Below, piece after piece: positions 1 to 64,000 of a DNA stretch of 64,000 bases. Below the pieces are notes generated by a model. That model made no database searches. It was not told the origin of the DNA and saw only the letters and a program-made list of their open reading frames with translations. The translations under genes and the position numbers were made by a program. Positions within the stretch are counted from its first letter, which is position 1; every line of letters starts with the position of its first letter. Location: IMG/VR virus record IMGVR_UViG_3300028864_000016, positions 124,001 to 188,000 of that record; one strand, written 5' to 3'.

Positions 1-174
1 TCTTTTTGAGTAATTGATTTTAAATTTGTAATATTCATATTCATTCTCTCCTTTAATATTTTTATATTATTTTAATTTATTGCATCATTTTAAAAGTATG
101 ATTTTAACTGAGTATTGGGAAATCGAGGCTAGTGATAGCCTCATTCTTAAATCTAGTTTTTTGGTATTTTCTGA

Positions 175-684
175 TTATTTTGTTCCAGAACTTCCAAATC
201 CCTTTTCATTTCTTTCACTTTCATCTAGTTCATCTACAACAATTACTTCATCAGTTGATATATAACCTATAACCATTTGTGCTAACTTTGTTTTAGCAGG
301 GATGTCAACTTCATAATCTTCTTGATTATAGACTATGATTCCTATATCTCCTCTATAATTGGAATCTAAAGTTCCTAATTGTACTCTTAAATATGGTGAG
401 CATTCTGTATAAGTAGGTGGCATTTCAGTAGGAGGATACATAGTACCAAAACATCCACTACATCCTTTTAATGTAATCCCACTTCTAGGTCTTATAGTTG
501 CTTCTTGATTAGTTTCTAATTGTACTGATATTCCTGTAGGTATTACAATTGTTTGATTGGGTTGTATTGTCGCTTCATTTAAGGTAAATAAATCAAAACC
601 AGCATCGCCTACTTTACCTTTGCATGGAATTATTGCATTTTCATTTAATTTTTTAAATTTTATCATTATATATCTCTCCTTCAA
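175..684 (-). CDS. dut: Trimeric dUTPase with an insertion between motifs II and III
   Basis: Motifs GDAGFDL, IRPRSG, GTLDSNYRG, KLAQMV, RNEKGFGSSG. Confidence 0.95.
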   Translation of the reverse strand: MKERYIMIKFKKLNENAIIPCKGKVGDAGFDLFTLNEATIQPNQTIVIPTGISVQLETNQEATIRPRSGITLKGCSGCFGTMYPPTEMPPTYTECSPYLRVQLGTLDSNYRGDIGIIVYNQEDYEVDIPAKTKLAQMVIGYISTDEVIVVDELDESERNEKGFGSSGTK

Positions 685-999
685 ATTCTTATTATTTTAT
701 ATTTTTAATTTATTTCGTTTTAGCAACTGCACTTGTGAATAAGTGTGTCGGTCAAGTTGATAATTATCTTAAATCATCTAAAGCATTTTCAATAACGTAT
801 AATTTATCATCAATAGTATTTGATAAGTCTTGTATTTGTTCTATTAATTTTTGTGATTCTTCTAAATCAACATAGTCACCATTTAGAATATTTGACAAGC
901 TATTTATCTTATCATCTAATTCGCTAATTAATTTTGTTCTCATTTTAATATCTCCTTTATAATTTATTTAACAGTTGATAAATTGTAGTATTTAACAAC

Positions 1000-1218
1000 T
1001 TATCTCACATCAAATTCAATCATCATTTCATGTATAATAGCTAATCTATGTGATGTACTTTCCCAATCATCAGTTATACAAAAATGATATTTGATTGCAT
1101 TTAATTGTTCTTTTATTAATTCTTTTTGTTCTTTAGACAAGTTCAAATTTTCTCTAAACTCTTTAATAGAACAACCTTTATATTTACTTTTTAATTCTTT
1201 TAACTCATCTGTATCCAA
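1000..1218 (-). CDS. Hypothetical protein
   Basis: 72-aa ORF with AGGAGG RBS, co-oriented. Confidence 0.6.
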   Translation of the reverse strand: MDTDELKELKSKYKGCSIKEFRENLNLSKEQKELIKEQLNAIKYHFCITDDWESTSHRLAIIHEMMIEFDVR

Positions 1219-1297
1219 TAAACTACCTCCTTTAACTTGGTATAAAATATCTGTTTTAATAACTCTGTAAGTGTCTTATATCCTTATTCTTAAATTA

Positions 1298-1939
1298 CTA
1301 TTTCTTGATATAATATAGCAATAATCCACCTAATACATTAGATATTGTTACTATCACTAATGATATAATTACATTTATAATATTTAAATTCATTCCACTA
1401 CAAAATCCTAAAGTATAATAAGTCATATCTGCAATACTGTGATTAAATCCACATATTACAAACACAGTGATAAAGAATCCACTTATTAAATGATTACTAT
1501 ACATTTTGTAATTAGCTACTGCACAACATACAAGAAAATTACATACAATACCACCAATGATTAATTGTATTGGATTAAGTGCTAATTTAGTATTTACTAT
1601 TTGTTCTACATTTGGATGTAATACTTGAAATAATGCTATAGTCGTTATTACTGATCCTATTAAATTTCCAATCCAAGTTTTAGTTAATGTTTTAATATAT
1701 TCTTTAATTGATATATTACTTTTTGAAAAATATTGTTGTGTATATGTATCTGTTTTTAAACTTAATACTTGTCCAGTAAATAAATCGAATCCAAAAATCA
1801 TAACTAAACTTAAACCTAAATAGAACATAATACTTGCTATAAATGGACTATTTGTCTTTTGTAATGTTATTAAGTAAGCAAATGTACCTAATGATATAGA
1901 AACACCTGCCATTATAGAATTTTTATACTTACTTATCAT
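1298..1939 (-). CDS. Formate/nitrite transporter (FNT, FocA-like) family channel
   Basis: Six hydrophobic segments; DLFTG, WIGNLIG, GIVCNFLVC, GFNHSIADM (conserved His), NVLGG FNT signatures. Confidence 0.9.
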   Translation of the reverse strand: MISKYKNSIMAGVSISLGTFAYLITLQKTNSPFIASIMFYLGLSLVMIFGFDLFTGQVLSLKTDTYTQQYFSKSNISIKEYIKTLTKTWIGNLIGSVITTIALFQVLHPNVEQIVNTKLALNPIQLIIGGIVCNFLVCCAVANYKMYSNHLISGFFITVFVICGFNHSIADMTYYTLGFCSGMNLNIINVIISLVIVTISNVLGGLLLYYIKK

Positions 1940-2426
1940 ATATAACTACTTCACCTTTCTTTAATGATTTTTGAACATCAATTATTCTTTGATTATAACT
2001 ACCTCGATATTTTAATTTTAAATCTTTTTGTTCTAACTCAAATTGACCATCTACTAGAACATCTATATATTTTAATATTTCTAATTTATCATCTTTAATT
2101 ATCAGATTCTCAAATAAACATCCTGTCCATGTCCAAATAGTAACAGTTGTTTCCGATTTAATTCTTTTTACTAAATTTAATATCACTCTACTATCTTGAT
2201 GCATGATTTCTCCACCTAATAAATTAGCATGCTTAATTTGTTTATGTTGTAAGTATCCTATAAACTTGTCTTCTATTTGTTTAGTCCAATCATACCCATA
2301 ATTAAAATCTTGAGCAATTTCATTAAAACAACCATTGCACTTAAAATTACAACCTGAAACAAATAACGTACTTCCTATTTGAGGAGAATTAGCAACATCA
2401 AATTTTTTTATCTCTGCATATTTCAA
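1929..2426 (-). CDS. nrdG: Anaerobic RNR activase (radical SAM)
   Basis: SGCNFKCNGC CxxxCxxC motif, LLGGE, DVLVDG, YRGSYNQR; adjacent to nrdD. Confidence 0.95.
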   Translation of the reverse strand: MKYAEIKKFDVANSPQIGSTLFVSGCNFKCNGCFNEIAQDFNYGYDWTKQIEDKFIGYLQHKQIKHANLLGGEIMHQDSRVILNLVKRIKSETTVTIWTWTGCLFENLIIKDDKLEILKYIDVLVDGQFELEQKDLKLKYRGSYNQRIIDVQKSLKKGEVVIYDK

Positions 2427-2445
2427 AATCTAAACCTCCTTTGAA

Positions 2446-2463
2446 GGGAGAAATACATCTCCC
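2446..2463 (-). terminator. GC-rich hairpin between nrdD and nrdG (weak terminator or mRNA stabiliser)
   Basis: GGGAGA-6nt-TCTCCC inverted repeat, poor U-tract. Confidence 0.4.
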
Positions 2464-2468
2464 CAATA

Positions 2469-4598
2469 TTATAGATGAATAACTCTTTCTTTAATTTCTT
2501 GTGTACGTCCTTTTGACCATAAGTTAGTACCTATATATCCACACGTTCTTCGCATTACTTGAAGTTCTGTTTCATCATCATTACCACAATTAGGACAATA
2601 CCATTTAAAGTTTTCATCATTTTTCATTTCACCTTTATATCCACATTTATAGCAAACATCTGGTTTGGTATTTATTTCAGCGTATTGAACATTATGATAC
2701 ATGAAATTAATTATTTGCTCAATTGCTTCTATATTTTTTGTCATATCTGGAACTTCTATATAGCTTATACATCCTCCAGAACTTATTGCATGAAACTGAG
2801 ATTCAAATTTTAACTTAGCAAATGCGTCTATTTCTTCTTTTACATTTACATGATAACTATTTGTATAATATAATTTATCAGTTATATTATTAATCTCTCC
2901 AAACTTTTGTTTATCTAACCTGCAAAATCTATAAACTGTATTTTCCGCTGGACTTCCATACAATCCAAAACCTATTCCAGTTTCTTTCTTCCAATCGTCA
3001 CATGCCTTTCTCATTCTTAGCATAATTTCTCTTGCTAGTTTTTCACCTTCTTCAGTAGTATGACTTACTCCTAGCATTGCATAAACCATTTCATATAAAC
3101 CTATATATCCTAATGATATAGTTGAATAACCATTATGTAATAACTTGTCTATCTTTTCACCTTTGTCCAATCTTGCTAATGCCCCATGTTGCCATAATAT
3201 AGGTGCTACATCTGATAAAGTTCCTTCTAATAACTCATGTCTAACCATTAATGCTTCCTTACATAATTGTAATCTCTCATCAAATATTCTCCACATTAAA
3301 TCAATATCTTTATGTGCTAATATTCCTATCCTTGATAAATTTAATGAAATAACGCCTTGATTAAATCTGCCATACCATTTGTAATTGCCATTTTCATCTT
3401 TCCATGGACTTAAATGCGATCTACAACCCATTGGTGGGAATGTATTTCCTTCATAATTTTGTCTTAATATTTTAGCTGATTGATAATCTGGAACTAATCT
3501 TTTAGCGTTACATTTTGCACAAAGCTTAGTTATATAATCATATTTACCACCTTCTAGACAATTATGAGTATCAAGTAAATAAACTAATTTAGGAAAAGCT
3601 TCACCTATTTCTTGCCCTTTATAGTTTTTCATACCTTCTAATCTTTGTTTAATCATTTCTTCACAAATCATAGCTTGTTCTTCTTCAAATTCAGAGCCTT
3701 CTTCAATTTCTAGATATATTGTAGCAAAAGGCGATTGCCCATTAGTTCCTGAGATTGTAGATAGTTGATATCTAATTGTTTGAACTCCACTTTTTAGTTC
3801 TTTTAATTTTATATCTTTTGCTAATATAATAGCAGTTTCTTCATTGAAATTCATATTTTTATAATGTTCCAATGCTTTATCATAAGCAACTCTTAAATAA
3901 GGGGCTAAATGTCTAATGGTTATGCTTTGCCCTCCATATTGACTGCTGGATACTTGTGCCATAATTTGAGTTGCTACAGTACATGCAGTTTCAAAAGATT
4001 TAGGGGTTTCAACTAATTTTTCATTGATAACTGTTCCATTAGTAAACATATCTTCTAAATTAATTAGGTCACAATTATGCATAGATTGCAATGTATAGTC
4101 CATATCATGCCAATGAATATCTCCACTTACATGAGCTTGAACTATTCTAGTTGGAATAAGTTTTCTTTTAGATAGATCCTTAGATACTTCTCCAGCTATT
4201 AAATCTCTTTGCGTTGAAACAACATATCCATTTTTATTTGAATTTTCTCTCATGACATCTTCATTTGTTGTATCTAATAATTTCAAAATACTTTCATCCG
4301 TTGTATTTATTTCTCTTTTGTATTCTTGTATAACTCTATATCCTTCATAAGATTTAGCAGTTTGAACATGTCCTAATTTAATTAATGTGTCATAAATATA
4401 ATCTTCAATCATATGTACTGTTGGAATTTTATCATCCATAGAAAATACTTTTTTACATTCATATGCTATTTTATCTGCAATAGATTCTTCTACTATTCCA
4501 CTGCCATATTTCATTGCTTTCAAAATAGCATTTCTAATCCTTTGTGTATCAAAGTCTACCTTTGTTCCGTCACGCTTTATAATTTGCATTAAATCCAC
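2469..4598 (-). CDS. nrdD: Class III anaerobic ribonucleotide reductase with N-terminal ATP cone
   Basis: IIKRDG ATP cone, HWHD, HNC, MGCRS, CxxC..CxxC Zn site, RRTCGYIG glycyl-radical loop. Confidence 0.97.
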   Translation of the reverse strand: MDLMQIIKRDGTKVDFDTQRIRNAILKAMKYGSGIVEESIADKIAYECKKVFSMDDKIPTVHMIEDYIYDTLIKLGHVQTAKSYEGYRVIQEYKREINTTDESILKLLDTTNEDVMRENSNKNGYVVSTQRDLIAGEVSKDLSKRKLIPTRIVQAHVSGDIHWHDMDYTLQSMHNCDLINLEDMFTNGTVINEKLVETPKSFETACTVATQIMAQVSSSQYGGQSITIRHLAPYLRVAYDKALEHYKNMNFNEETAIILAKDIKLKELKSGVQTIRYQLSTISGTNGQSPFATIYLEIEEGSEFEEEQAMICEEMIKQRLEGMKNYKGQEIGEAFPKLVYLLDTHNCLEGGKYDYITKLCAKCNAKRLVPDYQSAKILRQNYEGNTFPPMGCRSHLSPWKDENGNYKWYGRFNQGVISLNLSRIGILAHKDIDLMWRIFDERLQLCKEALMVRHELLEGTLSDVAPILWQHGALARLDKGEKIDKLLHNGYSTISLGYIGLYEMVYAMLGVSHTTEEGEKLAREIMLRMRKACDDWKKETGIGFGLYGSPAENTVYRFCRLDKQKFGEINNITDKLYYTNSYHVNVKEEIDAFAKLKFESQFHAISSGGCISYIEVPDMTKNIEAIEQIINFMYHNVQYAEINTKPDVCYKCGYKGEMKNDENFKWYCPNCGNDDETELQVMRRTCGYIGTNLWSKGRTQEIKERVIHL

Positions 4599-4651
4599 TC
4601 TCTTTCACTTTATATATTTTGTTATATATACTATTTTCATAGTTATAATCT

Positions 4652-4843
4652 TTAAGTAAATAACCAAATTGCATTTTTACATTTATCACAAACAATACCT
4701 ACAACATCATGTTGTTCCCAAAACTCAAACCCTTCTATAGTTACATATTGTCCCTCATCATCAGTAATTCTAGTAGATTGCCCTGTTTCTTTATCTGTAG
4801 TGTTAAATTCTTCTTCATTTCCACAATCACATATTAATTTCAT
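4652..4843 (-). CDS. Small Cys-rich hypothetical protein
   Basis: CDCG and CDKC pairs. Confidence 0.55.
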   Translation of the reverse strand: MKLICDCGNEEEFNTTDKETGQSTRITDDEGQYVTIEGFEFWEQHDVVGIVCDKCKNAIWLFT

Positions 4844-5178
4844 TACAGCATCTCCATTTCTCTAATTTCATAACGATGTAATATATCCCACTCAATATTA
4901 ACCCAAATATCAAATTGCCATGCTTCATCATGTTTATATTTTTCGAAGTTTCTTACTCTGCATTTATCTATAGAAAATCTATTATCATGTTTATTGCATT
5001 CTATTAAATCATCAATACATAGTTGTTTACACTTATCTAAATCTGAACTTACTGCAAAAGTTTCAAATCCTCCACAATCTTCACACCCAGTATCTCTTTG
5101 ACATAAATACACTTTCATTTCAATCTCTCCTTTCTTACTCATTAAATATATTTTGTCATTTCCCAATAAAATCAGCAT
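4843..5178 (-). CDS. Hypothetical protein (true start probably the later MKVY Met)
   Basis: ORF; AAAGGAG RBS precedes the internal ATG. Confidence 0.55.
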   Translation of the reverse strand: MLILLGNDKIYLMSKKGEIEMKVYLCQRDTGCEDCGGFETFAVSSDLDKCKQLCIDDLIECNKHDNRFSIDKCRVRNFEKYKHDEAWQFDIWVNIEWDILHRYEIREMEML

Positions 5179-5244
5179 TTTACGACATTATTCAACCTCT
5201 GTAAGCTAGTAATAGCCCCATTATTGAAAATCAATTTTTTAATT

Positions 5245-5637
5245 TTATAGTAAAATCCATTCTTTGCTATCAATCATAGGTAAAGATAAACATGTGATAT
5301 TAGGCTCACTATATAAATCAAAATATAATTCTTCACCTTCAACCCAATATGTACAATCTTTAAGTTTAGCTTTGTTGCCTTTACTCATATGCTCACGTGC
5401 AGTTACCCAATCAACATATAAGTCATCGTTTTTTAGTTCAATACAATAATTATAAACATCTTGAAGCCATTGTATTAATTGTGGTAAATTATTAAATGTT
5501 ATAGATTCTCTTATAAAAACATTGGGATCAGCTATGTATACTATTGGCTGATTTATTTTTATTACATCTAAAAGTCTTTCTATTCCACAATCTAATTCAA
5601 TACCTTGTATTGGTGAATTTTCAGAAATATTATTCAC
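5245..5637 (-). CDS. Hypothetical protein
   Basis: 130-aa co-oriented ORF with GGAG RBS. Confidence 0.6.
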   Translation of the reverse strand: MNNISENSPIQGIELDCGIERLLDVIKINQPIVYIADPNVFIRESITFNNLPQLIQWLQDVYNYCIELKNDDLYVDWVTAREHMSKGNKAKLKDCTYWVEGEELYFDLYSEPNITCLSLPMIDSKEWILL

Positions 5638-5660
5638 TTTAATGCACTCCTTTATATTTT

Positions 5661-5698
5661 ATTAATTTATTTAAGTCTACATAAATCTATTCTTTTAA
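5661..5698 (-). repeat. Copy of the ~38-bp dispersed intergenic element
   Basis: attaatttatttaagtctacataaatctattcttttaa; 33/38 identical to the copy at 29693-29730. Confidence 0.8.
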
Positions 5699-5941
5699 AT
5701 TATAATTCACTTAAATTATACATTGGAACTAAAACTTCTTTATTATTTATGTATACGTACATTGCTTGATATCCTTCTCTAGAAACTCTAACTACTTGAC
5801 CAGATGGGTTGTGCCTAACGAATTGTGTTTGTCCATTTATCATAACTTATTCACTCCCTTTCTATATTGTTATTTTATACCAAATAATTTCAAAAGTCAA
5901 TTCTTATTTTTATTAATTTATTTAATTTTATATTGTTTCTT

Positions 5942-7456
5942 TTATATGACATTTTTTAAATTTTCATTATGCAATCCTTTTAATTTATTTGCTATATCAT
6001 ATTTTATATATTCTTCTGGGGTTAAGTATTCTATGTATTTGAAATGATGTCCTTTATGATAATTTCTTTCTTCTCGACAAACTCTAGATATTCCCCCATT
6101 ATTCATTATCACTCCAAAATCTTTTAAGCTTTTATTTGCACATTCAGTAGCAGATATGTATACTTGTTTTGTTTCCAAACAAATTACAGCTTTTGAATTG
6201 ATTAATTTATTGATTTCTGTAGCTTTTTTATATTTGTTAATATTAGCTTTTTCAGAGTCATAATTACACCAATTAAGCCTGTTACCCATTTTTAAGTATT
6301 TTTGTGCAGTAGAACCACTAATATTCATAGTTTTTCCTAAATCTGTAGCGAATTCAAAATTATATGTATTCCATATGTCGCAAGCTTCTTTAACTCTGTT
6401 AGAACAAGCAAATTCGTGGCATTTTAACCAATCAATAGCATTTAAATTTATTTGACTAGCTAAATTACTTTTTAATATATTATTTTTTATCCAATCTAAA
6501 TTACTTAATCTACAGTCTATAATAATATAGTTTTCTTCCTTGATATCATTTTGCAAAGCTAATTCTTTCTTAAATCTATCATTTTCTTGTTCATCTTCTA
6601 ACGTTCTACCGTTTTTCATTGTATAAAAAGATTTTTCATAATGTTGCTCTCCATTTGCTTCTATGATATATTTCTCATTATTATATTTAAAATAAAAATC
6701 ATATCTTTTAGAGTTTGACCATTTTGCCTTATATTCTGGTTTAAAAGTAAGATTTAATTGTTGCAATAAACTAAAAATAAATTTATTTGGATATGATAAT
6801 CCATCATTGCAACACCCTAATTTTTTACTATAAAAATGGTCTATTTTTCTTAATTTTTCACATCCACAATATATACATTTAAATAATATTTTTGAATGTG
6901 ACTGTGATTTGTATTTATATGCGTCTTCTTTATTAGACAACCATTGAATCATCCAAGGATCTGTTGTTGCAATATCATTTATACCTTTCATTATTGCACT
7001 ATGACCAAAACAGACAGCACAATTTTGTCCAGCTTTAAAATTACTTTCAAGCCTAATGCCAATATAGCCACATATAGGACATTTATATTCATAGGCTCTT
7101 ACATTTGTACCATTGCTAAGTTTTTGTCTTGTACACTTTATAATTTTAACTCCATTAACAGTCTCATTTAGCTTATAAAAATATTCATTAGTTCTTAATT
7201 TTAAAATATGAGAAAGTCCACATTTCTGAAAATCACCAGTTCTTATGAAATATTTTTCATCATTATAATATAGTTCTAATTGTTGTTTTTTAGAATTATA
7301 ATCAAATATAGTTATATATCCCTCTATATCATCATAAATGAATTTAACTTTATACCCTTTAGAATTCTTCCAATCTGTTACTTGCTTTTTTGAATTTGCT
7401 CCAATTCCTTGTTTGCATGGCAATTCTTCTAAAAATACTTTCCTAATAGTTATCAC
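5942..7456 (-). CDS. Free-standing homing-type endonuclease: zinc ribbons, PD-(D/E)xK/Vsr-like nuclease, NUMOD1-like C-terminus
   Basis: CPICG/CAVC/CIYCG zinc ribbons; RYDFY..IEANGEQHY..DRFKK nuclease; VICLETKQVYISATEC..ISRVCR tail. Confidence 0.7.
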   Translation of the reverse strand: MITIRKVFLEELPCKQGIGANSKKQVTDWKNSKGYKVKFIYDDIEGYITIFDYNSKKQQLELYYNDEKYFIRTGDFQKCGLSHILKLRTNEYFYKLNETVNGVKIIKCTRQKLSNGTNVRAYEYKCPICGYIGIRLESNFKAGQNCAVCFGHSAIMKGINDIATTDPWMIQWLSNKEDAYKYKSQSHSKILFKCIYCGCEKLRKIDHFYSKKLGCCNDGLSYPNKFIFSLLQQLNLTFKPEYKAKWSNSKRYDFYFKYNNEKYIIEANGEQHYEKSFYTMKNGRTLEDEQENDRFKKELALQNDIKEENYIIIDCRLSNLDWIKNNILKSNLASQINLNAIDWLKCHEFACSNRVKEACDIWNTYNFEFATDLGKTMNISGSTAQKYLKMGNRLNWCNYDSEKANINKYKKATEINKLINSKAVICLETKQVYISATECANKSLKDFGVIMNNGGISRVCREERNYHKGHHFKYIEYLTPEEYIKYDIANKLKGLHNENLKNVI

Positions 7457-8051
7457 TCCTTTTGATTAATAATTTTCCAACAACCTTTCTAACACCTAAT
7501 TTATTTATACGTTTTTCATATTGATAATCTGTCTCATAACTTAATCTTTGAATAAATACATCTACTTTTATGTTTCCATTTGATAATGTTTTTATATAAT
7601 TTGGATTTCCTCTGTCTGTTGCAATATATTCTATCCCGTTAATAATTAATTTGCTTCCAAATGGGATATCTTTTGGAACAGCAACCTGTCCTTCTTTTAC
7701 AGGTATTCCACTAGCAGTAATAAACTTATTGTTTCCACACTCATTATAAGTTGCTCCATAATAAGATATTATAAAAGTTTTCTCTTCCCATTCAGGTTCA
7801 TTTTTCTGTTGTTCTTTTAGTAATATTTTAGCTTTTTCATCTTTCTTTTTACCAAGTTCAATTCTATCTTTTTCAAATTGTTCTTGAATCGGATTAATTC
7901 CTAATCCAAATCTATCTTTATGTACCATTATATCTACATTAGCTTCTTCTTTAATATTATTCGCTAATGGTGTCATAGTGGCTGTTGGTATCGTAAATAG
8001 TAAACTACTTGATAATAATACCATAGACAGACACATTGTCCTATTTCGCAT
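7443..8051 (-). CDS. Secreted 3D-domain cell-wall protein (Sps/YorM-like putative lytic transglycosylase)
   Basis: N-terminal signal-like segment; TASG, VAVPKDIPFGS, ATDRG, VDVF. Confidence 0.85.
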   Translation of the reverse strand: MRNRTMCLSMVLLSSSLLFTIPTATMTPLANNIKEEANVDIMVHKDRFGLGINPIQEQFEKDRIELGKKKDEKAKILLKEQQKNEPEWEEKTFIISYYGATYNECGNNKFITASGIPVKEGQVAVPKDIPFGSKLIINGIEYIATDRGNPNYIKTLSNGNIKVDVFIQRLSYETDYQYEKRINKLGVRKVVGKLLIKRSDNY

Positions 8052-8086
8052 CTAATCAACTCACTTTCTCTTCTATATATGTTTTT

Positions 8087-8983
8087 TTATATACTCATTA
8101 ATTCTGTAAATTCTATAACTTTTCCAGTTTCATTTGCTATTTCAACTATATTGGTAGCAAGTTCTTGAACTGCTGAATTTGTTTGTTCCATGCATGCACT
8201 CATTGAAACACATCCATCATTTATACCTTCTATACGAGATATTCTAAGTACATTGCTTTCTTTTAATTTTTTACTATTTTCTTTCCCCGTTTCAGTTTTT
8301 TCAAGAATAACGTTAGCCATAACTTGTAATTCTTTTATAATTTGACTTATCATTATACTAGAATCTTTAGTTTCTTGTGCGAGTTTTTTAACTTCATTTG
8401 CAACAACTCCAAATCCTTTACCTGCTTCACCTGCTCTTGCAGATTCAATATTGGCATTTAATGATAATAAATTGGTTTGATTAGCTATGTCTTTAATCAC
8501 ATCTGTTATTTTATCAATGTCTTTCATTTTAACATGTAATTCATTTGCATTATTATTGATATCAGCTATAGCATCGTGAAATATTGCCATAACTCCACTA
8601 TTGTCTTTAGCACTTTCATAAGCAAGATTAACTTCTGAAGAAATATTAACTATATTCGCTGTTACTTCTTCTACCGTTGCACTTATTTCCTCCACTGAAC
8701 CTGCTTGACCTGTTATATTATTACTAATTATAGACATCTCTTTTAATAATTTTTCATTTGATTCGGATGTTGACTTCTTATATTCTTCGAATGTTTTATC
8801 TTTTTCAATTAATGTTATATGTAGTTCTTCATTTTGTAATTCCAGTTCTTTGATTTTACTATCTTTCTTTAATTCAAGTTCTTCTAGTTTATCATTCGTT
8901 TCCTTTTCTAAAGTTATTCTTAGTTCATTTAACCCTTTTTCATTTTTAAATAATTTTTTCATCATATTAATACACTCCCTCAT
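8087..8983 (-). CDS. Cytoplasmic methyl-accepting chemotaxis protein (signalling domain only)
   Basis: [37 protein letters not shown] hairpin tip; EEISATVEE and EQTNSAVQE methylation-like helices; no TM segment. Confidence 0.93.
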
Positions 8984-9100
8984 TAATTTATTACTTGTTG
9001 GCTTTCAATACTTTGTCAACGCTAAATTGTCAGGAACTTGTATTATGTTTAGTTTTATGTCATTAATACTTTTATCACCTCTGTTTATATTAATTTATTA

Positions 9101-9460
9101 TTAATCTTTTATATACCCACAATCACAACCATATTTATATACAGTTTCATATACTTCTCTACCTTGCATTTCTCCTCTTGGCTCGTCCCGCTTATCAATT
9201 ACAATTAATTCATCTCCACATTTGGGACATCTACTTAACTTTTCTGCAAATTCTTCTATTTCTCTTGTTAGTTCAACTATAAATTTTTTGGGATTATTAT
9301 TAACATCGTCTATTAATTCTTTTATCATCTGAATTGTTTCTCCTACTTCATAACAATCTCTATTTATTATTTGTATTAATTCATATTTATCCATAATATC
9401 CACTCCCACTCCTCTCTTATTCATCTTTAATTTCGATTTCTTTATTTCTATCAAACACAT
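9101..9460 (-). CDS. Hypothetical protein with zinc ribbon
   Basis: CPKCG and CDCG. Confidence 0.6.
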   Translation of the reverse strand: MCLIEIKKSKLKMNKRGVGVDIMDKYELIQIINRDCYEVGETIQMIKELIDDVNNNPKKFIVELTREIEEFAEKLSRCPKCGDELIVIDKRDEPRGEMQGREVYETVYKYGCDCGYIKD

Positions 9461-9662
9461 AGTGAGTATGTTCGTTTATTGTTATTTTACTTTGAAAATA
9501 AAATTTATTATTACAATTACCATTCATACATCTAGCTACAAACTCAGTATATTTAGTTCCATCTATTTCTACTAATTTATAATCATCTGTTAATTGATAT
9601 TTAGATTCTTTACATTCAGGGCAATATAATCTATTGTCCTTCAAAATTGCTTTTAATATCAT
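9417..9662 (-). CDS. Small zinc-ribbon hypothetical protein
   Basis: CPEC and CMNGNC. Confidence 0.55.
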   Translation of the reverse strand: MILKAILKDNRLYCPECKESKYQLTDDYKLVEIDGTKYTEFVARCMNGNCNNKFYFQSKITINEHTHYVFDRNKEIEIKDE

Positions 9663-9677
9663 CTTAATCCGCTTCCT

Positions 9678-10004
9678 TTATTCATATTCTTTATATGTAT
9701 TAATAAATAAGGTATTTAAATTATGTATTTCATCTTCATCTATAGATATATTATTATTTATATATCCTAATTTGTTTTTGTCTATTACTTGATAAACTAT
9801 AATACTATTATTATTCACAGCGGTTTCATCATATACTTCATCTGAAATAATAGATTTAAATATTAATTTGTTATTTTGTTTTTCTAATACGCAATATCTT
9901 AATTTACTAGAATTAGTTCCTTTTTCTAATATACAATAGATACTATCTTTTGAAGCGGTTATTTCTTGGATACTCATCTGCTTTCCATGATATATCACAT
10001 GCAT
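9678..10004 (-). CDS. Hypothetical protein
   Basis: 108-aa ORF overlapping the sigma-factor stop. Confidence 0.6.
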   Translation of the reverse strand: MHVIYHGKQMSIQEITASKDSIYCILEKGTNSSKLRYCVLEKQNNKLIFKSIISDEVYDETAVNNNSIIVYQVIDKNKLGYINNNISIDEDEIHNLNTLFINTYKEYE

Positions 10005-10594
10005 AATGATACCTCATCTTTTAGTTCTATTTGTAACTTCTTTTTAATTTGTTTTATTCTATAGCGAATGCATTCTCTAGTTTTATCATACATCCTTCCT
10101 ATTTCAGCGTAATTTAATCCTTTCATAAAGTGTAAATTAATCATATCTTGTTCTTGACTAGAAAAAGTTTTTAACACTTCTGATATTTTTTGATTAGTAA
10201 TATTTAATAATGCAGATTCTTCACAATTACAATTATCATCTTTAATTGTTTCAATCATTTGTAAGTCATCAGATTCATCAACTATACTATATATACTGCA
10301 AGTTTCAATATCTCCACCACGTTTTTGTCGTTTATCTCTTTTATATGTATCAAATATAATGTCTTTAATTACTTTTTTCGCATAAGGTACGAATGACATA
10401 TTCTGTGAAATGTCGTAATAATTATAAGCTTTAATTAACCCAATATATGCTATTTGAATCAAATCATCTTTTTCATAATGTGAACACCATTTAATTACAT
10501 CTTTTGTATGTGTCATTTTATCAAATTCTTTTACTACTTCATCTAATGTCATTTCTTTATTTATACCGTTTTTACATCTTATTAATTTTTTCAT
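9995..10594 (-). CDS. Sigma-70 family sigma factor (sporulation/SigH-like, regions 2 and 4)
   Basis: DDLIQIAYIGLIKAYNYYD..SFVPYA region 2; LNYAEIGRMYDKTRECIRYR region 4 HTH. Confidence 0.9.
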   Translation of the reverse strand: MKKLIRCKNGINKEMTLDEVVKEFDKMTHTKDVIKWCSHYEKDDLIQIAYIGLIKAYNYYDISQNMSFVPYAKKVIKDIIFDTYKRDKRQKRGGDIETCSIYSIVDESDDLQMIETIKDDNCNCEESALLNITNQKISEVLKTFSSQEQDMINLHFMKGLNYAEIGRMYDKTRECIRYRIKQIKKKLQIELKDEVSLCM

Positions 10595-10632
10595 TATTTA
10601 CTCTCCTTTTTTTATTTTAATTTGTTAATGTA

Positions 10633-10661
10633 ATAGTACTATATAATGGATATGTTGTCAA
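10633..10661 (-). promoter_or_regulatory. Sigma-A type promoter for the sigma-MCP-3D operon
   Basis: TTGACA-17nt-TACTAT, flanked on both sides by the repeated AYAAATTAA box. Confidence 0.85.
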
Positions 10662-10683
10662 TGTTTATTTATATTAATTTATT

Positions 10684-10950
10684 TTATTCTTCGTTATAAT
10701 CATATCTAACTTTATCAATTTCATAAACATCTTTATATTCAAATCTATATAAGTTATCATTCTGTATTAATTCTTCAAAATCAATAATTTCAATTCCATC
10801 TTGGTCAACTTTTTCTTTTAAAATCTCAAGAATTACATCTTCTAATAACTCTTTGTCCTCAATAATGCCTTCTTTAATTGTTATAATTGTATCTCCATTT
10901 AATTGAATATCTCCAATCCAGTATATAAACCTTACTATGTAATCAATCAT
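10684..10950 (-). CDS. Acidic hypothetical protein
   Basis: 88-aa ORF. Confidence 0.55.
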   Translation of the reverse strand: MIDYIVRFIYWIGDIQLNGDTIITIKEGIIEDKELLEDVILEILKEKVDQDGIEIIDFEELIQNDNLYRFEYKDVYEIDKVRYDYNEE

Positions 10951-11144
10951 TATTTATCATCTCCTTCTTTTGAATTACTTTTTATGTTTTCATAAATTGA
11001 TATACTTAAGAATAAAGCAACTATACTATCTATTCCGTTTGGATTTGCATTTCCATATGAGATCAACTCTGCAAATTGCCAACATATTGCTATTATCACA
11101 TATAAAAATATAAGACTTATTAAATAATCTAATCTTTTCCTCAT
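10950..11144 (-). CDS. Small two-TM membrane protein
   Basis: Two hydrophobic helices. Confidence 0.55.
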   Translation of the reverse strand: MRKRLDYLISLIFLYVIIAICWQFAELISYGNANPNGIDSIVALFLSISIYENIKSNSKEGDDK

Positions 11145-11243
11145 TATTATCTCTCCTTATATCTATTAATTTATTAAAACCTTATAAAATTTCTCCTTTA
11201 TTTAGATTTTGGATAATTTAAATTCATTTCACATTCAACTCCC

Positions 11244-11837
11244 TTATTTTAAATCTATATTTACATCTTTTATAATACTGTCTTTTGGTATATGGAATAT
11301 ATAATCTGTTTCTTTATCATTAATTTCACCCATAGAACCTTTAAATAAAAATTTGCCTATATTATTTAATTCGTAAGTATTTTTTTCGTGAGTAACTTCC
11401 ATTATGTTTTGATTATCTTCATAAAATCCTATGTGGTTCATATTCATATCTTTGGATTGAATTCTTATAATATTATTACCATCTTTATAAGCATATCTAA
11501 TGTTATATGTATCAGATTTTTCACTATTTACACTACCAAAGAATAAAAAGTAATTTCCATTAAGTTGTTCCTTTAATCCAGTATAATCATTCAAAGCTAC
11601 TAATTCAGTTTTAGTTGTATAGGTTTCTTTGGTTGAATAGTTGCAAACAATATATGTTACAATACATAATATTAAAGATATTACAAACAATCCTACTGCC
11701 ATCATTATAATGGTAATTATTGTTTCAGCTACATCGTTTATTTCTAAAAGGCTTCTTAAAGTCTTATTAAATATTAAAAGTAATCCTATTAATATTCCAA
11801 TTCCAATTGCTATAGTCCAAAAGTTATTTATTATCAT
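11244..11837 (-). CDS. Membrane protein, two N-terminal TM helices plus soluble domain
   Basis: Hydrophobic residues 5-65; GNYFLFFGSV motif. Confidence 0.7.
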   Translation of the reverse strand: MIINNFWTIAIGIGILIGLLLIFNKTLRSLLEINDVAETIITIIMMAVGLFVISLILCIVTYIVCNYSTKETYTTKTELVALNDYTGLKEQLNGNYFLFFGSVNSEKSDTYNIRYAYKDGNNIIRIQSKDMNMNHIGFYEDNQNIMEVTHEKNTYELNNIGKFLFKGSMGEINDKETDYIFHIPKDSIIKDVNIDLK

Positions 11838-11967
11838 TTTTAATCATTCCTTTCATTTCTATTAATTTATTAATATTATGTTAAAATGCGAATTTGAAAA
11901 GGTTATTATCCTATAATTATTCGCATTAGTAATATATAATCCCGTAAATTTTAACAATTTTAAAAGA

Positions 11968-12180
11968 TTACGAATTACATTGTTCGTGTTTTGTTATTCT
12001 AAAACATTCAAAATTATTACAAGCCATACCATCACAAGCATCGACTTCTGAATTATCTATATCACAAAGACCTTCTCCTGCAAATTTACCTTCTATGTTT
12101 TCATATTCATCTCTATAGTGCAAACAAAAATCACAAATTGAACCAATATCTTTACATTCCTGTGAACAAAATTTAGCCAT
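11968..12180 (-). CDS. Small Cys-rich hypothetical protein
   Basis: Eight Cys in 70 aa. Confidence 0.55.
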   Translation of the reverse strand: MAKFCSQECKDIGSICDFCLHYRDEYENIEGKFAGEGLCDIDNSEVDACDGMACNNFECFRITKHEQCNS

Positions 12181-12195
12181 TTAATTTATACCTTC

Positions 12196-12906
12196 CTATA
12201 ATTCTATTTTCAAAATTTCATAGCTTGTTCCAATTAAATTTAGTCCATTGATTAGATTGCTGAGAAATTCTCCATTTGAATAATCTTCTTTTTCAAAGTC
12301 ATCAACTATTTGAACACCATTTGCAAAAGTCTTAATATTATTCTTATGCTTTTCATATGTAAATATATCATTCTTTTTAACTCCATGTTCCATATTTGTT
12401 TCTTTAAATACTATTTCTATTTTCACAACTTCATTCCTCCTAAATAATTCTAACGCTTTTTCTAATTCATTTTTGGTAAATCCATAATAGTCATTACATT
12501 GAACTAATCTATATTCCAAGTCTTCCACATCATTATCATCATCTAAAATTACATAATTTATATCCATATTAGAAAACATATATAGCCACATTTCTATTTC
12601 TTCACCTCTAGTTTTTCTATCTAATATAGGTGTACATGAGAAGAATCTATTTTCCAACCCATATAATTTTAAATTGTTACAAATATCTTTTATGCCATTA
12701 TCAGTATTTCTCCATGATGAACTTATAACTATGTATGCATTAGTTTTGTCTATTAATTCTTTTAAATTTTTCATACAAATTGGATCAAAATTAAATTGAG
12801 CATTCCAGCTATCACATTCAAAACATTTAACTTGATAATCTTGAAATCTCCATGTATTAAGAACTCCATCAATATCTAAAAATATTATATTTGTTTTATT
12901 TTGCAT
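12196..12906 (-). CDS. HAD-superfamily phosphatase (Swiss-army-knife RNA-repair-like) with fused C-terminal ORF
   Basis: IIFLDIDGVLN, ISSSWR, RGEEI, YVILDDD. Confidence 0.85.
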   Translation of the reverse strand: MQNKTNIIFLDIDGVLNTWRFQDYQVKCFECDSWNAQFNFDPICMKNLKELIDKTNAYIVISSSWRNTDNGIKDICNNLKLYGLENRFFSCTPILDRKTRGEEIEMWLYMFSNMDINYVILDDDNDVEDLEYRLVQCNDYYGFTKNELEKALELFRRNEVVKIEIVFKETNMEHGVKKNDIFTYEKHKNNIKTFANGVQIVDDFEKEDYSNGEFLSNLINGLNLIGTSYEILKIEL

Positions 12907-13383
12907 AGTATCACCTACTTTCCTAGAATTATATTTAATTCTTCTTGAGTTAGTTTATCTTCACTTATATCATATGTGACATTTTCTTTTCCATATTGTT
13001 TTTGATAATTTATATAATTACTACCAAAGCCGATCTCACTCTGATTAGCCATCTTAAATTGTCCATTTACATAAATTTTATATACTTTATTATCTCTCAT
13101 TCTTTTCACCTCTTAATTTTTCAATTATCTTATTATTAAATTCTTCATTTTGCATTTTTATAGTTGATACATTACTATTTTCATTATGTAATAATTCTTG
13201 TGGAATGCCACATTTTTCTATTATTAAATTATTGACTTCATTAAACATATTTTCAAACATAGTATTAAAATTAATATTTGTAAATATTATAAAAACCTTC
13301 TTTCTATTAATTTGTTCAAAACCTATTAAAACAAGCTGTTTAACAACTCTCACGACTTCTACAATTACCTAGAATAGCCATTC

Positions 13384-13827
13384 TTAATTTTGTAAAAGTT
13401 CTGGATTCTGATAAATATTACCTAAAACTTTAAAATCTTGTCCTAATTCCCCAACTAAATCAGATAAACTTAAATAAAAACTATTTTCGTAATCATCTAT
13501 AAATATAGCAAATTCACATGTATAATAAATAACTGGTACTTTTATTGCTTCTACTTTTCCATTACCTATATTAAGGTTGAATTCTAATATATAACCTTCG
13601 TAAACTTCTTGTTCATTCTTATCATCTAACCCTGTATATTCTAAAAGTTCAACTTCTCCTTCAAAGAACTGAACTTCGTCAGTTAATTCAATTCCATCTA
13701 TGTATTTCCCATTAGGTATTATTACAGTAACTACTAATGGATTAAAATTAATTGACTTGACTTTAAATATACCAGTTCCATGTATAGGATTATTTATATA
13801 AGCTTTATATTTATATTCTCTACTCAT
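13384..13827 (-). CDS. YopX-family phage protein
   Basis: REYKYKAY, LLEYTGLDDKNEQEVYEGYI, VLGNIYQNPELL. Confidence 0.85.
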   Translation of the reverse strand: MSREYKYKAYINNPIHGTGIFKVKSINFNPLVVTVIIPNGKYIDGIELTDEVQFFEGEVELLEYTGLDDKNEQEVYEGYILEFNLNIGNGKVEAIKVPVIYYTCEFAIFIDDYENSFYLSLSDLVGELGQDFKVLGNIYQNPELLQN

Positions 13828-14330
13828 TATTCCTCAAACTCCTTTTTCATTTTTATATATTCAGCATATCTTTTTTCTTTCAATTTCCTTTCTTCATCTT
13901 TGACTTTCCATTTTTCAATATCTAATAATTTTTTTACATAGTTTTTATCTACCATATTATTATCTAATAATTCTTTTCTGAAATAACTATCATTAACTAA
14001 TTTTTTATCCATTTGTTCTTTGGTTAATGCAGTTACGCTAACATCATCATCGAAATATGCGTTCAATATTAAAGCATTTCCTTCTTCTGTTGCTATAATT
14101 GAATTTTCTAAATCACAACCATGACCTATATTACAACATTTAATAGTTTGTCCTATTAATTCATCACCATATTTGACTAAGTTAAAATCTTTATATGTAG
14201 TTTGAATGAATCCAAATTTTTCTTTAAGTAAATCATATATCTCTTTATCTATGTATTCTTTAATTTGTGGTAGTATATTTTGGTCTTGATATATTAATGC
14301 AAATTGTCCATTATCTAATGTTATAACCAT
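13827..14330 (-). CDS. Hypothetical protein
   Basis: 167-aa ORF, translationally coupled. Confidence 0.65.
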   Translation of the reverse strand: MVITLDNGQFALIYQDQNILPQIKEYIDKEIYDLLKEKFGFIQTTYKDFNLVKYGDELIGQTIKCCNIGHGCDLENSIIATEEGNALILNAYFDDDVSVTALTKEQMDKKLVNDSYFRKELLDNNMVDKNYVKKLLDIEKWKVKDEERKLKEKRYAEYIKMKKEFEE

Positions 14331-14711
14331 TTAATCATCACTCTCCTCTGATTTATTCCAGCTAATAGCTATTCCCATCATGCCTTTTTCAATCTTAAAT
14401 CCCTCTTTTTCTAGTTTGCTTTGATTATCTCGTATGCAATCATATAATTTAATATCTATTATATTATTTAGATAAAATGAAGTTTTCCCCAATCCAGCTT
14501 CTTCATTAATTTTATCTAATATTAATTGTGGTATTCCACAAGTTTTTTGATACATCTGTTCTGCTAAATTCATTTTTGTTATCTCAAAACATTTGTCTAT
14601 TTTATATTCCTTATATCCTTCTTCTAACATTTTAAGTTCAAATTCTTCTACTTCTGTTTTGTAATGCTTTTTTCTTAATGCAAAGAGTCTATCTAAATAT
14701 ACATCATTCAT
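14331..14711 (-). CDS. Hypothetical protein
   Basis: 126-aa ORF; shares CGIPQ motif with ORF 13090-13353. Confidence 0.6.
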   Translation of the reverse strand: MNDVYLDRLFALRKKHYKTEVEEFELKMLEEGYKEYKIDKCFEITKMNLAEQMYQKTCGIPQLILDKINEEAGLGKTSFYLNNIIDIKLYDCIRDNQSKLEKEGFKIEKGMMGIAISWNKSEESDD

Positions 14712-15008
14712 TATTTGTAATTCCTTTCTTTATTATATTAATTTATTATAATGCTTTAAAATCCAAGTTTTAAATACACTATAGTTTTTTAATTCCTAAT
14801 TCATTATCTTCTCTTATAAATTCAGCTTTACCACCTAATAATACTGCTCCTATATCTTGTTTGTTCGCTAACAAATTACTTATAGTATTTTCTATTCTGT
14901 TAATAACTACATTCTTTTCTTCATCATTAGTAAATCCAAAATTTAAACTTAAATTAAAGCCTATTATCTTATTATCCTCCATTTATAATCACTTCCTTTC
15001 ATAAACAT

Positions 15009-15037
15009 ATCTTACCATAGATTTCTAATTAATTCAA
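15009..15037 (-). promoter_or_regulatory. Sigma-A type promoter
   Basis: TTGAAT-17-TAAGAT with upstream AATAAATTAATAGAAA box. Confidence 0.6.
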
Positions 15038-15089
15038 TATGTTTCTATTAATTTATTAATTATCATAAGTTATCGCCTTTAAACGAGTG

Positions 15090-16352
15090 CTATTCCTCAA
15101 CTCCTAACTCTTTTCTTAATAAATTTCTAAATTTTTCAAATAAATCCCAAAATCTAATAACATCTTCAGTATACTTTGTTGTAGTACTAAAACTTTCATA
15201 AGGACACTCTATATTATTATCATAACAAACGTCATAAAATTCTCTACAAAGATATTCTTCAGATATATCATCCTCAAATTCTGCTAATGCATCCCATAGA
15301 TTTCTAGCTCGTTTTTTAGTTAAACTACCATCTCTTCTCCATTCTAAAATAGTTTCATTCCAATCTTTTATTGTAGCTTCAAAATCTATTATTTCATCTT
15401 TGTCCTTTGTAAGCTTATTTAAGATATATCCTTTGTTAAATCTCAATATATTATTCTTATGATTATCTGACCTGTCCCAATAATGCTGATAACAACCATA
15501 TTCAGTAACAGCTTTAAATAATCCAGTTCTACAATTAATTATAAATAAGTTATCTCCAATTCTATATTCTTGGTTATGATATTCTTTTCTTTTAGGATTC
15601 ATATATAACTTTTTCTTTTTGATTTTCTTTAATTGTTTTTTATCTTTGTCATTTAAATCAAATAAACTAAAACTAGCTTCATTATTATAATCAGAATCAT
15701 TTAATATTACCCACCACATATTATTAATATTGTGATAAACTTTACCTCTTTGCAAATAACCATCTCTTGTTCTAAAGTATTTAATTTCTCCATTATGTAT
15801 AATCTTATTGTCTCTATCTTTGTTATTATAACTTTCACAAGTAGTTCCATCTAAATCTGATAATTTAAAATTCATATCTTTAATGTCAGGATACCAATGT
15901 GCTTCAACAAATCTTGCCTTAATTTTATCTTTTGGTGTTATATAATTGTCTTTTGTTTCATCTTTAAAACCTAATTCTATTAATTTATTTTGTAACATCT
16001 TAATATACTTAATAAATTCTAACTTAGTTATATATGGCATCTTATCTAATCTATCAAAATCATATTGTCCTCTTTCAGTATCATAGAAAAATTTAATTTC
16101 AAATCCAGCAGGATATCTATGAGATTTAAAAGCTAGTTTATTCCTAACTCCTTCAAAATGATCTTTAGCAATACTTGAATATCTTTCTAATACTTCTTTA
16201 TCTGATCCTGTTGCAAATCCATATTCTTTCAATGTATCTAATAATATTCCTAATACTTTATAATGACTTTCATCGTTCCTTGAATCACTTCTATTGTAAA
16301 AGTATAAACTTGTGTTATAATCGCTTAATTTAAAACTATGTTTATTATTCAT
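15090..16352 (-). CDS. Large hypothetical phage protein
   Basis: 420-aa ORF, no motif recognised with certainty. Confidence 0.75.
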   Translation of the reverse strand: MNNKHSFKLSDYNTSLYFYNRSDSRNDESHYKVLGILLDTLKEYGFATGSDKEVLERYSSIAKDHFEGVRNKLAFKSHRYPAGFEIKFFYDTERGQYDFDRLDKMPYITKLEFIKYIKMLQNKLIELGFKDETKDNYITPKDKIKARFVEAHWYPDIKDMNFKLSDLDGTTCESYNNKDRDNKIIHNGEIKYFRTRDGYLQRGKVYHNINNMWWVILNDSDYNNEASFSLFDLNDKDKKQLKKIKKKKLYMNPKRKEYHNQEYRIGDNLFIINCRTGLFKAVTEYGCYQHYWDRSDNHKNNILRFNKGYILNKLTKDKDEIIDFEATIKDWNETILEWRRDGSLTKKRARNLWDALAEFEDDISEEYLCREFYDVCYDNNIECPYESFSTTTKYTEDVIRFWDLFEKFRNLLRKELGVEE

Positions 16353-16888
16353 ATTATTTTCCCTCCATTATAAATATTAACATTATCATTCCACGTAAAT
16401 ACATCTATAATTTTACTCTCACCATTACTAAATTTAACTCTCATTTGATTGAATTTAAAATCATAACCTTCATAAATTTCAATAGGTAAACCATACATTG
16501 TATTAGGATAATCTTTAAATTTAGTATTATCAATAGTAGGTATTTTCTCCAATAATACTTTTAAGGCAAATGTACCTATTTCTATTTTATTGGCTACTGG
16601 TGGTAATTGATTTAACTTTTCTGCCAATTTATCTAAATCATCTAATGTTATTGGTTTTGACATTGAAGTACAACTAGCAAACTTATCTTTTCCTGTAAGA
16701 ATTGCTTTTGATAATATATCTTTTATTTGTGATTCAGTTAATTCTTCAGATTCAGTATTAAAATAATAGTTAGGTTTATAACCTTTAAAGAAAGAATTAG
16801 TATATTCTTCATCATCGTCTAAAATATATTTATAAGCTTCTATTCTATCTTCTTTAGTTAATGCAATCTTATTTAAATCTTTATTCAT
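16349..16888 (-). CDS. Hypothetical protein
   Basis: 179-aa ORF. Confidence 0.65.
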   Translation of the reverse strand: MNKDLNKIALTKEDRIEAYKYILDDDEEYTNSFFKGYKPNYYFNTESEELTESQIKDILSKAILTGKDKFASCTSMSKPITLDDLDKLAEKLNQLPPVANKIEIGTFALKVLLEKIPTIDNTKFKDYPNTMYGLPIEIYEGYDFKFNQMRVKFSNGESKIIDVFTWNDNVNIYNGGKII

Positions 16889-16890
16889 TA

Positions 16891-17226
16891 TTATTTATCC
16901 TCCAACTTATGCCCACAGAATGGACAGTATTCAATTTTTATACCTTCACTTATTGGTGCTATAATTAATTCATTGTTATCTAATGTTATCATTTTTCTAA
17001 AGTAAGTTACGTCCAAATAATTATTCCATTTCATACTAATAGAAAATTCATTATTCTCATCAGCACAACCATAACAACCTTCACAATTACGATTATAATC
17101 TTTACTTCTTATCATGTCACATAAGTTATCCTCTGCATATGTAGTTCTAAATTGCAACTTCTTTTCTGTTTCCATTATTTCACAAAATTCACACATTATT
17201 TTACCAACTCCTTTATTTATTTGCAT
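16891..17226 (-). CDS. Cys-rich hypothetical protein
   Basis: CEFC, CEGCYGC, IEYCPFCG. Confidence 0.65.
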   Translation of the reverse strand: MQINKGVGKIMCEFCEIMETEKKLQFRTTYAEDNLCDMIRSKDYNRNCEGCYGCADENNEFSISMKWNNYLDVTYFRKMITLDNNELIIAPISEGIKIEYCPFCGHKLEDK

Positions 17227-17683
17227 TTTCTAAGTAAATTTAAATGACATAAATTCTTATAAGAATTATCATAACCAATTTTATTTTCTAAAGTTTCGGT
17301 TAATATTGATGTGCAACTATCTTCTTTCATTAATTCGCTCATGTATTTATTGATTATTTGATCAAGTAGATATTCGCCACAATTCTTATCTTCTTTCTTT
17401 TTAGACCTCAGCCATTCACAAGATAACTTTATCAAATCATTGTCTTCTTCTGAAATAGTAAAACCCATATTTATTCATCTCCTTCTATCAAATCTAATTC
17501 ATTATGATTAACTAACTCAAACCATCCACTACTATCAGCTATCATAACATCCCCACTAGGTGAAGTATTTTTGACTTGTGGAAAGTAATTTTTAATAGTT
17601 ACCATTTCGTCATCATATTTTACTTTTAATCCAATTTTAATATCTGACTTTTTCATATAATCATCTCCTTTTCAAATTGTCAT

Positions 17684-17947
17684 TTATGCTTTATAAAGTT
17701 TTAATCTTTGTGTCTGAGTCATTTTTAATAAATTATTAGCACATTTTAAAAATAATTCTTTATCTTCTTCTAATTTATATATTTCTCCAATACAATATTC
17801 GATATTGCTATTTTTCAAGTTCCCATTATCTAAAACAATATGTAATATTCCACCCACAGGATATTTCGCATATATTTTACGTTTTAATTGCAATGTTTCT
17901 TCATATAGCTGATGTTTTTCTTTTTGTTCTAAAATGTAATCTTCCAT
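17684..17947 (-). CDS. Hypothetical phage protein
   Basis: GGILHIVLDNGNL motif, RBS. Confidence 0.6.
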   Translation of the reverse strand: MEDYILEQKEKHQLYEETLQLKRKIYAKYPVGGILHIVLDNGNLKNSNIEYCIGEIYKLEEDKELFLKCANNLLKMTQTQRLKLYKA

Positions 17948-17981
17948 GTTAATTCGCTCCTTTTAATTTATATTTAATTCT

Positions 17982-18018
17982 ATTAATTTGTTAACTTCCA
18001 ATAAATTCATGTTTTTAA
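17982..18018 (-). repeat. Copy of the dispersed intergenic element
   Basis: attaatttgttaacttccaataaattcatgtttttaa; shares the ttaacttccaataaa core with the copy at 34125-34162. Confidence 0.8.
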
Positions 18019-18025
18019 GTGGTTA

Positions 18026-18406
18026 TTATTTTAACTCTTTAATAATATTATTATATAACTTTCTTTCCTTTTCACTCATATATGATTGAGCTATGTTAAA
18101 TAATTCTTTTATTAATGTATTTTTATCTTTTAAGTTTTCTTTCTTTTGCTTTAAACATTCTTGCATGAAATCATTAGCTTCTTTGCTATTTAAAAAATAA
18201 TTATTCTCATCAACATTACACTCTACTTTATCTATTTGATTTTTCCATAAACCATCTAATTGTTTTATGGAAAATACGTATGAATTTCTAGTCTTTATAT
18301 ATCGTGGTTTACTATTTATTTTATATTTTAGGTGCCAGTGATAATCACAAACTTCATGTATAAAATCTCCAATTTGTAATTGTTCTATTTCTGATTTATT
18401 CATCAT
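18026..18406 (-). CDS. Hypothetical protein
   Basis: 126-aa ORF with GGAGG RBS. Confidence 0.6.
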   Translation of the reverse strand: MMNKSEIEQLQIGDFIHEVCDYHWHLKYKINSKPRYIKTRNSYVFSIKQLDGLWKNQIDKVECNVDENNYFLNSKEANDFMQECLKQKKENLKDKNTLIKELFNIAQSYMSEKERKLYNNIIKELK

Positions 18407-18487
18407 AATTCTTTTCCTCCTTTAAATAAAAATTAGATACAAGATTTACTAACTTAAGTTAATTTATCCTGTATCTATATACTACTC

Positions 18488-19054
18488 TTATTCTGTTTTA
18501 AAGTCAACTATTTCTTTTAATTTGTTTCTAAGATAATAATAGAAAGTGTTATAAATATATTTTCCACTATGTTCTTTATCTGTAAAAAAGAATGGACAAT
18601 TATATTGTTCTTGAAACGAATGTAATGAACCAACAAAGGATTCTTTAGGAAAATCAGTTTTATATTTGCCATCACATATATTTGAGTAATTACTATCTTC
18701 TATTAATAACCTCAATACACCATTACTACGTTCGAACTCCCTTTTAAATCTTTCTCTTCCCTGTGTAAAATTACCACTAATTTCTTCAGCATTAGCTTTT
18801 CTTTCAATAGATATTTCGTCATTGAAGTATATGTTATCTAATATGCCTAAAGATTCATTTTTAAGTATCATAAATGAATAATCGCCATAATCCAATTTAT
18901 ATTCCATATAACCTATTTTATTTGATTTTAACCACATCTTAATATGAGAGTTAACACGTTCACGTGTATCTATTAATATAACAATACTATTTATAATTTG
19001 TTTTATTTGTTTATCAGTGTATTTTTCCATATATAACCTCCAGCACTTTTGCAT
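18488..19054 (-). CDS. ERCC4/XPF-like nuclease (possible junction resolvase)
   Basis: ILIDTRE, GDY, IERKAN, LLIE. Confidence 0.85.
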   Translation of the reverse strand: MQKCWRLYMEKYTDKQIKQIINSIVILIDTRERVNSHIKMWLKSNKIGYMEYKLDYGDYSFMILKNESLGILDNIYFNDEISIERKANAEEISGNFTQGRERFKREFERSNGVLRLLIEDSNYSNICDGKYKTDFPKESFVGSLHSFQEQYNCPFFFTDKEHSGKYIYNTFYYYLRNKLKEIVDFKTE

Positions 19055-19713
19055 TGTTTTCGTATATTTCTAGCAATATTCCCTCTATGTACACCCGTAT
19101 CTCTTTCTGCATCCATTATACTATTAAAGTCATTTACTAGATTGTATTCAAAATCATATTGATATACTTTTATTCTTTTATGCTTATTTTCTTCTTCTAA
19201 GTTATCTTCTTTTAATACTATACTAATATTTTCACGATTATATATTGTACTTTTTCTGTTGGTTTTTATATCTTTATCTATCTCGTATAGTTCTGGATTT
19301 TGTTTTAGTTTATCATAATTGGGTAAAGATTTAATATATTTTATATAATTAGAAAATATCAATAAATAATCTTCTACTGTATAACCTTTCTCTCCATAAC
19401 TTTTATATTGAACATGATTTTTATTATAACACCTTCCAATCATATTTATCCATCTCCAATATAGTAAATGCTTAGTTCCGTTATCTATATCCATAATAGC
19501 TATTCCATATATACTCTTTTTAGTATATATATCTATTATATTAGTTTGATTATGTATACTTCTAGTAGTAATTCTTCTTGTATATCCACTTTCAAATTTT
19601 ATAATTCTTCCACGGACATCATCTTCTACATATCCAATTATCTCAAATGTTTTTCCATCTTTGTTAATATACTTTTCTCCAATAGTCTTATTTATTTTAC
19701 TTCCCTTTTTCAT
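19003..19713 (-). CDS. HNH-variant homing endonuclease with NUMOD1 DNA-binding tail
   Basis: WINMIGRCY, EIDKDI..YNRENISIV..N, VYQYD..AERDTGVHRGNI..KSAGGYIWK. Confidence 0.75.
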   Translation of the reverse strand: MKKGSKINKTIGEKYINKDGKTFEIIGYVEDDVRGRIIKFESGYTRRITTRSIHNQTNIIDIYTKKSIYGIAIMDIDNGTKHLLYWRWINMIGRCYNKNHVQYKSYGEKGYTVEDYLLIFSNYIKYIKSLPNYDKLKQNPELYEIDKDIKTNRKSTIYNRENISIVLKEDNLEEENKHKRIKVYQYDFEYNLVNDFNSIMDAERDTGVHRGNIARNIRKQCKSAGGYIWKNTLINK

Positions 19714-19736
19714 TTAAATCTCCTTTATATACTCTA

Positions 19737-22700
19737 TTAAAGTTCATCTAATACTTCCTCCATGTTTGGTATAACCGAATAATTAGTTATATGCCACTCG
19801 ATTTTATTTTCATCAACTTCAAATAATGGTTTTACATTACCCTTTTTATCAGTCTTTTCTCCAACTTTTTTCCACCCAAACTTCTTTTCCATAGAATGAA
19901 TATAAATTACATCATTAACATTTAATTCACCATCATTATTCCACAACTTCTTATTAATTTTACATTTACATGTAGCCCCATTATTTAAGCAGTATGTATT
20001 TACTATAGGAGTATATTTAGTATTAATATCTGTAATTAAAGCATATCTTTTTTCGATTTTTCCATTTTTATAATCTATATAACCTAAGATTTCATTTTGA
20101 AAAGCAAGTTTTTCTTTAAAACTGATATCTGTATTAGGTATATTGACTACTTGATCTACTAATAACTTATAAGTATCCACTTCTTTAAATACTTTCTCCG
20201 TTTCTTTATTTGCATACTTTCTAATTAAATTTATATTTTCATCGCTTAATTTGCTTTTACTAAACTGTTTTTTACTATATAACTTATTATATAAATTAAC
20301 TATAGTTAATAACTTTTGTGATTTGCCAAAACAATCAAAATAATCTAATTTAATAAGTATTTCTAATTGACGTGAGTTACAAGATGTATTTTCTTTAATA
20401 TCTAATAATAAATCTAAAAAACTATTATATTTATTATTTTGAGATAATTCATATACTTCATCTGCCACCTTATTATTAAGATTTTTAATTGAGCCTACTC
20501 CTTTATATATACTATTTGTTTCCTTTGACATAAAATAACTAGCTTTTGCATAACCAAACTTAGGTGATGATATACTTATTCCCTTACTATTAGCATATTT
20601 AATTATACTAATAGTCTTCTCTTCTTTATCTTTGTTAATATTTAATGCTGTAGTTATAAATTCTAATGGATGATAATATCTTAGGTATCCAGCGATATAT
20701 CCAATATATGTATATGGTACAGCATGATTTTCACTAAAAAGATAATCCGATGCATCAGTTATTACCTGTATAAAGCTTACAATTAATTTCTTAGATTCTT
20801 CTTCATCTACATTATATTTTTCTTTCATAGTTTTAACGAAACCACTTGTAATTTTAGGAATAAACTTTTCTGTACCTGTTTTTTTTGCAAATCCACGCCT
20901 TACAATATCAGCCTCACCCATTGTATACCCACAAAATTCATGTAAGAAATTCATAATTTGCTCCTGATAAACCAAGTACCCCATTGTTGGGGCTAGAAAT
21001 TTGTTCAATGCTTCATGTCCATTATCTCTAAATTCACCATTAGATAATGCATTACGATAACTTGCACCAGCTGGTCTAATAGCACCATTTCCCATTGAAA
21101 CTAAATCCACATATCTAAAATTTGGATTAACTTGTTTAATTTTATTTAATGTTTTTTCACTTAATAGTGTTTTTATAAAAGCACCTGCACTATCTGATTC
21201 CCATTGAAATATCAAAGTATTATCTTTAGCCATTGATTGCCACACATCTTCTTCATCTGGTGTGTTTTCAGGAGTTAATCTTTCTATATTAGATAATTCG
21301 CAAGTTTCATTTATTATTTGAACATTATCTAACCCTAATAAATCTAACTTAACAAAATTTTGTGTATCTATTGATTTCATGCTTATCATTGATACAGGAT
21401 GTGAACAAGTTGATATACTACATAATCCCATAGAACTATCTAAAGGTATAGGGCTACAAATTTGCCCACATGGGTGTGTTCCTATAGAAACTATAGTTCC
21501 ATTGATTATATCAACATATTCAAACACTATTGGATATTCTTTTCTCATTTTAATTTCATCAGTTTCTATATTTTCACATATATAATTTGAAATTTTTAAA
21601 TAATCGTCCATGTACTCATGAACTTTTTTACTAGTACTATCTGTTAAAGTTCCATAACCTTCTACATCAATATCCATTTCTTTTTTTAATTCTTTAGGTA
21701 AATCTTTTTTATATAAAGCTCTACATACATCTCTAATACTACCCTTTAGAGCAACTGTGTTAAATGTTATTATATCAGCACAATATAAATCTTCTTTGCT
21801 ATATATATAATTTTTAACTAATTCTCTATGGTTTGGAGACCAGTCAGTATCAATATCTGCTAAACTTACTCTTTCAGTATTCATAAATCTTTCAAAATTC
21901 ATTTTATGTTTAATCGAATCTATTTCTGTTATCCCAATTAGATAAGCTATTTCACTTCCAGAACACGAACCTCTTGAATATCCAGCGAAAATGTTATTAC
22001 TCCTAGCCCATGTTTTAATATTTTCATCTAATAGCAAAAAGTCTACTGCTCCATTATGTATGTATGTTTCTAATTCATGTTCTATTCTTGGAATATATTC
22101 TGTTTTGTAGTTAGATAATTTATTTACTCCCTTTTCAACTATTCCCTCATTGATTTTTTGTTTTAATACATCTAAAGAATTATCATATAATTTAGGATAC
22201 TTGTATGACTTATCAACTTTAAATTCTTTAACTCTATCATACAATCTATTAGTATTTTCTAAGGCTTCATAAATTTCTTCTTCTGATAATATATTTTGCT
22301 TTTTGAATAATTCAACCAATTCATTGTATGATTTTAATGTTAAATCCCAACCATCTTCATTATCAAAAAAAATACCTTTTGATTTTTGTAATATTTCTCT
22401 ACCTTTTGCGTGTTTGTCATTTAATGCATGAGTATCAGTAGCTACAAGTAATGGAATATTATATTTTTTATGTAATTCACAAAGATATTTATTATAAGAA
22501 ATTTGGTCTTTTACTAAGTGGTGCTGAATCTCTAAATAACATCTGTTTGAGTTGTCAATTAAAAATTCAATAAATTTATCTTTTAATTCATCATTTCCTT
22601 TGCTTAATATTCCACCCAAACATGCTGTACTAATTAATATTTTACTACTTGTACTTATTAACTCTTCAAAGGTTATTCTTGGAGTATAATAAAAATGTCC

Positions 22701-23060
22701 ATCTTCTCTATTAAAAGCTTTTGAAACTAAGCTATTTAATTCTTCAAATGATTCATAATCAGTAGCATATAAACAAACATGATAATTATCTCTTATTTTT
22801 TCATCTAGAGATTCTGTAACATATGTTTCTATAGAATGAACATATTTAAAACCATTATCTTCACATTCACATTTCTTTTTATACCATTCAAACGTTGAAC
22901 CATGTTCTGTAAAACAAATTCCTTGTATTCCTAATGATTTATCACTTTTAATTTGTTTTATGTAATCTGAATATTTTGTTACTGAATCTATGTTTGTTAC
23001 ACCATTACTATACATTGTGTGACAGTGTGTTAATGTATATGTATTACTCATTTTATTCAC
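19737..23060 (-). CDS. dnaE: DNA polymerase III alpha subunit (C family, PHP domain)
   Basis: THCHTMYS PHP, FTEHG, RGSCSGS, LADIDTDW, GTHPCG, KLDLLGL, YLVYQEQ, FSENHA. Confidence 0.97.
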   Translation of the reverse strand: MNKMSNTYTLTHCHTMYSNGVTNIDSVTKYSDYIKQIKSDKSLGIQGICFTEHGSTFEWYKKKCECEDNGFKYVHSIETYVTESLDEKIRDNYHVCLYATDYESFEELNSLVSKAFNREDGHFYYTPRITFEELISTSSKILISTACLGGILSKGNDELKDKFIEFLIDNSNRCYLEIQHHLVKDQISYNKYLCELHKKYNIPLLVATDTHALNDKHAKGREILQKSKGIFFDNEDGWDLTLKSYNELVELFKKQNILSEEEIYEALENTNRLYDRVKEFKVDKSYKYPKLYDNSLDVLKQKINEGIVEKGVNKLSNYKTEYIPRIEHELETYIHNGAVDFLLLDENIKTWARSNNIFAGYSRGSCSGSEIAYLIGITEIDSIKHKMNFERFMNTERVSLADIDTDWSPNHRELVKNYIYSKEDLYCADIITFNTVALKGSIRDVCRALYKKDLPKELKKEMDIDVEGYGTLTDSTSKKVHEYMDDYLKISNYICENIETDEIKMRKEYPIVFEYVDIINGTIVSIGTHPCGQICSPIPLDSSMGLCSISTCSHPVSMISMKSIDTQNFVKLDLLGLDNVQIINETCELSNIERLTPENTPDEEDVWQSMAKDNTLIFQWESDSAGAFIKTLLSEKTLNKIKQVNPNFRYVDLVSMGNGAIRPAGASYRNALSNGEFRDNGHEALNKFLAPTMGYLVYQEQIMNFLHEFCGYTMGEADIVRRGFAKKTGTEKFIPKITSGFVKTMKEKYNVDEEESKKLIVSFIQVITDASDYLFSENHAVPYTYIGYIAGYLRYYHPLEFITTALNINKDKEEKTISIIKYANSKGISISSPKFGYAKASYFMSKETNSIYKGVGSIKNLNNKVADEVYELSQNNKYNSFLDLLLDIKENTSCNSRQLEILIKLDYFDCFGKSQKLLTIVNLYNKLYSKKQFSKSKLSDENINLIRKYANKETEKVFKEVDTYKLLVDQVVNIPNTDISFKEKLAFQNEILGYIDYKNGKIEKRYALITDINTKYTPIVNTYCLNNGATCKCKINKKLWNNDGELNVNDVIYIHSMEKKFGWKKVGEKTDKKGNVKPLFEVDENKIEWHITNYSVIPNMEEVLDEL

Positions 23061-23070
23061 CTCTTATTAT

Positions 23071-24711
23071 TTATTTTATTATCTCAAAATCAACAATTTC
23101 AATCTGACCTGTATTATTATATGTATCCATAGTGCATTTGCCTATGATATTTGCTTTTAATGACTCATTTAACAATTGTTCTTTTAATGCATTTGTTGGG
23201 AACTTTTTATTGAATTTAATTCCATTTACAAAAAACACTATTCTTGTTCTTTTAATATCACTTTCAACTATGTTTAATTCTACATTTTCAAAAGCTATTA
23301 AAGGGGCATCTATCTTATTTCCAAACTCATTTTCTAATAATGCTAACTCATTTACTATGTATTCATCTATTTCTGATTCATCTAATATAAAATCTACTAG
23401 ATACTCTTTACTATCTACAACTTCTTTATCTTTATATAAAACATTTAAATATTCTTTTAATTTGTTTAAATTATCTTTTTTTAATTGATAACCACCCGCT
23501 TGAGCATGACCTTGTGAGAATATAACTAAATTACTATTAAGAATATCTAATCTTGTATCAGTTGAAATACTATCTATTCCTCTAAAACTTCCTCCAATAA
23601 TATCCTTTTCTCCATCAACATTTCTATATAACAATGTAGGGAGTTTGTATTTATCTTCAATTTTTTGTGCTACTAATCCAGTATGTGATTGATTTAATGT
23701 CTTTCCTACATCTAATATAATACACTTATCTTCTTCAGCAATATTAATTTTAGGTTCTATCTTTTTCAAAGCTGATTTAACTGCATTGTCCTGTTTAGCT
23801 TTAACATTTTTACACATCTTCGCTACTTCTAAACAAAAATCATAATCGTCTGATACAAAAGCTTGATACATTTTCATTTTCTCTTCTTGTGTTCCACTTC
23901 TAATTGTTCCATTTAATTTAGGAGCTATTACCCATCCGATTTTATCGATATTATATTTACCTTCTAAGTCATATTCATTTACTTCCATTAATGCTTTGAT
24001 AAATAGGTTATTTATTTCTTTAGTACCTTCATATACGAAATATCTAGTTTCTAACTCATGCAAGTCCATCATATCAGCAACATTACCTAATGCAACTAAA
24101 TCTTTATATTTACTTGACTTATCTTCAAATAGATAATCATCTAAAGCTTTTATAAATTTATAAGCAACTCCAGCCCCAGCTAGATTCTTATTTGCCACAT
24201 TTTTAGATAATTGATTATTTATTACTATTGCATCTTTACTATATCCACCATCTGAGTGATGATGATCTATAATAAGTACATCTATTCCTCTGTATTTCAA
24301 TTCCTTATGTTGTTTGTAATCATTGCTCGATGCGTCCGTTAATACTACAAGATTAACATTGTCTTCAATAATAATATCTTCTGATAAACCATGTTGTTTG
24401 TTCGTATGTATTTTTAATTCTATATCAGCATTAGGAAATGATTCTTTTATTCTGTTGAAAAATATAGCAAAGCTTGTCATTCCATCAACATCACAATCCC
24501 CTATTGTTACTATTTTGCTATTATTATTTAAATGTTTTAATAGTAACTCAATTCCTTCTTGCATATTATCATAATTATTATAATCTTCTATAACTAACTT
24601 ATCTAAATTAAATAAGTCCTTAGTTATACCCCTATTTTCTAAAACTGTTTCTACAGGTGTAAAAGTGTAATTATTACCTATTAATTTATATTTCATATAA
24701 TCATCCCTCAT
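23071..24711 (-). CDS. recJ: RecJ-like ssDNA exonuclease (DHH)
   Basis: GDCDVDG, IIDHH, ALGNVAD, APKLNG, GHAQAGG. Confidence 0.93.
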   Translation of the reverse strand: MRDDYMKYKLIGNNYTFTPVETVLENRGITKDLFNLDKLVIEDYNNYDNMQEGIELLLKHLNNNSKIVTIGDCDVDGMTSFAIFFNRIKESFPNADIELKIHTNKQHGLSEDIIIEDNVNLVVLTDASSNDYKQHKELKYRGIDVLIIDHHHSDGGYSKDAIVINNQLSKNVANKNLAGAGVAYKFIKALDDYLFEDKSSKYKDLVALGNVADMMDLHELETRYFVYEGTKEINNLFIKALMEVNEYDLEGKYNIDKIGWVIAPKLNGTIRSGTQEEKMKMYQAFVSDDYDFCLEVAKMCKNVKAKQDNAVKSALKKIEPKINIAEEDKCIILDVGKTLNQSHTGLVAQKIEDKYKLPTLLYRNVDGEKDIIGGSFRGIDSISTDTRLDILNSNLVIFSQGHAQAGGYQLKKDNLNKLKEYLNVLYKDKEVVDSKEYLVDFILDESEIDEYIVNELALLENEFGNKIDAPLIAFENVELNIVESDIKRTRIVFFVNGIKFNKKFPTNALKEQLLNESLKANIIGKCTMDTYNNTGQIEIVDFEIIK

Positions 24712-25741
24712 ATTTAAATTTACAATTATTATATAATTGCATAAAAACTTCTTTTCCTTTATCGCTTGGGCTTTGTTTTTTCTCTAATAAATCCAAGTTA
24801 TCATATATATAATAAACATTGCATAACCCTTTAAATTTCTTACATTCTATAAATATTTCTTCTAAAGTAATATCCTTATCAAAAGTTAGCACTATGTCTT
24901 TTCCTAATTTAAGTAATTTATTTAATTGTATTGGGCTAATACTATGTTTGCTAACTGCTAAACAATTATTAATTTCCATACTGTCTAATTGCATAACAAA
25001 CTTTTCAGCTTCTCCAACGAAAACTTCATCAGCAGATAATATATCAAAGTAATTCTCATACAATCCATATAAATAATACTCGCCATGATATGGATAATAG
25101 TAATAGTATTTTGGTATACCTCTAATTTTGAAATTTTCTTCTAATGTTCTACCTTTAAATGTTAACAGTTTTCCATCATCGTTTCTAATAGGGAAAACAA
25201 CTCTATTATCTAATATATCATAAGATACTCCAAACTTATTTTGAGTTAATTCGTTTATTCCATCATCTGAAAATAATTTACATTCATTTCTTATAAATCT
25301 TTCAATAAAGGTTTCGTTTAATATTGATTCTTCATAGTATAAATTTGATTGTTTTTTACTTATACTTCTTTTAAATTGTTTTAAGAAGTCATAACTAGAA
25401 CTTCTTTCTTGTTTTGTATCTATCCCATCGTATTTTAAGTTGCATATTTTACATACATAACTTATTGCTTGATTAAATTTACATCCTTGTAGGTACTCTA
25501 TTAGTGAAAATATATCTTTATATTCCTGTTTATTGTATTCATTATTTGTATGTATTACAGAAGATAATGATTTATTTAATTTAACTTGAAGGCTTGTAGG
25601 ATTATCACCATCTGGAGGTCTAGTTGATTGAACTCTTTTGTTAGGAATTGTTTTTATTCTATTACATCCTAAATCTTCAAGTATTTTTTCTATTTGAGTT
25701 GGATTATCTCTTAAAAATTCTTTAATTTCGTCCTTATTCAA
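24701..25741 (-). CDS. Phage DNA primase (TOPRIM)
   Basis: VVFPIRNDDGKLLTFKGR, VGEAEKFVM, LTFDKD; sits between helicase and recJ. Confidence 0.88.
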   Translation of the reverse strand: MNKDEIKEFLRDNPTQIEKILEDLGCNRIKTIPNKRVQSTRPPDGDNPTSLQVKLNKSLSSVIHTNNEYNKQEYKDIFSLIEYLQGCKFNQAISYVCKICNLKYDGIDTKQERSSSYDFLKQFKRSISKKQSNLYYEESILNETFIERFIRNECKLFSDDGINELTQNKFGVSYDILDNRVVFPIRNDDGKLLTFKGRTLEENFKIRGIPKYYYYYPYHGEYYLYGLYENYFDILSADEVFVGEAEKFVMQLDSMEINNCLAVSKHSISPIQLNKLLKLGKDIVLTFDKDITLEEIFIECKKFKGLCNVYYIYDNLDLLEKKQSPSDKGKEVFMQLYNNCKFKYEG

Positions 25742-25757
25742 TCAACTTTACTCCTTT

Positions 25758-27140
25758 CTAATATGGTACTGAATCTCCCGAAAACGGAATTTTAGCTTGT
25801 TCTACTCTACATTGATCCCCATATAACATTAAATTTAAATATTGGTCATCCTCCATAATAGCTCCATTTCTACTAAATCCAACTCTTAATTTTAGATTTC
25901 CAGCATCTTTACCGTCGGCAACAAATTCTTCTTTTGTTTTTCTCATTACATATGATAGAGTAGAACAGTTTCTTTCAATCTTAGAACTATCTGCAACTTT
26001 CATTCCTGTTCTATCTGATTGACAAGCACCTAATACTGCTAAATCTAAAGAACCTGCAATATCATTTTTAAGCCAATCTGTAAGCCTACCTAGTTTTTGA
26101 TATTCTTTATCTCCATCAGAACCATCATTAGCTTTTACATAGTCATATACTAAAAATTCAATACCATGTTTTAGTTTTAAACTTTTAATATTCATAAACA
26201 TCTCTGCTATTTCTGTAACTGGCTTATATATATGTGTATATGGCAATGTCTTAATAAATGCTAATTTTTCTTTAACCAATTGTTCTTCTTTTAATGATAA
26301 TTCTCCTGTCTTAACCCTTCTATTTTCTATGCCTGTTAAATACGAAACTAATCTTATCATATGATTTTCGGTAGACATTTCTCTGTCTATGTATAAAGAT
26401 GGAACACCATTAATTGCTAAATTCCATGCCTCATTTGATAATATTTGAGACTTTGCTGTTTTAGCAGGTGCTGATATCATATTCAATTCTGTTTTTTCAT
26501 ATGTTGCATAATTATTAAGTGCTTCAAATTTACTTGGAAATCCAAAGAATCCACTTCCTCTTTTAGAAACAATATTCTCCCATATCTTATCTACCTGTTC
26601 CCCTAGTGTTAATACTTCTTTATTACATATATATATTTGAGAAAAATCTGCAACTTCTTGTTGTAATTTAAAATTAGTAACATTAATATCTTCTTTACTT
26701 TCTATAATATCATTTGATAACATATGTAATTTAATATAACTATCTCTTTTAAAGGATGCAGTTATTACCTTGTTAGTTAACATTTCATATTCTTCAATTG
26801 TAGAACGAGCAATCATTTTTAAATCTTCTAAATAATCTGGTATGCTATGTATATTACTTTTTTCTTCAAAAGACTGTTTATGATATTTACTATTTTCTAT
26901 CTCATTTAATAATAAAAACGTATCTATTTCTATTATACCTTTTGCATATAAAGTGCTTATTATATAGTAAATGCAACCTAATTCTCTATTATAAAACATA
27001 TCTGGTTTAATATAGTCGGATTTTAATATATATTCGGGGTGAACTAATATTGAACCTATTAACCCAGTCTCAGCAATAGTATCTTTAGGTAGTTCTATTT
27101 TATGCTTTTCTTCAAAGTTTTTTACGTCTTTTGCTTTCAA
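25758..27140 (-). CDS. DnaB-like replicative helicase
   Basis: ETGLIGSILVHP N-domain, APAKTAKS Walker A, YIDREMS, VYDYVK, ACQSDR, DSSKIER. Confidence 0.9.
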   Translation of the reverse strand: MKAKDVKNFEEKHKIELPKDTIAETGLIGSILVHPEYILKSDYIKPDMFYNRELGCIYYIISTLYAKGIIEIDTFLLLNEIENSKYHKQSFEEKSNIHSIPDYLEDLKMIARSTIEEYEMLTNKVITASFKRDSYIKLHMLSNDIIESKEDINVTNFKLQQEVADFSQIYICNKEVLTLGEQVDKIWENIVSKRGSGFFGFPSKFEALNNYATYEKTELNMISAPAKTAKSQILSNEAWNLAINGVPSLYIDREMSTENHMIRLVSYLTGIENRRVKTGELSLKEEQLVKEKLAFIKTLPYTHIYKPVTEIAEMFMNIKSLKLKHGIEFLVYDYVKANDGSDGDKEYQKLGRLTDWLKNDIAGSLDLAVLGACQSDRTGMKVADSSKIERNCSTLSYVMRKTKEEFVADGKDAGNLKLRVGFSRNGAIMEDDQYLNLMLYGDQCRVEQAKIPFSGDSVPY

Positions 27141-27154
27141 TTCCTATTCACCAC

Positions 27155-27601
27155 CTATATTAAATCTGTCCATTTTTTTGTTGTAGGTTTATAACTAAAT
27201 TTAATTTCATTTATATTTAATTTATCATCTAAATCTTTTTTTACTTCTTTATACTTTATTGATATCTCTTTATTTTTAAATTCTGTTTTTAGTCTTCCTT
27301 CATTACAATAACTTGCTAATCCAAAAGGATTATTTATAGACTTATTATTTTTATGTATATAATTTAATACAAATAAAACATATCTTGCTGGATTATTCTT
27401 TTCATGAATTAATTGTTTAATTACTTTTCTTAGAATTTGCAAAGTGCAAGATGGCATATTGTTTAAATAATATTCTTCTATTTGTTGTTTTATTGTTTTT
27501 TCTTCTAAACAATCTTTATGATAATAACAATTTCCTTCTTTTACCGCTTCTTCTTTTGATACTTCATTATCATGTTTACAATAACTATATCTGCATTTCA
27601 A
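27155..27601 (-). CDS. Conserved-position replication accessory protein (zinc finger; possible helicase loader)
   Basis: CRYSYC..HKDC; position matches SPbeta yorH. Confidence 0.55.
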   Translation of the reverse strand: MKCRYSYCKHDNEVSKEEAVKEGNCYYHKDCLEEKTIKQQIEEYYLNNMPSCTLQILRKVIKQLIHEKNNPARYVLFVLNYIHKNNKSINNPFGLASYCNEGRLKTEFKNKEISIKYKEVKKDLDDKLNINEIKFSYKPTTKKWTDLI

Positions 27602-27624
27602 TTTTAAAATCCTCCTTTACAAGG

Positions 27625-27647
27625 AAAGCCCACATTAAGTGAGCTTT
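27625..27647 (-). terminator. Hairpin downstream of the AAA ATPase gene
   Basis: AAAGCTCAC-TTAAT-GTGGGCTTT on the minus strand. Confidence 0.55.
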
Positions 27648-27655
27648 TAAATTTA

Positions 27656-28660
27656 TTATAGTGATTCAAGTGCCAATAATACTTCCTCAGCTACTTTTTT
27701 ACTTGTTATACTATTAGGATTTGGATCATCTCCATTTTTACTCTTTACAGTAGTTGATACTTCTTGTCTCTTTCCACTATTAGCTAATTCTTTGCATTTT
27801 TCTAATATTTCTGATTTTAATTCATCTAATGTTTTTTCAGGAATTTTTGATTCTTCTTGAATTACTTCTTTTTCTTTGATGTCATCAACTTTAGCTTTTT
27901 CAATTTTTTTGCTAGGTTTAGGTTTAACATCTTCATTTAGCCCTTCGTTAGCCCATCTAATAATTCTCTTTCCATGGTCTTCTGTTAATTTAACAGCATT
28001 ATCATTTTCGAATATATGAGTATTATCCTTCATAGGTTCGGCAGTATTTGTTTTTTGGTCTATCATAAATGTTGCAGTAAATTCGTATTCAAAACCTTCC
28101 CTTTGTTTTGCTCCAACACCTACTTTTTCTACTTTTGTATTCTTTCCACCTTTACCACTATCTTCTTGAGTCATTACATATTGGTCTTTCCCTCTCATTG
28201 TGCAAATCATATGTACTTCACTTGTAGCTATTTTTTGAATAAACTTTTCATGTCTAGGAGTTACTTTACCCCAATCTTGATACTTACCACCTAACTTAGA
28301 TTGTATCTCAAGACATCCTCCTTTACCTTCCCATTCTGCTGATGATGAATCTACAATTACTATATCGTAACCTTCATCCATAGCATAATCAATTGCATCA
28401 ATAAACAATTCAGGTTCATAATTAGGTTCAAGGTCAATTATGTCATAATTAAATTCATTAGCGTAATATCTTCCTCTTTTACCTTCTGTATTAAGCAATA
28501 TTATTCTTGCTTTTTTACCTGTTCTTATTTCAATTTCTTCTGCCATACCAGTTGCTAATCTTAAAGAACTATAAGTTTTTCCTCCACCTGATGGTGCCAT
28601 TAAAGCTATCTTTGCATATATATTTTCTCTCTTTGCTTGGTTTATAACGAATTTTGCCAT
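27656..28660 (-). CDS. AAA_24/Sak4-like ATPase (ssDNA annealing or replication accessory)
   Basis: APSGGGKTYSS Walker A, LNTE, IVDSSSAEWEGKGG, CTMRGK, QREGFEYEF. Confidence 0.88.
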   Translation of the reverse strand: MAKFVINQAKRENIYAKIALMAPSGGGKTYSSLRLATGMAEEIEIRTGKKARIILLNTEGKRGRYYANEFNYDIIDLEPNYEPELFIDAIDYAMDEGYDIVIVDSSSAEWEGKGGCLEIQSKLGGKYQDWGKVTPRHEKFIQKIATSEVHMICTMRGKDQYVMTQEDSGKGGKNTKVEKVGVGAKQREGFEYEFTATFMIDQKTNTAEPMKDNTHIFENDNAVKLTEDHGKRIIRWANEGLNEDVKPKPSKKIEKAKVDDIKEKEVIQEESKIPEKTLDELKSEILEKCKELANSGKRQEVSTTVKSKNGDDPNPNSITSKKVAEEVLLALESL

Positions 28661-28751
28661 TATTAATCAATCTCCTTTAAATTTAAATTATTTTATTGTA
28701 CATCCCAAATTAGGGATTTTATCTTTTGTGTAATATTTATGTTAATTTATT

Positions 28752-29576
28752 TTAATAAGGCATATCTTCTTCAACTATATCTTTTTTATCACTAACATCT
28801 GTATTCTTTTTAAATTCAGCTAAGGCTAAAGCTTCAGTAATATCATTTCTGTCATATTTTTCTCTAGTTGTTTTTGCTGGGTCTACATCTACTATTTCAA
28901 TAAATTCATCATATCCAGTAATATTTTTACCACCACTTTTAATTACTTTTCCTTTAAGTGTTTTTCTTTCAGTTACTTCACCTTTATCTTCATATATAGG
29001 ATTTCTAACAACTCTCATTGTTATTTTCATCAAATCTCCTAATTTAACATTTTCTATAAAATAATCTTTAACATCTGCATCGTTTAGTTTTGCTTCTAAT
29101 TCAACCATAGCACCTTTATAATTAGCCACTCCAAGTTTAACTGTTGAACCTTCAGGTTTTTCACTTACGACTACACTTTGAACTAATTCATTAACTTCTG
29201 TAAATTCAGGTGAATCAAAATCAATTACATCACTTTTTTTATAAATATCTCCTATAAGGTAATCTATTTTCTTTCTATATGTATTTACATCTACTCTACA
29301 ATTAATATAAACACTTTCACCATCTTTAAAATTTGCTTTTATTTTATCAAGTGCATCTTGTTCATTTAATTCTTCTACTTCTCCATTTGGATCAATTTTT
29401 ACTTTTGTATTTAATGTTGAGTTTTTCCAATCACCAACTTGTACAAATAACGAATTGTCTTTGGCTGTTTGTAGTCCAAATGATAAGCTTCTTTTTGAAT
29501 CATTTGTGTAAGGTTCTTTGTTGCTTAATCCCCAAATTTTTCCTTCTAATCTTAAATATCCTTTAGTTTGTTCCAT
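28752..29576 (-). CDS. Probable single-stranded DNA-binding protein
   Basis: Beta-rich body, acidic aromatic tail DIVEEDMPY, first gene of the replication operon. Confidence 0.6.
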   Translation of the reverse strand: MEQTKGYLRLEGKIWGLSNKEPYTNDSKRSLSFGLQTAKDNSLFVQVGDWKNSTLNTKVKIDPNGEVEELNEQDALDKIKANFKDGESVYINCRVDVNTYRKKIDYLIGDIYKKSDVIDFDSPEFTEVNELVQSVVVSEKPEGSTVKLGVANYKGAMVELEAKLNDADVKDYFIENVKLGDLMKITMRVVRNPIYEDKGEVTERKTLKGKVIKSGGKNITGYDEFIEIVDVDPAKTTREKYDRNDITEALALAEFKKNTDVSDKKDIVEEDMPY

Positions 29577-29692
29577 AATATTTCTCTCCTTCTGCGTTGG
29601 TCGCTACCCTTTATATTTTTGTTAATTTATTCATAATACGCATTTTAACTTCTCGAGTTAAACTTAATGCAATTTTATACTTTTTATTTTCT

Positions 29693-29730
29693 ATTAATTT
29701 GTTAAAGTCCACATAAAATTATTCTTTTAA
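29693..29730 (-). repeat. Copy of the dispersed intergenic element
   Basis: attaatttgttaaagtccacataaaattattcttttaa. Confidence 0.8.
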
Positions 29731-29739
29731 TTAAATTTG

Positions 29740-29804
29740 TGTATATTATGCAAAAATAATTGTATATTCAAACTGTTTTATTCACTAATATTGCATAATA
29801 TACA
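29740..29804. repeat. Perfect 14-bp inverted repeat with 37-nt spacer upstream of the replication operon
   Basis: tgtatattatgcaa (29740-29753) and ttgcataatataca (29791-29804). Confidence 0.85.
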
Positions 29805-30455
29805 TGGTTAATTATTTATAAAAGCATCTAATAACTTTTTCTTAAATTCATATTAAACTCTTGACCTATTAATATAATCATCTGCATTCGTTTCTACTGG
29901 AAATACTGATTGTACACCTTTTAGTAATTTAATTGCATTAATGATTTTTTCAGTGTACTCTTCACTAACATCTTTTTCAAAAACTACTGTTAATCCTTTT
30001 GAATCCATTATCTCACCTCATTTATGTATTAATCCCAATAACTAATTTCTGTTTTTATTACTTCAATTAAATCATCAATGGTTTCAATCTTTTCATCATA
30101 ATCAGCAAAAGCAAAGAACTCATCTACTAATAACGGATTTGATTCATTTTCATTTAATAATTTAATTAGTTGTAATAATTCTATTATCTTTGGTTGTTTT
30201 ACATCTGCTTGTTCAAATTTTGGCAATTTCATTGTAATTCACCACCTTTACTAATTATATTTAATTTTCACATTGTTCTGAAAATAATTTCATATTCCAT
30301 TTATCATTTATTGGCATATAAACTGTTTTAGGCTCTTCTGTTATTTTCATATTCTTTTTTATAAGATTGCTTTCTCCTGTGTTCTTATCAACAAGATATA
30401 AATCAAAACTACTTGTATCTATATTATTTCTAATCATTTTACTAACCTCTAATAT

Positions 30456-30734
30456 TTAAATTTCAATAGCTTTAAATTCATCATTATATAATCTAAATAT
30501 GAATTCCATCCATTTACAATCTTTAGTATCTTTATCTTTGTTATATACTTCCTTTAGTGATTCAATTGATAATTTCCTATCATCCGATGACATAAATTTC
30601 ATTGCTAGAACAAATCCGCTTGCAAAACCTATACGATTATAATTTGCTAAATCTTTTTGATATGCCGACTCTTGATTAATTTCATTAAATATTTTACTAC
30701 TTTCTTTTTGTTTATAAAAATCTTCGATATCCAT
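30456..30734 (-). CDS. Hypothetical protein
   Basis: 92-aa ORF with RBS. Confidence 0.55.
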   Translation of the reverse strand: MDIEDFYKQKESSKIFNEINQESAYQKDLANYNRIGFASGFVLAMKFMSSDDRKLSIESLKEVYNKDKDTKDCKWMEFIFRLYNDEFKAIEI

Positions 30735-31047
30735 TTCTTACACTCCTTTATTTTATTAATTTATTGCTAAACATTTATAATTTTATAATTGTTCTATTTC
30801 TTTATCAATATCTTTTATCCATCTTTCTAGAAATACTACTTGTCCTTTTGCTTTTGACTCTATATTATCATCAAATGCTCCTGCTAATAACAACATAGTC
30901 TTATCTTCTGTTTGCTTCTTGCATTGTTTCAACATCTTTTCAACATAAGCTTTTCTAACTGATAATTCATCTTCTTTTGATAATTTAGCCATATTAAGTT
31001 GTTCACTTTCCATTTATTTTACCTCACTTTATTTAATTAAGCATTTA

Positions 31048-31147
31048 ATATGCTTTATTGGATAGGCTAAACATCGTCAGCTCTACTTTCTAAAAGATTT
31101 ATAACTTTGGGACTTTTCGAGTAGGTTATCTATCCAATAAAACATAT
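31048..31147 (-). ncRNA. Candidate structured RNA (18-bp closing stem) in a long untranslated region
   Basis: 31048-31065 pairs with 31130-31147 (one G-U on the minus strand); inner CUACU/AGUAG and AAAAG/CUUUU helices; strand not certain. Confidence 0.4.
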
Positions 31148-31360
31148 TCTGTTAATTTGTTGTTACTACTTTCTTAGTTTACCATGTTTTTCTTATCTTG
31201 TAAATACCTTATTTCTATTAATTTATTGAGTTAACATAAAACATACTTTTTAACAGGTTTTCTGACTTCTACAACCTAGTGTTTGATCCATTCTTGAAAT
31301 CTGTTAACTTGATAATTATTAGTATTTTCATTAATTTATTATAATTTATCTTTTTTATGT

Positions 31361-31390
31361 AAGTGGTAAGTTTGTTACTTCTTACCACTT
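31361..31390. promoter_or_regulatory. Perfect 10-bp inverted repeat at the predicted transcription start (operator-like)
   Basis: aagtggtaag-10nt-cttaccactt just downstream of a -10 box. Confidence 0.6.
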
Positions 31391-31394
31391 CTTT

Positions 31395-31423
31395 ATTGTA
31401 CTACCTAGAATTTACTTTGTCAA
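31395..31423 (-). promoter_or_regulatory. Sigma-A type promoter
   Basis: TTGACA-17-TACAAT with upstream AATAAATTAAC box. Confidence 0.85.
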
Positions 31424-31438
31424 CATATTTATGTTAAT

Positions 31439-31831
31439 TTATTTCTTATTAGTTTTATAAAAATCTTCATAAGATGCAATATCTATTTCTTTATGATATT
31501 CAATATATTTGCTTGTGTCGGTATTATTATTTATTCTTATAATTTTAGCATCTCCAACAACTATAATGCCATTGTTATTCTGATCTACAAATCTTAATCC
31601 ATCTGATTGACTTTCAGATTCTACATAAACATTCTTTAATATCCAACAATCCATAATAGTTCCACCAGATTCATTAAGTATTACATAGTCAGCCTTATTA
31701 GTAGTAAAGTAACCACCTTTTAATGCATTTCTATTCTCCCAACTAGCAAAACAACCAGTTAAGCTAAAACACATTACTCCTGTAACCATAATTAAACCTA
31801 TTTTCTTTTTAATATTTTTCATGTTATTCAC
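31439..31831 (-). CDS. Lipoprotein
   Basis: Basic N-terminus, hydrophobic stretch, lipobox SLTGC. Confidence 0.75.
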   Translation of the reverse strand: MNNMKNIKKKIGLIMVTGVMCFSLTGCFASWENRNALKGGYFTTNKADYVILNESGGTIMDCWILKNVYVESESQSDGLRFVDQNNNGIIVVGDAKIIRINNNTDTSKYIEYHKEIDIASYEDFYKTNKK

Positions 31832-31877
31832 TCCTTGTTTTATGTATTTATATTAATTTGTTTCTTGGTACATTCTT

Positions 31878-31906
31878 ATATTAACACATACATTTTCCAA
31901 TTGCAA
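31878..31906 (-). promoter_or_regulatory. Sigma-A type promoter for the lipoprotein gene
   Basis: TTGCAA-17-TAATAT. Confidence 0.6.
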
Positions 31907-31937
31907 TACTTTTTTATAAGTAATTCTGTTAATTTAT

Positions 31938-33038
31938 TTAATCATCAAATATAAATCTACTAAACAATACTCCAATACTACATATAATAGTAAAAACAAT
32001 CATAACTCCTGTTGCAAAGCCACTAGTTTCAATATTAATATAGTTAAAATCTGCAAATTGTTTTCTTTCAAACTTTTGCTCTATCAAATTACCAGTATCA
32101 TTTATAGTTGTAGCAAAATTATTAATATCACATTTATCTAACATATAATCTCTTACCTCTGATTTTAATATTTCCACTTCTGACCAACTAAAAGGATAAC
32201 ACCAAGTTACCTTATCATCTCTAATTCCAAAAGTAATTACAAAATCATTCTTATTGCCACCTTGCCAATAATCTTGTAATGCAAAGCCATAGTCCTCAGA
32301 CACATCACCTAAATTTACAAATATAATATTTACTTGCTTATAAGATTTAACTTTGTCTTTATTATTAGGATTATTTGTATCATTTAGTTTTGAATTGACT
32401 TCATTTAATAAATCAATTGATTGTTGTTTGTTCGGAATGTCTCCAATAACTCTATTAATGTTATATTCACTATTAACTTCTTTAGGATAGTTTGGCAAAT
32501 TAGGATAGTCTTTTATATTTATTTCTTTATGTTTATAAATACTATAACTAGCCTGTACTTTATTTTCATATGTATGAATTGAAGCAGTTGGCTTATTAAT
32601 TGGATAATATTCATTTAGTTCTTGTGTTGAATTAACAAAACTATCATTTAACTGCCTTCCATTTGGAATTTGTGATACACTAAATTCTCCATTATCGCTA
32701 GTTTTAATATAGTTTTCTGCATCATGATGCTCCCAATACCCTTCATGATGAATTGTTTTTGTATGGGATTTACCTTTACTATCAGTTTCAGTAACAGTTT
32801 CGTCCCAAGGTTTATGATATTCATCCCATTCTTCTGTATGCTTATTTGATGTTATTTGTCCAGACCATGCTTCTGAACAATCAGTTTGTGACTTGTAATC
32901 AATAAAGGCGACTAACGAATTAATCACTAATATAGCAAGAATTGATAAAGGTATTACAAACCATTTTATATCTAATAAAAATTTACTTATAAGTGCAATT
33001 ATCCCTACAACAACTGCACATATTATAATAGTAGTCAT
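31938..33038 (-). CDS. Membrane protein with probable TPM-like extracytoplasmic domain
   Basis: Two N-terminal and one C-terminal TM helices; VNIIFV..ALQDYWQGGNKNDFVITFG. Confidence 0.6.
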   Translation of the reverse strand: MTTIIICAVVVGIIALISKFLLDIKWFVIPLSILAILVINSLVAFIDYKSQTDCSEAWSGQITSNKHTEEWDEYHKPWDETVTETDSKGKSHTKTIHHEGYWEHHDAENYIKTSDNGEFSVSQIPNGRQLNDSFVNSTQELNEYYPINKPTASIHTYENKVQASYSIYKHKEINIKDYPNLPNYPKEVNSEYNINRVIGDIPNKQQSIDLLNEVNSKLNDTNNPNNKDKVKSYKQVNIIFVNLGDVSEDYGFALQDYWQGGNKNDFVITFGIRDDKVTWCYPFSWSEVEILKSEVRDYMLDKCDINNFATTINDTGNLIEQKFERKQFADFNYINIETSGFATGVMIVFTIICSIGVLFSRFIFDD

Positions 33039-33596
33039 CTATTTATTCTCCTTTCCTGTGAGGTTAATTTCTTCATCCTTTCCATTTTTAAAAGCTTTAT
33101 CTGTTTTATCTGAAGTAACTACATAATCTTTTGCATCTATATCTTTTCTTCCTGTTATCATAGTCATAACTGGCTTCTGTTGAATATATGTATTATATTC
33201 TCTTATTATATCTGCAATTTGTTTTTGGTTATTATCAAATGTCTTCCTATTAGCTGAAATTTCTCTTTGAATTCCTGTATATACTTTAGTATCTAATTGA
33301 GGATTTTGTTCTTTAATTGCTTTAAACAATAAATTTTGGTCTTGATTTCTTCCCTCAATTAATCCAGTATAAACATCTTTAAATTGTTGTGCTTGTATAT
33401 CTGTTACTTGTGTCATTTCTTTTAATGATTTCCACATTGAATCATAATTACTTTGATTTGATACATATTGAGCCTTTATTCTTTCCTCCAATGATACTGC
33501 TGTATTTCTATGACTCCATAATACTCCTCCTGAAATTAATGCAATTAAAAAAATTGTTCCCAATGTCATTCCAAAACCTATTAATACTTTTTTCAC
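33039..33596 (-). CDS. LemA-like membrane-anchored coiled-coil protein
   Basis: N-terminal TM then RNTAVSLEERIKAQ..NQSNY, helical body ending YNTYIQQKP. Confidence 0.6.
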   Translation of the reverse strand: MKKVLIGFGMTLGTIFLIALISGGVLWSHRNTAVSLEERIKAQYVSNQSNYDSMWKSLKEMTQVTDIQAQQFKDVYTGLIEGRNQDQNLLFKAIKEQNPQLDTKVYTGIQREISANRKTFDNNQKQIADIIREYNTYIQQKPVMTMITGRKDIDAKDYVVTSDKTDKAFKNGKDEEINLTGKENK

Positions 33597-34124
33597 TTTA
33601 ATATTCCTTCTTTCAATTTATATTTTAAGTTATAATATATATCCCACATTAACTTGAATTTTACTATTTGTGTTTATCTGTTTAAAATACTCTCTAGTTA
33701 ATTCTTGTTTAATATAATCTTTTGTGCTTAATGATGATTTTATTTTAATATGTATTGGCAGATTGTTTTCTATACATATTGCATCAATAAGTGTATCACC
33801 ATTAATTCTCTTTTCCATTGCCATTCCTGTAATTTTAAATTGTAATTCATTCATAATATTAATTCTCCTTTTATATTTATTTATATTAATTTATTTGTTA
33901 TTCAACTTTAAATTGTTTATTACAGTCATCATATGTAAATTTAATTACTTTTCTAACAATATTATTTTTATCATTTAAATCTACACAATATACATTAACA
34001 ATATCATAATCAACAACAACATATCTCACTTTAAAGTCTGTTTTCGGTTTGTATAATATAATTCCTTTTCTCATTGACATATAATCCATAGTACAATCTC
34101 TCCTTTTTTATTATTTATCTTTAC

Positions 34125-34162
34125 ATTAATTTGTTTAACTTCCAATAAAAGACATCTTTTAA
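34125..34162 (-). repeat. Copy of the dispersed intergenic element
   Basis: attaatttgtttaacttccaataaaagacatcttttaa. Confidence 0.8.
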
Positions 34163-34217
34163 AGGCTTATGTACAGGTTACAGACTAGCTATATACCCAT
34201 TCCTAAATTTAATTTTT

Positions 34218-35948
34218 TTACTTTACTATGTATTTCTTAAATAATTCTTTAAATATGTAATATAAACAATTAACTACAATACTGTTCCCTGCTTCTTTGT
34301 ATAACGCTGAATCTGAAATTCCTAATTCTTTTGCTCTATCAAAACATTCATCTCTAAATCCCATCAGTCTCCAACATTCTTTGGGAGTAAGTTTTCTTAT
34401 TCTGATATTATCACCTTTTTCAATAATTCCAGTTCTTTGTGAGTGATTATCTGGAAAATTTCCATATCTAGTATCTAAGCATGTACACATTCCATCTTCT
34501 CTTTCTTTTAAAACTCCTCTGTTATTAACAAAAGGAATTTTATTTATTTCTTTTATTAAAATTTGTTTCGGTTGTTTATAATCTGTAGCCGTTAAAGAAC
34601 CCATAATGCCTTTATCTCCATATACTAAATCTCTTTCACCAAATCTAGTACAATTATCTCCTTTTGTTGTTCCTATTTGGTTTAATTCATTTCTGTCAAT
34701 ATCTTCTTTTCCGTTTAATTTAAATCTATCTTGAATTTCTTGTGATAAATAATATTTTTCGTCCACTTCATCTTCTAGAAAATCTTTTAATCTCAATCCA
34801 CTATCAAATCCTTCAGGAAAATTAAATAACCCATCATCTATATCATGTCTAACACAGATAACAAATATTCTTTCTCTGTTTTGTGCTATACCATAATCTT
34901 TCGCATTTAAACAAGTAGGTTGTCCATTATCTTTTTTAGGATAATAACATTTATAACCATAAGATTCTATTTCGCTTACTATATCATTAAAGTCATCTAT
35001 AAATTTCTTTTGAATTAATGCTTTAACATTTTCTATCATTATGTACTTCGGTTTTTTGGCTTTAATAACTTCGATGCCATATTTAACTAAACCACTTCTT
35101 GTCGGTGTCCCATCTTCATTAGTTAATCCTTTTTGTTGTCCAGCTCCAGATATATCAGTACAAGGAAATGAAAAATTAAACAAATCAAAATCTATCATAT
35201 TATCATAATCTAATTGACTTACATCTCCTAGGTTATTTAAAAGTATTGTGGCTTTATAAACTTTATATAATTTATCCTTCTTTAATCTAGGGATACTAGA
35301 TTTTTGTTTTATAAAATCCCAACCTACATTTCTACTCATTAACAGTTTTCTCATTTCATCTTCTGAAGGATATTCAAAATCTAAAGTATTAGTTTTATTT
35401 ATATGTATTCCTGCATAAGAAATTATTGCATCTATATCAATTTCAGACATTCCTACTATTTCCGTGGGTACTCCAAGTTCTTTTAAAGATTGATGTAGTG
35501 ATCCAATCCCAGCAAAACTATCAAAAAGCTTAATCTTATCCATTTTAAAATTATATTTTGTAAAATTATTTGTAAATTCTTTCATTGTTATATTACCACC
35601 TTCATTATTTATTTGTATTTTGGGTTCTGTTCCTCCACCACTACCTATTCCATGTAATGTAGGGCTTAATCCTTGGTCTGAATAAACTCTTCTTCTTGAT
35701 TCAAAACCCTTGCCATCTATCATACCTACTTGTATTAATTCATTCATTTCTATTATCACTCCTTGATTAAAACTACAAGTTAAAGTTTGTGCAATTTGAT
35801 GTCCAATTCTACCACGCCTAGTTTTACTATTAGGTTGTTCAAAATTAATTGCATCTCCATCAACTCCAATTGCATAACCTTGTTTTGTAGCTTCTCTTAC
35901 TCTAATATGGTCTTTATGTATTTCTATGAAGTTATCTATTGATATCAC
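34218..35948 (-). CDS. C5-cytosine DNA methyltransferase with ~120-aa N-terminal TRD-like extension
   Basis: FDSFAGIG (I), FSFPCTDIS (IV), IENVK (VI), QNRERIF (VIII), RKLTPKECWRLMGF (IX), YKEAGNSIVV (X). Confidence 0.95.
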   Translation of the reverse strand: MISIDNFIEIHKDHIRVREATKQGYAIGVDGDAINFEQPNSKTRRGRIGHQIAQTLTCSFNQGVIIEMNELIQVGMIDGKGFESRRRVYSDQGLSPTLHGIGSGGGTEPKIQINNEGGNITMKEFTNNFTKYNFKMDKIKLFDSFAGIGSLHQSLKELGVPTEIVGMSEIDIDAIISYAGIHINKTNTLDFEYPSEDEMRKLLMSRNVGWDFIKQKSSIPRLKKDKLYKVYKATILLNNLGDVSQLDYDNMIDFDLFNFSFPCTDISGAGQQKGLTNEDGTPTRSGLVKYGIEVIKAKKPKYIMIENVKALIQKKFIDDFNDIVSEIESYGYKCYYPKKDNGQPTCLNAKDYGIAQNRERIFVICVRHDIDDGLFNFPEGFDSGLRLKDFLEDEVDEKYYLSQEIQDRFKLNGKEDIDRNELNQIGTTKGDNCTRFGERDLVYGDKGIMGSLTATDYKQPKQILIKEINKIPFVNNRGVLKEREDGMCTCLDTRYGNFPDNHSQRTGIIEKGDNIRIRKLTPKECWRLMGFRDECFDRAKELGISDSALYKEAGNSIVVNCLYYIFKELFKKYIVK

Positions 35949-36048
35949 TTCCTTTTCATTTTATATAATTTATTAAAAAGCAGATAAAACTAATATTTTA
36001 ACTGCTTGTACAAGTCTGTAAACCCAGTCATAGAGCCATTCTTAAATT

Positions 36049-36822
36049 TTACTTTTTAGCATTTTTCACTAAATCATAGATATCTAGTCCATACTTTTTA
36101 CATGCTGGCTTCAATAAATCATTAATATTGTCTTTAACAGTTCCTTTTGATATTTCTCCATTTTTATTAAAGAAATCTTCAGCACTTTTAATTAATTCAT
36201 CTATAGTCATCCAATATTCTTCATTACATTCACAAATTGGTGCATTATATAACTTAATTAAATCAAGTGCAATTTCTAATCTACGTCTTGTTTCTCTAGT
36301 TATATCCCACTTATAATAATTCTGTAAGTAATATTCTTGTGCAATCCCTCCAAACTTTCTACTCATAGCTTTTAAATCACAAACCATAAATCTTATGTAT
36401 TTCATAGGCATATTTTGTCTAGCCCAATGTTCAGGATGGTGTTTATTATTTTTATAATGATGTTCCCATGCTTTATCAAACTTTCTCTTTATTTCTAAAT
36501 AAGAATTACTTAAACATGATTTACCATTGTTTAGAGCTTCATAATCCCAATTCTTTTCTAATTCAGCACAACTCATTCCGTAACAACAATTGCCATAAAA
36601 ATATTTAGCATAAGGAATAAATTCACAAGATAAGAATTTACTTAAATCATGTGTAAAAGCATGTATAAATAACTCTCTAGCTATTTTTCTATTGTTATTT
36701 CTCCAATAAGGTTCATTCCAATATTGTTTTGCTAAATTCATACATTCAATAAATACATTTTTCTTATGTTCTAGTACGTATTTTAAATATTTATAATACA
36801 TTTTATTTCTCCTCCAATTCAT
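36049..36822 (-). CDS. HD-fold putative phosphohydrolase (DUF5662-like)
   Basis: HKKNV, HDLSKF, AWEHHYKNNKHHPEHW. Confidence 0.75.
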   Translation of the reverse strand: MNWRRNKMYYKYLKYVLEHKKNVFIECMNLAKQYWNEPYWRNNNRKIARELFIHAFTHDLSKFLSCEFIPYAKYFYGNCCYGMSCAELEKNWDYEALNNGKSCLSNSYLEIKRKFDKAWEHHYKNNKHHPEHWARQNMPMKYIRFMVCDLKAMSRKFGGIAQEYYLQNYYKWDITRETRRRLEIALDLIKLYNAPICECNEEYWMTIDELIKSAEDFFNKNGEISKGTVKDNINDLLKPACKKYGLDIYDLVKNAKK

Positions 36823-37606
36823 ACATTTTATTTAAAATAGTTTGATAATGACAAGAACTTTCTAATGTAACTTTATTACTATTCATTGTTGATTGAATAA
36901 ACTCTTTTAAAGTAACCCATTTTGAATTTTTATTAGTAAAATTTGATATATCTATTTTACTTGGATCATTTGTTATATTCACAATTGCTCACATCCTTTT
37001 TAGTGTTTTATATTACTTTTGCAATTTAATAATTTCTAGCACTTTAGTTTTTGCGTCTATTTCAGAAAGTTGTGTATTATAATTAAATTGTTCGTCTTTC
37101 AAAACAAACAACATTTCAGCCCAGCTAAGTCCTCCACGGCTTGCTAACCTTTCTAATGTTTGTCCACAATGATTTATAATTGCCTGTTTTTCATGTGGTT
37201 TTATTATATCTAATTCAATATATTCTTTTGAATTTGTACCAAGTATCGGGAATTTATTCACCTTTTATTTCACTCCTTCTAAAATATTCCTTTTATAAAA
37301 ACTCTCCAGTAACCACATTAAATCCTATTTCTTTAGTTATGTTATAATTCGTTTTTAAACAATAGTCATCAAGACTTAGTTCCTCATCATCTAATGTCCA
37401 TTCCAATGTTCTAATTAACATTATACATGGAGCTAGAAAAAGACCTTTTTCTTCTTTACTGAATTCTGCATCATTTTTCAAACCTCCTACCAATTCTTTC
37501 ATACTTTTTAAATAATCACTTTTATATTTTTCAATTATTTCTTGAGATTTCATTTGCAATTCCTCCTATTTATTTTAATTTGTTAACTTACCATAAAAAC
37601 ATTATT

Positions 37607-37924
37607 CTATCGTGTTTTTAGTCTCATATTTAGACCAACTTTTTGTAATACATCTTGAACCTTATTTGAATTAAGCATTTGAGTCTTTTCTAATGATTCA
37701 CAGAAATCTTCAAATGTAGCCAACTTATCTAATGGATTCATTTCTGTTATATATTTTGGTTTAAATATATGTAATCCCTTATCTGATTTAACGATTATTT
37801 GTTGTTGTGTAAAATTTATAATTATGCCTTTCTTAATATAATAAGTATCTCTTGCGTCATTTTCATATGTAATTTTATAACTTTGTCCCTCTTTTATTCC
37901 ATATTCTTTATCTAAAAAATTCAT
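37607..37924 (-). CDS. Hypothetical protein
   Basis: 105-aa ORF; stop overlaps a repeat-element copy. Confidence 0.6.
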   Translation of the reverse strand: MNFLDKEYGIKEGQSYKITYENDARDTYYIKKGIIINFTQQQIIVKSDKGLHIFKPKYITEMNPLDKLATFEDFCESLEKTQMLNSNKVQDVLQKVGLNMRLKTR

Positions 37925-37990
37925 TTTGTCATTCTCCTTTATTATTTAATATTCTTTATAATTTGTTTAACTTCGATCAAATTCAAGACT

Positions 37991-38443
37991 TTAAAGTAAT
38001 TTATCCACTTCACATACTGGATTTTTCATATCTAAATCACTAATAGAATATACATATCCATTAAACGCTAAATGCTTATAATTAATACTATCTGCAACCA
38101 ATCTGCATTCTGAATAATCTCTTCCTAGAATTTTGCAACTATCAAAAACATCTCTCCAATGAATATTAACTAATTTCTTATTTTTATCTTCTATATAATC
38201 AATAAATCCCCCATATGCAATATCTAAAATATCTATACTACTATCAACTTTAGTTCCATCTTCTAATACTGCGAAAGTTCTATTCATTTGAGGATTACAA
38301 TAATAATATTTTATTTGTAACCATTTTGTATTTTCATTACCTATTCCTCCGCTTGTTAATCTATAATTATGAGGATATTTTTGTATAATCTTTTTTCTAT
38401 CTTTTAAAGCTTGTATTATTTCTTCGTAAGTCTTATATTCCAT
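37991..38443 (-). CDS. Hypothetical protein
   Basis: 150-aa ORF; stop overlaps a repeat-element copy. Confidence 0.65.
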   Translation of the reverse strand: MEYKTYEEIIQALKDRKKIIQKYPHNYRLTSGGIGNENTKWLQIKYYYCNPQMNRTFAVLEDGTKVDSSIDILDIAYGGFIDYIEDKNKKLVNIHWRDVFDSCKILGRDYSECRLVADSINYKHLAFNGYVYSISDLDMKNPVCEVDKLL

Positions 38444-38504
38444 ATTAATTCACTCCTTAATTTATTTTAATTTCTGCATAAAATTTCCATTTTAAGACAA
38501 TTTT

Positions 38505-39047
38505 CTATAATAAATTTGCTAAAATTTTAATTATATTTTTTAATTCTTTTATCTGATTATTTAATTTTGAATTTATTGCATTATCTATATCATTTTCTTC
38601 TTGCATTCTCATAATTTCTTTTTCTCTATTGGTCAATATATTATTTAGATCATCTTCTTTCTTAGCTTGTTCCATTGATTTATATTCTAATTCTGATATG
38701 TATGATTTTTGTTTATCTATATCATTTTCTAGTTTTTGTCTAAAATTACCTAATGATATATTTGCTAGTTTATATTCTTTATTTTCTTCTTCTAATGTAT
38801 CAATGTTATTTTTAGCATTAGTAAACCATTCATCTAATTGTCTTTTATCATCTTTTAATATCTCATTTTCTTTTTCAAGCCTAAAACATTCTAATTCATA
38901 ATCTGTTCCAGCAGGATATTGATTACCACATATTTTACTATCTGTACATTTTCCTTTTTTATTTTTAGGACATTTTTCGCTTTCTTGGTAACAGGTTTTA
39001 TTTTCCTTATCTATTGCATATTGTAATTGTTCTTCTGCATAATTCAT
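38505..39047 (-). CDS. Coiled-coil hypothetical protein with N-terminal Cys cluster
   Basis: CxxxSxKCxxxxxxxCxxxxxC then heptad-rich region. Confidence 0.65.
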   Translation of the reverse strand: MNYAEEQLQYAIDKENKTCYQESEKCPKNKKGKCTDSKICGNQYPAGTDYELECFRLEKENEILKDDKRQLDEWFTNAKNNIDTLEEENKEYKLANISLGNFRQKLENDIDKQKSYISELEYKSMEQAKKEDDLNNILTNREKEIMRMQEENDIDNAINSKLNNQIKELKNIIKILANLL

Positions 39048-39417
39048 AAATTTTACCTCTCTTTTTATTAATTTATTAAAATATATTATTCAAATTCCCA
39101 TCCATTTAAAATACAATTTTCCAACCCTTTTAATATGTATATAGCCCTATGTACTAATACCTCTTTAGCAAAAGCTTGACTCATAGGAATATCCCCTAAG
39201 TTGTTTTCTTGCTCATATTTTTGCTTCTCCCACATGATGTTTCTTCCATAATCTCTCGTATGTATTCTATTGATAATTTGCCATATGTATCCTTGGTCTT
39301 GTTTATATTTATCACAGAACTCTTCTATTCTCTCTTGAAGAAATTCTCCACTACACATTGTCATATCAACACCTCCATTTTTATTATTATTTATCTTAAT
39401 TTATTACCTTTAAGATT

Positions 39418-39446
39418 ATCTTACTACTTGTGCTAATTACTGTCAA
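39418..39446 (-). promoter_or_regulatory. Sigma-A type promoter
   Basis: TTGACA-17-TAAGAT with upstream AACAAATTAATGGAAA box. Confidence 0.85.
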
Positions 39447-40049
39447 CACTTATTTCCATTAATTTGTTTGTTTATATTTCATCCATATTATAGTCCTCTC
39501 TAATATAATCTATTAAATCATTAATAGTTTCCTTAATATGTTCATCATCTCTTAAAATAGGATGAATTTTAGCCATACATGAACCTTTTGCTCCTTCTGA
39601 TTTATATTTCTTATAGTTAAAATCTACCCACAACAAGGGCATTTTTGTTAGGTTTTTAGTTAATAATCTTTGTAATAGTTTCATTTATTTTTCACTCCAA
39701 TCTTTTAAAATTAAATTTTTATCTACTTGTCTATAAAATATTATTCGTTTAAAATTTTATTAATATATGGACTTTTGGTATGTTTAGTTCCATCTATTTT
39801 ATCAGCCACACATGAAAAAGCTTCAAATATTCCATCCCTATATCCCTGTACATATAACTTTTTATCATTTTCTAAAATTAATAGTTTGTCACAAACTTTT
39901 TCAAATTCATTTTCAAATTTGTGTAACAGTTCTTTTAATGATTCATTCTCATTCATTTTTTATTTCATCCTTTCTTAATTCATTTTCAGTTAAACCTAAA
40001 GTTTTATATGCTTGTACTATTTCTAATTTAGGGCAGTATGCCCTATAAC

Positions 40050-40430
40050 TTAAACATCCTTTTTCAATGGATAAATACTTGATAAAATAGACATATCTTT
40101 TTTTAATGCTTCAATAATAAAGTCATCACATTCTATAATACTTTTGAGAGATTCTTGATTCTCCAATTTTGACATATTTCTTTTATGTTTTTGTAAATCA
40201 GCTATTTTATGTTTTATACACACTGTACCATTATCTATTGCATTAAATAAATCTACATATATTCCATAAGGAATATAGACCAATGCTCCATTCGATTCAA
40301 ATGATTCAACAGTTAAACCACCATTTTTATACTTATTCATATCTTGAATACCAATATTAGGTCTTTTATCAATGGGTATAGATTTCATATCTATTAAATC
40401 TTCTTCATAATTTTCTTCACTATTCAACAC
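40050..40430 (-). CDS. Hypothetical protein
   Basis: 126-aa ORF. Confidence 0.6.
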   Translation of the reverse strand: MLNSEENYEEDLIDMKSIPIDKRPNIGIQDMNKYKNGGLTVESFESNGALVYIPYGIYVDLFNAIDNGTVCIKHKIADLQKHKRNMSKLENQESLKSIIECDDFIIEALKKDMSILSSIYPLKKDV

Positions 40431-41066
40431 TATATCACCTTCTCAATCTTATATTCACCTAAATATTTAAATCCTTTTCTTGCCATTAATGCATATTCGC
40501 CCTCTTTATCTGCTGATAAATCAAGTTCATATACAGATGAAATATAAGGTTCTATAGCTTTTGTTATAGCTTTTAAGTCAATAGTATCCGTCTTTATTTC
40601 AAATGATTCATTATTGATTCCAATATTTTTAAAACTTATCTTATACATCTAGTAACACCCCTTTAAATATATTATTTAATAGTGTTACCATAACATGAAA
40701 GATATATACTTATGACCAAATAAAAGTAATAATTTGTTTAAATATTGAACACACCAAAATAACAACCATCTAAAATTTTTGAAGTTTTATATGTAATAGA
40801 ACCATCCAACTCATAAATAACCTTTTCTATAGTTTCTTCACTTCCATCTATATTTACACAACTACCTTCTTTAAATTCTAAACTCCCTACTTCATGTTCA
40901 TAGAATTTCTCCCATTTATCTATTTTTAACATTGGAATAGGAATTCTAGAAATTTTGCTTGCCTCCTCATTAATAGAAGTATATTTTCCTAAAAACACTG
41001 CTTTCATAATATTAATCCCCTTTCATTATTTATTAACTCTTTGTAAAAGAAGTAATTGATTGACTT

Positions 41067-41345
41067 TTACATTTCCCAACTACCATATGCCCAGTATCCT
41101 AATTTTTGACCACAACACTTGCACTTAACACCATATTCAATACAATAATGTTCTTCATGATATTGTCCATAGTCTTCTAATTCTTTAGAATTACACTTGT
41201 GACATTTTAGTGGTGATCCATCGTTATCAATATAACCTTTCTTTATATCTCTCCATATGTAGTATCTATGTCTTATATCACTAGTTTTGTATTTAATTCT
41301 TTTAAATATATTAGGCTTTAATAATTTATCCCAATCACTTTTCAT
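41067..41345 (-). CDS. Zinc-ribbon hypothetical protein
   Basis: CHKC and CKCCG. Confidence 0.6.
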   Translation of the reverse strand: MKSDWDKLLKPNIFKRIKYKTSDIRHRYYIWRDIKKGYIDNDGSPLKCHKCNSKELEDYGQYHEEHYCIEYGVKCKCCGQKLGYWAYGSWEM

Positions 41346-41658
41346 ATAAACTCTTTCCTTCCCATAAATTTAATTCTTGAACATGATATCTAAGCCTTTT
41401 TAAATACTGCTCTACCATACTTCCGTCCATATCATCTAAAGTACAAATATACCTATTAACACTATTATGAAATTCTTCTTTATCTTCTTTGACAAGTTGC
41501 TTTAATTCTTCAATTCTATCTGTATTTATTTCTGATTTCTCACTAACTTCAATATACTTTTCTCCATCTTCTTCAGTAACTTTTAATTCAAAACCATTGC
41601 CACTATAGGAATAAGTATCTGTTAATTCTGCTAATTGACTTAATTTAACTTTAAACAT
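41335..41658 (-). CDS. Hypothetical protein
   Basis: 107-aa ORF, coupled. Confidence 0.6.
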   Translation of the reverse strand: MFKVKLSQLAELTDTYSYSGNGFELKVTEEDGEKYIEVSEKSEINTDRIEELKQLVKEDKEEFHNSVNRYICTLDDMDGSMVEQYLKRLRYHVQELNLWEGKSLYEK

Positions 41659-41925
41659 TATTTATTAACCTTCCTTCCCATCATTTCTAACTTACATTCA
41701 TCTTTTAAATATCTATTGCAACTTAATATCAATTCCACACTTTCATTTTTCCATTTTGAATGCTTACATGTAATATGATTATCTAAAGGACATGGATTAT
41801 TCCCAAATACAATGGTTACTGGCTTATTCTTTGGTTCTTTGAATATATAAATTGTATCATTATTTAATTCCATTATTACACCTCTTTAATTTATTATTAC
41901 AGTAAAATGACAATTCTATGGTCTT

Positions 41926-42366
41926 TTAATCTCTATATTCAATTTTCAAATTCTTTAATTCTATATGTTCACCACATTCTAATTCTTCTATAGTATCGTC
42001 ACCATACTGATTGTTTATAAACAAAGACCTATTACAATCACAAGAATAGTTTCCTTGCTCAAACATCCAGTGTGCCATTTCTTCTTCATATTCATAGCCA
42101 AAGTCATAATCTATAATGTATTCTTTTCCTTTATATTCAAAAGTACAAATTGCAACAGTTCTTTTATGACTCATGATACCATGTTTTTTATTTCTAGCTA
42201 GTCCCAAATGACTATACTTGTTTAATTTCTTTTCAAAACACTTTAATTCTTTTTCAGTATCAAAATAGTAATAACCTTCCTTAATTCCCAAATCCTTTTC
42301 AATTGAAGGTTCTACATCATTATTCCATGCCCCACCCCATATTTGTATCATATATTCTTCTTTCAT
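41926..42366 (-). CDS. Hypothetical phage protein
   Basis: GNYSCDCNR motif, GGAGG RBS. Confidence 0.7.
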   Translation of the reverse strand: MKEEYMIQIWGGAWNNDVEPSIEKDLGIKEGYYYFDTEKELKCFEKKLNKYSHLGLARNKKHGIMSHKRTVAICTFEYKGKEYIIDYDFGYEYEEEMAHWMFEQGNYSCDCNRSLFINNQYGDDTIEELECGEHIELKNLKIEYRD

Positions 42367-42550
42367 TTCTTCATCCTCCTTAATATCTAATATAACCTAC
42401 TACACCAGTTTCAATATTTCTAACTTTATAATCATCACAATCTTTACTTATGTATTCATATTTACTGCTATCTATTCTTTGTGACTGCAAGAATAGTTTA
42501 AATTGTTCTGACATTATTAATTTCTTCATAATTTCTCACCTCGATTATTT

Positions 42551-42979
42551 TTAATTTATTTCTATTCCTAATTCTTTAAAGTTTTTCTTAATTTTCCTTC
42601 TTACTACAAACCCTTTACTTCCATATGAAATTAAAACTATTCCTATAATAATTAAAAATACAAAAAACCAAGAAAACTCAATTTTTACTTCTTTAAAAAT
42701 TATTATATATGACATAAGCAACCATGGAAATTCTGTAAATACTCCGAAGATAAAAAATATCTGCCATCCATCATAGAAGTTATATTCTCTTTTTAAAATA
42801 TATTTATTATTTTCACTTGTAGAAAGGATATCATAGTTGATATTGTATTTTTCAGATTGTTTATTTATTAAATTAATATATTCAATTTGTAGTTTTGTAT
42901 TTATTTTGTCATCTATTCTGTCTTTAAGTTCTATATTTCTTATATCCTGTTCTTCTAGTAGATAATTATCTATTTTCAT
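42551..42979 (-). CDS. Two-TM membrane protein
   Basis: Two hydrophobic helices in the C-terminal half. Confidence 0.65.
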   Translation of the reverse strand: MKIDNYLLEEQDIRNIELKDRIDDKINTKLQIEYINLINKQSEKYNINYDILSTSENNKYILKREYNFYDGWQIFFIFGVFTEFPWLLMSYIIIFKEVKIEFSWFFVFLIIIGIVLISYGSKGFVVRRKIKKNFKELGIEIN

Positions 42980-44231
42980 TATATGCTATACCTCCACTCC
43001 ATCTAAAATCTTCATTTTACCTTGTTTAATTTATTATTCTATGATATCATTCGTCTTTTCAATTTTATTCTTAAATCCATTTTTATTCCAATAGTATATT
43101 ATTATACCTTCTTTGCCAATACCATAATCTTTATAGGTAACAATTTTATCTAATTGAACATCGTAATTATTTTCTTGTCCTTTTAATTCTTTTATTAAAT
43201 CTTCTAAACCACTTAAATTCATTTTTATCCTCCTAAATTAATTCTTTAACTTTTTCTTTAAATTCAGTTATTTCAATAATGTTAAAATGTTTATCAACTG
43301 CTGTTCCATCTTCATTATATATCTCTATATCCCAATTTGTAGTCACAGTAATGATTCGTCCATTATACTTCTCTAATTCTTTAAAACACCACATTACATC
43401 ATAATACTGAGTTATATCCTCGAGTAAATCATATTCTTCCCATTTAAAAATTTTAATACCAAATAATTTTTCTTCCATAATTATTCCTCCTCATTTTCTG
43501 CATATTGTTCATATTCAAAACTAGTTTCTATTGACATACTCTCGAATCCATAATTTTTTATTAAATAATCTCCAATATCATAAGTATCCTTGCCTAGCAC
43601 TTCTCTAGCTTCTTCACACATTTTTTCAAACTCTTTATATGTGTATTTCTTATTACTTACTACATAAGTAAAGCCATAATTATAATCGCTTGCGTCCTTA
43701 TCATACCAATAGTTTTTAACTTCATAAATGTATTTATCTTTCATAACTTTTTCCTCCAATTAATTATATTCCTCACAACTATCATCATCTTGAACTATTA
43801 TACCATCTTTTACACGCAATGAAGTTTATCTTCTTCGTCTACATGAGAGTTAGCACAGTCAAAACAGGTACATTCTTTATTTTTCATATTTTTTTATACC
43901 TCCTAAAGTCCCTATTAATGCCATTCCTGTTTTGTAATATTGCTTTAAAATGGCTCATTTAAAGCCTTTGTGTCTATTCTCTTTGCGGAAAATCTATTAC
44001 TTTTCCTTCTTTCTTAATTCCATTTACCTCATCATTAAATTCGTCTTCCATTCTTTCATCCATTTGTGATTCAGCTTGTTCACTGATATGATTATCTTCT
44101 AGCCATTGATTTAATTCTTCATGGATATAGAATCCTTCAATAATGTCATCAGTATTAGCTATTCTTTCCATGAAATCAGAGTATTCTTTGTATTGTAATT
44201 CAGTATATACTTTCTTCATTATAAAACCCTC

Positions 44232-44738
44232 CTATAATAACTCTTTAATAAACATATTATAATCACAACTATTAATTTCTAAACCTAATTTACTTATATA
44301 ATAATACAATTCTTTTTCTTTCTCAATAAATATATTCTTTAATGCAGGAACATAATTAGCTTTTTCTAATGCAAAATATAATTGTTGACTATCTAATTCA
44401 GCAAAAATATAATATTGTATATTGTATAACTTTGATAATCCTCTAAGTTCTTCAACTTTATATTTTGACAATGCAGTAACATCAATTATTTCATTTTTCT
44501 TATTAAGAATAACACAATGTCTAACTAAATAATGGTCTTTACCTCCAGTATAACAATATCCTATTTGATATTTTCCCTTTTGATAATCTTCTAATAATAT
44601 TTTAGCTAATATGTTTATACAGTTATTATAACATTTTCCTTTTTCAATTAAATCTTTTGATTTTAAATATAACTCATATGTCTTATCAACATTTAATTTA
44701 AAATTTTTTATCATTAGTTTTCTCCTTTCATGTTCCAA
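44232..44738 (-). CDS. Hypothetical protein with possible Cys-His-Asp (transglutaminase/papain-like) triad
   Basis: GKCYNN, RHCVIL, IIDVT. Confidence 0.5.
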   Translation of the reverse strand: MEHERRKLMIKNFKLNVDKTYELYLKSKDLIEKGKCYNNCINILAKILLEDYQKGKYQIGYCYTGGKDHYLVRHCVILNKKNEIIDVTALSKYKVEELRGLSKLYNIQYYIFAELDSQQLYFALEKANYVPALKNIFIEKEKELYYYISKLGLEINSCDYNMFIKELL

Positions 44739-45670
44739 GTAAAATTATTGATTTATAAGAATATTGCTATTACTAGCATAAATACTACAAATAAAATTCC
44801 TAATGTCATTGTAACATTAAAAGATGTTTCTTGTATTTTAAGTTCATTTTGAAGTAACATTATGTCTAATTTTCTCAGTTTATTCAAATTATCTCACCTC
44901 ACTTCAAACAAAAGATAGATATTATTTAAACTTGCAAGGAAGAAATTAATCTTCCTCTTTATTATCACACTCTTCACAAATACTATTAAAAGCTGAAGCT
45001 TCTTCTAAACTAATAACTTTTCCACAATCAGTGCAAATTGCATCTTCAGTCAAATCTATAGAATCAATTATTAGACAAGCATATACTTCATCCATAGTTT
45101 CATTATAATGATCTGCAACTTCTTCAACATCAGATTCATTTAGTTCCTCATTTTCTCTTAGTTCTAGTAATCTTTTAATATCTTCATCCCATATTCCTAT
45201 TATCATTTTAGTTTCCTCCTATTCAAATATAATTTCTTTTATCTTTTTATTTCCAATATGAGTAATCATTTCTACTGTATGAGTTTCATAGAATTCATCT
45301 AATGTCATCATTTCTTTATCAAATTCTTTGCAATATTCTGAAACCACTTCTAACTCTGTTGAAGCATATACTAATGTATAATCCTCAATATAACCATTTC
45401 TATAAACTAAATATAAATTCTTTTTCATAATTTCATTCCTCCTAATTATTTTTTAATACACATTCATCTTTACCAAATACCCAATAAAAATTACTTATCA
45501 CTGTTCCATTAGGGCTATTCTCTTTTACTTTTCCTGTAGTTCCATAGTTGTCTAATACCTCATATTCTTCTTCACAAAATATTATAACATCACCTTTTTT
45601 AAAATCTCTCTTTTCTGAATCCATTATGATTTCACCTCCAAATTTACGATAAACTATAGTTTTTAAAAGC

Positions 45671-46072
45671 TTATTTATTACCTTCGTTAATAATATTCAT
45701 TATACCCTCTAATTGGTTCACCGTAAATCTACCATTATTACAACTATAACGTTCAAAATACGTATTTCTAATGTTTCTATATAATCCCTCAGCTTTTTCT
45801 TCTTCAATTATTTCTTCTTTATTTAAATAAAGCTGATAATTATAACTACAATCTGTTTTATCTCTATAATTATCTTCTTTGCTAAATTGGTATTCATAGA
45901 TTTCATTCCATTTTACAGTTATATACTTTCTACCAATTTTTGTAACTTCTCCATCGTAGCACCATTCGTTAATATTTTTTAAACTCATATCTTTATTTTT
46001 TGAATAGTAACTTCCATCTATAATTTTGACTATAACCTTTTGATCTACTTTTAAATCTAATTTTCTTGCCAT
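45671..46072 (-). CDS. SH3/beta-barrel-like hypothetical phage protein
   Basis: LKVDQKV..GEVTKIGRKYITV. Confidence 0.6.
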   Translation of the reverse strand: MARKLDLKVDQKVIVKIIDGSYYSKNKDMSLKNINEWCYDGEVTKIGRKYITVKWNEIYEYQFSKEDNYRDKTDCSYNYQLYLNKEEIIEEEKAEGLYRNIRNTYFERYSCNNGRFTVNQLEGIMNIINEGNK

Positions 46073-46623
46073 TTATTCACCCCATTATACTCTTCAAGCA
46101 TCTTTCTAACTTTAGTAATTTCTTCTTGACTATGAACTGTTCCGCCAGTATTATAATCTAGATACCATTGCAATACTTCTTTCTTAGTTTTTAGATTGTT
46201 AACATTAAATCTTATTGTTTCTCTTCTTAGAGTAGGTAATATGTCCTCAAACTCATTCCGTAAGTATCCAAATACTCTAAGTTCATTAGCTAAGAATTTT
46301 CTGATAGTAGTTAGTCTTTGTAATCCATCAACGCAAACCATAGGCATTTCATATTTACCATTTATATAATCTTCGCATGTACCATCAATAAAATAAGGAC
46401 AGTTGAAATATATTGTTCTTGCAGTCTTACCACCTCTTAGAAAGAACTCCATATATGCTATTTGTTGTTCTTCGCTCCACACACAACCTCTTTGAAAGTC
46501 TGGATTTAATTCTAAGCCATAATCTTCAAAATAATCCTTTAACGCTGACTCTAAATAGTTTAAAGATATACTAACTTCATATTCTCCATCTGGTGTAAAT
46601 TTAGGGATATCATTGATTTTCAT
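46057..46623 (-). CDS. Stand-alone DUF262 (ParB/Srx-fold) protein
   Basis: LNPDFQRGCVW..QQ, CVDGLQRLTTI. Confidence 0.85.
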   Translation of the reverse strand: MKINDIPKFTPDGEYEVSISLNYLESALKDYFEDYGLELNPDFQRGCVWSEEQQIAYMEFFLRGGKTARTIYFNCPYFIDGTCEDYINGKYEMPMVCVDGLQRLTTIRKFLANELRVFGYLRNEFEDILPTLRRETIRFNVNNLKTKKEVLQWYLDYNTGGTVHSQEEITKVRKMLEEYNGVNKWQEN

Positions 46624-46696
46624 TTAATTCCACTCCATTTCATTATTAATATTATACTAAACATCTATGTATCTGTCATTCCTTAACCCTAAATTA

Positions 46697-46725
46697 AGTA
46701 TAAATCTTCCAGTCTAATAAGTCAA
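46697..46725 (-). promoter_or_regulatory. Sigma-A type promoter for the DUF262 operon
   Basis: TTGACT-17-TATACT with upstream ATAAATTAATAGAAA box. Confidence 0.85.
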
Positions 46726-46756
46726 TACTATTTCTATTAATTTATTTAAATAATAT

Positions 46757-46792
46757 AAAAAGTTTCTAACAAATTTATTCTCTGCTAGAAAC
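46757..46792 (-). terminator. Intrinsic terminator right after the TnpB element end
   Basis: GTTTCTAGCAGA..TTTGTTAGAAAC stem followed by TTTTT. Confidence 0.75.
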
Positions 46793-46960
46793 CGTTACCT
46801 ATGATTTATATAACTTCCTAAATCATTGTTTAATTCCTTATTCAACGTGTCCTATTTTGCATTATCACTAATACTACTTTAGTTTGATATGACACTCCAA
46901 AGGCTTAACTTCGGGCATAACGAACCCTACACCTCAGCATTATCGTTTTAGTGTGATTTA
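46772..46960 (-). ncRNA. TnpB omegaRNA (right-end RNA) scaffold plus predicted guide
   Basis: GTGTAGGGTTCGTTATGCCCGAAGTTAAGCCTTTGGAGTG..GGACACGTTGAATAAGGAA..GTAACGG, resembling clostridial IS607/IStron right ends; guide would start at 46791. Confidence 0.65.
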
Positions 46961-48100
46961 TGCTGAATATCTACTTAGATTTATACTTGCATTATAATCT
47001 CTATCTATAACACAACCACATTCCTCACAGATATAAACTCTATCAGATAGCTTTAGTTCCTTTTTTATATGACCACACCCACTACAAGTCTTTGATGATG
47101 GATACCATTTATCAGCTTCAACAAATTCAATCCCATTAAACTCGCATTTATACTGCATTTGTCTTTTAAATTCATATAAACATTGTTCTGCAATAGCTTT
47201 TGATAAATGTTTATTTTTCATCATACCTTTAATGTCAAGTGTTTCCATAACAACTCTTGATGGTTTGGTTTTCACTATCATATTTGTTGCTTGGTGTAAA
47301 TGATTATTTCTTATATTTGTTAATTTTCTATAGACTAATTTTATTTGTTTTTCCAACTTAATCATATTATTAGTCTTATTTAATTGGTAACAATTTTCAC
47401 TCTCTTTCTTAATTTTATTATTTTCATATTTTCGATTAACTTGTTTTTGTAATCTTTTTAATTTCTTTTCTGTTTTCTTAACTTTTTTAGTTTTATTAAT
47501 ATTTTTGAATGTCATTCCATTGGAGCATATTGCTAAATCTTTGATTCCAAGGTCTATTCCTATTGATAAATCTTTATTCAATCCAACCTTAGTTTCATTG
47601 TGTTCAAACCCAAATGTTAGATACCAATATTTTCCGTCAAAATAACACCTTGGATTATTATATTTGGGCAAATTGGGAATGTTATAATTAGTTTTATACT
47701 TAACTTTTCCTATTTTTTCTAAATTTACTTTGTTATCTTGAAATTTTATAGCATCATATCTAACATAAAATGATTGTTTTGAGTTTTTCTTAGTTTTAAA
47801 TTTAGGATAATTAGATAATCCTTTGAAAAAATTTTTATATGCCGTATTTAAATCTTCAAATGCTTGTGATGTGACTTGAGCACTCACTTCTTTTATCCAT
47901 TGATAATTTATATCTTTCTTTAAAACATTATTAAATTCTTTTCTGATTATAGTTTTTGATGGATTTTGTCCTTGTTTGTAAGCATCTTCCCATTTTGCTC
48001 TTCCCCAGTTATAAGTAAATCTTGCTATACCACATGATTTAAACATTAATGTTTCTTGTTCTTTTGTTGGTTTTAATCTTACTTTTATTGACTTTATCAT
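46958..48100 (-). CDS. tnpB: TnpB RNA-guided endonuclease (IS200/605/607 family), catalytic triad intact
   Basis: KVRLKPTKEQ HTH, GIDLG (D), VMETL (E), YPSSKTCSGCG, CEECG, DRDYNAS (D). Confidence 0.96.
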   Translation of the reverse strand: MIKSIKVRLKPTKEQETLMFKSCGIARFTYNWGRAKWEDAYKQGQNPSKTIIRKEFNNVLKKDINYQWIKEVSAQVTSQAFEDLNTAYKNFFKGLSNYPKFKTKKNSKQSFYVRYDAIKFQDNKVNLEKIGKVKYKTNYNIPNLPKYNNPRCYFDGKYWYLTFGFEHNETKVGLNKDLSIGIDLGIKDLAICSNGMTFKNINKTKKVKKTEKKLKRLQKQVNRKYENNKIKKESENCYQLNKTNNMIKLEKQIKLVYRKLTNIRNNHLHQATNMIVKTKPSRVVMETLDIKGMMKNKHLSKAIAEQCLYEFKRQMQYKCEFNGIEFVEADKWYPSSKTCSGCGHIKKELKLSDRVYICEECGCVIDRDYNASINLSRYSA

Positions 48101-48124
48101 ATTTTCACCTCTCTTTCTAAATTA

Positions 48125-48153
48125 ATAATATCATAGTGTTATCACCTTGTCAA
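48125..48153 (-). promoter_or_regulatory. Sigma-A promoter of tnpB with candidate RHH operator
   Basis: TTGACA-17-TATTAT with extended TG; GTGATAA half-sites in the spacer and, inverted, at 48185-48191. Confidence 0.8.
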
Positions 48154-48193
48154 CATTTTAATTATATGCTATTATATTCTTGAGGTGATAATA

Positions 48194-48346
48194 ATGACTA
48201 TTTCTAAAGATAATACTAGAACACAATTGACTATTTCTAAAGAATTAAAACAACAATTAGAACAAATTGCTAAGGAACAAAATAGAAGTTTTAATAATTT
48301 AGTTATTACTATATTACAATCATATATAATTAACACTCAAAAATAG
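48194..48346 (+). CDS. 50-aa ribbon-helix-helix (CopG/Arc-like) regulator, divergent from tnpB; missing from the ORF track
   Basis: MTISKDNTRTQLTISKELKQQLEQIAKEQNRSFNNLVITILQSYIINTQK; GAGGTG RBS; the only plus-strand gene I can support. Confidence 0.85.
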   Translation: MTISKDNTRTQLTISKELKQQLEQIAKEQNRSFNNLVITILQSYIINTQK

Positions 48347-48364
48347 GAGTAATATATTTACTCC
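48346..48364 (+). terminator. Hairpin after the RHH gene
   Basis: GGAGTAA-TATAT-TTACTCC. Confidence 0.55.
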
Positions 48365-48412
48365 TATAATTTATTATATCCTGTTCAAATTAGAATTTTA
48401 TAGTAATATGTA

Positions 48413-48437
48413 ATGGCTACAGATAAACTATAGCCAT
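48413..48437 (-). terminator. Hairpin after ORF 48448-48963
   Basis: ATGGCTA..TAGCCAT inverted repeat. Confidence 0.55.
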
Positions 48438-48447
48438 ATTCGTAATT

Positions 48448-48963
48448 TTACTTTATAATTGGCTTTCCACATTTTTCACATTTAAGACCATAACTATATT
48501 CTTCTGGGTCAAGTTCAAGTATATAATCTTCCCCTGTATTTTCTCCAAATTTGTGAATTTCTTCTTCACTTAAAGTCATACAATCTGAACAAATAATTTC
48601 TAATCTGCCTTTTTCTTGTTCATCTACTTCATATTTTTTATAAGCTTTCCATTTCTTTTCTTTTAATATCTTTTGGTTTTCTAATGGTATGTTTATAAAA
48701 TTCAAATAATTTTTATATAGTATAGAATCTTCGCCATAGTATTCTTCATATATTTTCACTATCTCATCTTGTGTTTTACCATCATAGTATTTGTGTATTC
48801 CTTCAGTAGTATTTAGTTCTTTATTTTCTTTTTCAGTATAACCACCAACACTTAAATCTCCTATGTTTTCAATGTCATATTCTATACATTTATTAAGCAT
48901 CAATTTAAAATAACTGTCTTTTCCTTCTTTTATTTCTTTTCCTGTTAATATCATATTATACAC
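48448..48963 (-). CDS. Hypothetical protein with C-terminal zinc motif
   Basis: CSDC and CEKCG. Confidence 0.65.
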   Translation of the reverse strand: MYNMILTGKEIKEGKDSYFKLMLNKCIEYDIENIGDLSVGGYTEKENKELNTTEGIHKYYDGKTQDEIVKIYEEYYGEDSILYKNYLNFINIPLENQKILKEKKWKAYKKYEVDEQEKGRLEIICSDCMTLSEEEIHKFGENTGEDYILELDPEEYSYGLKCEKCGKPIIK

Positions 48964-49034
48964 TTCCTTTTATTAATTTGTTTTTATATGTATAATTATA
49001 TATGTATTACTTTAAATAGTCAACGGCATTTTAA

Positions 49035-49763
49035 TTATTTTAATTCATTAATCGCTATGTCATAATATTCTTGTTCCTTTTCAAACCCTATGTAGTTTCT
49101 ATTTAATTCTTTACATGCAATAGCGGTAGTTCCACCGCCTATAAACGGATCAAGAATAATATCACACTCGTTTGAATTTAATTCTATTAATCCTTTTATG
49201 TATTCAATGGGTTTTTGAGTTGGATGTCTTTTATCTTTCCCTCTAGGTGGATTAAATTTTCTGTTCTTTGAATAATAATCTTTTTTATTTGGACATGTAT
49301 CTATGTCTAATAAATTTAATGCAGTTCCATTATCATATATTCTAACTATGTATTCTAAATTTTGACTAAATCTATTTCTATTAAGTATGCTCAATGGTTT
49401 TTCCCAAGTGAGGATTGTCCACTTTTTCTTATTAGTTAATGCCCAGTTTAGATAATAAGGTATTAACGTATCATTAGTAAATATGTAACAATTTAATTTA
49501 ATCATTATTCTTTTAAACTCATTCATCATATTATTTATTTCATTTCCTCCAAAAGAACTCATATCTTTCATCATAGGGCTATCAAAGTTGTACATAGAAC
49601 TATTAGCTATTTTTGATTTTCCTTCTGTACCATGTGTCTTTCCACCACCTTTATTGTGAAGATATGGAGGGTCTGTTATTACTAATTTAATACTTTTATC
49701 TGGAATAGCCCTTAATCCATCCTCAGAAAAGCAATCTACATTTTTTATGTAATTATAATCCAT
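49035..49763 (-). CDS. N6-adenine/N4-cytosine DNA methyltransferase (beta class)
   Basis: ITDPPY, HPTQKP, ILDPFIGGGTT, YIGFE. Confidence 0.93.
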   Translation of the reverse strand: MDYNYIKNVDCFSEDGLRAIPDKSIKLVITDPPYLHNKGGGKTHGTEGKSKIANSSMYNFDSPMMKDMSSFGGNEINNMMNEFKRIMIKLNCYIFTNDTLIPYYLNWALTNKKKWTILTWEKPLSILNRNRFSQNLEYIVRIYDNGTALNLLDIDTCPNKKDYYSKNRKFNPPRGKDKRHPTQKPIEYIKGLIELNSNECDIILDPFIGGGTTAIACKELNRNYIGFEKEQEYYDIAINELK

Positions 49764-50023
49764 ATGCTAATTTTCACCTTCTCTCAAGGTAAATTCTGCT
49801 TCAGCATTACATTCCTCATTAGAACACAAATACCTTTTAACTATTCCTTTTTCATTATCTATACTAATATCTTCTAAGTCGATATCATCCATCCACATCA
49901 TTTCAAAATCACAATAAGGACATTTCATTTTCAATCTTCCTTTCTTCTATTAATTTATTACGTTCAGATAAATCATTTATTTTATTATCTTTTTAATTTC
50001 AAAATCAATTGCTTGTGATAATA

Positions 50024-50806
50024 TTATTCCCAATAGTAGTATAGATGAGTACTATCTGCAATTCCTCTTTTTTCTTCTTTACTACTATTTATAGTAAAAT
50101 ACCCACAATTCGTATCGTATCCATATAAAAGTTCCCCTCCATCTATAACTAAAGCTATTTGATCATCCGTTAAGTTATGAGGATTTGATAAAACTTTATA
50201 CTTTTCACTTTGCCCTCTTTTAATTTTTTCAATGCAAGTGTAAGTTTCCAATTCTTTATCTGTTATAACATAATTAAATTCTGACACTCTAGCTTTTTCA
50301 CTTATTTTATAATAAATATCTTTATTTTTCTTTAAAATTTCCTTAAAATTATCCTCTTTATAATAGTCTATATTAACTAAATAGTACTTTATATCGTCCA
50401 ATATATTAGATATATAATTTAAAGATTCTATTTTAACTCTATCTATAGATTCACATAGTTTAGATTCGTCATCATTTTCAAGATTTAAATTTATTTGAAA
50501 AACTTTTTCACTTATTTCCCTAACATCATCCTCCATTTTTATAATAATATCAATATCGCAAATAACATAATCCAGATTCTTATATGATATATTTATATTA
50601 AATTTTGTTTTCATCTTTAAAGGAAAATTCCAGAATAATTTTAATACCCATTCTTTATCAGAATTCATTTCAAATTCTTTTCTTATTTTTGTCATATCAC
50701 ATATTGTTTCATTTATAAATTCCAAGCAGATATTCATGTATTTTTTAACTAGATTTTCATTTATCATTTTATATTTTCCTCCTTTCTCTTTACCATAAAA
50801 TAACAT
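50024..50806 (-). CDS. Hypothetical protein
   Basis: 260-aa ORF; C-terminal YKVLSNPHNL..IALVIDGG..GY motif. Confidence 0.7.
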   Translation of the reverse strand: MLFYGKEKGGKYKMINENLVKKYMNICLEFINETICDMTKIRKEFEMNSDKEWVLKLFWNFPLKMKTKFNINISYKNLDYVICDIDIIIKMEDDVREISEKVFQINLNLENDDESKLCESIDRVKIESLNYISNILDDIKYYLVNIDYYKEDNFKEILKKNKDIYYKISEKARVSEFNYVITDKELETYTCIEKIKRGQSEKYKVLSNPHNLTDDQIALVIDGGELLYGYDTNCGYFTINSSKEEKRGIADSTHLYYYWE

Positions 50807-50816
50807 TTTTACCTAC

Positions 50817-52013
50817 TTATTTAATACTTTCACTTATTCTTTTTTTAGCAATTTCAAAATAAGGTTCATCTTCTGTATTCATCATTTCTATATCAATCCA
50901 TTCTATATTATATCCTTCTCTATTTAATTCTTCACAACTTAGTCCATGAGTACCACTTCCAGCAGTTATATCTAATGACTTACCATCTATAGGTGTAACT
51001 AATTTAATAAGCCACTTGATTAATTTTTTAGGCTTGACTGTTATATGATTACAATAATCACCCTTTTCCTTTTTAGTTGGCTTTGCACAATATAGAAAAG
51101 GTGTATAATCATCAGAATCTATATTTAAGAAAAATCTACTTGCCCCACCTTCACTTGCTGGAATATCTTTTGGTTGTACCCTTCTCCCTCCGTTTCTCTC
51201 ATGTGAAATATCCCCACTTTTCCAATCCGTACCTGCAGGTTGACCTTTCTTAATTGCTCCACTTTTTAATAAACCGCTTTGATTATCTAATTCTTGTCCC
51301 ATACATGTATCAAATATAATATTAGCTGGAAATCTACCTTCATTATGTACACAATCTCTAGCTTGGGTTAATGGTGTACTTCCAGTTCCATATAAACTAT
51401 CTGCAGTTCCAAATCCTATTGACTTTGAATTCTCTGTAAAATTACATTTAGCTTTTACTAAATCTAAATCAGCTTGATTTTTATATTCAATTCTACAAGC
51501 ATCAATATTCATAGCTCCTACACCATATTCTTTTATATTATCTATGTATTTTCCTTGTAATGGCTTTTGAAAAACTGTTATAATTTCTTTAGCTGGTTTC
51601 AATCCACTTGTTTTCCATCCATTAAATTTCTCTGCTAGTTCAGTTTCATTAGCCTTATCAAATAATTTTCCTATATCTTGATTCTTAGGGAAGCCTGTAG
51701 AATAAACCCAATCTATTTCTTCAACTATTTTAAATCCAGCATCTTCAAACGCACATTTCATTCTATGGTTTGTTTTGTGATGCCCAAATATTAACACGTA
51801 TCCACCATGTTTAACGATTCTATGTAATCCTTCTGCTCTTTGTTTACACCATTCATAAAAATTACTATATGTATCCCATTTCTTACCCATGAATTTTAAA
51901 TCATATGGAAAATCAGATATACAATTGTCAAAATAATTATCTTCATATTGTTTCATTACTTCTAAATTATCACCATTTATTAATGTTCCGTTTCCTATTT
52001 TAATTTGTTTCAT
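50817..52013 (-). CDS. Second amino-methyltransferase (beta class) with long insertion and DFPY catalytic motif
   Basis: LINGDN, ISDFPYDL, HITVKP, LDITAGSGT. Confidence 0.85.
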   Translation of the reverse strand: MKQIKIGNGTLINGDNLEVMKQYEDNYFDNCISDFPYDLKFMGKKWDTYSNFYEWCKQRAEGLHRIVKHGGYVLIFGHHKTNHRMKCAFEDAGFKIVEEIDWVYSTGFPKNQDIGKLFDKANETELAEKFNGWKTSGLKPAKEIITVFQKPLQGKYIDNIKEYGVGAMNIDACRIEYKNQADLDLVKAKCNFTENSKSIGFGTADSLYGTGSTPLTQARDCVHNEGRFPANIIFDTCMGQELDNQSGLLKSGAIKKGQPAGTDWKSGDISHERNGGRRVQPKDIPASEGGASRFFLNIDSDDYTPFLYCAKPTKKEKGDYCNHITVKPKKLIKWLIKLVTPIDGKSLDITAGSGTHGLSCEELNREGYNIEWIDIEMMNTEDEPYFEIAKKRISESIK

Positions 52014-52380
52014 TTTACACCCCTTATTATTTTAATTTATTTGTCAAATTCTTCGATACTGTTTATAGTAATACAACCATCATTTATATCTGTTTTTAGT
52101 GTTTTAGAATCAACTAAAAACCATCCATCATTAAATAATTTTTCTAACTTTTCTTCAATACTTTCAATTAAGATTAAATTTTCTATATTGCCACAAGGAC
52201 ATATCTCGATACAATATTCCCTTTTGTCTTCTAGTTCACTTTCTATAAAAGTGCAATGTTTTTCATTGTTATAATCCAATTCAGGGCATTTTGTAATACA
52301 TTTATAATTTTTCATGAAATATATTCTCCTTTCTTTTTAATTTATTAATATTCTTGTAAAATCCATAATTTATTGGCTTT

Positions 52381-53112
52381 TTATGTACCACTTTTATAAT
52401 CTAAATAATCTTCCCAATCATCTTCTATGTATTCTAAATGGTCTAATACTTGTAATTCTCGTTCCTTATCATAATATTTATAATTAGGATACCAATCAAA
52501 GAAATCTTTATCATGTTTACTAGAATTACAAGTTGTACAAGCTGGTATCATATTTTCAAGAATATATCCTCCACCATTAACTACAGAAATAAAATGATCT
52601 TGTGCTAACTGTCTATTATTTTCTTTAAGTTCGTCTTCTTCAGTTTTACCACAATATGCACAACAATTATTAAAACAAGATTTTATGTATCTCCATTGTT
52701 CTCCTGTTAATGTAAATGGAAGCTTGTCCATTCGTTCTCTTCTTCTAGTTTGAAGTTCTATTTTCTTATCAGGATTATCTATAAAATATGTCCTAAAATA
52801 ATCTCTATAATATTCTATATTTTCCACCCTATATTTATCATTTCTATTTTTATATCTTTCTTTATGAGCTTGATAATATTCTCTACTGTTCTTTTCAAAC
52901 AATTCTTTGTAATGTTCTTTATTGTTTTCATAATATGTTCTATTTTGTATTTTTATTTTATCTTTCTTTTCTTGGTATCTTTTAATATTATATTCTTTCA
53001 TGCATTGTTTACAAGTTCTCGATAAGCCATCTTTACAATTTTTGTCTCTATCAAAATATTCAGATGTGGCTATAACTTCTTGTTTACATTTATTACATTC
53101 TTTTGTTTTCAA
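52381..53112 (-). CDS. HNH endonuclease with N-terminal zinc finger
   Basis: CNKC..CKQC; CAYCG, QDHFIS..GG, NMIPACTTCNSSK. Confidence 0.9.
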   Translation of the reverse strand: MKTKECNKCKQEVIATSEYFDRDKNCKDGLSRTCKQCMKEYNIKRYQEKKDKIKIQNRTYYENNKEHYKELFEKNSREYYQAHKERYKNRNDKYRVENIEYYRDYFRTYFIDNPDKKIELQTRRRERMDKLPFTLTGEQWRYIKSCFNNCCAYCGKTEEDELKENNRQLAQDHFISVVNGGGYILENMIPACTTCNSSKHDKDFFDWYPNYKYYDKERELQVLDHLEYIEDDWEDYLDYKSGT

Positions 53113-53177
53113 ATAACTCTTCCCTTCTTTTTATTAATTTATCAACATACTGTTAAAATCAACCTTCTACTTGGTTT

Positions 53178-53684
53178 TTATTTAAATAATTCATCTAATC
53201 TTGATTGTTCATCTATCCACTTATTTCCTTTATTTTTGTTTATGTTATCAATAGCATTTCTAAAAATCATTATATCATTACTAATCTGTTCTAATAATTT
53301 TTTAGGTGAATTATGATTCCACCCACTTTTTAGATTTTCAAATAATCGAGAATTACAATTTTCTTTAGCATTATGATATATTACAATATCTTCAACTTTT
53401 ATATAAACAAATATATGTCTATCTGATTCTTCTTCAAACCCATATGAAATATTACCCAAATTAATATTAAATCTTTCTCTACTAATATTATAATTCAATA
53501 AAGTATAATGATACTCAAGTGTTTCATATGTTGCATATGGAAATTCTATAGTTAGTAATTCTTTAAAATTTGACTTTTCGTTTATCATTTTCCCCAATGT
53601 TGTTAATTCGCTTATTATATTTTCTGGATTTTCTGGATTTTCTAAACTTTCTGTTTTGTTACTTTTATTTTTTCTAAAAAACAT
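53178..53684 (-). CDS. Hypothetical protein
   Basis: 168-aa ORF. Confidence 0.6.
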   Translation of the reverse strand: MFFRKNKSNKTESLENPENPENIISELTTLGKMINEKSNFKELLTIEFPYATYETLEYHYTLLNYNISRERFNINLGNISYGFEEESDRHIFVYIKVEDIVIYHNAKENCNSRLFENLKSGWNHNSPKKLLEQISNDIMIFRNAIDNINKNKGNKWIDEQSRLDELFK

Positions 53685-53739
53685 TTTAACCTCTCCTTAT
53701 ATTATATTAATTTATTAAACTCTTGCTAAAATTAACTTT

Positions 53740-54126
53740 TTATCTAGACTTATCCTCTATAGATATAACCTCAACATTATATTCATTACAAAATTCTTCT
53801 ATTAAAGTATCAGAATATATACAGGTATAATCAAACATATACCATTTAGATAATTCTTGATTTTTCCAATAGTCACTCAATAAAATTAAAGTTTGTTTTT
53901 CTTTATAATTCTCAACAATAACAGTTTTAATAATTTCTTCATCTTCATCTTTGAATGTTATTTCTGTTCCAACTGGTAAAACAGATTTCACACCTTTTTC
54001 TAGTCTGCCTATAGTTTGTTTTAATTCGTCTATCTCATGCTTGATTTCTATTCCATCGTTAATATTTTGTTTATATTCTCTTTTCTTTTCTTCTAATGCT
54101 TTTTGATATCTTTCTAAATCACTCAT
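53740..54126 (-). CDS. Hypothetical protein (N-terminal coiled coil)
   Basis: 128-aa ORF; stop overlaps a repeat-element copy. Confidence 0.6.
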   Translation of the reverse strand: MSDLERYQKALEEKKREYKQNINDGIEIKHEIDELKQTIGRLEKGVKSVLPVGTEITFKDEDEEIIKTVIVENYKEKQTLILLSDYWKNQELSKWYMFDYTCIYSDTLIEEFCNEYNVEVISIEDKSR

Positions 54127-54138
54127 ATGTTCTCTCCT

Positions 54139-54384
54139 TTAACAATTAATTAATACTTTTCCAGTACCTTTACAATTTATACATTGAAAATCCTCAATGG
54201 TTGGATTACGTCCCTCATGCTGAAAATAGTCTTTAGGATAATAATCCCAGATTCCAGTACCCTCGCATTCAAAACATGGAACAAATCCATAACCTTGCTT
54301 AATATTTTGTCTAGTTACTTTAACTTTCATGGGCGTTTCTCTATACCACCCTAAATATGCTATTACTTTCATATCAATTACCAC
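54139..54384 (-). CDS. DnaJ-type zinc-finger small protein
   Basis: CFECEGTG and CINCKGTG. Confidence 0.65.
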   Translation of the reverse strand: MVIDMKVIAYLGWYRETPMKVKVTRQNIKQGYGFVPCFECEGTGIWDYYPKDYFQHEGRNPTIEDFQCINCKGTGKVLINC

Positions 54385-55148
54385 TAATATCTATGTATGA
54401 AGCATAAATTCTTCCATCATCACCCCAGTAACAACCAACTTCTTTAACTCCATCTTCCTTTTGATAATGTTCTTGTAACCATTTATAGTGTTCTATCATA
54501 CTTCCAAAACTTATTGATTTTATATCTCTCACATTACTCACCATCCAACATTTCATTTATTGCTATTATTTGCTTTAAAACATTACCATATAAACTCTCA
54601 TTTTTATCATTGACATAATTTTTGTCTAGTTCATTTTCTATATCTAATAATATTATTTTCCTTCTATATATTGATGTTCCAAATCCTTGACCTTTTGTTT
54701 TATATCTTTCATAGTCAGCCTTTAATACTTCATCAATTGATTTAAAACTTTGTAATCCTACTATAATTGTACTTCTTAATCCATCTCTTAATTCTTTATT
54801 CATTTTAATCATTTCTCCTTCAAATTTAATTTATTTCTTTTAATTTATTATTTATTCCTTTCTGTAATATGTACTATCAAAAAGATAATTAATGGCACAC
54901 CTACAGAAAATATTATTGCTTGCATTATTCTTTCTCTAATGTCCATTTATCTTGCATATACAAAAATACTGGGCAAGGTCTATAAGTTCCATTAAGTTCT
55001 ATCATCAAATCTCCATATACTCCCTTAAAAAGTTTGAATTTATCATCACCAACTCTTTTAAATTTTCTATCTTTATTTGAAAAGTTGTTTAAAAACGCTA
55101 TTACTTGAAACATCGTACATTCCATTTGTTTTATTCCTCCATACATAA

Positions 55149-55673
55149 CTATTTACATAATTTTTCATATAGGTGTTTAGTTTCAAAATAATCATATAAA
55201 TCATTACTACTTTTAAAATTAACATCTCCTTTAAATCCCTTGAATTCAGTCTTATCAAGCTTTAGCCTATTAATAATATCCTTTATCTTATCTCCACGTT
55301 TAAACATATTTATCATTCTTGTATACCAAGGCGAATTAATAAACAATATTTTAACTTTTTTATCAATTCGACTATAGTCAAAACTCTTTACCCCAACAAC
55401 ATCAATTACATAGAAATCAGATACTTCTAAGTCCTGTACTGTTGTATAATATCTGTATCCGTTATAATTAGTTTTTGCCACAGCATCATTAAATTCTTTA
55501 TCTGCAATTTTGTCTGTTACAAATTTATGCCCTATTTCATCTTTACATCTAGGTTGTCTAGTTGTTCTACTATTAACTTGTTTCATATTAAACTGTCTAC
55601 AAATTTTGTTTATTATGTAAGTTTTCCCAGAACCAGATGCACCAACTACTAACCATAATATATTTTTACTCAT
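55149..55673 (-). CDS. gmk: Guanylate kinase-like protein
   Basis: GASGSGKT P-loop, SRTTRQPR, YNGYRY, VIDVVG. Confidence 0.85.
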   Translation of the reverse strand: MSKNILWLVVGASGSGKTYIINKICRQFNMKQVNSRTTRQPRCKDEIGHKFVTDKIADKEFNDAVAKTNYNGYRYYTTVQDLEVSDFYVIDVVGVKSFDYSRIDKKVKILFINSPWYTRMINMFKRGDKIKDIINRLKLDKTEFKGFKGDVNFKSSNDLYDYFETKHLYEKLCK

Positions 55674-55683
55674 TATCTATCAC

Positions 55684-56031
55684 CTACACAATTCCCAAAA
55701 TTTTTTCTACTAATGTTTTTCTTTCACCATCTATTTCATTTCTAACACTTCCATAATGGTTATATACATTTATTATTTTGTTCTCTTCTATATTAAACAC
55801 AAGTGTTAAATTCCCATAAGCCCTCTTTATAGTTGCAGAGTCTCTAAAGAACTCTTTCCCAACATTCCAATTTCTAATTAGTTTATGTATACATGTATCA
55901 ATACTTTCTTCACTGTTACTTTTAATCTTGCACCTATATTTACCTAATGCTCTTTCAGAAATATCTACTATTTCTATATTATTCTTTTTTATTTTTTGTT
56001 TTAATACAAACTTTTCAATTAATTTTATCAT
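55684..56031 (-). CDS. Hypothetical protein
   Basis: 115-aa ORF. Confidence 0.6.
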   Translation of the reverse strand: MIKLIEKFVLKQKIKKNNIEIVDISERALGKYRCKIKSNSEESIDTCIHKLIRNWNVGKEFFRDSATIKRAYGNLTLVFNIEENKIINVYNHYGSVRNEIDGERKTLVEKILGIV

Positions 56032-56181
56032 TTCTTTTTCCCTCTTTCTATTAATTTGTTACTTTATGAAAATTCAATTTTTTAACTCTCTCATACTCAC
56101 GCATACTCGTTCATGCTCTTGTTTTCAAGCCTAAATTTCAATTAAAATCAGTATTTTAAAATGAAAATGATTATCAGTTAT

Positions 56182-56559
56182 TTATATTCCTCTATTACTA
56201 ATATAGTCACACCATTTAATAAAAGCTTTTATAATAGGCTCTGTATTTGTACTATCTGCCCATCCACAAAAACCAATAAACCCATCTCTATTAAAAGAAA
56301 TACATTCTCTCCCTCCAAAATAACTTCCATCAACTTTTATATATGCATGATGCAATCCCTGTTTAGTGAATTTCTTATCTTTATAACCTAATTGTTTAAC
56401 CTTCATACCCATTTCTTTTGAATACTTTGTACCATTGTTTAAATATTTTTCTAGTTCTTGATCAATAAAATATATTAGTTTTTCTAATAATTCTATATTT
56501 ATATATGCATAACTTAAACCTTTGCTTTTAAAATATTCTCTTGCTTGGTCATTATTCAC
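56182..56559 (-). CDS. Hypothetical phage protein
   Basis: YFGGRECISFNRDGFIGFCGWAD motif. Confidence 0.7.
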   Translation of the reverse strand: MNNDQAREYFKSKGLSYAYINIELLEKLIYFIDQELEKYLNNGTKYSKEMGMKVKQLGYKDKKFTKQGLHHAYIKVDGSYFGGRECISFNRDGFIGFCGWADSTNTEPIIKAFIKWCDYISNRGI

Positions 56560-56706
56560 ACTCTCTTCAACTCCTTTAACATCTTATATTTTTTATTTAA
56601 TTTATTGTATACCCTGTTAATTGCTTCCTGTCTTATGTATTCTTGTCTTTCACTTTCTGGAATTTGACTTAAACATATTTTCATAAATCTTACCTCCTTA
56701 ATTATT

Positions 56707-56735
56707 ATCTTACAACTTTTCTTAATGCTTGTCTA
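56707..56735 (-). promoter_or_regulatory. Sigma-A type promoter
   Basis: TAGACA-17-TAAGAT with upstream AACAAATTAACAGAAA box. Confidence 0.7.
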
Positions 56736-56763
56736 TATTTATTTCTGTTAATTTGTTTAATTA

Positions 56764-57486
56764 TTAAAATCCACTATATTCTCCTCCTTGATTTAACATT
56801 ATTTCTAACTCATTTATAACTTCTTTTAAGGTCTTGTCCTTATCTGTTTCTTTTAATTCACGTTCTAGTTGCAGTTTTAGTCTATTTATTCTAGACTTAG
56901 GCAAATAATCACTAGGATTTTCAGTTTTATCTCTTATAAAAAATAACTCATTACTTGCTTCTATTTTTCTCGACTCCATTTCTTTATATGACTTTTCTAA
57001 TTTATCAATTCTCTTTTTTAATTTATTTATGTATTTTTCATCACATGTATTATAAAATTTAGTTACTTCTCTGCTTAAAGACCTTATCATAGAATTCTTT
57101 AGAATATCCATTTCTACTTTTAATTCTTGTTTCTTAGGCTTTTTTAGTAATGTTAAACACATATTATCTCTAGATTCATAACTACCATATACCCCTATTT
57201 CTTTAGGAATTTCATCTTTAACTTCCTCAAATAATTCTTTAGGCATAACATAATAGTTGTAATGACCTACAAAATTATGACCGTGTTCACTATGAAAATC
57301 AGACTTGCTTATTTTTATTTCATAGCACCTGAATATATCTTTAAAATCCATTGTCATATAATCAACTCTTTGACGACCGAACCACCCAATAGTCACTTCA
57401 AAACATCCTAAAGTCTTTCCTATAGTTTCTTTATATATAGCTTGTTCAATCTTTTCAGTTAATTCTGTTTTAGCTATTTCAATCAC
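56764..57486 (-). CDS. PD-(D/E)xK nuclease-like protein (MmcB-like)
   Basis: EV..RVDY..CYEIKISKSDF, NFVGHYNYYVMP. Confidence 0.7.
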   Translation of the reverse strand: MIEIAKTELTEKIEQAIYKETIGKTLGCFEVTIGWFGRQRVDYMTMDFKDIFRCYEIKISKSDFHSEHGHNFVGHYNYYVMPKELFEEVKDEIPKEIGVYGSYESRDNMCLTLLKKPKKQELKVEMDILKNSMIRSLSREVTKFYNTCDEKYINKLKKRIDKLEKSYKEMESRKIEASNELFFIRDKTENPSDYLPKSRINRLKLQLERELKETDKDKTLKEVINELEIMLNQGGEYSGF

Positions 57487-57556
57487 CTTCTTTACACTTT
57501 CTAATTAATAATAAATCCCCTTAAAGCACGTCTTTTAAAAAGTCATATTTTACCAA

Positions 57557-57895
57557 TTATATTTCTTCATTAAATACTAATTCAGTTATAGAATAACTAC
57601 CTTTAACTTTGTTCTCTTTATATATTAAAACATTCTGTTGGTATTCTCCTTCCTCTTGATATGGAGTCTCTTTAAAGTAACCTTGTCTAACCATATATCC
57701 ACTATCTTTATCCATATCTATTTCATAACCATATTTTAACCAATCTAAAGCAACTCTCTCAAATATAAATGTGTGATAATGTCCTTTTATATAACAACCC
57801 AAATAGGCATCATCTGAACTTGAAATTTTAATATTGTCATATATTTCTTTCTTTTTATCAGAATATTTGTCATAAACTTCTTCTTTAAAATTCAT
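57557..57895 (-). CDS. Hypothetical protein
   Basis: 112-aa ORF. Confidence 0.6.
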   Translation of the reverse strand: MNFKEEVYDKYSDKKKEIYDNIKISSSDDAYLGCYIKGHYHTFIFERVALDWLKYGYEIDMDKDSGYMVRQGYFKETPYQEEGEYQQNVLIYKENKVKGSYSITELVFNEEI

Positions 57896-57896
57896 T

Positions 57897-58208
57897 TTAT
57901 TTTTCCTCCTTAGTATTAGATTTTAAATTTCTTTCATCCAATATCTTTTTTATTTTATATTCTACATTTAACCTTTCAAAATCACTTAATATAAATCCCC
58001 ATAACTTCATAAGTTCATCATTACTCATATTCTCTAAATTTTCTTGTTTTAGAAAGTCTTCTAAACTAACTGCATTATTTGAAGATTCTATTGGCTCTAT
58101 CCTTTTTAAACAATAGGAGTCCATTTCATTAACCCCTAAGTTTTTACATGTGCCAGTTTCTCTATTGCTGTCACACTTCATATTCCAACACTTTAACCAT
58201 TCTGACAT
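57897..58208 (-). CDS. Hypothetical protein with N-terminal Cys cluster
   Basis: CWNMKC..C..C. Confidence 0.6.
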   Translation of the reverse strand: MSEWLKCWNMKCDSNRETGTCKNLGVNEMDSYCLKRIEPIESSNNAVSLEDFLKQENLENMSNDELMKLWGFILSDFERLNVEYKIKKILDERNLKSNTKEEK

Positions 58209-58649
58209 TCATTTTTGCCTCCTTTTAAAATATCACTTTTTAGTTTGACTTATTTAATTTATCTTTTAACGTTCTATTTTCATTTTCTAAACTCCATGTG
58301 ACAAGTTCTATTGAAGTTAACCATAATACTTGAGATATTAACATTATCCATATTCCTGTACCTAAATTAGTTCTTACTCCTACTAAATATGCTATTAAAA
58401 AACTTGGTATAAAACAAACAGAACCCAATATTGTACCAATTAATTGTTTTTTATCTCTAAATTTAAACATTACTTTTCATCTCCTTTACTTTCTTTTACA
58501 ATTTCGATTACTGCATAAGTACCTTTTTTATATTCTTGTGACAATTCATCGTTATGTATTTTGATTAACTTTTTCACAAATTCATCACTTAACATACTTA
58601 CATCTGCCATCTCCTTATGTAATTTATATTAATTTGTTTGTCTAAACTA

Positions 58650-58678
58650 ATATTAGCATAAACTACCAATCAATGCAA
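58650..58678 (-). promoter_or_regulatory. Sigma-A type promoter
   Basis: TTGCAT-17-TAATAT, repeat box both upstream and downstream. Confidence 0.7.
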
Positions 58679-58747
58679 TAGTAATTCTATTAATTTATTT
58701 AAATATTTTATAAAAATAAGGAAGTATTATTTTACTTCCTTGCTTGA

Positions 58748-59362
58748 TTAATTTTCTTTCAACTTAATTTCTTTTGGCTTCATTATAAATTCTAAATAAT
58801 GTTTCCTACAATATCCTTTAGCATAATATTTTCTGCCACATTCATTAATATTACAATGTTTTATTTTAACATCATTAGAATACAAAGGATCTCCATGATT
58901 ATACCATTTATTATAATGACTTCTACAGTAACCATTACCATAAGATTTTTCATTGCAACTACTTACTTTACAAATTGTTGGATATTTTATTCTTCTTTCA
59001 ATAAGTGTTATCTTCCCATGGTTTAAATACTGATGATAATGTCTTATGCAATATCCTTTAGCTAAAATTATATCATTGCACCCTTCTACTTTACAGATAG
59101 AAATATTGTCATTCCCTAATTCATTCTTTAATTCTAGATTTTTAAATCTTTGTTTATTATAATGATATTTACAAAGGGTTTTAGAGTAAACATTTTTATC
59201 ACAACCATCAATAGAACATCTACTATCTTTAATAATGGGGTTTACTTCTAATTCAGGAGTTAGTCTGCCATGATTCTTTATTTGCAAATAGTGCTTTCTA
59301 CAATATTCCTTTAAACCATATCGTTCTTTATTACAATTATCTGCCTTACATTTTTCTTTCAT
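58748..59362 (-). CDS. Basic protein made of five C-x4-C-x9/10-C-x2-H-Y zinc-finger-like repeats, no nuclease domain
   Basis: Five repeats read directly from the translation. Confidence 0.8.
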   Translation of the reverse strand: MKEKCKADNCNKERYGLKEYCRKHYLQIKNHGRLTPELEVNPIIKDSRCSIDGCDKNVYSKTLCKYHYNKQRFKNLELKNELGNDNISICKVEGCNDIILAKGYCIRHYHQYLNHGKITLIERRIKYPTICKVSSCNEKSYGNGYCRSHYNKWYNHGDPLYSNDVKIKHCNINECGRKYYAKGYCRKHYLEFIMKPKEIKLKEN

Positions 59363-59482
59363 AATATATTTTCACCTCACAGTAATAGTATTATCTATTA
59401 TTTAAGGTTTATACATTTTCGATTAACATGCAATAAAATATTCCCATAAATTGCAAATTTTAAAAGGTTTTTCAGAAAAGTT

Positions 59483-59507
59483 AAAAGGCTACAACTTAGT
59501 CATAACC
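59483..59507 (-). terminator. Intrinsic terminator
   Basis: GGTTATGAC-TAA-GTTGTAGCC-TTTT. Confidence 0.65.
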
Positions 59508-59822
59508 TCATTATTGTTTTTCTTATTTTTATCTAACTTCTAAAACTTTCCACAAATTTTTAATAAAAGACTCTCCTACATTACCACTTTCATATAAATA
59601 TCTTACTCTATTCCTATATTCTTCTTTTCCTTCATATGGGTTATTTATTATATCCGTAGCATTAGCATAAGCGATAGATTTTCTTCTTTTCCCATGTAAA
59701 TTTAATCCAAGCATATAAGAATCAATTTCTTTTTCAAAGGCTTCATAAGTGATCAAATTTTTTAAATTTTGCTTTAATTGGTCTATAAGTTCTTTATTTT
59801 CTAAATATCTTTCTTTTAACAT

Positions 59823-60689
59823 TTAAAGCCCTCTTTTATATTTCCATTGATTTTTTATTTTTTCTTGTTCATAAGCTTCTCTATTGTCTATTTCTCTCCA
59901 AGTGTCTTCATAATCATTACTACCATAAAAATTACAATCATTATATTCTTTTCTATACCAATCGATAAATGGACACATCACACCTGATTCAATGCAATCT
60001 AGTGAAAGGTCTCTAAAATTAGATACTCTTTTAAAAGCTTGATTGTTAATCATTAATATCCCATCAGTATCTTTTGACATTAAAATTTTATCATTGTCAA
60101 AAACTTTATTTAATTCAGTAATAATTTCTTTGTTATTATAATTATAATCATGTGATTCTTCTTCTAGTTCAGTTTCCACATCTAATATCAATTTAAAAAT
60201 ACCTTTTCCTATATGTTCAAATAATCTCAATCTATTATTGTTACTAAATTTTATTTTTCCACTTTCTAAATCCTCTAAATTGAAATCATCTTGGCATATA
60301 AATTCAATCCATCTATTTTCATTATTACAATGTACGTGTAAATCCTCAATATATTTTGGAGCAGAACACTCTATTATATCTTCAACTAGCCCACCATATT
60401 CATCTATTGATTTTATAAAACTATAAAAAGGAATTATTCTCATTTCTTTTGATGCTATTCGTTTTAATCTTTTATAGACTTCATATAACAATCTTATTTG
60501 ATTTATATAATTTTCAGTTTCTTCTCTTTGGATTTCAACTTCTTTTTTATACATTTTCTCAATAAGCTCATTCTTGTTAAGTTTTTTTATATCTTCTTCA
60601 GTTATATGATTTCTTAACAAATACCTAGTTATATCATAATTATCTTTTAAAATTACTGCTAGTTGTTCAAAATCTTTTATATTCATCAC
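59823..60689 (-). CDS. Hypothetical protein
   Basis: 288-aa ORF. Confidence 0.7.
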   Translation of the reverse strand: MMNIKDFEQLAVILKDNYDITRYLLRNHITEEDIKKLNKNELIEKMYKKEVEIQREETENYINQIRLLYEVYKRLKRIASKEMRIIPFYSFIKSIDEYGGLVEDIIECSAPKYIEDLHVHCNNENRWIEFICQDDFNLEDLESGKIKFSNNNRLRLFEHIGKGIFKLILDVETELEEESHDYNYNNKEIITELNKVFDNDKILMSKDTDGILMINNQAFKRVSNFRDLSLDCIESGVMCPFIDWYRKEYNDCNFYGSNDYEDTWREIDNREAYEQEKIKNQWKYKRGL

Positions 60690-60748
60690 TTCACCTCATT
60701 AGTTTTTATAATAAAATTATAACACATCCTAAATACCATTTCCTTATA

Positions 60749-61153
60749 TTAATTAACATAGACACAATATTTTACGATTTTATTTAATAAATTTTTCATA
60801 TATCCCATATCACATTTTTGTTCAACATGTTCTATATTACCCTCTAAAACCTTATCTCCAACGGTTAACCTAATGTCTCTTCTTTTAATTATTATCATTA
60901 GATTAAGCAATATTTTATATAATTCTTTTTCAGTATATAATATTAATTTTTCTTCTTTATAAGAATATCTACCGACATTAATTCTTTTATCTATAGAAAT
61001 TTCATAATTTTCGTCTATATTCATAACATATGCTATCGCAATACTTTCATCTTCAATTCCTAAGATCAACTTCCCTATTTCTTCTTCTTTAACGATAATG
61101 ACATTATCTTCTGATCCAAACCATTGTTCATAAACTTCTTTATAACTTTTCAC
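60749..61153 (-). CDS. Hypothetical protein
   Basis: 134-aa ORF. Confidence 0.6.
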   Translation of the reverse strand: MKSYKEVYEQWFGSEDNVIIVKEEEIGKLILGIEDESIAIAYVMNIDENYEISIDKRINVGRYSYKEEKLILYTEKELYKILLNLMIIIKRRDIRLTVGDKVLEGNIEHVEQKCDMGYMKNLLNKIVKYCVYVN

Positions 61154-61169
61154 CTATAACACTCCAATC

Positions 61170-61961
61170 TTATAACTTAATAGACTTAGCTCCAGTTTCA
61201 ATATTATATCCTTTATTTTCTAAATAATCATATGCATCACTAATTATTGTTTTAGATGAATTACATTTTAATGTACATATTTCTATATTAGAAAACTTAT
61301 TTCGTAAAGCATTAAAATATTTTATGGTTTCAGTGATATCCTCTTTGGTCATCATTTTTATTATAATACACTTATGAATTCCATTTACTATTTGAATTGA
61401 ATTATTATCAATATCATCCATTGATGTGACATTTAAAATAAATAATTCTGAACTAAATATTTTATCTTCTAATTTTTCTTTTTCTATAATTTCTTCAAAT
61501 AGATTTTTTCTTCTTGGAATAAATATTTCTATATTGCCATTGTCTATTTCTGTAATTCCTGCCAAATCATTTTTATTCATACTTTTTAATTCTGGACGTT
61601 GTTTAATCATTTTATTATAAATGTAATCAGGTAAAGACTCTCGTTTAAATACCTTATATTCATAACCATATTTTTTATCAAAGAAACAAATTGAATATTC
61701 TTGATTATTATCTTTATCAATTAAATAAACTCTATCGGTATTACTGTCTGATGTTTCTATAAGCCATTTATTTGAAATATTTTTTAATTTAAAATTATCT
61801 TTATTTAATAAATATTCTACCCTTTCCTTATGTCTATCAGTAACTATATTATTACTAGAAATATTAATCTCCATCACAAATTCACCCTTCCACATTTTTA
61901 TATATTTATTATTATACCAATTAATGTAAATAATATACAATAAGAGCTGATATAAAATCAA
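61170..61961 (-). CDS. Hypothetical protein (likely start at MEINISS)
   Basis: ORF; GGAAGGGTG RBS-like sequence before the internal ATG. Confidence 0.65.
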   Translation of the reverse strand: MILYQLLLYIIYINWYNNKYIKMWKGEFVMEINISSNNIVTDRHKERVEYLLNKDNFKLKNISNKWLIETSDSNTDRVYLIDKDNNQEYSICFFDKKYGYEYKVFKRESLPDYIYNKMIKQRPELKSMNKNDLAGITEIDNGNIEIFIPRRKNLFEEIIEKEKLEDKIFSSELFILNVTSMDDIDNNSIQIVNGIHKCIIIKMMTKEDITETIKYFNALRNKFSNIEICTLKCNSSKTIISDAYDYLENKGYNIETGAKSIKL

Positions 61962-61975
61962 CTCCTATAAACCAT

Positions 61976-62548
61976 TTATATTGCTTTAGTAACTTTTATA
62001 TCCATGGTCTCTTCAAAGCTTTTTACTAATAGAACTACCATAGATAGTTTCTTTTCTCCATATATTTTATCAATAACCTCTTTAAAATCATTATAAACTA
62101 ATCTATTGTTTTTACCATATCTATCTATTAATAAATCAAATATTCTATTCTTAGCTAATTCTGATAAAGATATTCTTGAAATATTATTATCTCTACAAAA
62201 TATCATAGTCTTATTATAAATCTTTTCTTTGGTTAAATTAGAATCTAAAATAGTTTCATTATTGTTGTTTAATTTATCAATAATATCTAAAAATGTTTTA
62301 TCAATAGGTAGCTGAATATTCTCAAAATCAATAATCATTTTTTCTCTATTTATATCAGTCCATTTAATTATATTTAGGTTATTTAACTTTACCCCATATC
62401 GTGATAATATAAATATTGCTTTATCTTCATTTGTGCAATCTAAGTTGTCTAGCATATTATAAAACTCATTTAAATTCTTGTAATCAACTTTTCTCACTCT
62501 TTCCATTGCTATTTTTTCAATATCTTCTTTATTCATTTTAATACACAT
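61976..62548 (-). CDS. Hypothetical protein
   Basis: 190-aa ORF. Confidence 0.65.
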   Translation of the reverse strand: MCIKMNKEDIEKIAMERVRKVDYKNLNEFYNMLDNLDCTNEDKAIFILSRYGVKLNNLNIIKWTDINREKMIIDFENIQLPIDKTFLDIIDKLNNNNETILDSNLTKEKIYNKTMIFCRDNNISRISLSELAKNRIFDLLIDRYGKNNRLVYNDFKEVIDKIYGEKKLSMVVLLVKSFEETMDIKVTKAI

Positions 62549-62616
62549 CCTTTTAATTTATTTCATACTTATCATTTCCATTATTATAGAAATTATTTAT
62601 TTAGTATGTATTTTAT

Positions 62617-63366
62617 TTATAATAAATTATAATATTTTTCCTCTGCTTCCTTTCTAACTCTTATCGCATCTTCTTTATCTAAATATGTGCCTAAATAAAT
62701 AACTTTTTTATTAGCAACAATTTTTGCCATCCATTTTCCATATTTTTTATTTAAATAAACACCTTTGTATCCACTTGTGTTTGTTTTTGGAGTTTTATTA
62801 TGTTTTGAATTTTTTACTTGTGTTGTTATTATAAGATTGTCTTTTCTATAATTAAGACAGTCTCTGTCTCTATGAGCAATTATATACCCTACTGGAACTT
62901 CCATATTTATCAAGAATCTTCTCAAAGAAATGAATTTTCTATCTATAACACAACTTACTTCAGTTTTTCCTGTTTTCTTTATGGATGCGAACCATTTATA
63001 TTGTTTTATCAAATTTACATCGTCTAAATCAATTATTACTCTTGCTGTTTCAATATTATTGCTACAAATTACTATTTCTGCATAGTCATTATATATAATC
63101 ATATCATTAGTACAAGAATTATCCGTCACAGTTCTTCTAGTCGTTCTTTTATCTGATTTCTCTTTTATATATTCAGCATGTTCATTTGTTTCTATTTTAA
63201 ATCCTTCACTTTTTAAATAGGTTAGAATATCATTTATTTTATTTGAATTAGTATATTCTTTTAATTTCTTATAAACCTCTTTATTGTTTAATATATCAGT
63301 CTTACTTATTTTACTTCCTAATTTTCTTACTAAATACCATTTTAATTCCGATTTCATATGTATCAA
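62617..63366 (-). CDS. HNH-AP2 homing endonuclease-like protein
   Basis: AHRDRDCLNYRKDNL..N HNH; TSGYKGV..KWMAKI..YLGTY..EDAIRVRKEAE AP2. Confidence 0.85.
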   Translation of the reverse strand: MIHMKSELKWYLVRKLGSKISKTDILNNKEVYKKLKEYTNSNKINDILTYLKSEGFKIETNEHAEYIKEKSDKRTTRRTVTDNSCTNDMIIYNDYAEIVICSNNIETARVIIDLDDVNLIKQYKWFASIKKTGKTEVSCVIDRKFISLRRFLINMEVPVGYIIAHRDRDCLNYRKDNLIITTQVKNSKHNKTPKTNTSGYKGVYLNKKYGKWMAKIVANKKVIYLGTYLDKEDAIRVRKEAEEKYYNLL

Positions 63367-63406
63367 CCTCTCTTTATTTTCTTAATTTGTTGAACTCTAT
63401 GATATT

Positions 63407-63435
63407 AGTATAATATTTATCTTTTACTTTGTCAA
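63407..63435 (-). promoter_or_regulatory. Sigma-A type promoter
   Basis: TTGACA-17-TATACT, repeat boxes at 63382 and 63445. Confidence 0.85.
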
Positions 63436-63457
63436 CATATTTCTATTAATTTATTTC

Positions 63458-63489
63458 AAAAAAAGAAAAGAAGACTAAAATAGCCTTCT
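63458..63489 (-). terminator. Intrinsic terminator
   Basis: AGAAGGCTA-TTT-TAGTCTTCT followed by a long U-tract. Confidence 0.8.
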
Positions 63490-63493
63490 CACA

Positions 63494-63964
63494 TTATATT
63501 GCTAACCTTCTGTGTTTATCATCTTGTAATTCTTTCATTAAGTCTATGTCTAGTTCATTAAAAGGTATTGATTTTACTAATTTACAAGTATAATATGTTC
63601 CATAATCACCATAAGTAATTGCTATATCTTTACTATATCTACTTTTATTTGGCTTTGTTTGAAATCCTTCATATATTTCTAACTTATTAGTATCTAAGTT
63701 AATTACATAACCCCATTCACAGTATAAAGAATCATGGATAAATTCTTTCCCCTCAATCATATATCTTAAATCATTTTTATATAAATCTAGTTTTCCTTGA
63801 GATTTTCTTAACAAACAGTACCAGTCACAAATACTCTTTTCTCCAATATCACCATTATAATATTTTTGACATTCTTTTATTTGCTCTAAAGTTGGTGTGC
63901 TTTCTTCATCTACCATTATCATTTTATTAAAAATATTATTTATTTCATCTATTGTGGTAGACAT
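63494..63964 (-). CDS. Hypothetical phage protein
   Basis: SLYCEWGYVINLDTNKLEIY motif. Confidence 0.7.
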   Translation of the reverse strand: MSTTIDEINNIFNKMIMVDEESTPTLEQIKECQKYYNGDIGEKSICDWYCLLRKSQGKLDLYKNDLRYMIEGKEFIHDSLYCEWGYVINLDTNKLEIYEGFQTKPNKSRYSKDIAITYGDYGTYYTCKLVKSIPFNELDIDLMKELQDDKHRRLAI

Positions 63965-64000
63965 TATAAATTTAATAATAGTCTCTCCTAATTCTCTAGG

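What the first reader, a model, noticed from the sequence alone, without database searches (positions are those of the whole stretch)
1298..4598. Phage-encoded formate channel coupled to a formate-type anaerobic ribonucleotide reductase
Seen: nrdD-nrdG-FNT are contiguous, and the FNT start overlaps the nrdG stop by 11 nt. The FNT is compact (213 aa) but keeps DLFTG and the GFNH His. NrdD has the MGCR motif and the HNC second cysteine. Known: NrdD enzymes of this type (T4/E. coli-like) use formate as reductant, and FocA-type channels move formate. Inference: the phage supplies or retains its own reductant by controlling formate flux during infection. I do not know of an FNT described as part of a phage dNTP operon.
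Basis: partly seen in the sequence, partly recalled or inferred. Interest (0 to 1): 0.85.

Follow-up and report, generated by a model that had tools for sequence, protein, structure and literature searches.

The report
Phage anion channel tied to anaerobic RNR
A 218-kb phage of low-GC anaerobes carries a small formate/nitrite-family membrane channel in one operon with its formate-type anaerobic ribonucleotide reductase, most likely to bring in the formate that DNA-precursor synthesis consumes, though the channel's substrate is untested.

Summary
On the minus strand, nrdD (2469-4598), nrdG (1929-2426) and a 213-aa FNT channel gene (1298-1939) are contiguous, and the FNT start overlaps the nrdG stop by 11 nt.

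The FNT models as a complete protomer (pLDDT 95.6). It keeps every pore residue essential in E. coli FocA (T55, H167, K118, N134) and is under purifying selection (dN/dS 0.07-0.32).

NrdD is formate-type by sequence: Met390-Gly-Cys392, Cys176, and Asn413 where thioredoxin-type enzymes have a third Cys.

All 12 distinct FNT genes found in phage context beside an RNR lie within about 1.5 kb downstream of nrdG or nrdD. This holds across two NrdDG types only about 28% identical, intein, intron-like and homing-endonuclease invasions, and a 40%-GC phage whose FNT is 34% identical. None of 34 evaluable other FNT loci are linked, including chromosomal Clostridium homologues.

The reverse does not hold: only 2 of about 50 NrdD phages carry an FNT.

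The channel is not FocA-type. It lacks the N-terminal gating domain, fails the FocA, NirC and generic FNT NCBIfam cut-offs, and its nearest solved structure is the hydrosulfide channel HSC. Formate is inferred from gene association only.

Phage FNT genes were already known (cyanophage focA-nirA). This is a new variant of a known kind.

The parts
2469..4598 (-). nrdD: class III (anaerobic) ribonucleoside-triphosphate reductase, formate-type by sequence. It has an ATP-cone, Cys176 on the first beta-strand, Met390-Gly-Cys392 on the finger loop, Asn413 at the 'third Cys' position, the glycyl-radical motif RRTCGY, and a C-terminal 4-Cys zinc ribbon.
   Evidence: NF006732 844.6 bits against cut-off 657; 9D3X E=4e-135; T4 1H78 E=9e-124; diagnostic position taken from PMC11226230.
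1929..2426 (-). nrdG: radical-SAM activase of NrdD, with the CX3CX2C motif (CNFKCNGC).
   Evidence: TIGR02491 142.4 bits against cut-off 126.1; phrog_626.
1298..1939 (-). Compact FNT-family channel, 213 aa. Central constriction F39/F160/H167/A170; cytoplasmic slit L43/L53/T55/V137; also K118, N134 and N201. There is no N-terminal cytoplasmic domain. A 12-residue loop (about residues 60-71) is modelled as a beta-hairpin.
   Evidence: pLDDT 95.6; TM-score normalised to the query 0.79-0.85 against HSC, FocA, NirC, PfFNT and LciA.
1929..1939 (-). 11-nt overlap between the nrdG stop and the FNT start (ATGATAAGTAA). This layout is typical of translational coupling.
   Evidence: Overlaps or short gaps at the same junction are seen in L001, L004, L011, L034, L097 and L098.
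1951..1956 (-). AGGTGA Shine-Dalgarno sequence for the FNT gene, 11 nt upstream of the ATG and inside the 3' end of nrdG.
   Evidence: read directly from the sequence.
1290..2091 (-). Block with 82.6% nucleotide identity to the L001/L017-type phage. It covers the last ~160 nt of nrdG plus the whole FNT. The rest of nrdG and all of nrdD are unrelated at DNA level to that phage. It marks one recombination boundary inside the operon.
1832..4553 (-). Block with 75% nucleotide identity to L011. It covers nrdD, nrdG and the first ~100 nt of the FNT. It is the second parent of the mosaic.
175..684 (-). dUTPase, the next recognisable gene downstream. It belongs to the same dNTP-metabolism cluster and recurs near the FNT in L004, L005, L006, L096, L097 and L098.

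Best explanation
The three genes form one operon of a 218-kb phage of low-GC anaerobes, probably Clostridia. NrdG activates NrdD, and NrdD reduces NTPs to dNTPs, oxidising one formate to CO2 per turnover. The co-translated compact FNT inserts into the host membrane as an ungated pore of the formate/nitrite family. It equilibrates formate (as formate plus H+, i.e. formic acid) between the medium and the cytoplasm. As NrdD draws the internal pool down, net flux runs inward, so phage DNA synthesis is not limited to what the host's own pyruvate formate-lyase makes. Shown: the gene identities, operon layout, an intact pore, purifying selection, conserved linkage, and formate-type NrdD residues. Inferred: that formate is the substrate, that flux is inward, and that formate supply limits phage yield.
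For: (1) Operon layout: 11-nt stop/start overlap with an internal SD. The single terminator-like hit lies in the nrdD-nrdG gap and is no more than chance gives.
(2) Functional channel: AF2 pLDDT 95.6 and pTM 0.90; full FNT fold, TM-score normalised to the query 0.79-0.85. All residues shown essential for formate translocation in FocA are invariant across 33 family members: T91/H209/K156/N172 correspond to T55/H167/K118/N134. The FFHA and LLTV constrictions match FocA. dN/dS is 0.07-0.32.
(3) Linkage: 12 of 12 distinct phage-context FNTs lie just downstream of nrdG or nrdD, against 0 of 34 evaluable other FNT loci.
(4) Persistence of the linkage: it survives a change of NrdDG type (FNT 84% identical while NrdD is 28% and NrdG 35%; conversely FNT 45% with NrdD 79%). 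Crossovers fall inside the operon. A NUMOD1 homing-endonuclease gene is inserted between nrdG and the FNT in L006. Inteins, an intron-like insert and ORF insertions occur in nrdD. The arrangement also holds in a 40%-GC phage whose FNT is only 34% identical and falls outside the main clade (L034).
(5) Every linked NrdD is formate-type: M-G-C on the thiyl loop and Asn in GRxN where thioredoxin-type enzymes have Cys (criterion from PMC11226230).
(6) Precedent: FNT genes sit beside the enzyme that makes or uses their substrate, as in focA-pflB, nirBD-nirC and the viral focA-nirA pair.
(7) My estimate, not a tool result: 218 kb is 4.4e5 nt per genome. A burst of 20-100 therefore needs about 1e7-4e7 formate if dNTPs are made de novo. 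One mM in 1 fL is only 6e5 molecules.
Against: No direct evidence identifies the substrate. By sequence the channel is closer to HSC (E=3e-14) and NirC (8e-12) than to E. coli FocA (9e-5), and it branches nearer NirC. It fails the generic FNT, FocA and NirC NCBIfam cut-offs. Its pore signature is shared by formate, nitrite and hydrosulfide channels. The linked phages share other genes (orf202, MCP, orf63), so much of the synteny is inherited and is not independent evidence. Only 3 of 54 viral NrdD loci (2 phages) carry an FNT, so the channel is dispensable for most formate-type phage RNRs. Chromosomal Clostridium homologues at 45-46% identity have no nrdDG or formate context. In L096 the FNT follows dUTPase rather than nrdG. 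The membrane potential would favour anion efflux through a purely channel-like pore, so inward flux needs proton coupling, which is assumed by analogy.
Confidence: 0.55

Rival explanations
1. The channel carries another small anion such as hydrosulfide, nitrite, lactate/acetate or bicarbonate. Its place after nrdG is inherited gene order in one phage group and has no functional tie to the reductase.
For: The nearest solved structure is the C. difficile hydrosulfide channel, followed by NirC and the bicarbonate channel LciA. The FFHA/LLTV pore is shared by those subfamilies. The linked phages share flanking genes, so the synteny is partly vertical. In L098/L099 a PLP enzyme with weak similarity to the D-cysteine desulfhydrase family, which releases H2S, follows the FNT. 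Other phage FNTs (L012/L013, Phass-1) are not near nrdD.
Against: No sulfite-reductase, nitrite-reductase or carbonic-anhydrase gene lies near any linked FNT. The adjacency survived replacement of nrdDG, a homing-endonuclease insertion and divergence to 34% identity, while the genes on either side of the triplet changed. The start/stop overlap with the upstream gene is kept in most lineages. The one small-molecule co-substrate of the neighbouring enzyme is formate.
Confidence: 0.25
2. The FNT works mainly outward. It vents formate or other fermentation acids to control cytoplasmic pH or acid stress in the infected cell, and helps replication only indirectly.
For: FocA exports formate during fermentation, and HSC and PfFNT are thought to act mainly as exporters (PMC5572259). 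The membrane potential favours anion exit. FocA K156, the counterpart of window K118, is needed for efflux (PMC9380403).
Against: Exporting the reductant of the enzyme encoded immediately upstream would work against that enzyme. The pore His is retained, and replacing it in FocA (H209N) gives an efflux-only channel (abstracts of PMC8914244 and PMC12559229). A dedicated exporter would have no reason to keep it invariant. Nothing ties an acid-venting role to nrdDG specifically.
Confidence: 0.1
3. The protein is used as a membrane-perturbing factor, for example holin-like, superinfection exclusion or host shut-off, and not as a metabolite channel.
For: It is a small, very hydrophobic phage membrane protein. 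PHROGs files the nearest phage family as 'unknown function'.
Against: The transport-critical residues are invariant and dN/dS is low. The gene sits in the replication and nucleotide-metabolism module, with DNA polymerase, primase, helicase and dUTPase, not in a lysis cassette. Close chromosomal homologues lie among housekeeping genes.
Confidence: 0.05

Closest known systems
[quoted passage not shown]
   Same: An FNT channel is encoded in one operon with a glycyl-radical enzyme whose reaction involves formate, together with that enzyme's radical-SAM activase. The pore residues are identical (F75/F202/H209/A212, L79/L89/T91/V175, K156, N172, N262).
   Different: Here the enzyme consumes formate instead of making it. 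The gene order is enzyme-activase-channel. The channel lacks the N-terminal helix through which FocA binds PflB, is 72 residues shorter, and scores far below the FocA model cut-offs. None of the 14 PflB residues cross-linked to FocA is conserved in E. coli NrdD (PMC5600444).
Cyanophage focA-nirA auxiliary metabolic genes (Gazitua et al. 2021, PMC8115048)
   Same: A virus carries an FNT channel next to the enzyme that uses the transported anion. It is read as securing substrate supply during infection.
   Different: That FNT is 86% identical to a Prochlorococcus nitrite transporter and has a long charged C-terminus. The partner is nitrite reductase, and the role is nitrogen assimilation, not DNA-precursor synthesis.
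Phage-encoded reductants for phage RNRs (T4 NrdC thioredoxin, NrdH-type redoxins with class I RNR). This comparison is from my own knowledge.
   Same: The phage brings its own means of delivering reducing equivalents to its own ribonucleotide reductase.
   Different: Those are soluble redox proteins for class I enzymes. Here the reductant is a small metabolite, and the phage would supply a membrane pore for it.
C. difficile hydrosulfide channel HSC (PDB 3TDO) and Salmonella NirC (4FC4)
   Same: These are the nearest solved relatives by sequence (E=3e-14 and 8e-12) and by fold (TM-score normalised to the query 0.83-0.85). The HSC residues mutated in the PDB entries (L82, T84, F194) and the pore His have conserved counterparts (L53, T55, F160, H167).
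   Different: Identity is 24-27%. HSC and NirC are about 45-55 residues longer, with N- and C-terminal extensions. Salmonella nirC lies next to the nitrite reductase genes nirBD; from my own knowledge, HSC lies next to sulfite reductase genes. Neither reductase is present here.
Chromosomal compact FNTs of Clostridium (L014 Clostridium sp. MSJ-8; L020-L023)
   Same: 203 aa, 45-46% identical, with the same truncated architecture. They nest inside the phage clade in the tree, so they are the likely source, or a recipient, of the phage gene.
   Different: They lie among housekeeping genes (secA/hpf/recD2; VTC/S49 peptidase) with no nrdDG nearby. Their function is unknown.

Membership tests
FNT superfamily (Pfam PF01226) | Profile score above the curated cut-off | tested here: met
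   119.1 bits against 34.6; residues 7-208 cover profile positions 24-233 of 240.
FNT superfamily (Pfam PF01226) | Six-TM aquaporin-like fold with broken TM2 (omega-loop) and TM5 (S-loop) | tested here: met
   AF2 model pLDDT 95.6. Foldseek TM-score normalised to the query is 0.79-0.85 against HSC, FocA, NirC, PfFNT and LciA. Helix breaks fall at residues 50-53 and 164-167.
FNT superfamily (Pfam PF01226) | Pore Thr (FocA T91) and His (H209), plus K156, N172 and N262 | tested here: met
   T55, H167, K118, N134 and N201. All are invariant in the 33-sequence family alignment. Their roles are described in PMC9380403.
FNT superfamily (Pfam PF01226) | Central constriction FFHA and cytoplasmic slit LLTV (Mukherjee et al. 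2017) | tested here: met
   F39/F160/H167/A170 and L43/L53/T55/V137. This excludes the YfdC-type pattern (YIHV) and the NirC-alpha pattern (FFHV, F/Y79).
FNT superfamily (Pfam PF01226) | Homopentamer in the membrane | not tested
   Only a monomer was modelled.
FocA (formate channel) subfamily | Score above the FocA equivalog cut-offs (TIGR04060, NF008069) | tested here: not met
   66.7 bits against 290.1, and 33.2 against 440. E. coli FocA is the most distant reference in the tree.
FocA (formate channel) subfamily | Cytoplasmic N-terminal helix or domain that binds PflB/TdcE and gates the pore | tested here: not met
   The protein starts at about residue 30-38 of FocA/HSC, so there is no room for the domain.
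FocA (formate channel) subfamily | I/L-Y-L-R/K motif closing TM6 (PMC5572259) | tested here: inconclusive
   The C-terminus is ...LLLYYIKK. Relatives end YFMKR, YYSKR or VSITK. These are aromatic-plus-basic endings, but they do not align with Y278-L-R280.
FocA (formate channel) subfamily | Formate translocation demonstrated | not testable with these tools
   Needs transport or reporter assays.
NirC (nitrite channel) | Score above the NirC equivalog cut-off, and nirBD or nirA gene context | tested here: not met
   57.2 bits against 293. No nitrite reductase gene lies near any linked FNT.
HSC (hydrosulfide channel) | Association with asrABC sulfite reductase, and HS- conductance | tested here: not met
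   HSC is the nearest PDB relative, but no asr genes appear in any context examined. Conductance cannot be tested here.
NrdD, formate-dependent type (NrdD1 of Wei et al. 2014) | Class III RNR profile above the cut-off, with the glycyl-radical domain | tested here: met
   NF006732 844.6 bits against 657; PF13597 599 bits; Gly_radical 71.7 bits; RRTCGY motif.
NrdD, formate-dependent type (NrdD1 of Wei et al. 2014) | Thiyl-radical Cys on the finger loop and a second Cys on beta-strand 1 | tested here: met
   C392 in PMGCRS and C176 in MHNCD, aligned to the 9D3X sequence.
NrdD, formate-dependent type (NrdD1 of Wei et al. 2014) | No third Cys on beta-strand 6 (Asn instead) and no active-site Glu | tested here: met
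   Asn413 in GRFN, 21 residues after C392. The criterion is PcNrdD Asn435, 19 residues after Cys416 (PMC11226230). From my own knowledge T4 Asn311 lies 21 residues after Cys290. L001, L004, L005, L011 and L034 show the same. The Glu position was not mapped separately.
NrdD, formate-dependent type (NrdD1 of Wei et al. 2014) | Met two residues before the thiyl Cys (E. coli M382, partner of the thiosulfuranyl radical) | tested here: met
   M390. M-G-C is kept in all six linked NrdD lineages examined. The role of the Met is cited from my own knowledge and from PMC4390871.
NrdD, formate-dependent type (NrdD1 of Wei et al. 2014) | Formate actually used as the reductant | not testable with these tools
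   Needs an enzyme assay.
NrdG activase | Equivalog score above the cut-off and a CX3CX2C cluster motif | tested here: met
   TIGR02491 142.4 bits against 126.1; the motif is CNFKCNGC.

The most novel reading that the evidence does not exclude
The compact FNTs lacking an N-terminal domain are a distinct, uncharacterised subfamily of ungated formate/H+ importers. Phages have recruited them so that a formate-dependent RNR can run on environmental formate made by neighbouring fermenters. On this reading the infected cell becomes a net formate sink, phage yield in anoxic habitats depends on community formate, and the same assignment would give a first function to the chromosomal Clostridium homologues. 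A stronger form, not excluded but unsupported, is direct docking of NrdD on the channel, as PflB docks on FocA.
Probability: 0.3. Interest if true: 0.75.

Novelty: new variant of a known kind. Interest (0 to 1): 0.6.

Why it matters
Phages are known to carry their own ribonucleotide reductases and, for the aerobic classes, their own thioredoxin-like reductants. For the anaerobic class the reductant is a metabolite, and nothing was known about how phages secure it. A conserved nrdD-nrdG-FNT operon suggests that formate supply can limit viral DNA synthesis in anoxic habitats, and that some large phages solve this with a membrane pore. That would link phage productivity to the formate economy of fermenting communities. 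The finding also offers a concrete, testable substrate guess for a widespread but uncharacterised group of about 200-aa FNT proteins. It provides a natural minimal FNT, without the regulatory N-terminus, for mechanistic work.

Tried and rejected
1. Assigning the substrate from similarity failed. PDB sequence ranking (HSC > NirC > LciA > FocA), fold search (all FNTs at TM-score 0.79-0.85) and pore signatures (identical in FocA and NirC) do not discriminate.
2. The C-terminal Y-L-R/K 'formate' motif was inconclusive.
3. Rfam found no group I intron in the ~210-nt insert that splits L004 nrdD, so 'intron' remains a guess.
4. The idea that other phage FNTs also pair with a reductase was rejected. 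The Phass-1 FNT lies among hypothetical genes. The L013/L157 FNT is followed by an intein-bearing KaiC/RecA-like ATPase, not an RNR.
5. The E. coli 'phage' records with focA are host ycaO-focA-pflB DNA inside prophage-derived records.
6. No PFL, formate dehydrogenase or second RNR gene turned up in the rest of the 64-kb window.
7. The promoter and terminator scans were uninformative: 42 promoter-like sites against 48.5 expected.
8. Wei et al. 2014 (PMC4246965, PMC4073831) are not held in the library, so the NrdD1/2/3 criteria were taken second-hand from PMC4493059, PMC4390871 and PMC11226230.
9. A NrdD-FNT physical complex was considered and left unsupported. The FocA N-terminal helix is absent, and the PflB contact residues are not conserved in NrdD.


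Full report
**What is in the window.**
The window is 25% GC and every ORF of 120 aa or more is on the minus strand. PHROGs identifies a phage DNA polymerase, RecJ, primase, DnaB helicase and several methyltransferases. The same sequence occurs in IMG/VR as a 218,173-bp contig, so this is a jumbo phage. It is absent from the GenBank phage collection. Only nrdD has a DNA-level relative there, at 76% identity, in a Clostridioides phage. At the finding's coordinates the three ORFs are as described: nrdD 2469-4598, nrdG 1929-2426 and FNT 1298-1939.
- The FNT ATG (1939-1937) and the nrdG TAA (1931-1929) lie in ATGATAAGTAA, which gives an 11-nt overlap.
- An AGGTGA Shine-Dalgarno sequence lies 11 nt upstream of the ATG.
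- Family assignments are secure for NrdD, NrdG and the FNT superfamily.

**The channel.**
The 213-aa protein passes Pfam's FNT model (119 bits against a cut-off of 34.6). It falls far below NCBIfam's cut-offs for generic FNT, FocA and NirC. An exhaustive profile search shows about five 50%-identity clusters of close relatives, within a much larger population of 190-225 aa FNTs.
- A 33-sequence alignment (A1) gave an AlphaFold model with pLDDT 95.6 and pTM 0.90.
- The model superposes on all solved FNTs at TM-scores (normalised to the query) of 0.79-0.85.
- Aligned with E. coli FocA, the central constriction is F39/F160/H167/A170 and the cytoplasmic slit is L43/L53/T55/V137, with K118, N134 and N201 in place.
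- These are the positions defined by Mukherjee et al. (PMC5525234) and shown by Kammel et al. to be essential for translocation or structure (PMC9380403).
- They are invariant or nearly so in the family, and dN/dS between phage copies is 0.07-0.32.

So this is a working pore, not a remnant. What it lacks is the cytoplasmic N-terminal segment, about 26-37 residues depending on the reference, and the C-terminal tail. In FocA the N-terminal helix mediates gating by PflB. Sequence ranking against solved structures is HSC, then NirC, then LciA, then the FocA proteins. In the tree NirC is a closer reference than FocA. Salmonella NirC has the same residues at all the pore positions examined. Neither sequence nor fold therefore tells the substrate.

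**The reductase.**
NrdD aligns full-length with 9D3X (E=4e-135) and with the T4 enzyme (E=9e-124). It has the first-strand Cys176 and the finger-loop M390-G-C392. Asn413 sits where thioredoxin-type class III enzymes carry the third Cys. The criterion is stated for PcNrdD: 'no third cysteine on the sixth beta-strand, its place is taken by Asn435' (PMC11226230). By this sequence criterion the enzyme is formate-type.

**Is the linkage conserved?**
The database search returned 38 compact FNTs at 50-100% identity, all from metagenomes. Wherever upstream DNA exists, nrdG or nrdD lies directly upstream.

| Locus | Arrangement | Notes |
|---|---|---|
| L001-3 / L017 | nrdD-nrdG-FNT | FNT 84% identical; intein in nrdD |
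| L004 | nrdD-nrdG-FNT | FNT 61%; nrdD split by a ~210-nt insert |
| L005 | nrdD/nrdG fusion-FNT | FNT 50%; intein in nrdD |
| L006 | nrdG-[NUMOD1 gene]-FNT | homing-endonuclease-like gene inserted |
| L011 / L024 | nrdD-nrdG-FNT | FNT 45%, NrdD 79% |
| L018, L019 | nrdG-FNT | short contigs |
| L097 | nrdD-nrdG-FNT | nrdD split by a 242-aa ORF |
| L098 / L099 | nrdD-nrdG-FNT | a PLP enzyme follows |
| L096 | nrdD-dCMP deaminase-dUTPase-FNT | no nrdG in between |
| L034 / L158 | dUTPase-nrdD-nrdG-FNT | 40% GC; FNT 34%; outside the main clade |

With the window itself, that is 12 distinct FNT sequences, and all 12 are linked. By contrast, 64 other distinct FNT loci showed no nrdD or nrdG, 34 of them with at least 2 kb of upstream sequence. 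These include chromosomal Clostridium genes of 203 aa at 45-46% identity that sit among secA, hpf, recD2, VTC and S49-peptidase genes. They also include other viral FNTs. All linked NrdDs keep M-G-C and the strand-6 Asn.

**How independent is this evidence?**
Not fully. The AT-rich phages share flanking genes (orf202, the MCP-domain gene, orf63), so they form one broad group and much of the synteny is inherited. Three observations go beyond simple inheritance.
1. The FNT and NrdDG histories disagree. Window against L001 gives FNT 84% but NrdD 28% and NrdG 35%. Window against L011 gives FNT 45% but NrdD 79% and NrdG 69%.
   - DNA similarity to L001 covers only window 2091-1290, which is the 3' end of nrdG plus the FNT.
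   - DNA similarity to L011 covers 4553-1832, which is nrdD, nrdG and the 5' end of the FNT.
   - The window operon is therefore a recombinant with crossovers inside the operon, so both parents already had the nrdG-FNT junction.
2. The triplet persists while the genes on either side differ, and despite mobile-element insertions.
3. L034 is a phage of a different GC class, with a deeply diverged FNT and the same order.

The converse is weak. Of 54 IMG/VR loci encoding relatives of this NrdD, only 3 (two phages) have an FNT. The FNT is therefore an optional accessory of nrdDG, not a standard part of it.

**Mechanism.**
The best reading is that the FNT supplies NrdD's co-substrate.
- FNT genes classically lie next to the enzyme that makes or uses their anion, as in focA-pflB, nirBD-nirC and the viral focA-nirA pair. 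The only small-anion co-substrate of NrdD is formate.
- My back-of-envelope estimate is that a 218-kb genome needs 4.4e5 dNTPs. A burst of 20-100 would then consume 1e7-4e7 formate, against about 6e5 molecules per mM per fL. Flux, not pool size, would matter.
- A pore that lets formic acid (formate plus H+) equilibrate with the medium would let consumption pull formate in.
- The invariant His fits proton-coupled uptake, because FocA H209N is efflux-only (PMC8914244 and PMC12559229).

I put this explanation at 0.55. The main rival, at 0.25, is that the channel carries another anion and the position is historical. The efflux and membrane-perturbation readings are less likely.

**Comparison with what is known, and novelty.**
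The closest analogue is focA-pflB-pflA: an FNT, a glycyl-radical enzyme and its activase. Here the enzyme is a formate consumer, and the channel is stripped of the PflB-binding N-terminus. Phage FNT genes are already on record: the cyanophage focA-nirA pair (PMC8115048), one BFVD entry annotated as a formate/nitrite transporter, and a PHROG of unknown function. I found no paper pairing an FNT with nrdDG in phages or bacteria, though these searches cover only the open-access library. Conceptually the finding extends the known habit of phages to carry reductant systems for their RNRs. I rate it a new variant of a known kind, with interest 0.6.

Noticed in passing
L001:2261-5503; L005:2328-5951: The NrdD of these related phages carries a LAGLIDADG intein inserted exactly before the thiyl-radical cysteine (extein ...PMG | C RAF...). 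The catalytic Cys therefore doubles as the intein's +1 nucleophile.
   Followed up: partly
L004:4284-4523: At the very same codon boundary (…SPMG / CRAFLSPW…), L004 nrdD is interrupted by about 210-240 nt of non-coding DNA instead of an intein. This looks like a small intron at an intein homing site, but no Rfam family matched.
   Followed up: partly
L005:2328-5951: A single 1207-aa ORF without internal stops contains NrdD (with intein; glycyl-radical motif RVCGY at residue 1030) followed in frame by NrdG (CX3CX2C at residue 1094). This appears to be a natural reductase-activase fusion.
   Followed up: partly
L034:2880-6480; L097:73-3502: nrdD is broken into 2-4 ORFs, with an HNH_3+NUMOD1 endonuclease gene (L034:5146-5934) or an unknown 242-aa ORF (L097:1310-2038) in between. 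nrdD seems to be a hotspot for mobile elements in this phage group.
   Followed up: partly
window 8087-8983 (-): A 298-aa protein with a methyl-accepting chemotaxis protein signalling domain (PF00015, 107 bits) is encoded by the phage. A 44%-identical homologue occurs in L004.
   Followed up: no
window 46958-48100 (-): A 380-aa ORF matches the PHROG 'transposase' family phrog_506 (E=4e-118) inside the phage genome. I read it as TnpB/IS605-like, but that subtype was not checked against Pfam.
   Followed up: no
window 9995-10594 (-): A phage-encoded ECF-type sigma factor, with sigma-70 regions 2 and 4.
   Followed up: no
L001:7399-8118; L096:2415-2780: Counter-defence genes lie just downstream of the FNT in relatives: an anti-Pycsar Apyc1 homologue and an Acb2/Tad1-hairpin protein.
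   Followed up: no
L034:9701-9910: A full-length HEARO RNA (Rfam RF02033, 130.9 bits) lies directly upstream of an RRXRR/HNH ORF (9938-11170). This is the arrangement typical of IscB-like elements, here in a phage contig.
   Followed up: no
L098:2517-3404; L099:3644-4531: A 295-aa PLP-dependent enzyme with weak similarity to the D-cysteine desulfhydrase/ACC deaminase family immediately follows the FNT. A desulfhydrase would yield pyruvate plus H2S, which bears on both the formate and the hydrosulfide readings.
   Followed up: partly
window 1290-2091 and 1832-4553: The window's nrdD-nrdG-FNT operon is a mosaic of two phage lineages, with crossover points inside the 3' end of nrdG and the 5' end of the FNT.
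   Followed up: yes
L157:7002-9500: In a 192-kb viral contig of 48% GC, an unrelated 271-aa FNT is followed by an 832-aa protein that has a KaiC/RecA-like P-loop interrupted by a PI-SceI-type intein.
   Followed up: partly
window 1727-1762 (FNT residues ~60-71): The window FNT and its closest relatives carry a 12-residue insertion (LKTDTYTQQYFS) after TM2b, modelled as a beta-hairpin. The other half of the compact family lacks it.
   Followed up: no

Follow-up and report, generated by a model that had tools for sequence, protein, structure and literature searches.

What reads a short word that recurs between the genes of a large phage genome? The question was raised by the window analysed here, a 64,000-nt stretch of a 218,173-bp record, for which a preliminary description had reported a strand-biased element of about 38 bp repeated at gene junctions. 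Three readings of the element had been offered: the operator of a master regulator, the promoter of a phage sigma factor, and a recombination site that makes small ORFs exchangeable.

The core box and its distribution

At each of the 30 positions reported earlier the minus strand has the box, in three cases (35965, 37958 and 53133) with one mismatch. The 33/38 identity given for copies 24 kb apart fits the pair at 5661 and 29693 as read. The repeat is real and commoner than had been noted. Within the window, the core AAYAAATTAA was matched exactly 61 times, always on the minus (coding) strand and never on the plus strand, compared with 8.8 ± 2.8 copies (maximum 18) in dinucleotide shuffles. 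The 38-bp unit, however, is too long in general. No conservation was found in the bases upstream of the core when all copies were averaged; the general unit is a 10-nt core that lengthens to ~20 nt at promoters, and the 38-bp composites form a sub-class.

The whole record holds 210 core copies, where Markov models of order 1-4 predict ~28. Local genes run in the same direction as 195 of them, and 166 lie between genes or at their edges, although the ORF calls assign just 15% of the genome to non-coding sequence. The box precedes about half of the phage's genes and is present in every module, early, replication and structural. In gene-upstream regions the exact core was found 143 times in sense and 15 times in antisense, and the reversed control gave 17. 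Variants with one mismatch showed no enrichment in these regions. The core is extremely sharp and near-invariant. Its distance to the start codon, measured from the core end, peaks at 15-30 nt, and the distance from the preceding stop codon is broadly spread. The 44 copies inside genes are at about the level predicted from the encoded proteins: after trimming of gene ends, 36 sense copies remained versus 29.2 ± 3.7 expected, and antisense copies inside genes numbered 0 versus 2.0-4.4 expected.

Boxes at promoters, ribosome sites and palindromes

The placement described earlier, after a stop codon and before the next ribosome-binding site (RBS), applies to most copies, but not to 19 intergenic copies genome-wide, which lie before promoter-like sites, ~10-20 nt upstream of a sigma-A-type −35. 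The genome-wide classification placed 18 copies between promoter and RBS. About 81 copies stand 0-20 nt from an RBS, and in 24 intergenic cases 0-5 nt separate the core from the start of the Shine-Dalgarno sequence (SD). A recognisable sigma-A promoter was found near only ~35-55 of the 166 intergenic copies, and more than 100 copies are core-only, beside a ribosome site and without a recognisable promoter. The promoter-upstream copies have a conserved extension to ~20 nt (long form, AAATAAATTAAtAgAAATAAg), and in 62 RBS-proximal copies only the 10-nt core is conserved, with no extension.

Several promoters in the window are bracketed by boxes (Table 1). Before the phage sigma gene, the order on the minus strand is AATAAATTAA, 12 nt, TTGACA, 17 nt, TACTAT, 6 nt, AACAAATTAA, 9 nt, AGGAGAG and ATG; another such cassette is preceded by a terminator-like hairpin and T-run at positions just above 63455. 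The cassette spacers are not conserved; the functional blocks alone are. In the early region of the genome (1-19 kb), promoter-upstream copies occur inverted, ~50-60 bp from a direct copy, with the promoter in between. This region has 11 inverted copies, and neither an RBS nor a gene follows the inverted upstream ones. Together with the ~20-nt extension, these inverted upstream copies fit a DNA-binding site and do not fit a promoter or an RNA signal.

The composite of palindrome and box is genuine and forms a minority class. For the pattern TAAAR-N5-7-WTTTW-N7-11-AAYAAATTA, 12 matches were counted in the window where 0.06 were expected, and every one is on the minus strand. Genome-wide there are ~17-20 composites, found only in roughly 120-214 kb, and their TTAAAA block stands 21 nt from the core. 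As a separate observation, a RAGATH-18 RNA lies just upstream of the box at 46737..46746, on the same strand.

Table 1. Box-containing features, in window coordinates
Feature	Position	Strand	Basis
Core AAYAAATTAA, 61 exact copies, ~45 intergenic	72..63455	-	exact-word count and class per copy
Cassette of box, sigma-A-type promoter and box before phage sigma gene	10617..10683	-	sequence reading
Long-form box (AATAAATTAATAGAAATATG), TTGACA-N17-TATACT, second box (AACAAATTAA), RBS of gene 62617-63366	63382..63455	-	sequence reading
Terminator, box, TTGCAT...TGCTAATAT promoter, box, RBS	58629..58699	-	sequence reading
Box (AACAAATTAATGGAAATAAGTG), TTGACA...TAAGAT promoter, box (AATAAATTAA), RBS	39396..39468	-	sequence reading and classification
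Box, TTGCAA...TTAATATAAG promoter-like stretch, box, RBS of gene 31439-31831	31853..31938	-	sequence reading and classification
Long-form box (AATAAATTAATAGAAATAGTA) immediately before TTGACT-N..-TACTTAAT	46737..46746	-	sequence reading and classification
Long-form box (AATAAATTAACATAAATATG) immediately before TTGACA	31434..31443	-	sequence reading and classification
Composite: TAAAA-N-TTTTA palindrome, 9-10 nt, box	73..106	-	pattern match
Composite copy	5663..5697	-	sequence reading and pattern match
Composite copy	11167..11200	-	sequence reading and pattern match
Composite copy	14739..14772	-	sequence reading and pattern match
Composite copy	17984..18017	-	sequence reading and pattern match
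Composite copy	29695..29729	-	sequence reading and pattern match
Composite copy	31219..31252	-	sequence reading and pattern match
Composite copy	34127..34161	-	sequence reading and pattern match
Composite copy, core mismatched once, at last base (AATAAATTAT)	35966..36000	-	sequence reading and pattern match
Composite copy	49951..49984	-	sequence reading and pattern match
Composite copy	53708..53742	-	sequence reading and pattern match
Composite copy	56052..56084	-	sequence reading and pattern match

A repressor homologue and the operators of SPbeta

Outside the window, at 203028-204185 of the phage record (G000), a 385-aa recombinase-fold protein of the MrpR/SroF family is encoded. It matches the Pfam family MrpR_N_CB (PF22822) with 33.5 bits (cut-off 27); 20 of 20 homologues match this family too, and many of them have a precomputed match to MrpR_C_cat (PF22823). 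A fold search with its AlphaFold model returned MrpR, YopR or SroF for all of the best seven PDB matches (8a0a, 9rd5, two chains of 9rgl, two chains of 8bj6, and 8bpz; E 4e-9 to 7e-7), and true recombinases ranked below them (E 5e-5 and weaker). No PF00589 match was found in this protein by a genome scan that did find two true integrases. Direct comparison with YopR of SPbeta gave a marginal result (BLASTP E=0.21; hhalign E=0.018 at 2.5% probability).

The gene is immediately preceded by a YopQ-like gene (466 aa, E=5e-5, including the LDGxHR motif) and directly followed by three tandem TTGACA promoters, each with a box after it; the divergent HTH/YopQ-like control region contains five further boxes. 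A YonO-type RNA polymerase is also encoded outside the window (BLASTP E=1e-22 over ~600 aa), its DFDSD motif aligning with DNDGD of YonO, and the replication module is syntenic with yorG-yorL. The phage, large and of Clostridium type, is a distant relative of SPbeta.

From the SPbeta record we derived the SPBRE element as A[CT]AAA[AT]AATATGTAT, with 12 copies, sense to the downstream gene in 7 of 7 upstream regions examined. It stands 7 nt before the −35 at aimR and yonX, and 2-6 nt ahead of the SD at yonX, yopV and yopM, so that yonX reads SPBRE-promoter-SPBRE-RBS, the same cassette as at 10617-10683 and 63382-63455 of the window. MrpR ChAP-seq peaks coincide with SPBRE (PMC10516654). Like SPBRE in SPbeta and phi3T, the box is asymmetric, AT-rich and near-invariant, begins with AYAAA, is sense to the downstream gene, and stands ~20 nt before the −35, between the −10 and the RBS, or at both places in box-promoter-box-RBS cassettes. 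The likeness extends to the scattering of elements over the genome, the recombinase-fold repressor gene after a YopQ-like gene, and the presence of a YonO-type polymerase.

In sequence, box and SPBRE have only the 5' AYAAA(W) and the Y degeneracy in common, and their 3' halves differ; the 3' half also differs between SPbeta and phi3T (bioRxiv 10.1101/2025.11.27.690993). SroF binds as a monomer to an asymmetric operator, of which it reads up to 24 bp, and its sites are spread over the phage genome with motifs that vary between phages (bioRxiv 10.1101/2025.11.27.690993). Monomeric, SroF-type reading of an asymmetric operator would account for the strict orientation, the near-invariance and the lineage-specific 3' halves.

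The two phages also differ. There are ~166 intergenic copies here, about 15 times more than the 12 of SPbeta, and they extend into the replication and structural modules, where a system of the SPBRE type would be expected to have about ten sites, all at early or lysogeny-control promoters. The late operon of SPbeta has no SPBRE. Most copies here consist of the 10-nt core without a recognisable sigma-A promoter, and the inverted upstream copies and the palindrome-plus-box class likewise set this phage apart. Its host is a Clostridium-type anaerobe, and its MrpR-like protein has diverged too far from YopR to be picked up by pairwise sequence comparison.

The lysogeny module and the architecture recur in relatives, where the box takes variant forms such as AAYAAAATATTAAA in G002 (117 copies) and AAYAAAATATA in a Clostridium beijerinckii contig. 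Seven related loci repeat the gene order of this phage, HTH, HTH, small ORF, YopQ-like, MrpR-like and PemK-domain. The core AAYAAATTA is kept beside MrpR-like proteins only 33-61% identical to that of G000, and one 58%-identical protein goes with a different 3' half of the box, so box type does not track overall repressor similarity.

Candidate readers of the box

Among the earlier readings, the master-regulator operator is favoured by the MrpR/SroF-family protein outside the window and by the SPBRE-like placement and orientation rules. Quite possibly, the box is an operator of the SPBRE type that has spread through the phage genome and is read by the MrpR-like protein, an interpretation that we put forward tentatively. 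In the prophage, we infer, this protein would clamp onto the long-form boxes ~10 nt before the −35 of host sigma-A promoters and also bind the second box, between the −10 or start site and the ribosome site, and the promoter would be shut. Unlike in SPbeta, the 10-nt core would have spread to about half of the gene starts in the early, replication and structural modules, so that repression or a read-through block would be applied gene by gene over 218 kb and lifted all at once on induction. The C1 repressor of P1, a monomer, likewise controls many separate transcription units through dispersed asymmetric operators (~17 bp; over a dozen in its large plasmid-prophage genome). Unlike in this phage, however, the P1 sites are an order of magnitude fewer and are not tied to ribosome sites, and the protein fold is unrelated.

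Against the operator reading, the 62 core-only RBS-proximal copies are hard to square with a ~24-bp reader, SPbeta manages with 12 copies, none of them late, compared with 21 intergenic copies within the structural module here, and most intergenic copies lack a recognisable sigma-A promoter nearby. The mismatch between box type and repressor similarity among relatives and the marginal direct similarity to YopR also count against it. The more than 100 promoter-less copies beside ribosome sites may therefore have a second reader, for example a YonO-like polymerase.

It is rather unlikely that the core itself is the promoter or initiator of the YonO-type single-subunit RNA polymerase. Transcription would then start in or at the box and give a short-leader transcript for each gene or small group, and the long-form copies would be an operator overlapping this signal. 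Consistent with this, the phage encodes a YonO homologue, and the core is near-invariant, strand-specific and without an upstream partner, is anchored 15-30 nt before start codons in all temporal modules, has variant words at the same places in related phages, lacks a conserved extension in the core-only class, and is tolerated inside genes in sense and absent there in antisense. Its style is that of single-subunit phage polymerase promoters and giant-virus gene-start motifs. The 23-bp promoters of T7-type phages and the mimivirus AAAATTGA motif, both from viruses with their own RNA polymerase, are likewise short, sharp, strand-specific words before many genes that vary among relatives. Unlike these motifs, copies of the box flank host-type promoters on both sides, in SPBRE-like positions and sometimes inverted; the inverted copies before early promoters also speak against an initiator, having no RBS or gene after them. 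The only studied YonO enzyme, that of SPbeta, initiates at one late promoter, which lies upstream of yonK (PMC5467207) and has none of the SPBRE copies. A search of G005, a record 59% complete with the shared architecture, turned up no YonO homologue.

The core is improbable as an mRNA element of the 5' UTR, standing before the SD as a translation enhancer, a stabiliser or a phage endoribonuclease site at gene junctions. The strict sense orientation, the tight anchoring to the RBS in the ~81 copies, the position at gene junctions within operons and the location of the core in the 5' UTR of sigma-A promoter transcripts all suit such an element. However, the 19 copies before promoters, some of them right after terminator hairpins, would have little or no RNA connecting them to the RBS; the 11 inverted copies fit no better; coding sequences are not depleted of the core, contrary to the prediction for a cleavage site; and the architecture is identical to that of the SPbeta DNA operator proven by ChAP-seq (PMC10516654).

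The sigma-promoter reading fared poorly, and we regard it as very improbable. An ECF-like sigma factor (199 aa, regions 2 and 4) is indeed encoded in the window, at 9995-10594 behind an early promoter, the core holds a TAnnnT-like hexamer (TAAATT), and the composites have the upstream TTAAAA block. However, no conserved −35-like element was found at a fixed spacing among 75 RBS-proximal copies, the TTAAAA block is present, 21 nt off the core, in only ~17 copies, and, as the SD follows the core by 0-5 nt in 24 cases, a −10 reading would begin transcription within or past the SD. Moreover, no sigma homologue was detected in G002 (79% complete, 117 boxes), G005 or G001, records 34-79% complete in which the architecture is present.

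A recombination site or mobile regulatory cassette for small-ORF exchange is scarcely probable. Like the PeSL cassettes of T4-type phages, the promoter-bearing cassettes here are repeated between small ORFs of a highly mosaic genome (identity to G001 is 92% for RecJ and just 46% for the polymerase), and in run X18 contigs from one related phage link short matches to the box or composite, with sides of ~21 nt, to other sequence; such joints, however, are of the short-side kind expected from repeats according to the tool's own warning, and the conserved unit is a 10-20-nt word, unlike the stem-loop plus promoter of PeSL, with spacers that are not conserved. Homology breakpoints with G005 and L010 fall at gene boundaries and not preferentially at boxes: in this small sample, 5 of 38 HSP ends (13%) lie within 40 nt of a box, versus 25% for random gene boundaries.

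An oriented 10-nt word at gene starts

The preliminary description of the window had reported a palindrome followed by a box, in a single orientation, at gene junctions. The box was present on the minus strand at every site where it had been reported, and its core, AAYAAATTAA, occurred exactly 61 times in the window compared with 8.8 ± 2.8 times in shuffled sequences, all 61 copies being on the minus strand. The observation is confirmed and extends to the whole phage genome, where 210 core copies were counted against about 28 expected. The great majority (195 of 210) run in the direction of the local genes, and intergenic copies number 166, yet the non-coding share of the genome is only about 15%. 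The orientation of the box flips with the genes, being plus in the structural arm (28-115 kb) and minus elsewhere.

Upstream regions contained 143 exact sense copies of the core, and variants with one mismatch were essentially not enriched. A weaker extension, Y-A-G/T-A-A, follows the core on its 3' side, and no conserved sequence was found on its 5' side when all copies were pooled. The core typically ends 15-30 nt before the start codon, and the spacing between it and the preceding stop codon varies widely. Within genes, 36 sense copies were found versus 29.2 ± 3.7 expected, a number roughly as high as the encoded protein sequences dictate, and there were no antisense copies versus 2.0-4.4 expected. 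These counts argue against an RNA cleavage signal and do not separate an operator from a promoter. TACATA was rejected as a second upstream motif; it was nominally enriched before core-only boxes, but ATACATAA was not above chance (20 in the window versus 14 ± 3.5).

Classes of copy and their promoters

The 166 intergenic copies were divided into classes that overlap slightly. Nineteen lie about 10 nt 5' of a sigma-A-type -35 and share the conserved long form AAATAAATTAAtAgAAATAAg; 18 lie between promoter and RBS, with the Y position mostly C; 62 are proximal to the RBS, with conservation limited to the core; and 52 remained unclassed. The choice at the Y position is not neutral, AAC being found mostly between promoter and RBS and AAT mostly upstream of promoters and in core-only copies. 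The palindrome-plus-box element of about 38 bp, originally taken as the repeating unit, is real: the window has 12 strict copies versus 0.06 expected, the internal spacing is constant, and the related phage records G001 and G005 contain counterparts. However, it accounts for only 17 of the 166 intergenic copies, and it is found only within about 120-214 kb of the genome.

The typical promoter cassette is box, TTGACA, 17 nt, TAnnnT, about 6-15 nt, box and RBS. Promoters in the early arm (genome 1-19 kb) are instead flanked by head-to-head boxes, of which there are about ten pairs at a spacing of 50-60 bp; the inverted member is the upstream copy, and no RBS follows it. A loose sigma-A regular expression matched both strands of this AT-rich genome without bias, so promoters were scored more strictly, with the reverse strand as a control; after subtraction of this control, only about 35-55 copies were near a sigma-A-like promoter. 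The structural arm has 21 intergenic copies. Some boxes precede short conserved G+C-richer stretches instead of an RBS; these look like small structured leaders, and none of those in the window had an Rfam match. A long-form box and a TTGACT promoter follow closely downstream of the RAGATH-18 RNA.

Coordinates of features in the window and in the whole phage genome (G000); L-numbers are loci
Feature	Position	Strand	Remarks
ECF-like sigma, 199 aa	window 9995-10594	-	driven by a sigma-A-type promoter with a box on either side
Box-promoter-box cassette	window 10617-10683	-	precedes phage sigma gene
Box-promoter-box cassette	window 63382-63455	-	
Box and G+C-richer stretch GGTAGCGACCAACGCAGAAGGAGAG	window 29600-29631	-	near copy in L011 (~3432-3480)
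Boxes and G+C-richer stretch ACTCACCT...GGAGTTAAGG	G000 7495, 9133, 10580 (early arm)	-	
RAGATH-18 RNA, full-length	window 46834-46903	-	Rfam RF03064, 73.5 bits (gathering score 44.9)
Chemotaxis-domain protein, 298 aa	window 8087-8983	-	methyl-accepting chemotaxis signalling domain, PF00015, E=1e-30
Three paralogous ORFs, 504-646 aa, phrog_4538	window 5942-7456; G000 188371-190311, 190356-191933	-	HNH/homing-endonuclease segments
770-aa protein, phrog_5156	G000 23375-25687 (L059:4375-6687)	-	no Pfam family
YonO homologue, 926 aa	G000 37266-40046 (L060:266-3046), outside window	+	BLASTP E=1e-22
YopQ-like protein, 466 aa	G000 204175-205575, outside window		
MrpR-like protein, 385 aa	G000 203028-204185		next after YopQ-like gene; Pfam MrpR_N_CB above cut-off

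Candidate readers of the box

The MrpR-like gene encodes a putative recombinase-fold repressor. All 20 of its homologues matched MrpR_N_CB, many had precomputed MrpR_C_cat matches, and one came from Clostridium beijerinckii. The best seven PDB matches of its AlphaFold model (mean pLDDT 77) were MrpR, YopR and SroF structures, with XerA, integron and lambda integrases ranking below them. Neither the protein nor its family profile matched any PDB sequence, and similarity to YopR was marginal by both pairwise and profile comparison; the predicted identity is decided only by the Pfam model and the fold search. Seven related loci (L096-L102) share the module HTH / HTH / small ORF / YopQ-like / MrpR-like / PemK-domain. 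In six of these, a 250-275-aa protein with a PemK/MazF-toxin domain follows the MrpR-like gene (separated from it by a small ORF in L096); it is absent from the short locus L101. In phi3T and SPbeta, arbitrium acts via the host MazEF (PMC10769878), and by analogy the phage-borne PemK-domain gene may represent a related link.

In SPbeta, ChAP-seq has located MrpR on the repeated element SPBRE at ten promoter regions (PMC10516654). The SPBRE sequence that we derived from the SPbeta record, A[CT]AAA[AT]AATATGTAT, has 12 copies genome-wide and was sense to the downstream gene in all seven upstream regions examined. These copies lie within the spacer/-10 of TAGACA...TATAAT promoters, 7 nt 5' of the -35 (aimR, yonX), or 2-6 nt ahead of the SD (yonX, yopV, yopM). 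The order element-promoter-element-RBS at yonX is exactly the box cassette of the present phage; the element's 5' end lies about 20-22 nt from the -35 in SPbeta, in this phage and in the related phage G002; and SPBRE and the box both begin AYAAA with the same C/T choice. In contrast, copies are about 15 times more numerous here and include the structural arm. No high-copy word other than SPBRE was found in SPbeta.

SroF, a member of the MrpR family, binds as a monomer, clamping an asymmetric operator over up to 24 bp; its sites are multiple along the genome, and its motif varies between phages (bioRxiv 10.1101/2025.11.27.690993). Such a clamp would explain the fixed orientation and sharpness of the box and its lineage-specific 3' halves: G001 has the identical box, G005 has AAYAAATTA with different extensions, G002 has AAYAAAATATTAAA (117 copies), and the C. 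beijerinckii locus, L096, has AAYAAAATATA. Among the three explanations first offered for the repeat, a master-regulator operator is the best supported, and we tentatively interpret the box, with slightly less than an even chance of being right, as an SPBRE-type operator system expanded genome-wide.

A plain operator, however, does not fit all of the data. A 24-bp reader would require the extension, which is missing from the 62 core-only copies. The core is kept beside MrpR-like proteins that are only 33-61% identical, and a 58%-identical one is accompanied by another 3' half; too few orthologous intergenic sites were alignable for a comparison of conservation. Given these mismatches, the excess of copies and the small number of copies near promoters, the core might serve the MrpR-like repressor as a partial, auxiliary or road-block site, or it might have a second reader. 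A screen for proteins more conserved in G001, with the same box, than in G005, with different extensions, yielded no DNA-binding candidate and only mosaicism.

Since the promoter sequence of YonO has been unknown from the enzyme's description onwards (PMC5467207), the YonO-like single-chain RNA polymerase is the obvious candidate for a second reader. The core would then be its promoter or initiator, a gene-start signal that the repressor operator evolved to overlap, and a single word would both silence the prophage and drive phage transcription gene by gene. The YonO-like gene was missed in a whole-genome search with SPbeta YonO and found by pairwise BLASTP; the two proteins are 24% identical over about 600 aa, the predicted metal-binding motif DFDSD aligning with DNDGD of YonO, and G002 has a 48%-identical copy. 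The 770-aa phrog_5156 protein, also considered as YonO, has no similarity to it and was rejected. Against this role, SPbeta YonO has one late start site, which lacks SPBRE. We consider such a gene-start role unlikely, and give it what weight we do because the operator interpretation leaves the core-only majority unexplained.

The suggestion of a phage-sigma promoter was not upheld, as the core has no -35 partner, the SD is too near the core at 24 sites, and the sigma was undetected in the incomplete records of relatives with the same architecture. Nor did the proposed recombination site for cassette exchange survive, since mosaic breakpoints relative to related phages fall, in a small sample, at gene boundaries and not at boxes.

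Recombinase-fold repressors of SPbeta-type phages have been characterised only recently, in Bacillus phages, where their operators number about ten. In this 218-kb phage, whose host is a Clostridium-type anaerobe, an element apparently of the SPBRE kind marks about half of the gene starts. If the repressor reads every copy, a monomeric DNA clamp would silence the whole genome gene by gene, a logic unlike that of classical switch regions; should there be a second reader, the box would be a direct handle on the promoter of YonO-type polymerases. In either case, a sharp core with a lineage-specific extension offers a clean system for studying DNA reading by such proteins, and box variants may help to predict immunity groups of uncultured phages.

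The phage and its other genes

The 218,173-bp IMG/VR record (window, bases 124,001-188,000), assembled from peat metagenomes, has an estimated completeness of 88%. The window has a G+C content of about 25%, and ORFs of any size are found only on its minus strand. It carries a replication and nucleotide-metabolism module encoding NrdD (anaerobic ribonucleotide reductase), a DnaE-type polymerase, a RecJ-like exonuclease, primase, DnaB helicase, a Sak4-like AAA protein and a C5 methyltransferase, syntenic with yorG-yorL/mtbP of Bacillus phage SPbeta. A megablast search of the polymerase region against GenBank phages revealed no close genome; protein comparisons pointed to Clostridioides phage pCD1602_4 and large Bacillus siphoviruses as relatives. 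The MrpR-like, YopQ-like and YonO-like genes, the recurrence of the repressor module in related loci (one from C. beijerinckii) and two ordinary tyrosine integrases identify the phage as a temperate, distant relative of SPbeta with a Clostridium-type host. Mosaicism is strong: RecJ is 92% identical to that of G001 and the adjacent polymerase only 46%, whereas the polymerase is 87% identical to that of G005 and the MrpR-like protein only 33%. RNA runs cover 7-8% of the window; their contigs revealed no transcript ends, and runs X18 and X19 resemble DNA from a relative that is about 92% identical.

Judging by their endonuclease segments, the three phrog_4538 paralogues may be endonucleases, either free-standing or intron-type, that spread through the genome. 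The chemotaxis-domain protein is unusual phage cargo, and its copy in G001 is 74% identical.

What the first reader, a model, noticed from the sequence alone, without database searches (positions are those of the whole stretch)
7443..10661. One promoter drives a sporulation-like sigma factor, a chemoreceptor and a muralytic 3D protein
Seen: TTGACA-17-TACTAT at 10633-10661 precedes sigma, three small ORFs, MCP and the 3D gene with short or overlapping junctions. Known: some Firmicute phages carry sporulation-type sigma factors that alter dormancy, and 3D/Sps proteins (YocH, YorM) are cell-wall enzymes linked to stationary-phase survival. Inference: this may be a host-behaviour module coordinating dormancy, motility and wall remodelling.
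Basis: inference. Interest (0 to 1): 0.65.

Follow-up and report, generated by a model that had tools for sequence, protein, structure and literature searches.

The report
Phage sigma, decoy chemoreceptor, wall enzyme
A 218-kb Clostridium-type phage from peat carries a sigma factor, a sensor-less soluble chemoreceptor and a secreted wall-cutting enzyme side by side. Relatives show these are three separately inherited pieces, and only the chemoreceptor–wall-enzyme pair travels together.

Summary
The sequence features are real. TTGACA-17-TACTAT sits at 10661-10633 on the minus strand. It is followed by a sigma-70-family gene, three small ORFs, an MCP-signalling-domain gene and a YuiC/MltA-like "3D" gene.

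The one-promoter "dormancy, motility, wall" module is only partly supported.
- **Sigma class.** The sigma passes only the generic sigma-70 superfamily model. Its best specific family hit is FliA/WhiG, far below cut-off, so it is not shown to be sporulation-type.
- **Sigma linkage.** In about 8 MCP-carrying lineages no sigma lies within 10 kb. Five relatives searched whole, one of them complete, have no homologue. gyrB-gyrA sit where this phage has sigma and a 108-aa ORF.
- **Separate control of the MCP.** A 135-nt gap before the MCP holds a motif (GACAATTTAGnGTTGACA…AGCCAAC). It is invariant in six lineages and unique in this genome, which suggests separate control of the MCP and 3D genes.
- **Conserved pair.** The 3D gene directly follows the MCP in 9 of 12 MCP-bearing loci.
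- **Backbone gene.** The 3D gene also occurs without the MCP, in sigma-only relatives and in phiCD211-type phages.

The MCP is all-helical, with no membrane segment or sensor domain. It keeps the receptor tip and a methylation-site match, and it is predicted to bind CheW. The most likely reading is a phage decoy or constitutive receptor acting on host chemotaxis arrays. That mechanism is inferred, not shown.

The parts
10633..10661 (-). Sigma-A-type promoter-like site TTGACA-17-TACTAT, upstream of the sigma gene
   Evidence: It is one of five exact matches in the window. All five are intergenic and on the coding strand.
10617..10625 (-). ACAAATTAA leader motif between the -10 hexamer and the ribosome-binding site
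   Evidence: The motif occurs 81 times in the genome, 50 of them on the minus strand. It typically lies 18-36 nt before start codons and 7-22 nt after -10 hexamers.
9995..10594 (-). Short sigma-70-family factor (199 aa, regions 2 and 4) belonging to no specific subfamily
   Evidence: Pfam Sigma70_r2 6e-8 and Sigma70_r4 3e-7. In NCBIfam only the generic TIGR02937 model passes its cut-off. The nearest solved structure is a sigma-H factor, 3mzy, E 3.5e-8. Family placement.
9678..10004 (-). o108, a 108-aa protein of unknown function that travels with the sigma
   Evidence: No Pfam, PHROG or PADLOC hit. A homologue sits next to the sigma in L096. It is absent from the MCP-only relatives.
9417..9662 (-). 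o81, a four-cysteine (CxxC…CxxxxC) zinc-ribbon-like small protein
   Evidence: Homologues lie just upstream of the MCP in L010, L013 and L015.
9101..9394 (-). o119, a small zinc-ribbon backbone protein (probable start M23, 97 aa)
   Evidence: An RBS precedes M23 (reading of the sequence) and homology begins at residues 14-23. Homologues follow the sigma in L004, L096 and L097. In sigma-less relatives they follow gyrA.
8997..9031 (-). Conserved cis element GACAATTTAGCGTTGACA-N11-AGCCAAC in the 135-nt gap before the MCP
   Evidence: Invariant blocks are shared by six lineages whose MCPs are 43-81% identical. The element is unique in this genome. Ten of 21 IMG/VR matches to the 18-mer lie just upstream of an MCP-family ORF. 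There is no Rfam match and no covariation.
8087..8965 (-). Soluble, sensor-less MCP-like protein (292 aa) with a conserved signalling tip and a methylation helix
   Evidence: Pfam MCPsignal 1.3e-30 and phrog_8572. The family alignment has an invariant tip. The AlphaFold2 model is all helix, pLDDT 89.7. There is no hydrophobic segment. Methylation-consensus matches. Predicted CheW binding scores 0.70 against a best control of 0.02.
7443..8051 (-). Exported YuiC/MltA-type (3D/Sps) putative lytic transglycosylase (202 aa)
   Evidence: No Pfam hit for this protein; 2 of 23 relatives hit the 3D model weakly. The fold matches YuiC at Z 10.5, diffocin baseplate chain 8v3w_H at Z 10.7 and MltA at Z 8-9. 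D146 and D164 are invariant in the family. Residues 6-24 are hydrophobic.
5942..7456 (-). Free-standing HNH/homing-endonuclease-like gene inserted after the 3D gene
   Evidence: phrog_4538 6e-59 and phrog_559 HNH; PADLOC HEase. It is absent at this site in relatives, where the 3D gene is followed by homologues of o47 (window 5843-5700) and o130 (window 5637-5245).
5872..5900 (-). Promoter-like site TTGACT-17-TAAAAT before the next gene, o47 (window 5843-5700)
   Evidence: It lies in the 98-nt gap after the HNH gene.

Best explanation
The stretch is a variable accessory segment in the replication and nucleotide-metabolism arm of a roughly 218-kb, 25% G+C jumbo phage. The phage probably infects Clostridium and comes from peat and wetland samples. 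The segment combines four independently inherited parts.

1. **An early cassette.** A host sigma-A-type promoter is followed by a divergent short sigma-70-family factor and o108. In relatives, gyrB-gyrA sit at this position.
2. **Backbone genes.** These are the small zinc-ribbon proteins o81 and o119 and the exported 3D enzyme.
3. **The MCP.** A sensor-less cytoplasmic MCP sits directly before the 3D gene. It is preceded by its own conserved cis element, so the MCP and 3D genes probably have their own regulated start as well as any read-through from upstream.
4. **A homing endonuclease** inserted after the 3D gene.

**Proposed mechanism (inferred).** The MCP keeps the CheA/CheW-binding tip and the methylation helix but has no ligand-binding or membrane part. 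It would therefore plug into, or draw proteins away from, the host's chemosensory arrays. That would fix their output regardless of attractant and change how infected cells swim. The 3D protein would be secreted and would cut peptidoglycan as a YuiC-like lytic transglycosylase. The sigma would redirect host RNA polymerase to a gene set not yet identified. It is not required across the lineage.
For: **Context.** The window is part of a 218,173-bp virus record. All its genes are on one strand and G+C is 25%. Flanking genes include PolIII-alpha, ERCC4, NrdD and NrdG.

**Synteny.** The 3D gene directly follows the MCP in 9 of 12 MCP loci. No sigma lies within 10 kb in about 8 MCP lineages. Five whole relatives have no homologue and no Sigma70_r2 match; they include a 229-kb record rated 100% complete and a 196-kb record with terminal repeats. 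Sigma-bearing relatives L004, L096 and L097 have sigma, then o119, then 3D, with no MCP. This genome has no gyrB, while relatives have gyrBA at this position.

**Own control of the MCP.** There is a 135-nt gap before the MCP. The element in it is invariant across MCPs that are 43-81% identical, unique in this genome, and lies upstream of MCP-family ORFs in 10 IMG/VR contigs.

**MCP.** The tip residues are invariant in 27 family members. A methylation-consensus match with an invariant EE pair is present in nearly all members. The model is all-helical with pLDDT 89.7. Alignment to a cellular MCP needs matching gaps on both arms, 7 residues on the first arm and 7 plus 10 on the second. Predicted CheW_BACSU binding through tip residues 168-183 scores 0.70 against a best control of 0.02. 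That mark was reached by 51 of 78 solved complexes and 2 of 108 mismatched pairs; runs agreed on at least 96% of contacts and partner pLDDT was 79. The phage has no CheW of its own.

**3D.** Fold matches are. Invariant D146 and D164 are read as the equivalents of YuiC D151 and the catalytic D162 (PMC4499186). The architecture of signal peptide, linker and Sps domain matches the SpsC group that includes YuiC. A homologue annotated 'conserved exported protein' sits in the replication region of phiCD211 without an MCP.
Against: - No transcript ends are known. Only assembled contigs of a metatranscriptome were available. Exact pieces lie on o81, on o108 and on 10609-10796, which spans the promoter. 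None lies on the MCP or the 3D gene, and DNA carry-over cannot be excluded.
- The element before the MCP has no good -10 at a fixed distance. The spacing from TTGACA to AGCCAAC varies from 6 to 12 nt, so its role as promoter, operator or RNA element is open.
- The CheW prediction may only reflect likeness to solved MCP-CheW complexes, and it used a Bacillus CheW rather than the host's.
- The host is not identified.
- The first of the three '3D' aspartates is replaced (Pro126), and Pfam does not recognise the protein.
- Relatives could carry an undetectably divergent sigma.
- The record is rated 88% complete, so gyrB could lie in the missing part.
Confidence: 0.6

Rival explanations
1. One promoter drives a single operon whose products jointly reprogram host dormancy (sigma), motility (MCP) and wall remodelling (3D).
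For: - All genes are co-oriented, four of five junctions are short, and no terminator is predicted.
- All four sigma-bearing loci also have the 3D gene 0.5-2.8 kb downstream.
- The sigma's neighbours in sequence space include short sigmas with sub-threshold SigK/E/F/G or SigH matches.
- Sps/3D proteins have been linked to stationary-phase survival (PMC4499186).
Against: - Sigma and MCP are inherited independently.
- The MCP has a conserved upstream element of its own.
- The sigma fails every sporulation-sigma cut-off, and its best specific hit is FliA/WhiG.
- The 3D gene is a backbone gene, present whether or not sigma or the MCP is there.
Confidence: 0.1
2. The sigma is simply this phage's middle or late transcription factor, made early from a host-type promoter as with SPO1 gp28. 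The MCP and 3D genes are unrelated neighbours.
For: - The sigma sits behind a sigma-A-type promoter in the early/replication arm.
- It is the only sigma in the genome.
- Phage sigma PHROGs match it: phrog_351 at 1e-17 and phrog_1740 at 8e-13.
- Homologues sit at the same genomic position in related phages.
Against: - Five related phages that share the backbone have no detectable sigma, including one complete genome. The lineage can therefore complete its cycle without it.
- No sigma-specific promoter motif was found.
Confidence: 0.3
3. The MCP-like protein does not act on chemotaxis. It could be a coiled-coil scaffold or polar-targeting protein, or part of another signalling or anti-defence function, and it may work together with the 3D enzyme.
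For: - It has no sensor or membrane part and carries an extra ~85-residue N-terminal coiled coil.
- It is tightly paired with an exported enzyme, which has no obvious link to chemotaxis.
- Its PHROG family has no assigned function.
Against: - Selection has kept exactly the residues that matter for array signalling: the invariant tip and the methylation-site EE pair.
- The tip is predicted to bind CheW.
- PADLOC gives no meaningful hit.
Confidence: 0.2

Closest known systems
Cytoplasmic (soluble) methyl-accepting chemotaxis proteins of Firmicutes and other bacteria
   Same: - An MCPsignal domain well above the Pfam cut-off.
- A receptor-tip sequence of the Firmicute type ([24 protein letters not shown]).
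- Matches to the methylation-site pattern on both arms.
- A predicted CheW contact through the tip.
   Different: - It is encoded by large phages as a tight clade of proteins about 288 aa long. There is a clear E-value gap to cellular MCPs, from 1e-41 to 1e-20.
- It has no PAS, Cache, HAMP, globin or other input domain and no membrane segment.
- Alignment to a close cellular homologue needs 7- and 17-residue gaps on the two arms, so its arms are shorter.
YuiC / SpsC-group stationary-phase-survival proteins and MltA (3D-domain lytic transglycosylases); YorM of prophage SP-beta
   Same: - A double-psi beta-barrel fold: Z 10.5 to YuiC at 25% identity, Z 8-9 to MltA.
- The same layout as the SpsC group: signal peptide, short linker, catalytic domain.
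- Motif equivalents of YuiC D151 and the catalytic D162 are invariant.
- There is a phage-borne precedent, YorM.
   Different: - Pfam 3D does not detect it.
- The first conserved Asp (YuiC D129) is replaced by Pro126.
- There is a 7-residue insertion between the second and third Asp.
- It is encoded among early replication genes of large clostridial phages, not as a tail lysin or endolysin.
Phage-encoded sigma factors (sporulation-like sigmas of Bacillus phages, Schwartz et al. 2022; SPO1 gp28)
   Same: - A short sigma with regions 2 and 4, carried by a phage of a Firmicute-type host.
- Region 2 is 44% identical over 54 residues to the sigmas of Bacillus phages SP-10 and Goe26.
- It is expressed from a host-type promoter.
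   Different: - Only the generic superfamily model passes, and the best specific TIGRFAM is FliA/WhiG, not SigF/G/E/K.
- Its own clade of metagenomic sequences has no sporulation-family signal.
- It is sporadic within its own phage lineage.

Membership tests
Sigma-70 family | Region 2 and region 4 domains | tested here: met
   Pfam Sigma70_r2 scores 32.8 bits against a cut-off of 24, and Sigma70_r4 scores 30.2 against 24.1. TIGR02937 scores 82.5 against 42.9.
Sporulation sigma factors (SigF/G/E/K, SigH) | Score above the curated cut-off of a sporulation-sigma model | tested here: not met
   Scores against cut-offs: SigK 40 against 252; SigG 35.5 against 372; SigE 30 against 339; SigF 30 against 321; SigH 31.7 against 294.8; the SigH-like model PRK08295.1-4 53.7 against 212.
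Sporulation sigma factors (SigF/G/E/K, SigH) | Best specific TIGRFAM hit is a sporulation family (rule of Schwartz et al. 2022) | tested here: not met
   After skipping the general sigma70-ECF model, the best hit is TIGR02479 FliA_WhiG at 1.8e-16. The rule is read from PMC9429907.
Sporulation sigma factors (SigF/G/E/K, SigH) | Phylogenetic placement inside the sporulation-sigma clade | tested here: inconclusive
   The tree of the 44 nearest representatives holds no named reference sigmas. The window's 12-member clade gives only generic hits. A neighbouring clade gives sub-threshold SigK/E/F/G hits, and a third clade is SigH-like at about 170 bits.
Methyl-accepting chemotaxis proteins | MCP signalling domain with a conserved hairpin tip | tested here: met
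   PF00015 scores 107 bits against a cut-off of 34.6. The tip residues Q169, N171-L173, L175-A177, I179, E180, A184, G185, G188, G190 and F191 are invariant in 27 sequences.
Methyl-accepting chemotaxis proteins | Methylation (adaptation) sites | tested here: met
   The pattern [ASTG]{2}xx[EQ]{2}xx[ASTG]{2}, recalled from memory, matches at residues 94-103 and 262-271. The first site is present in nearly all family members. Actual methylation was not tested.
Methyl-accepting chemotaxis proteins | Ligand-binding input domain and membrane anchor (canonical receptors) | tested here: not met
   No other Pfam domain was found. The highest 19-residue hydropathy is 1.29, too low for a membrane helix. 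The AlphaFold2 model is a single all-helical element.
Methyl-accepting chemotaxis proteins | Binds CheW/CheA | tested here: inconclusive
   The predicted complex with CheW_BACSU scores 0.70 against a best control of 0.02. This supports likeness to solved complexes and is not a measurement. The host's own CheW is unknown.
3D / Sps (YuiC, MltA) lytic transglycosylases | Match to the Pfam 3D domain (PF06725) | tested here: not met
   No hit even at E = 10 for the window protein. Two of 23 relatives match weakly, best E 0.0034.
3D / Sps (YuiC, MltA) lytic transglycosylases | MltA-type double-psi beta-barrel fold | tested here: met
   YuiC: Z 10.5, rmsd 3.2 over 87 residues, 25% identity. MltA: Z 8.2-9.2. 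Foldseek probabilities are at least 0.99. The domain's pLDDT is above 90.
3D / Sps (YuiC, MltA) lytic transglycosylases | Three conserved aspartates, including the catalytic one (YuiC D129, D151, D162) | tested here: inconclusive
   D146 (in ATDxG) and D164 (in VDVF) are invariant and are mapped by motif order to YuiC D151 and D162. The D129 position is Pro126. No residue-level structural alignment was available.
Single operon from the 10661 promoter | No internal start signal, and linkage conserved in relatives | tested here: not met
   A conserved element containing TTGACA lies in the 135-nt gap before the MCP. Sigma-MCP linkage is absent in all non-identical relatives.
Single operon from the 10661 promoter | Co-transcription seen in RNA | not testable with these tools
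   Only assembled contigs of metatranscriptomes were available. Three exact 151-205-nt pieces were found, and none crosses a junction inside the proposed operon.

The most novel reading that the evidence does not exclude
A clade of large clostridial phages from peat and wetland encodes a sensor-less chemoreceptor that enters or draws proteins away from the host's CheA/CheW arrays. This takes over the swimming behaviour of infected cells, for example to stop flagellar rotation and block superinfection, or to hold cells in place. It is expressed together with a secreted lytic transglycosylase from a dedicated conserved control element. An even bolder version is that sigma, MCP and wall enzyme together mimic a sigma-D-type motility regulon; this version is unlikely (about 0.05).
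Probability: 0.35. Interest if true: 0.75.

Novelty: new variant of a known kind. Interest (0 to 1): 0.5.

Why it matters
Phages are known to alter host metabolism, dormancy and surface structures. Five full-text searches found no description of a phage-borne chemoreceptor acting on the chemotaxis signalling array, and the matching PHROG family has no assigned function. A conserved, compact protein of about 288 residues that keeps only the array-binding and adaptation parts of a receptor would be a natural dominant probe of chemosensory arrays in anaerobic Firmicutes. It would also be a new kind of host take-over gene.

The result also guards against over-reading gene neighbourhoods in jumbo phages. 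Here three 'behaviour' genes sit together through independent insertions around one backbone gene.

Tried and rejected
- Megablast of the region against GenBank phages gave no match.
- Rfam at E <= 1 over 5000-12000 gave nothing.
- RNAalifold on the element before the MCP gave only an invariant 4-bp GUUG/CAAC stem at -1.1 kcal/mol with no covariation, so an RNA structure is not supported.
- I considered a sigma-28/sigma-D-type reading of the element (TAGAGTT … GCCAACA). I rejected it because the spacing varies by my count from 13 to 19 nt and the key CGA of the -10 is missing; the consensus was recalled from memory.
- A second candidate promoter class, TGGAAGTTAACAAATTAA, has only a handful of copies and was not pursued.
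- PADLOC gave no meaningful defence-system hit.
- PDB sequence searches with the 3D protein alone and with its family profile gave nothing.
- ESM Atlas look-ups for o119 and o108 gave only generic zinc-ribbon or unnamed viral clusters.
- Weak sigma-like ORFs in L025 turned out to be generic helix-turn-helix matches.
- The 18-mer of the MCP element also occurs inside an unrelated coding gene in 11 IMG/VR contigs, which I take as coincidence.
- Five literature searches found no paper on phage-encoded MCPs.

Full report
**What the window is.** The window is bases 124001-188000 of a 218,173-bp IMG/VR virus record rated 88% complete. G+C is 25% and every sizeable ORF is on the minus strand. The finding lies between replication genes and nucleotide-metabolism genes. 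PolIII-alpha is at 19737-23060 and ERCC4 at 18488-19054. NrdD is at 2469-4598, NrdG at 1929-2426, and a dUTPase-like gene at 175-684. The same DNA is found in many peat-metagenome runs. The nearest named homologues come from Clostridium assemblies, and 3D homologues occur in phiCD211-type Clostridioides phages. The host is therefore probably a Clostridium-like anaerobe.

**The observation.**
- The promoter-like site is exactly as described, TTGACA-17-TACTAT at 10661-10633, 38 nt before the sigma start.
- By number such sites are not above chance. However, all five exact TTGACA-N16-18-TAnnnT matches in the window lie on the coding strand and within the 7.5% of positions that are non-coding. Four of them lie 24-53 nt before a start codon.
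- Across the genome many of these sites are followed by a shared ACAAATTAA leader motif. I accept it as a probable host sigma-A-type promoter.
- The gene order is as stated. The true junctions are -10, +15, +22, +135 and +35 nt.

**The sigma.**
- It has regions 2 and 4, but only the generic sigma-70 superfamily model passes its cut-off.
- The best specific models are FliA/WhiG (60.5 bits against 189.6) and a SigH-like model (53.7 against 212). SigK, SigE, SigF and SigG score 28-40 bits against cut-offs of about 250-460.
- The nearest solved structure is a sigma-H factor at E 3.5e-8.
- An exhaustive search found 50 cluster representatives at E <= 1e-10, mostly proteins of 186-211 aa.
- In a tree of the 44 nearest, the window's sigma falls in a 12-member clade whose sampled members again match only the generic model. 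Neighbouring clades give sub-threshold SigK/E/F/G matches or are SigH-like.
- By the published rule for calling phage sigmas 'sporulation-like' (PMC9429907), this one is not.

**The MCP.**
- The domain match is strong at 1.3e-30.
- It belongs to a tight clade of proteins about 288 aa long, 42-82% identical, found on contigs of 130-284 kb. A clear gap separates them from cellular MCPs.
- The family start, [10 protein letters not shown], puts the real start at 8965.
- The receptor tip is invariant. A match to the methylation-site pattern with an invariant EE pair is kept in nearly all members.
- The AlphaFold2 model is all helix at pLDDT 89.7. There is no hydrophobic segment and no other domain.
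- Against a Geosporobacter MCP the alignment needs 7- and 17-residue gaps on the two arms. This is the usual signature of a shorter receptor length class.
- A predicted complex of the tip dimer with B. subtilis CheW scored 0.70 against a best control of 0.02. That mark was reached by 51 of 78 solved complexes and 2 of 108 mismatched pairs. Runs agreed on at least 96% of contacts, partner pLDDT was 79, and the contacts lie on tip residues 168-183. Because MCP-CheW complexes have been solved, this shows likeness rather than binding.
- The phage encodes no CheW.

**The 3D protein.**
- Pfam does not see it and only 2 of 23 relatives hit the 3D model weakly.
- The modelled C-terminal domain (residues 84-201, pLDDT above 90) matches YuiC at Z 10.5 with 25% identity. 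It also matches diffocin baseplate chain 8v3w_H at Z 10.7 and MltA at Z 8-9.
- The family keeps D146 and D164 invariant. By motif order these correspond to YuiC D151 and the catalytic D162 (PMC4499186). The first aspartate is replaced by Pro126.
- A hydrophobic N-terminus (residues 6-24) and a helical linker give the same layout as the SpsC group.

**Relatives decide the interpretation.**
- With profile searches on fetched loci, the 3D gene directly follows the MCP in 9 of 12 MCP loci. o119 and/or o81 lie upstream in most of these 9 loci.
- No sigma lies within 10 kb in any non-identical MCP locus.
- Five whole relatives have neither a homologue of this sigma nor any Sigma70_r2 match. Two of them are a 229-kb complete genome and a 196-kb genome with terminal repeats.
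- In those phages gyrB-gyrA occupy the slot between the o88 homologue (o88 = window 10950-10684, just upstream of the sigma promoter) and o119. This phage has sigma and o108 in that slot and no detectable gyrB.
- Conversely, the sigma homologues found on long contigs (L004 53%, L096 44%, L097 39% identity) are followed by o119 and then the 3D gene, with no MCP.
- phiCD211 has the 3D homologue in its replication region with neither sigma nor MCP.

So the 3D gene and o119 are backbone genes, the sigma (with o108) and the MCP are independent accessory insertions, and the HNH gene is a further insertion.

**Separate control of the MCP.**
- The 135-nt gap before the MCP holds GACAATTTAGnGTTGACA followed by AGCCAAC. 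Both blocks are invariant in six lineages whose MCPs are only 43-81% identical.
- The element occurs once in this genome. In IMG/VR it lies just upstream of MCP-family ORFs in 10 contigs.
- It contains a perfect -35 hexamer but no fixed -10. The spacing between the two blocks varies from 6 to 12 nt.
- There is no Rfam match and no covariation.
- I read it as a gene-specific promoter or operator; this is inference.
- Three lineages (L010, L013/14, L025) lack it.

**RNA evidence is thin.** One wetland metatranscriptome holds exact contigs on o81, on o108 and on 10609-10796. The last of these crosses the promoter and so hints at read-through from the upstream gene. Nothing lies on the MCP or 3D genes. 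Contigs cannot show transcript ends or exclude DNA carry-over.

**Verdict.** The features are real and the protein calls are broadly right. The unifying story of one promoter, a sporulation-type sigma and a coordinated module is not supported by the family tests or by synteny. The part worth following is the conserved pair of a phage sensor-less MCP and an exported YuiC-like enzyme, together with its dedicated upstream element.

Noticed in passing
whole genome; e.g. window 10617-10625, 63382-63390, 48973-48981 (minus strand): The motif ACAAATTAA, often as AACAAATTAA(A/T)AGAAATA, occurs 81 times in the genome, 50 of them on the minus strand. It mostly lies 18-36 nt before start codons and 7-22 nt after -10 hexamers. 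It looks like a shared 5'-leader or transcription-start-region element of unknown function.
   Followed up: partly
window 9678-10594, compared with L008 2683-6862, L006 2959-7088 and L007 2659-6691: Relatives carry gyrB-gyrA exactly where this phage has sigma and o108. No gyrB was detected anywhere in this 88%-complete record. This looks like a cassette swap at a hot spot.
   Followed up: partly
window 2469-4598, compared with L006 11436-13556: NrdD is 99.4% identical to that of relative L006, while the neighbouring MCP is 81% and the 3D protein 47% identical. This indicates recent recombination, so the genome is a mosaic.
   Followed up: no
L012 13468-15800, L022 14791-17100, L096 12297-15763: In several relatives NrdD is split into two ORFs with an intervening gene or gap. 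This may be an intron, an intein or a homing-endonuclease insertion.
   Followed up: no
window 5942-7456: A 504-aa cysteine-rich HNH/homing-endonuclease-like gene (phrog_4538, phrog_559) is inserted between the 3D gene and o47. It is absent at this site in relatives.
   Followed up: partly
proteins P0051 and P0052 (428 aa): Two distant members of the phage MCP family carry an extra C-terminal domain of about 130 residues with no Pfam name.
   Followed up: no
L096 9012-10232: An IS605 OrfB/TnpB-like gene sits between o119 and the 3D gene in a sigma-bearing relative. This is further evidence that the segment is a hot spot for insertions.
   Followed up: no
L099, L104-L108, L115, L117: The 18-mer GACAATTTAGGGTTGACA also occurs inside a conserved coding gene of unrelated phage contigs, in a region whose DNA codes …INGGTIGLDDRNKRY… (my reading). 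I take this as coincidence with the MCP element.
   Followed up: partly

What the first reader, a model, noticed from the sequence alone, without database searches (positions are those of the whole stretch)
8087..8983. Sensor-less cytoplasmic chemoreceptor encoded by a phage
Seen: near-canonical MCP hairpin tip and methylation-like helices, preceded only by ~80 aa of charged coiled coil, with no TM, HAMP or ligand-binding domain. No other che genes are recognisable in the window. It sits in phage context with a phage-like RBS and repeat box. Known: the tip binds CheA and CheW. Inference: it could enter host arrays and bias swimming, titrate CheA/CheW/CheR, or modulate another chemosensory pathway in infected or lysogenic cells.
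Basis: partly seen in the sequence, partly recalled or inferred. Interest (0 to 1): 0.8.

Follow-up and report, generated by a model that had tools for sequence, protein, structure and literature searches.

The report
Phage-borne minimal soluble chemoreceptor family
A large phage from peat, probably infecting Clostridium-like bacteria, carries a stripped-down copy of the bacterial "steering" receptor that has been kept intact across a whole group of related phages, which suggests these viruses tamper with how their host swims, though no experiment has tested this.

Summary
Window 8087-8965 (minus strand; the true start is probably 18 nt inside the 8983 ORF) encodes a 292-aa protein. It consists only of an MCP signalling hairpin plus about 67 aa of charged N-terminal helix. 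It has no TM segment, HAMP or ligand-binding domain.

The window lies in a 218-kb tailed-phage genome (IMG/VR, peat) related to Clostridium phage c-st and Clostridioides phage pCD1602_4. The genome has no CheW, CheR, CheD, response-regulator or flagellin gene.

The gene is not a recent host capture:
- It belongs to a tight clade of about 46 protein clusters, 287-295 aa, 42-100% identical and almost free of indels.
- The clade occurs on at least 17 viral contigs of up to 229-283 kb.
- Local gene order is conserved, dN/dS is about 0.2-0.3, and base composition matches the phage.
- No member was seen in 390 Clostridiaceae genomes or in NCBI/UniRef-sourced proteins.

Conservation is highest at three places: the CheA/CheW-binding tip, paired methylation-consensus sites, and an unexpected 11-aa N-terminal motif. 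A conserved upstream DNA element is unique in the genome.

Most likely the protein plugs into host CheA/CheW arrays and resets swimming. Binding, expression and phenotype are all untested. I rate it a new variant of a known kind, with moderate to high interest.

The parts
8087..8965 (-). CDS of the 292-aa soluble chemoreceptor. The maximal ORF extends to 8983, but the likely start is the ATG at 8965.
   Evidence: ORF; Pfam MCPsignal E 1.3e-30; homologues begin at MMKKLFKN; AF2 hairpin.
8975..8981 (-). Shine-Dalgarno GAGGGAG, 8 nt upstream of the ATG at 8965.
   Evidence: Read directly from the sequence. AGGAGTGT is conserved at this position in relatives.
8996..9034 (-). Gene-specific conserved upstream element: yyGACAATTTAGnGTTGACA followed by AAGCCAAC. 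It is a candidate promoter or operator.
   Evidence: Conserved in WIN, L003, L008, L011 and L020, and partly in L004 (A2). It is unique in the 218-kb genome at up to 3 mismatches. The sigma-70 consensus scan does not call it.
8933..8965 (-). Residues 1-11: conserved N-terminal motif (M)[10 protein letters not shown].
   Evidence: Mean column entropy is 0.77 bits against 0.86 for the tip. F6, N8 and K10 are nearly invariant. AF2 confidence is low for residues 1-7.
8765..8932 (-). Residues 12-67: variable, E/K-rich helical extension with no partner arm in the hairpin.
   Evidence: Entropy 1.88 bits and a weak heptad signal; helix in the AF2 model; no Pfam domain.
8654..8713 (-). Residues 85-104: N-arm methylation helix ([16 protein letters not shown]). 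E92, E93 and E100 are invariant.
   Evidence: The consensus motif sits at -88 and -81 from the tip in nearly all 46 family members. The spacing equals Tsr E304/Q311 under the gapless alignment (plus the author's recall of Tsr site numbering).
8324..8530 (-). Residues 146-214: signalling tip (the CheA/CheW interaction region), with hairpin-turn Glu180.
   Evidence: Run of invariant columns Q163-A189; entropy 0.86 bits; alignment to TM1143 and Tsr tips.
8141..8200 (-). Residues 256-275: C-arm methylation-like sites ([14 protein letters not shown]), directly opposite the N-arm sites.
   Evidence: Motif at +80 and/or +87 in many members. The positions mirror -81/-88.
7443..8051 (-). Conserved downstream neighbour ('c4', 202 aa): signal peptide, helix, then a beta-barrel domain that is weakly 3D/DPBB-like.
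   Evidence: Follows the MCP gene in 8 of 11 loci compared. Pfam 3D at E 0.0098 in one homologue only. AF2 pLDDT above 90 for residues 120-200. Best Foldseek hit is a diffocin baseplate protein at E 4.7e-4, with expansin-like Phl p 1 third.
9101..9662 (-). Two small Cys-rich (zinc-ribbon-like) genes, 'c5' at 9101-9460 and 'c8' at 9417-9662, conserved just upstream of the MCP gene.
   Evidence: Clusters c5 and c8 recur upstream of the MCP gene in most related loci. No Pfam family was found. An exact RNA-library contig covers 9493-9634.

Best explanation
Shown:
- The gene encodes a bona fide methyl-accepting chemotaxis protein reduced to its cytoplasmic signalling hairpin, with about 16 heptads per paired arm in the same register as 36H-type receptors.
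- An unpaired, charged N-terminal helix of about 67 aa precedes the hairpin and is capped by a conserved 11-aa motif.
- The protein belongs to a family found only on viral or phage-like contigs. These are large tailed phages related to Clostridium phage c-st and Clostridioides phage pCD1602_4.
- The family has been kept intact under purifying selection.

Inferred mechanism:
- The protein is made in the host cytoplasm and dimerises into a four-helix bundle.
- Its near-canonical tip, which resembles the Firmicutes/Thermotoga type, binds the host's CheW and CheA. It either inserts into the membrane arrays or nucleates cytoplasmic arrays.
- The conserved Glu/Gln pairs keep it a substrate of the host's CheR/CheB/CheD adaptation enzymes.
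- With no ligand-binding domain, it feeds a ligand-independent signal into the array. This shifts CheA activity and swimming bias, or blunts chemotaxis, in infected or lysogenic cells.
- The conserved N-terminal motif on its helical spacer is the most likely site of any input or docking partner.

The benefit to the phage is not determined. Candidates are dispersal of infected or lysogenic cells, holding them in favourable zones, or changing flagellar rotation.
For: Identity: Pfam MCPsignal; PDB sequence hits to TM1143, Tsr, Aer and Tm14; AF2 hairpin with structural matches to Tsr and Tm14 and to the B. subtilis YfmS-CheW model.

Soluble and minimal: no TM segment and no other domain.

Phage origin: IMG/VR record with tail, neck and replication genes. 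The nearest cultured relatives are c-st, pCD1602_4 and Bacillus and Enterocloster phages.

Maintained function:
- About 46 protein clusters of 287-295 aa, 42-100% identical, essentially without indels.
- One clade with 100/99 support on a long stem.
- At least 17 IMG/VR contigs, with every gene not cut by a contig end intact.
- Conserved neighbours.
- dN/dS of 0.19-0.31 where dS is below 1.
- GC 0.279 and GC3 0.137, inside the phage's own distribution.
- A gene-specific upstream element conserved between phages.

Not found in cells: no member among 390 Clostridiaceae genomes. The best hit in 185,579 species genomes is 36% identical and partial. Family members come only from metagenome sources. 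Only 17 representatives at E <= 1e-30 exist among 1.84 billion.

Where selection acts: entropy is lowest at the tip, the methylation helix and the N-terminal motif. Methylation consensus sites are conserved at -88/-81 and +80/+87, facing each other across the hairpin.

Dependence on the host pathway: the own genome has no CheW, CheR, response regulator or CheD, and five related phage genomes have no CheW, including one rated 100% complete and one with terminal repeats.

Prior knowledge (not tested here): soluble cytoplasmic fragments of E. coli Tsr lock or jam CheA output when expressed in vivo.
Against: - There is no evidence of expression. In four metatranscriptome runs, only short mismatched tip fragments matched the MCP gene, although adjacent genes had exact contigs.
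- The host is not identified, so the match between the receptor's tip or length class and the host's Che system cannot be checked.
- The formal heptad class is unassigned. The C-arm is about 2 heptads shorter than a full 36H bundle.
- No binding, localisation or motility data exist.
- MCP divergence does not track other genes: G004 has a 95% identical DNA polymerase but a 58% identical MCP. The genomes are therefore mosaic and the gene's history is not simply vertical.
Absence from cells is therefore not proven.
Confidence: 0.55

Rival explanations
1. It is a true sensor rather than a constitutive plug. The conserved N-terminal motif and helix, or the bundle itself, detects an intracellular cue such as a phage protein, a metabolite, pH or redox state. 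Infected or lysogenic cells would then perform a phage-programmed taxis through the host pathway.
For: The N-terminal 11 residues are as conserved as the tip, while the spacer behind them is free to vary. Methylation sites are conserved, which matters mainly if adaptation to a changing signal is needed. The 428-aa variants nested in the same clade carry an extra C-terminal domain of about 140 aa that could be an input module. Known soluble receptors can sense through non-canonical regions: McpB senses ethanol through its cytoplasmic signalling domain (PMC7542364).
Against: No recognisable sensor fold is present. Residues 1-7 are low-confidence in the AF2 model. No partner has been identified. 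The conserved neighbours are small zinc-ribbon-like proteins and a secreted protein with no known link to chemotaxis.
Confidence: 0.2
2. It is a pure sink. It forms cytoplasmic complexes that sequester CheA/CheW (and CheR/CheD) away from membrane arrays. This abolishes chemotaxis or locks flagellar rotation, for example to block superinfection by flagellum-dependent phages or to save energy.
For: The tip is conserved, and a soluble protein with no membrane anchor can form separate arrays (cytoplasmic arrays are described in the reference cited in PMC7184735). No other che genes are present. The related large Bacillus and Clostridium phages infect flagellated hosts.
Against: A sink needs only the tip, yet the methylation helices and the N-terminal motif are also strongly conserved, and length is held to within a few residues. 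There is no evidence that these phages or their competitors use flagella as receptors.
Confidence: 0.15
3. It acts outside motility. The MCP scaffold may feed a Che-like pathway that controls another output (biofilm, development, second messengers), or it may serve the phage in a role unrelated to CheA/CheW.
For: Many bacteria have chemosensory pathways with non-motility outputs (PMC7184735 and PMC11253619). The host is unknown. The gene sits in a replication and nucleotide-metabolism module rather than with obvious host-interaction genes.
Against: The tip closely resembles that of flagellar-type receptors of Thermotoga and Firmicutes. The methylation-site geometry is canonical.
Confidence: 0.07
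4. It is a passenger or an artefact: a recently captured host gene fragment, a decaying remnant, or a host contig mis-binned as viral.
For: MCP genes are very abundant in Clostridium genomes (84 matches in one genome), so capture is easy. Many IMG/VR MCP hits at 30-43% identity are probably host genes at prophage edges.
Against: The gene is embedded in a contiguous 218-kb phage genome with structural and replication genes on both sides. The same gene is found in at least 17 viral contigs and 19 peat DNA runs. It is intact in all of them. dN/dS is well below 1, composition is phage-like, the clade is monophyletic on a long stem, and no cellular member was found.
Confidence: 0.03

Closest known systems
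Soluble, sensor-less chemoreceptors of bacteria: T. maritima Tm14 (PDB 3G67/3G6B) and B. subtilis YfmS (286 aa)
   Same: Both are cytoplasmic MCPs made essentially of the signalling hairpin alone, of similar size. The AF2 model superposes on Tm14 (TMt 0.85, rmsd 2.7 A) and hits the YfmS-CheW integrative model 9A72. YfmS is described as a soluble chemoreceptor of B. subtilis (PMC7542364).
   Different: This one is encoded by a phage lineage rather than a cell, and forms a separate clade. Its N-arm is about 67 aa longer than its C-arm and ends in a conserved LFKNEKGL motif. Sequence identity to Tm14 is only about 22% in the structural alignment.
E. coli Tsr/Aer cytoplasmic domain (36H class)
   Same: The alignment is gapless: query 80-268 to Tsr 291-479, and query 69-210 to Aer 298-439. 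The tip Glu and two N-arm methylation positions fall at the same distances from the tip. The structural match to 3ZX6 has TMq 0.72.
   Different: There is no TM segment, HAMP or periplasmic domain. The C-arm stops about 14 residues short of the Tsr bundle. There is no C-terminal pentapeptide (0 Trp). Tip residues are closer to the Thermotoga/Firmicutes type (EIRKLAE in the family consensus).
T. maritima TM1143 (PDB 2CH7, 44H class)
   Same: It is the best sequence hit among solved structures (E 7e-19), with about 68% identity over the 44-residue tip.
   Different: The alignment needs several insertions in TM1143 (249 against 225 residues), so the length class differs.
Full-length chemoreceptors carried by cultured jumbo phages, e.g. 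Vibrio phage vB_VmeM-Yong XC31 (dCache_1-HAMP-MCPsignal, 610 aa, annotated 'hypothetical protein'), and PHROG phrog_8572
   Same: These are phage-encoded MCP signalling domains. They show that phages carrying MCP genes are not unique to this lineage.
   Different: Those keep sensor, TM and HAMP modules and look like ordinary host-type receptors. The present family is stripped to the hairpin, has a fixed length and forms its own clade on viral contigs. No functional study of any of them was found in the library searched.
Engineered soluble cytoplasmic fragments of Tsr/Tar (own knowledge: Ames and Parkinson, 1990s)
   Same: They are sensor-less signalling hairpins expressed in the cytoplasm that activate or jam CheA and disrupt chemotaxis. 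This is the behaviour predicted here.
   Different: Those are laboratory constructs. This is a natural, selected gene. The comparison rests on recall and was not tested here.

Membership tests
Methyl-accepting chemotaxis protein (Pfam PF00015 MCPsignal) | Signalling-domain profile match above the curated threshold | tested here: met
   107 bits against a cut-off of 34.6, E 1.3e-30.
Methyl-accepting chemotaxis protein (Pfam PF00015 MCPsignal) | Conserved hairpin-tip sequence (the CheA/CheW interaction region) | tested here: met
   Invariant run Q163-A189 in the family. About 68% identity to TM1143 over 44 tip residues.
Methyl-accepting chemotaxis protein (Pfam PF00015 MCPsignal) | Long antiparallel coiled-coil hairpin fold | tested here: met
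   AF2 pLDDT 90.5. Foldseek hits to 3ZX6, 1QU7, 3G67 and 2CH7. This is a predicted monomer only; the dimer was not modelled.
Methyl-accepting chemotaxis protein (Pfam PF00015 MCPsignal) | Methylation-site consensus on both arms | tested here: met
   Motif at -88/-81 in nearly all members and at +80/+87 in many. E92, E93 and E100 are invariant.
Methyl-accepting chemotaxis protein (Pfam PF00015 MCPsignal) | Actual methylation by CheR, binding of CheA/CheW, and control of kinase activity | not testable with these tools
   Needs biochemistry and genetics in the unknown host or a surrogate.
Cytoplasmic (class IV) chemoreceptor without a sensor domain | No transmembrane segment | tested here: met
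   Maximum 19-residue hydropathy 1.29. The whole protein is predicted helical and charged.
Cytoplasmic (class IV) chemoreceptor without a sensor domain | No recognisable input domain (PAS, globin, Cache, HAMP and so on) | tested here: met
   Only MCPsignal is found in Pfam at E <= 0.1. Caveat: the conserved 11-aa N-terminal motif has unknown function.
36H heptad class (Alexander and Zhulin scheme) | No indels relative to 36H references through the signalling and methylation subdomains | tested here: met
   Equal-length alignments to Tsr (189/189 residues) and Aer (142/142). The alignment is 14 residues longer for 40H-type PcaY and 24 longer for TM1143.
36H heptad class (Alexander and Zhulin scheme) | 18 heptads in each arm | tested here: not met
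   The C-arm is 112 residues after the tip Glu180, which is 16 heptads. The N-arm is 179 residues. The paired bundle is therefore about 32 heptads. The class-specific HMMs (MiST) are not available here, so 34H cannot be excluded.
Phage auxiliary ('moron'-type) gene maintained by selection | Present in several related phage genomes, intact, under purifying selection, with phage-like composition | tested here: met
Phage auxiliary ('moron'-type) gene maintained by selection | Expressed during infection or lysogeny | tested here: inconclusive
   RNA-library contigs cover neighbouring genes exactly but do not cover the MCP gene. Contigs drop low-coverage sequence, and DNA carry-over is possible.

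The most novel reading that the evidence does not exclude
A lineage of large Clostridia-type phages (c-st-like phages and phage-plasmids) has evolved its own minimal chemoreceptor. It carries a new N-terminal docking or input motif and a dedicated regulatory element. The phages use it to take over the host's navigation system, so that infected or lysogenic cells swim where it suits the virus. That would be viral manipulation of bacterial behaviour through the chemotaxis array itself.
Probability: 0.35. Interest if true: 0.85.

Novelty: new variant of a known kind. Interest (0 to 1): 0.62.

Why it matters
Phages are known to reprogram host metabolism. Direct control of host behaviour through the chemotaxis array has not been demonstrated in the literature I could search, where phage MCP genes appear only as passing annotations.

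This family is a compact and experimentally tractable candidate:
- It is a single 292-aa soluble protein with clear predicted partners (CheA, CheW, CheR/CheB/CheD).
- It has natural variants spanning 42-100% identity.
- It has an unexplained conserved N-terminal motif.

If it alters swimming, it would show how a virus steers or immobilises its host in structured habitats such as peat. It would also provide a natural minimal receptor for studying array assembly and cytoplasmic arrays in Firmicutes.

Tried and rejected
1. 'Repeat box'. I searched for the upstream motif and for local repeats and found no repeated box. The only local repeat that touches the gene start (8924-8965 against 10556-10597, 74%) is AT-rich similarity between the 5' ends of two genes.
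2. Sigma-70 promoters and terminators. Promoter-like sites are no more frequent than in shuffles (38 against 32 +/- 6). No terminators were called, so the operon structure is unresolved.
3. Riboswitch or RNA element upstream. Rfam at E <= 1 gave nothing in 7300-11300.
4. A sigma-D-type promoter reading of AAAGCCAAC. I considered this by eye. It matches only about 5 of 8 positions of the -10 consensus as I recall it, with variable spacing, so I do not claim it.
5. Expression from public metatranscriptomes. No listed RNA run holds the gene. The result is inconclusive.
6. Host identification. Megablast of a related 229-kb element against plasmids and phages gave only nrdD and HNH fragments. The host is inferred only from protein similarity to Clostridium, Clostridioides and Bacillus phages.
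7. Co-divergence of the MCP with neighbours c4, NrdD and gyrase. There was no correlation, but the comparison is confounded by paralogues and split genes. The DNA polymerase comparison shows mosaicism.
8. Identity of neighbour c4. Pfam and Foldseek give only weak 3D/DPBB-like signals.
9. Formal heptad-class assignment. This is not possible without the class HMMs. I could only infer the register from equal-length alignments.

Full report
**What is there.** Window 8087-8983 (minus strand) is an open reading frame of 298 codons. Homologues begin at MMKKLFKN, and a GAGGGAG ribosome-binding site lies 8 nt before the ATG at 8965. The real product is therefore most likely 292 aa, 8087-8965. Pfam finds one domain, MCPsignal (E 1.3e-30, 107 bits, cut-off 34.6), and nothing else at E <= 0.1. 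PHROGs places it in phrog_8572, a phage family of unknown function whose 533-position profile it matches only over its C-terminal part. The protein has no hydrophobic segment (maximum 19-residue hydropathy 1.29), no proline and no tryptophan.

**Predicted structure.** AlphaFold2, run with a 35-sequence family alignment, gives a single long helical hairpin at mean pLDDT 90.5. The model superposes on three references:
- the Tsr cytoplasmic domain (3ZX6, TMq 0.72, rmsd 2.3 A);
- the soluble T. maritima receptor Tm14 (TMt 0.85);
- an integrative model of B. subtilis YfmS with CheW.

**Anatomy.**
- The hairpin turn is at Glu180 (ARAGE180AGKGF).
- The C-arm has 112 residues (16 heptads) and the N-arm has 179. 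Residues of about 68-292 can therefore form the antiparallel bundle, and residues 1-67 have no partner arm.
- Sequence alignments to Tsr (query 80-268 to Tsr 291-479) and to Aer (69-210 to 298-439) are of equal length. Those to PcaY and TM1143 are 14 and 24 residues longer.
- The register is thus that of 36H-type receptors, but the paired bundle is shorter. Formal class assignment needs HMMs that I do not have.
- Some MCPs of a Clostridium genome align over 195-198 residues with no net indel (C47:47028-47612 and C38:84406-84999). Receptors of this register therefore exist in Clostridium.
- The methylation consensus [ASTG]2-x2-[EQ]2-x2-[ASTG]2 occurs at -88 and -81 from the tip in nearly all family members, and at +80 and/or +87 in many. 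The sites face each other across the hairpin.
- E92, E93 and E100 are invariant.

**Context.**
- The window is bases 124001-188000 of a 218,173-bp IMG/VR virus record, rated 88% complete by CheckV. It has 25.8% G+C.
- Inside the window, the neighbours are NrdD, an HNH endonuclease, a sigma factor, DNA polymerase III alpha, RecJ, DnaB and a methyltransferase.
- Elsewhere the genome has tape-measure, tail, neck and Hoc-like proteins and two tyrosine recombinases.
- By protein similarity, the nearest cultured relatives are Clostridioides phage pCD1602_4 (DNA polymerase 55% identical), Clostridium phage c-st (a YonO-like RNA polymerase 50% identical), and large Bacillus, Enterocloster and Thomasclavelia phages. 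A Clostridia-type host is therefore likely, but this is inferred.
- The sequence is present in 19 peat metagenome runs.
- The genome has no CheW, CheR, response regulator, CheD or flagellin.
- Five related phage genomes also lack CheW, including one rated 100% complete and one with terminal repeats.

**Relatives.**
- A search of 5.8 billion protein clusters returns a sharply bounded family. P0001-P0046 are 287-295 aa apart from three shorter, apparently truncated entries, 42-100% identical and cover the full length, on contigs of up to 283 kb. After these, E-values jump from 1e-41 to 1e-29 and then 1e-20.
- All family members come from metagenome sources. None comes from NCBI or UniRef.
- An exhaustive HMMER pass over 1.84 billion representatives finds 220,703 MCPs, but only 17 at E <= 1e-30.
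- IMG/VR holds at least 17 viral contigs with full-length members. The gene is intact on every one where the contig end does not cut it.
- 390 Clostridiaceae genomes have no hit at E <= 1e-28, with only six candidates scored per genome.
- In a maximum-likelihood tree with the nearest cellular MCPs, the family forms one clade with 100/99 support on a long stem.
- That clade includes two 428-aa variants with an extra C-terminal domain. These lie on a phage-like contig full of small unidirectional ORFs.

**Selection and integration.**
- Pairwise dN/dS is 0.19-0.31 for pairs with dS below 1.
- The gene's GC (0.279) and GC3 (0.137) lie within the phage's own gene distribution of 0.258 +/- 0.025 and 0.155 +/- 0.032.
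- Local gene order is conserved in 8 of 11 loci compared: small zinc-ribbon-like genes, then the MCP, then a roughly 190-aa secreted protein, then NrdD/NrdG, often with gyrase upstream.
- The genomes are mosaic. One relative has a 95% identical DNA polymerase but only a 58% identical MCP, and two others lack that polymerase type altogether.
- Column entropy is lowest at the tip (0.86 bits), the N-arm methylation helix (1.08) and, unexpectedly, the first 11 residues (0.77). The helix between residues 12 and 67 varies freely (1.88) and shows only a weak heptad pattern.

**Regulation.**
- Upstream of the gene lies the element yyGACAATTTAGnGTTGACA followed by AAGCCAAC. It is conserved in five to six phages whose MCPs are only 43-72% identical.
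- It occurs nowhere else in the 218-kb genome. It is therefore a gene-specific element, not a repeated box.
- A consensus sigma-70 scan does not single it out, and Rfam finds no RNA family there.
- Four metatranscriptome runs were laid on 6000-11000. One holds exact contigs for 9493-9634, 9676-9826 and 10609-11000. On the MCP gene it holds only short mismatched tip fragments from other organisms. Expression of this gene is therefore not shown.

**Interpretation.**
- The identity claim is well supported: a phage-maintained, soluble chemoreceptor without a sensor domain.
- The mechanism is inferred from what the conserved parts are known to do. The tip binds CheW and CheA, and the Glu/Gln pairs are substrates of CheR/CheB/CheD.
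- A phage with no other che gene can only act through the host's pathway.
- From my own recall, soluble Tsr fragments lock or jam CheA when expressed in E. coli.
- I therefore favour a ligand-independent plug into host arrays that resets swimming bias.
- The conserved methylation sites argue that the protein takes part in adaptation rather than merely soaking up partners.
- The conserved N-terminal motif on a variable spacer suggests a docking or input site. This keeps open the more interesting rival that the protein is a real sensor of an intracellular cue.

**Comparison with what is known.**
- Sensor-less soluble MCPs exist in bacteria: Tm14, and YfmS, which PMC7542364 describes as a soluble chemoreceptor.
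- Cultured jumbo phages carry full-length MCPs that are annotated as hypothetical. One example is Vibrio phage vB_VmeM-Yong XC31, with a dCache_1-HAMP-MCPsignal architecture.
- A recent preprint lists an MCP, CheR and CheY in Nitrosospira phages (10.64898/2026.05.02.722434).
- A comparative review of 224 jumbo phages does not mention chemotaxis at all (PMC7824862).
- I found no functional study of a phage chemoreceptor.
- The protein kind is therefore known. What is new is a clade seen only in phage contexts, with a minimal architecture, fixed length, its own N-terminal motif and its own upstream element.

**Verdict.** I rate it a new variant of a known kind, with interest 0.62.

Noticed in passing
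window 8996-9034 (minus strand): The upstream element GACAATTTAGnGTTGACA...AAGCCAAC is conserved across phages with 43-72% identical MCPs but is unique in this genome. It is a candidate dedicated promoter or operator. The spacing between its two parts varies from 6 to 12 nt.
   Followed up: partly
window 7443-8051 (minus strand): A conserved downstream partner gene encodes a secreted 202-aa protein with a well-predicted C-terminal beta-barrel. Signals for a 3D/DPBB (cell-wall lytic) domain are weak: the best structural hit is a diffocin baseplate protein at E 4.7e-4. Between phages it is less conserved than the MCP (31-63% against 43-82%).
   Followed up: partly
P0047 and P0144; locus L170 8001-9287: Variants of 423-428 aa, nested in the same clade, carry an extra C-terminal domain of about 140 aa with no Pfam match. 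It is a possible output or input module fused to the C-arm. Their contig is phage-like and full of small ORFs.
   Followed up: partly
window 5942-7456 (minus strand); also L002 11669-12487 and L004 9450-9947: HNH, LAGLIDADG and NUMOD4 homing-endonuclease genes are scattered through this module. In relatives they split the NrdD and ribonucleotide-reductase genes, which suggests active intron or intein traffic in the region.
   Followed up: no
window 19737-23060 compared with G004:C1:104123-107437: A related phage with only a 58% identical MCP has a 95% identical DNA polymerase III alpha that contains one in-frame TAA. This shows strong mosaicism, and possibly a broken, recoded or intron-containing polymerase gene in that relative.
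   Followed up: no
window 9493-9634, 9676-9826, 10609-10796 and 10868-11000: Contigs with zero mismatches from a wetland metatranscriptome run (X20) cover the small genes upstream of the MCP and the region upstream of the sigma-factor gene. The phage, or its RNA, is therefore present in that RNA library.
   Followed up: partly
G000:C1:37266-40046 (locus L165 7266-10046), outside the window: A 926-aa protein is 50% identical to a Clostridium phage c-st protein and is related to proteins annotated as RNA polymerase in Enterocloster and Psychrobacillus phages and to SPbeta-type proteins. It is probably a YonO-like single-subunit RNA polymerase.
   Followed up: no
window 9995-10594 (minus strand): A phage-encoded sigma-70-family factor (regions 2 and 4, ECF-like) lies four genes upstream of the MCP on the same strand. 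It could direct transcription of this block.
   Followed up: no
loci L176 (MK308674.1) and L177 (MW495066.1): Vibrio phage vB_VmeM-Yong XC31 encodes a complete dCache_1-HAMP-MCPsignal receptor annotated only as 'hypothetical protein'. The record named Microcystis phage MaAM05 encodes a protoglobin-MCP next to thiL and ispD, which looks more like bacterial sequence.
   Followed up: partly
P0133, P0139, P0160, P0172, P0179, P0206 and P0234; loci L171-L173: Further AT-rich, sensor-less MCPs of 273-304 aa, 33-41% identical to this one, carry the same double EE methylation motif. They sit on short contigs among small ORFs without Pfam hits. The minimal-receptor architecture may be wider than the clade studied here.
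   Followed up: partly
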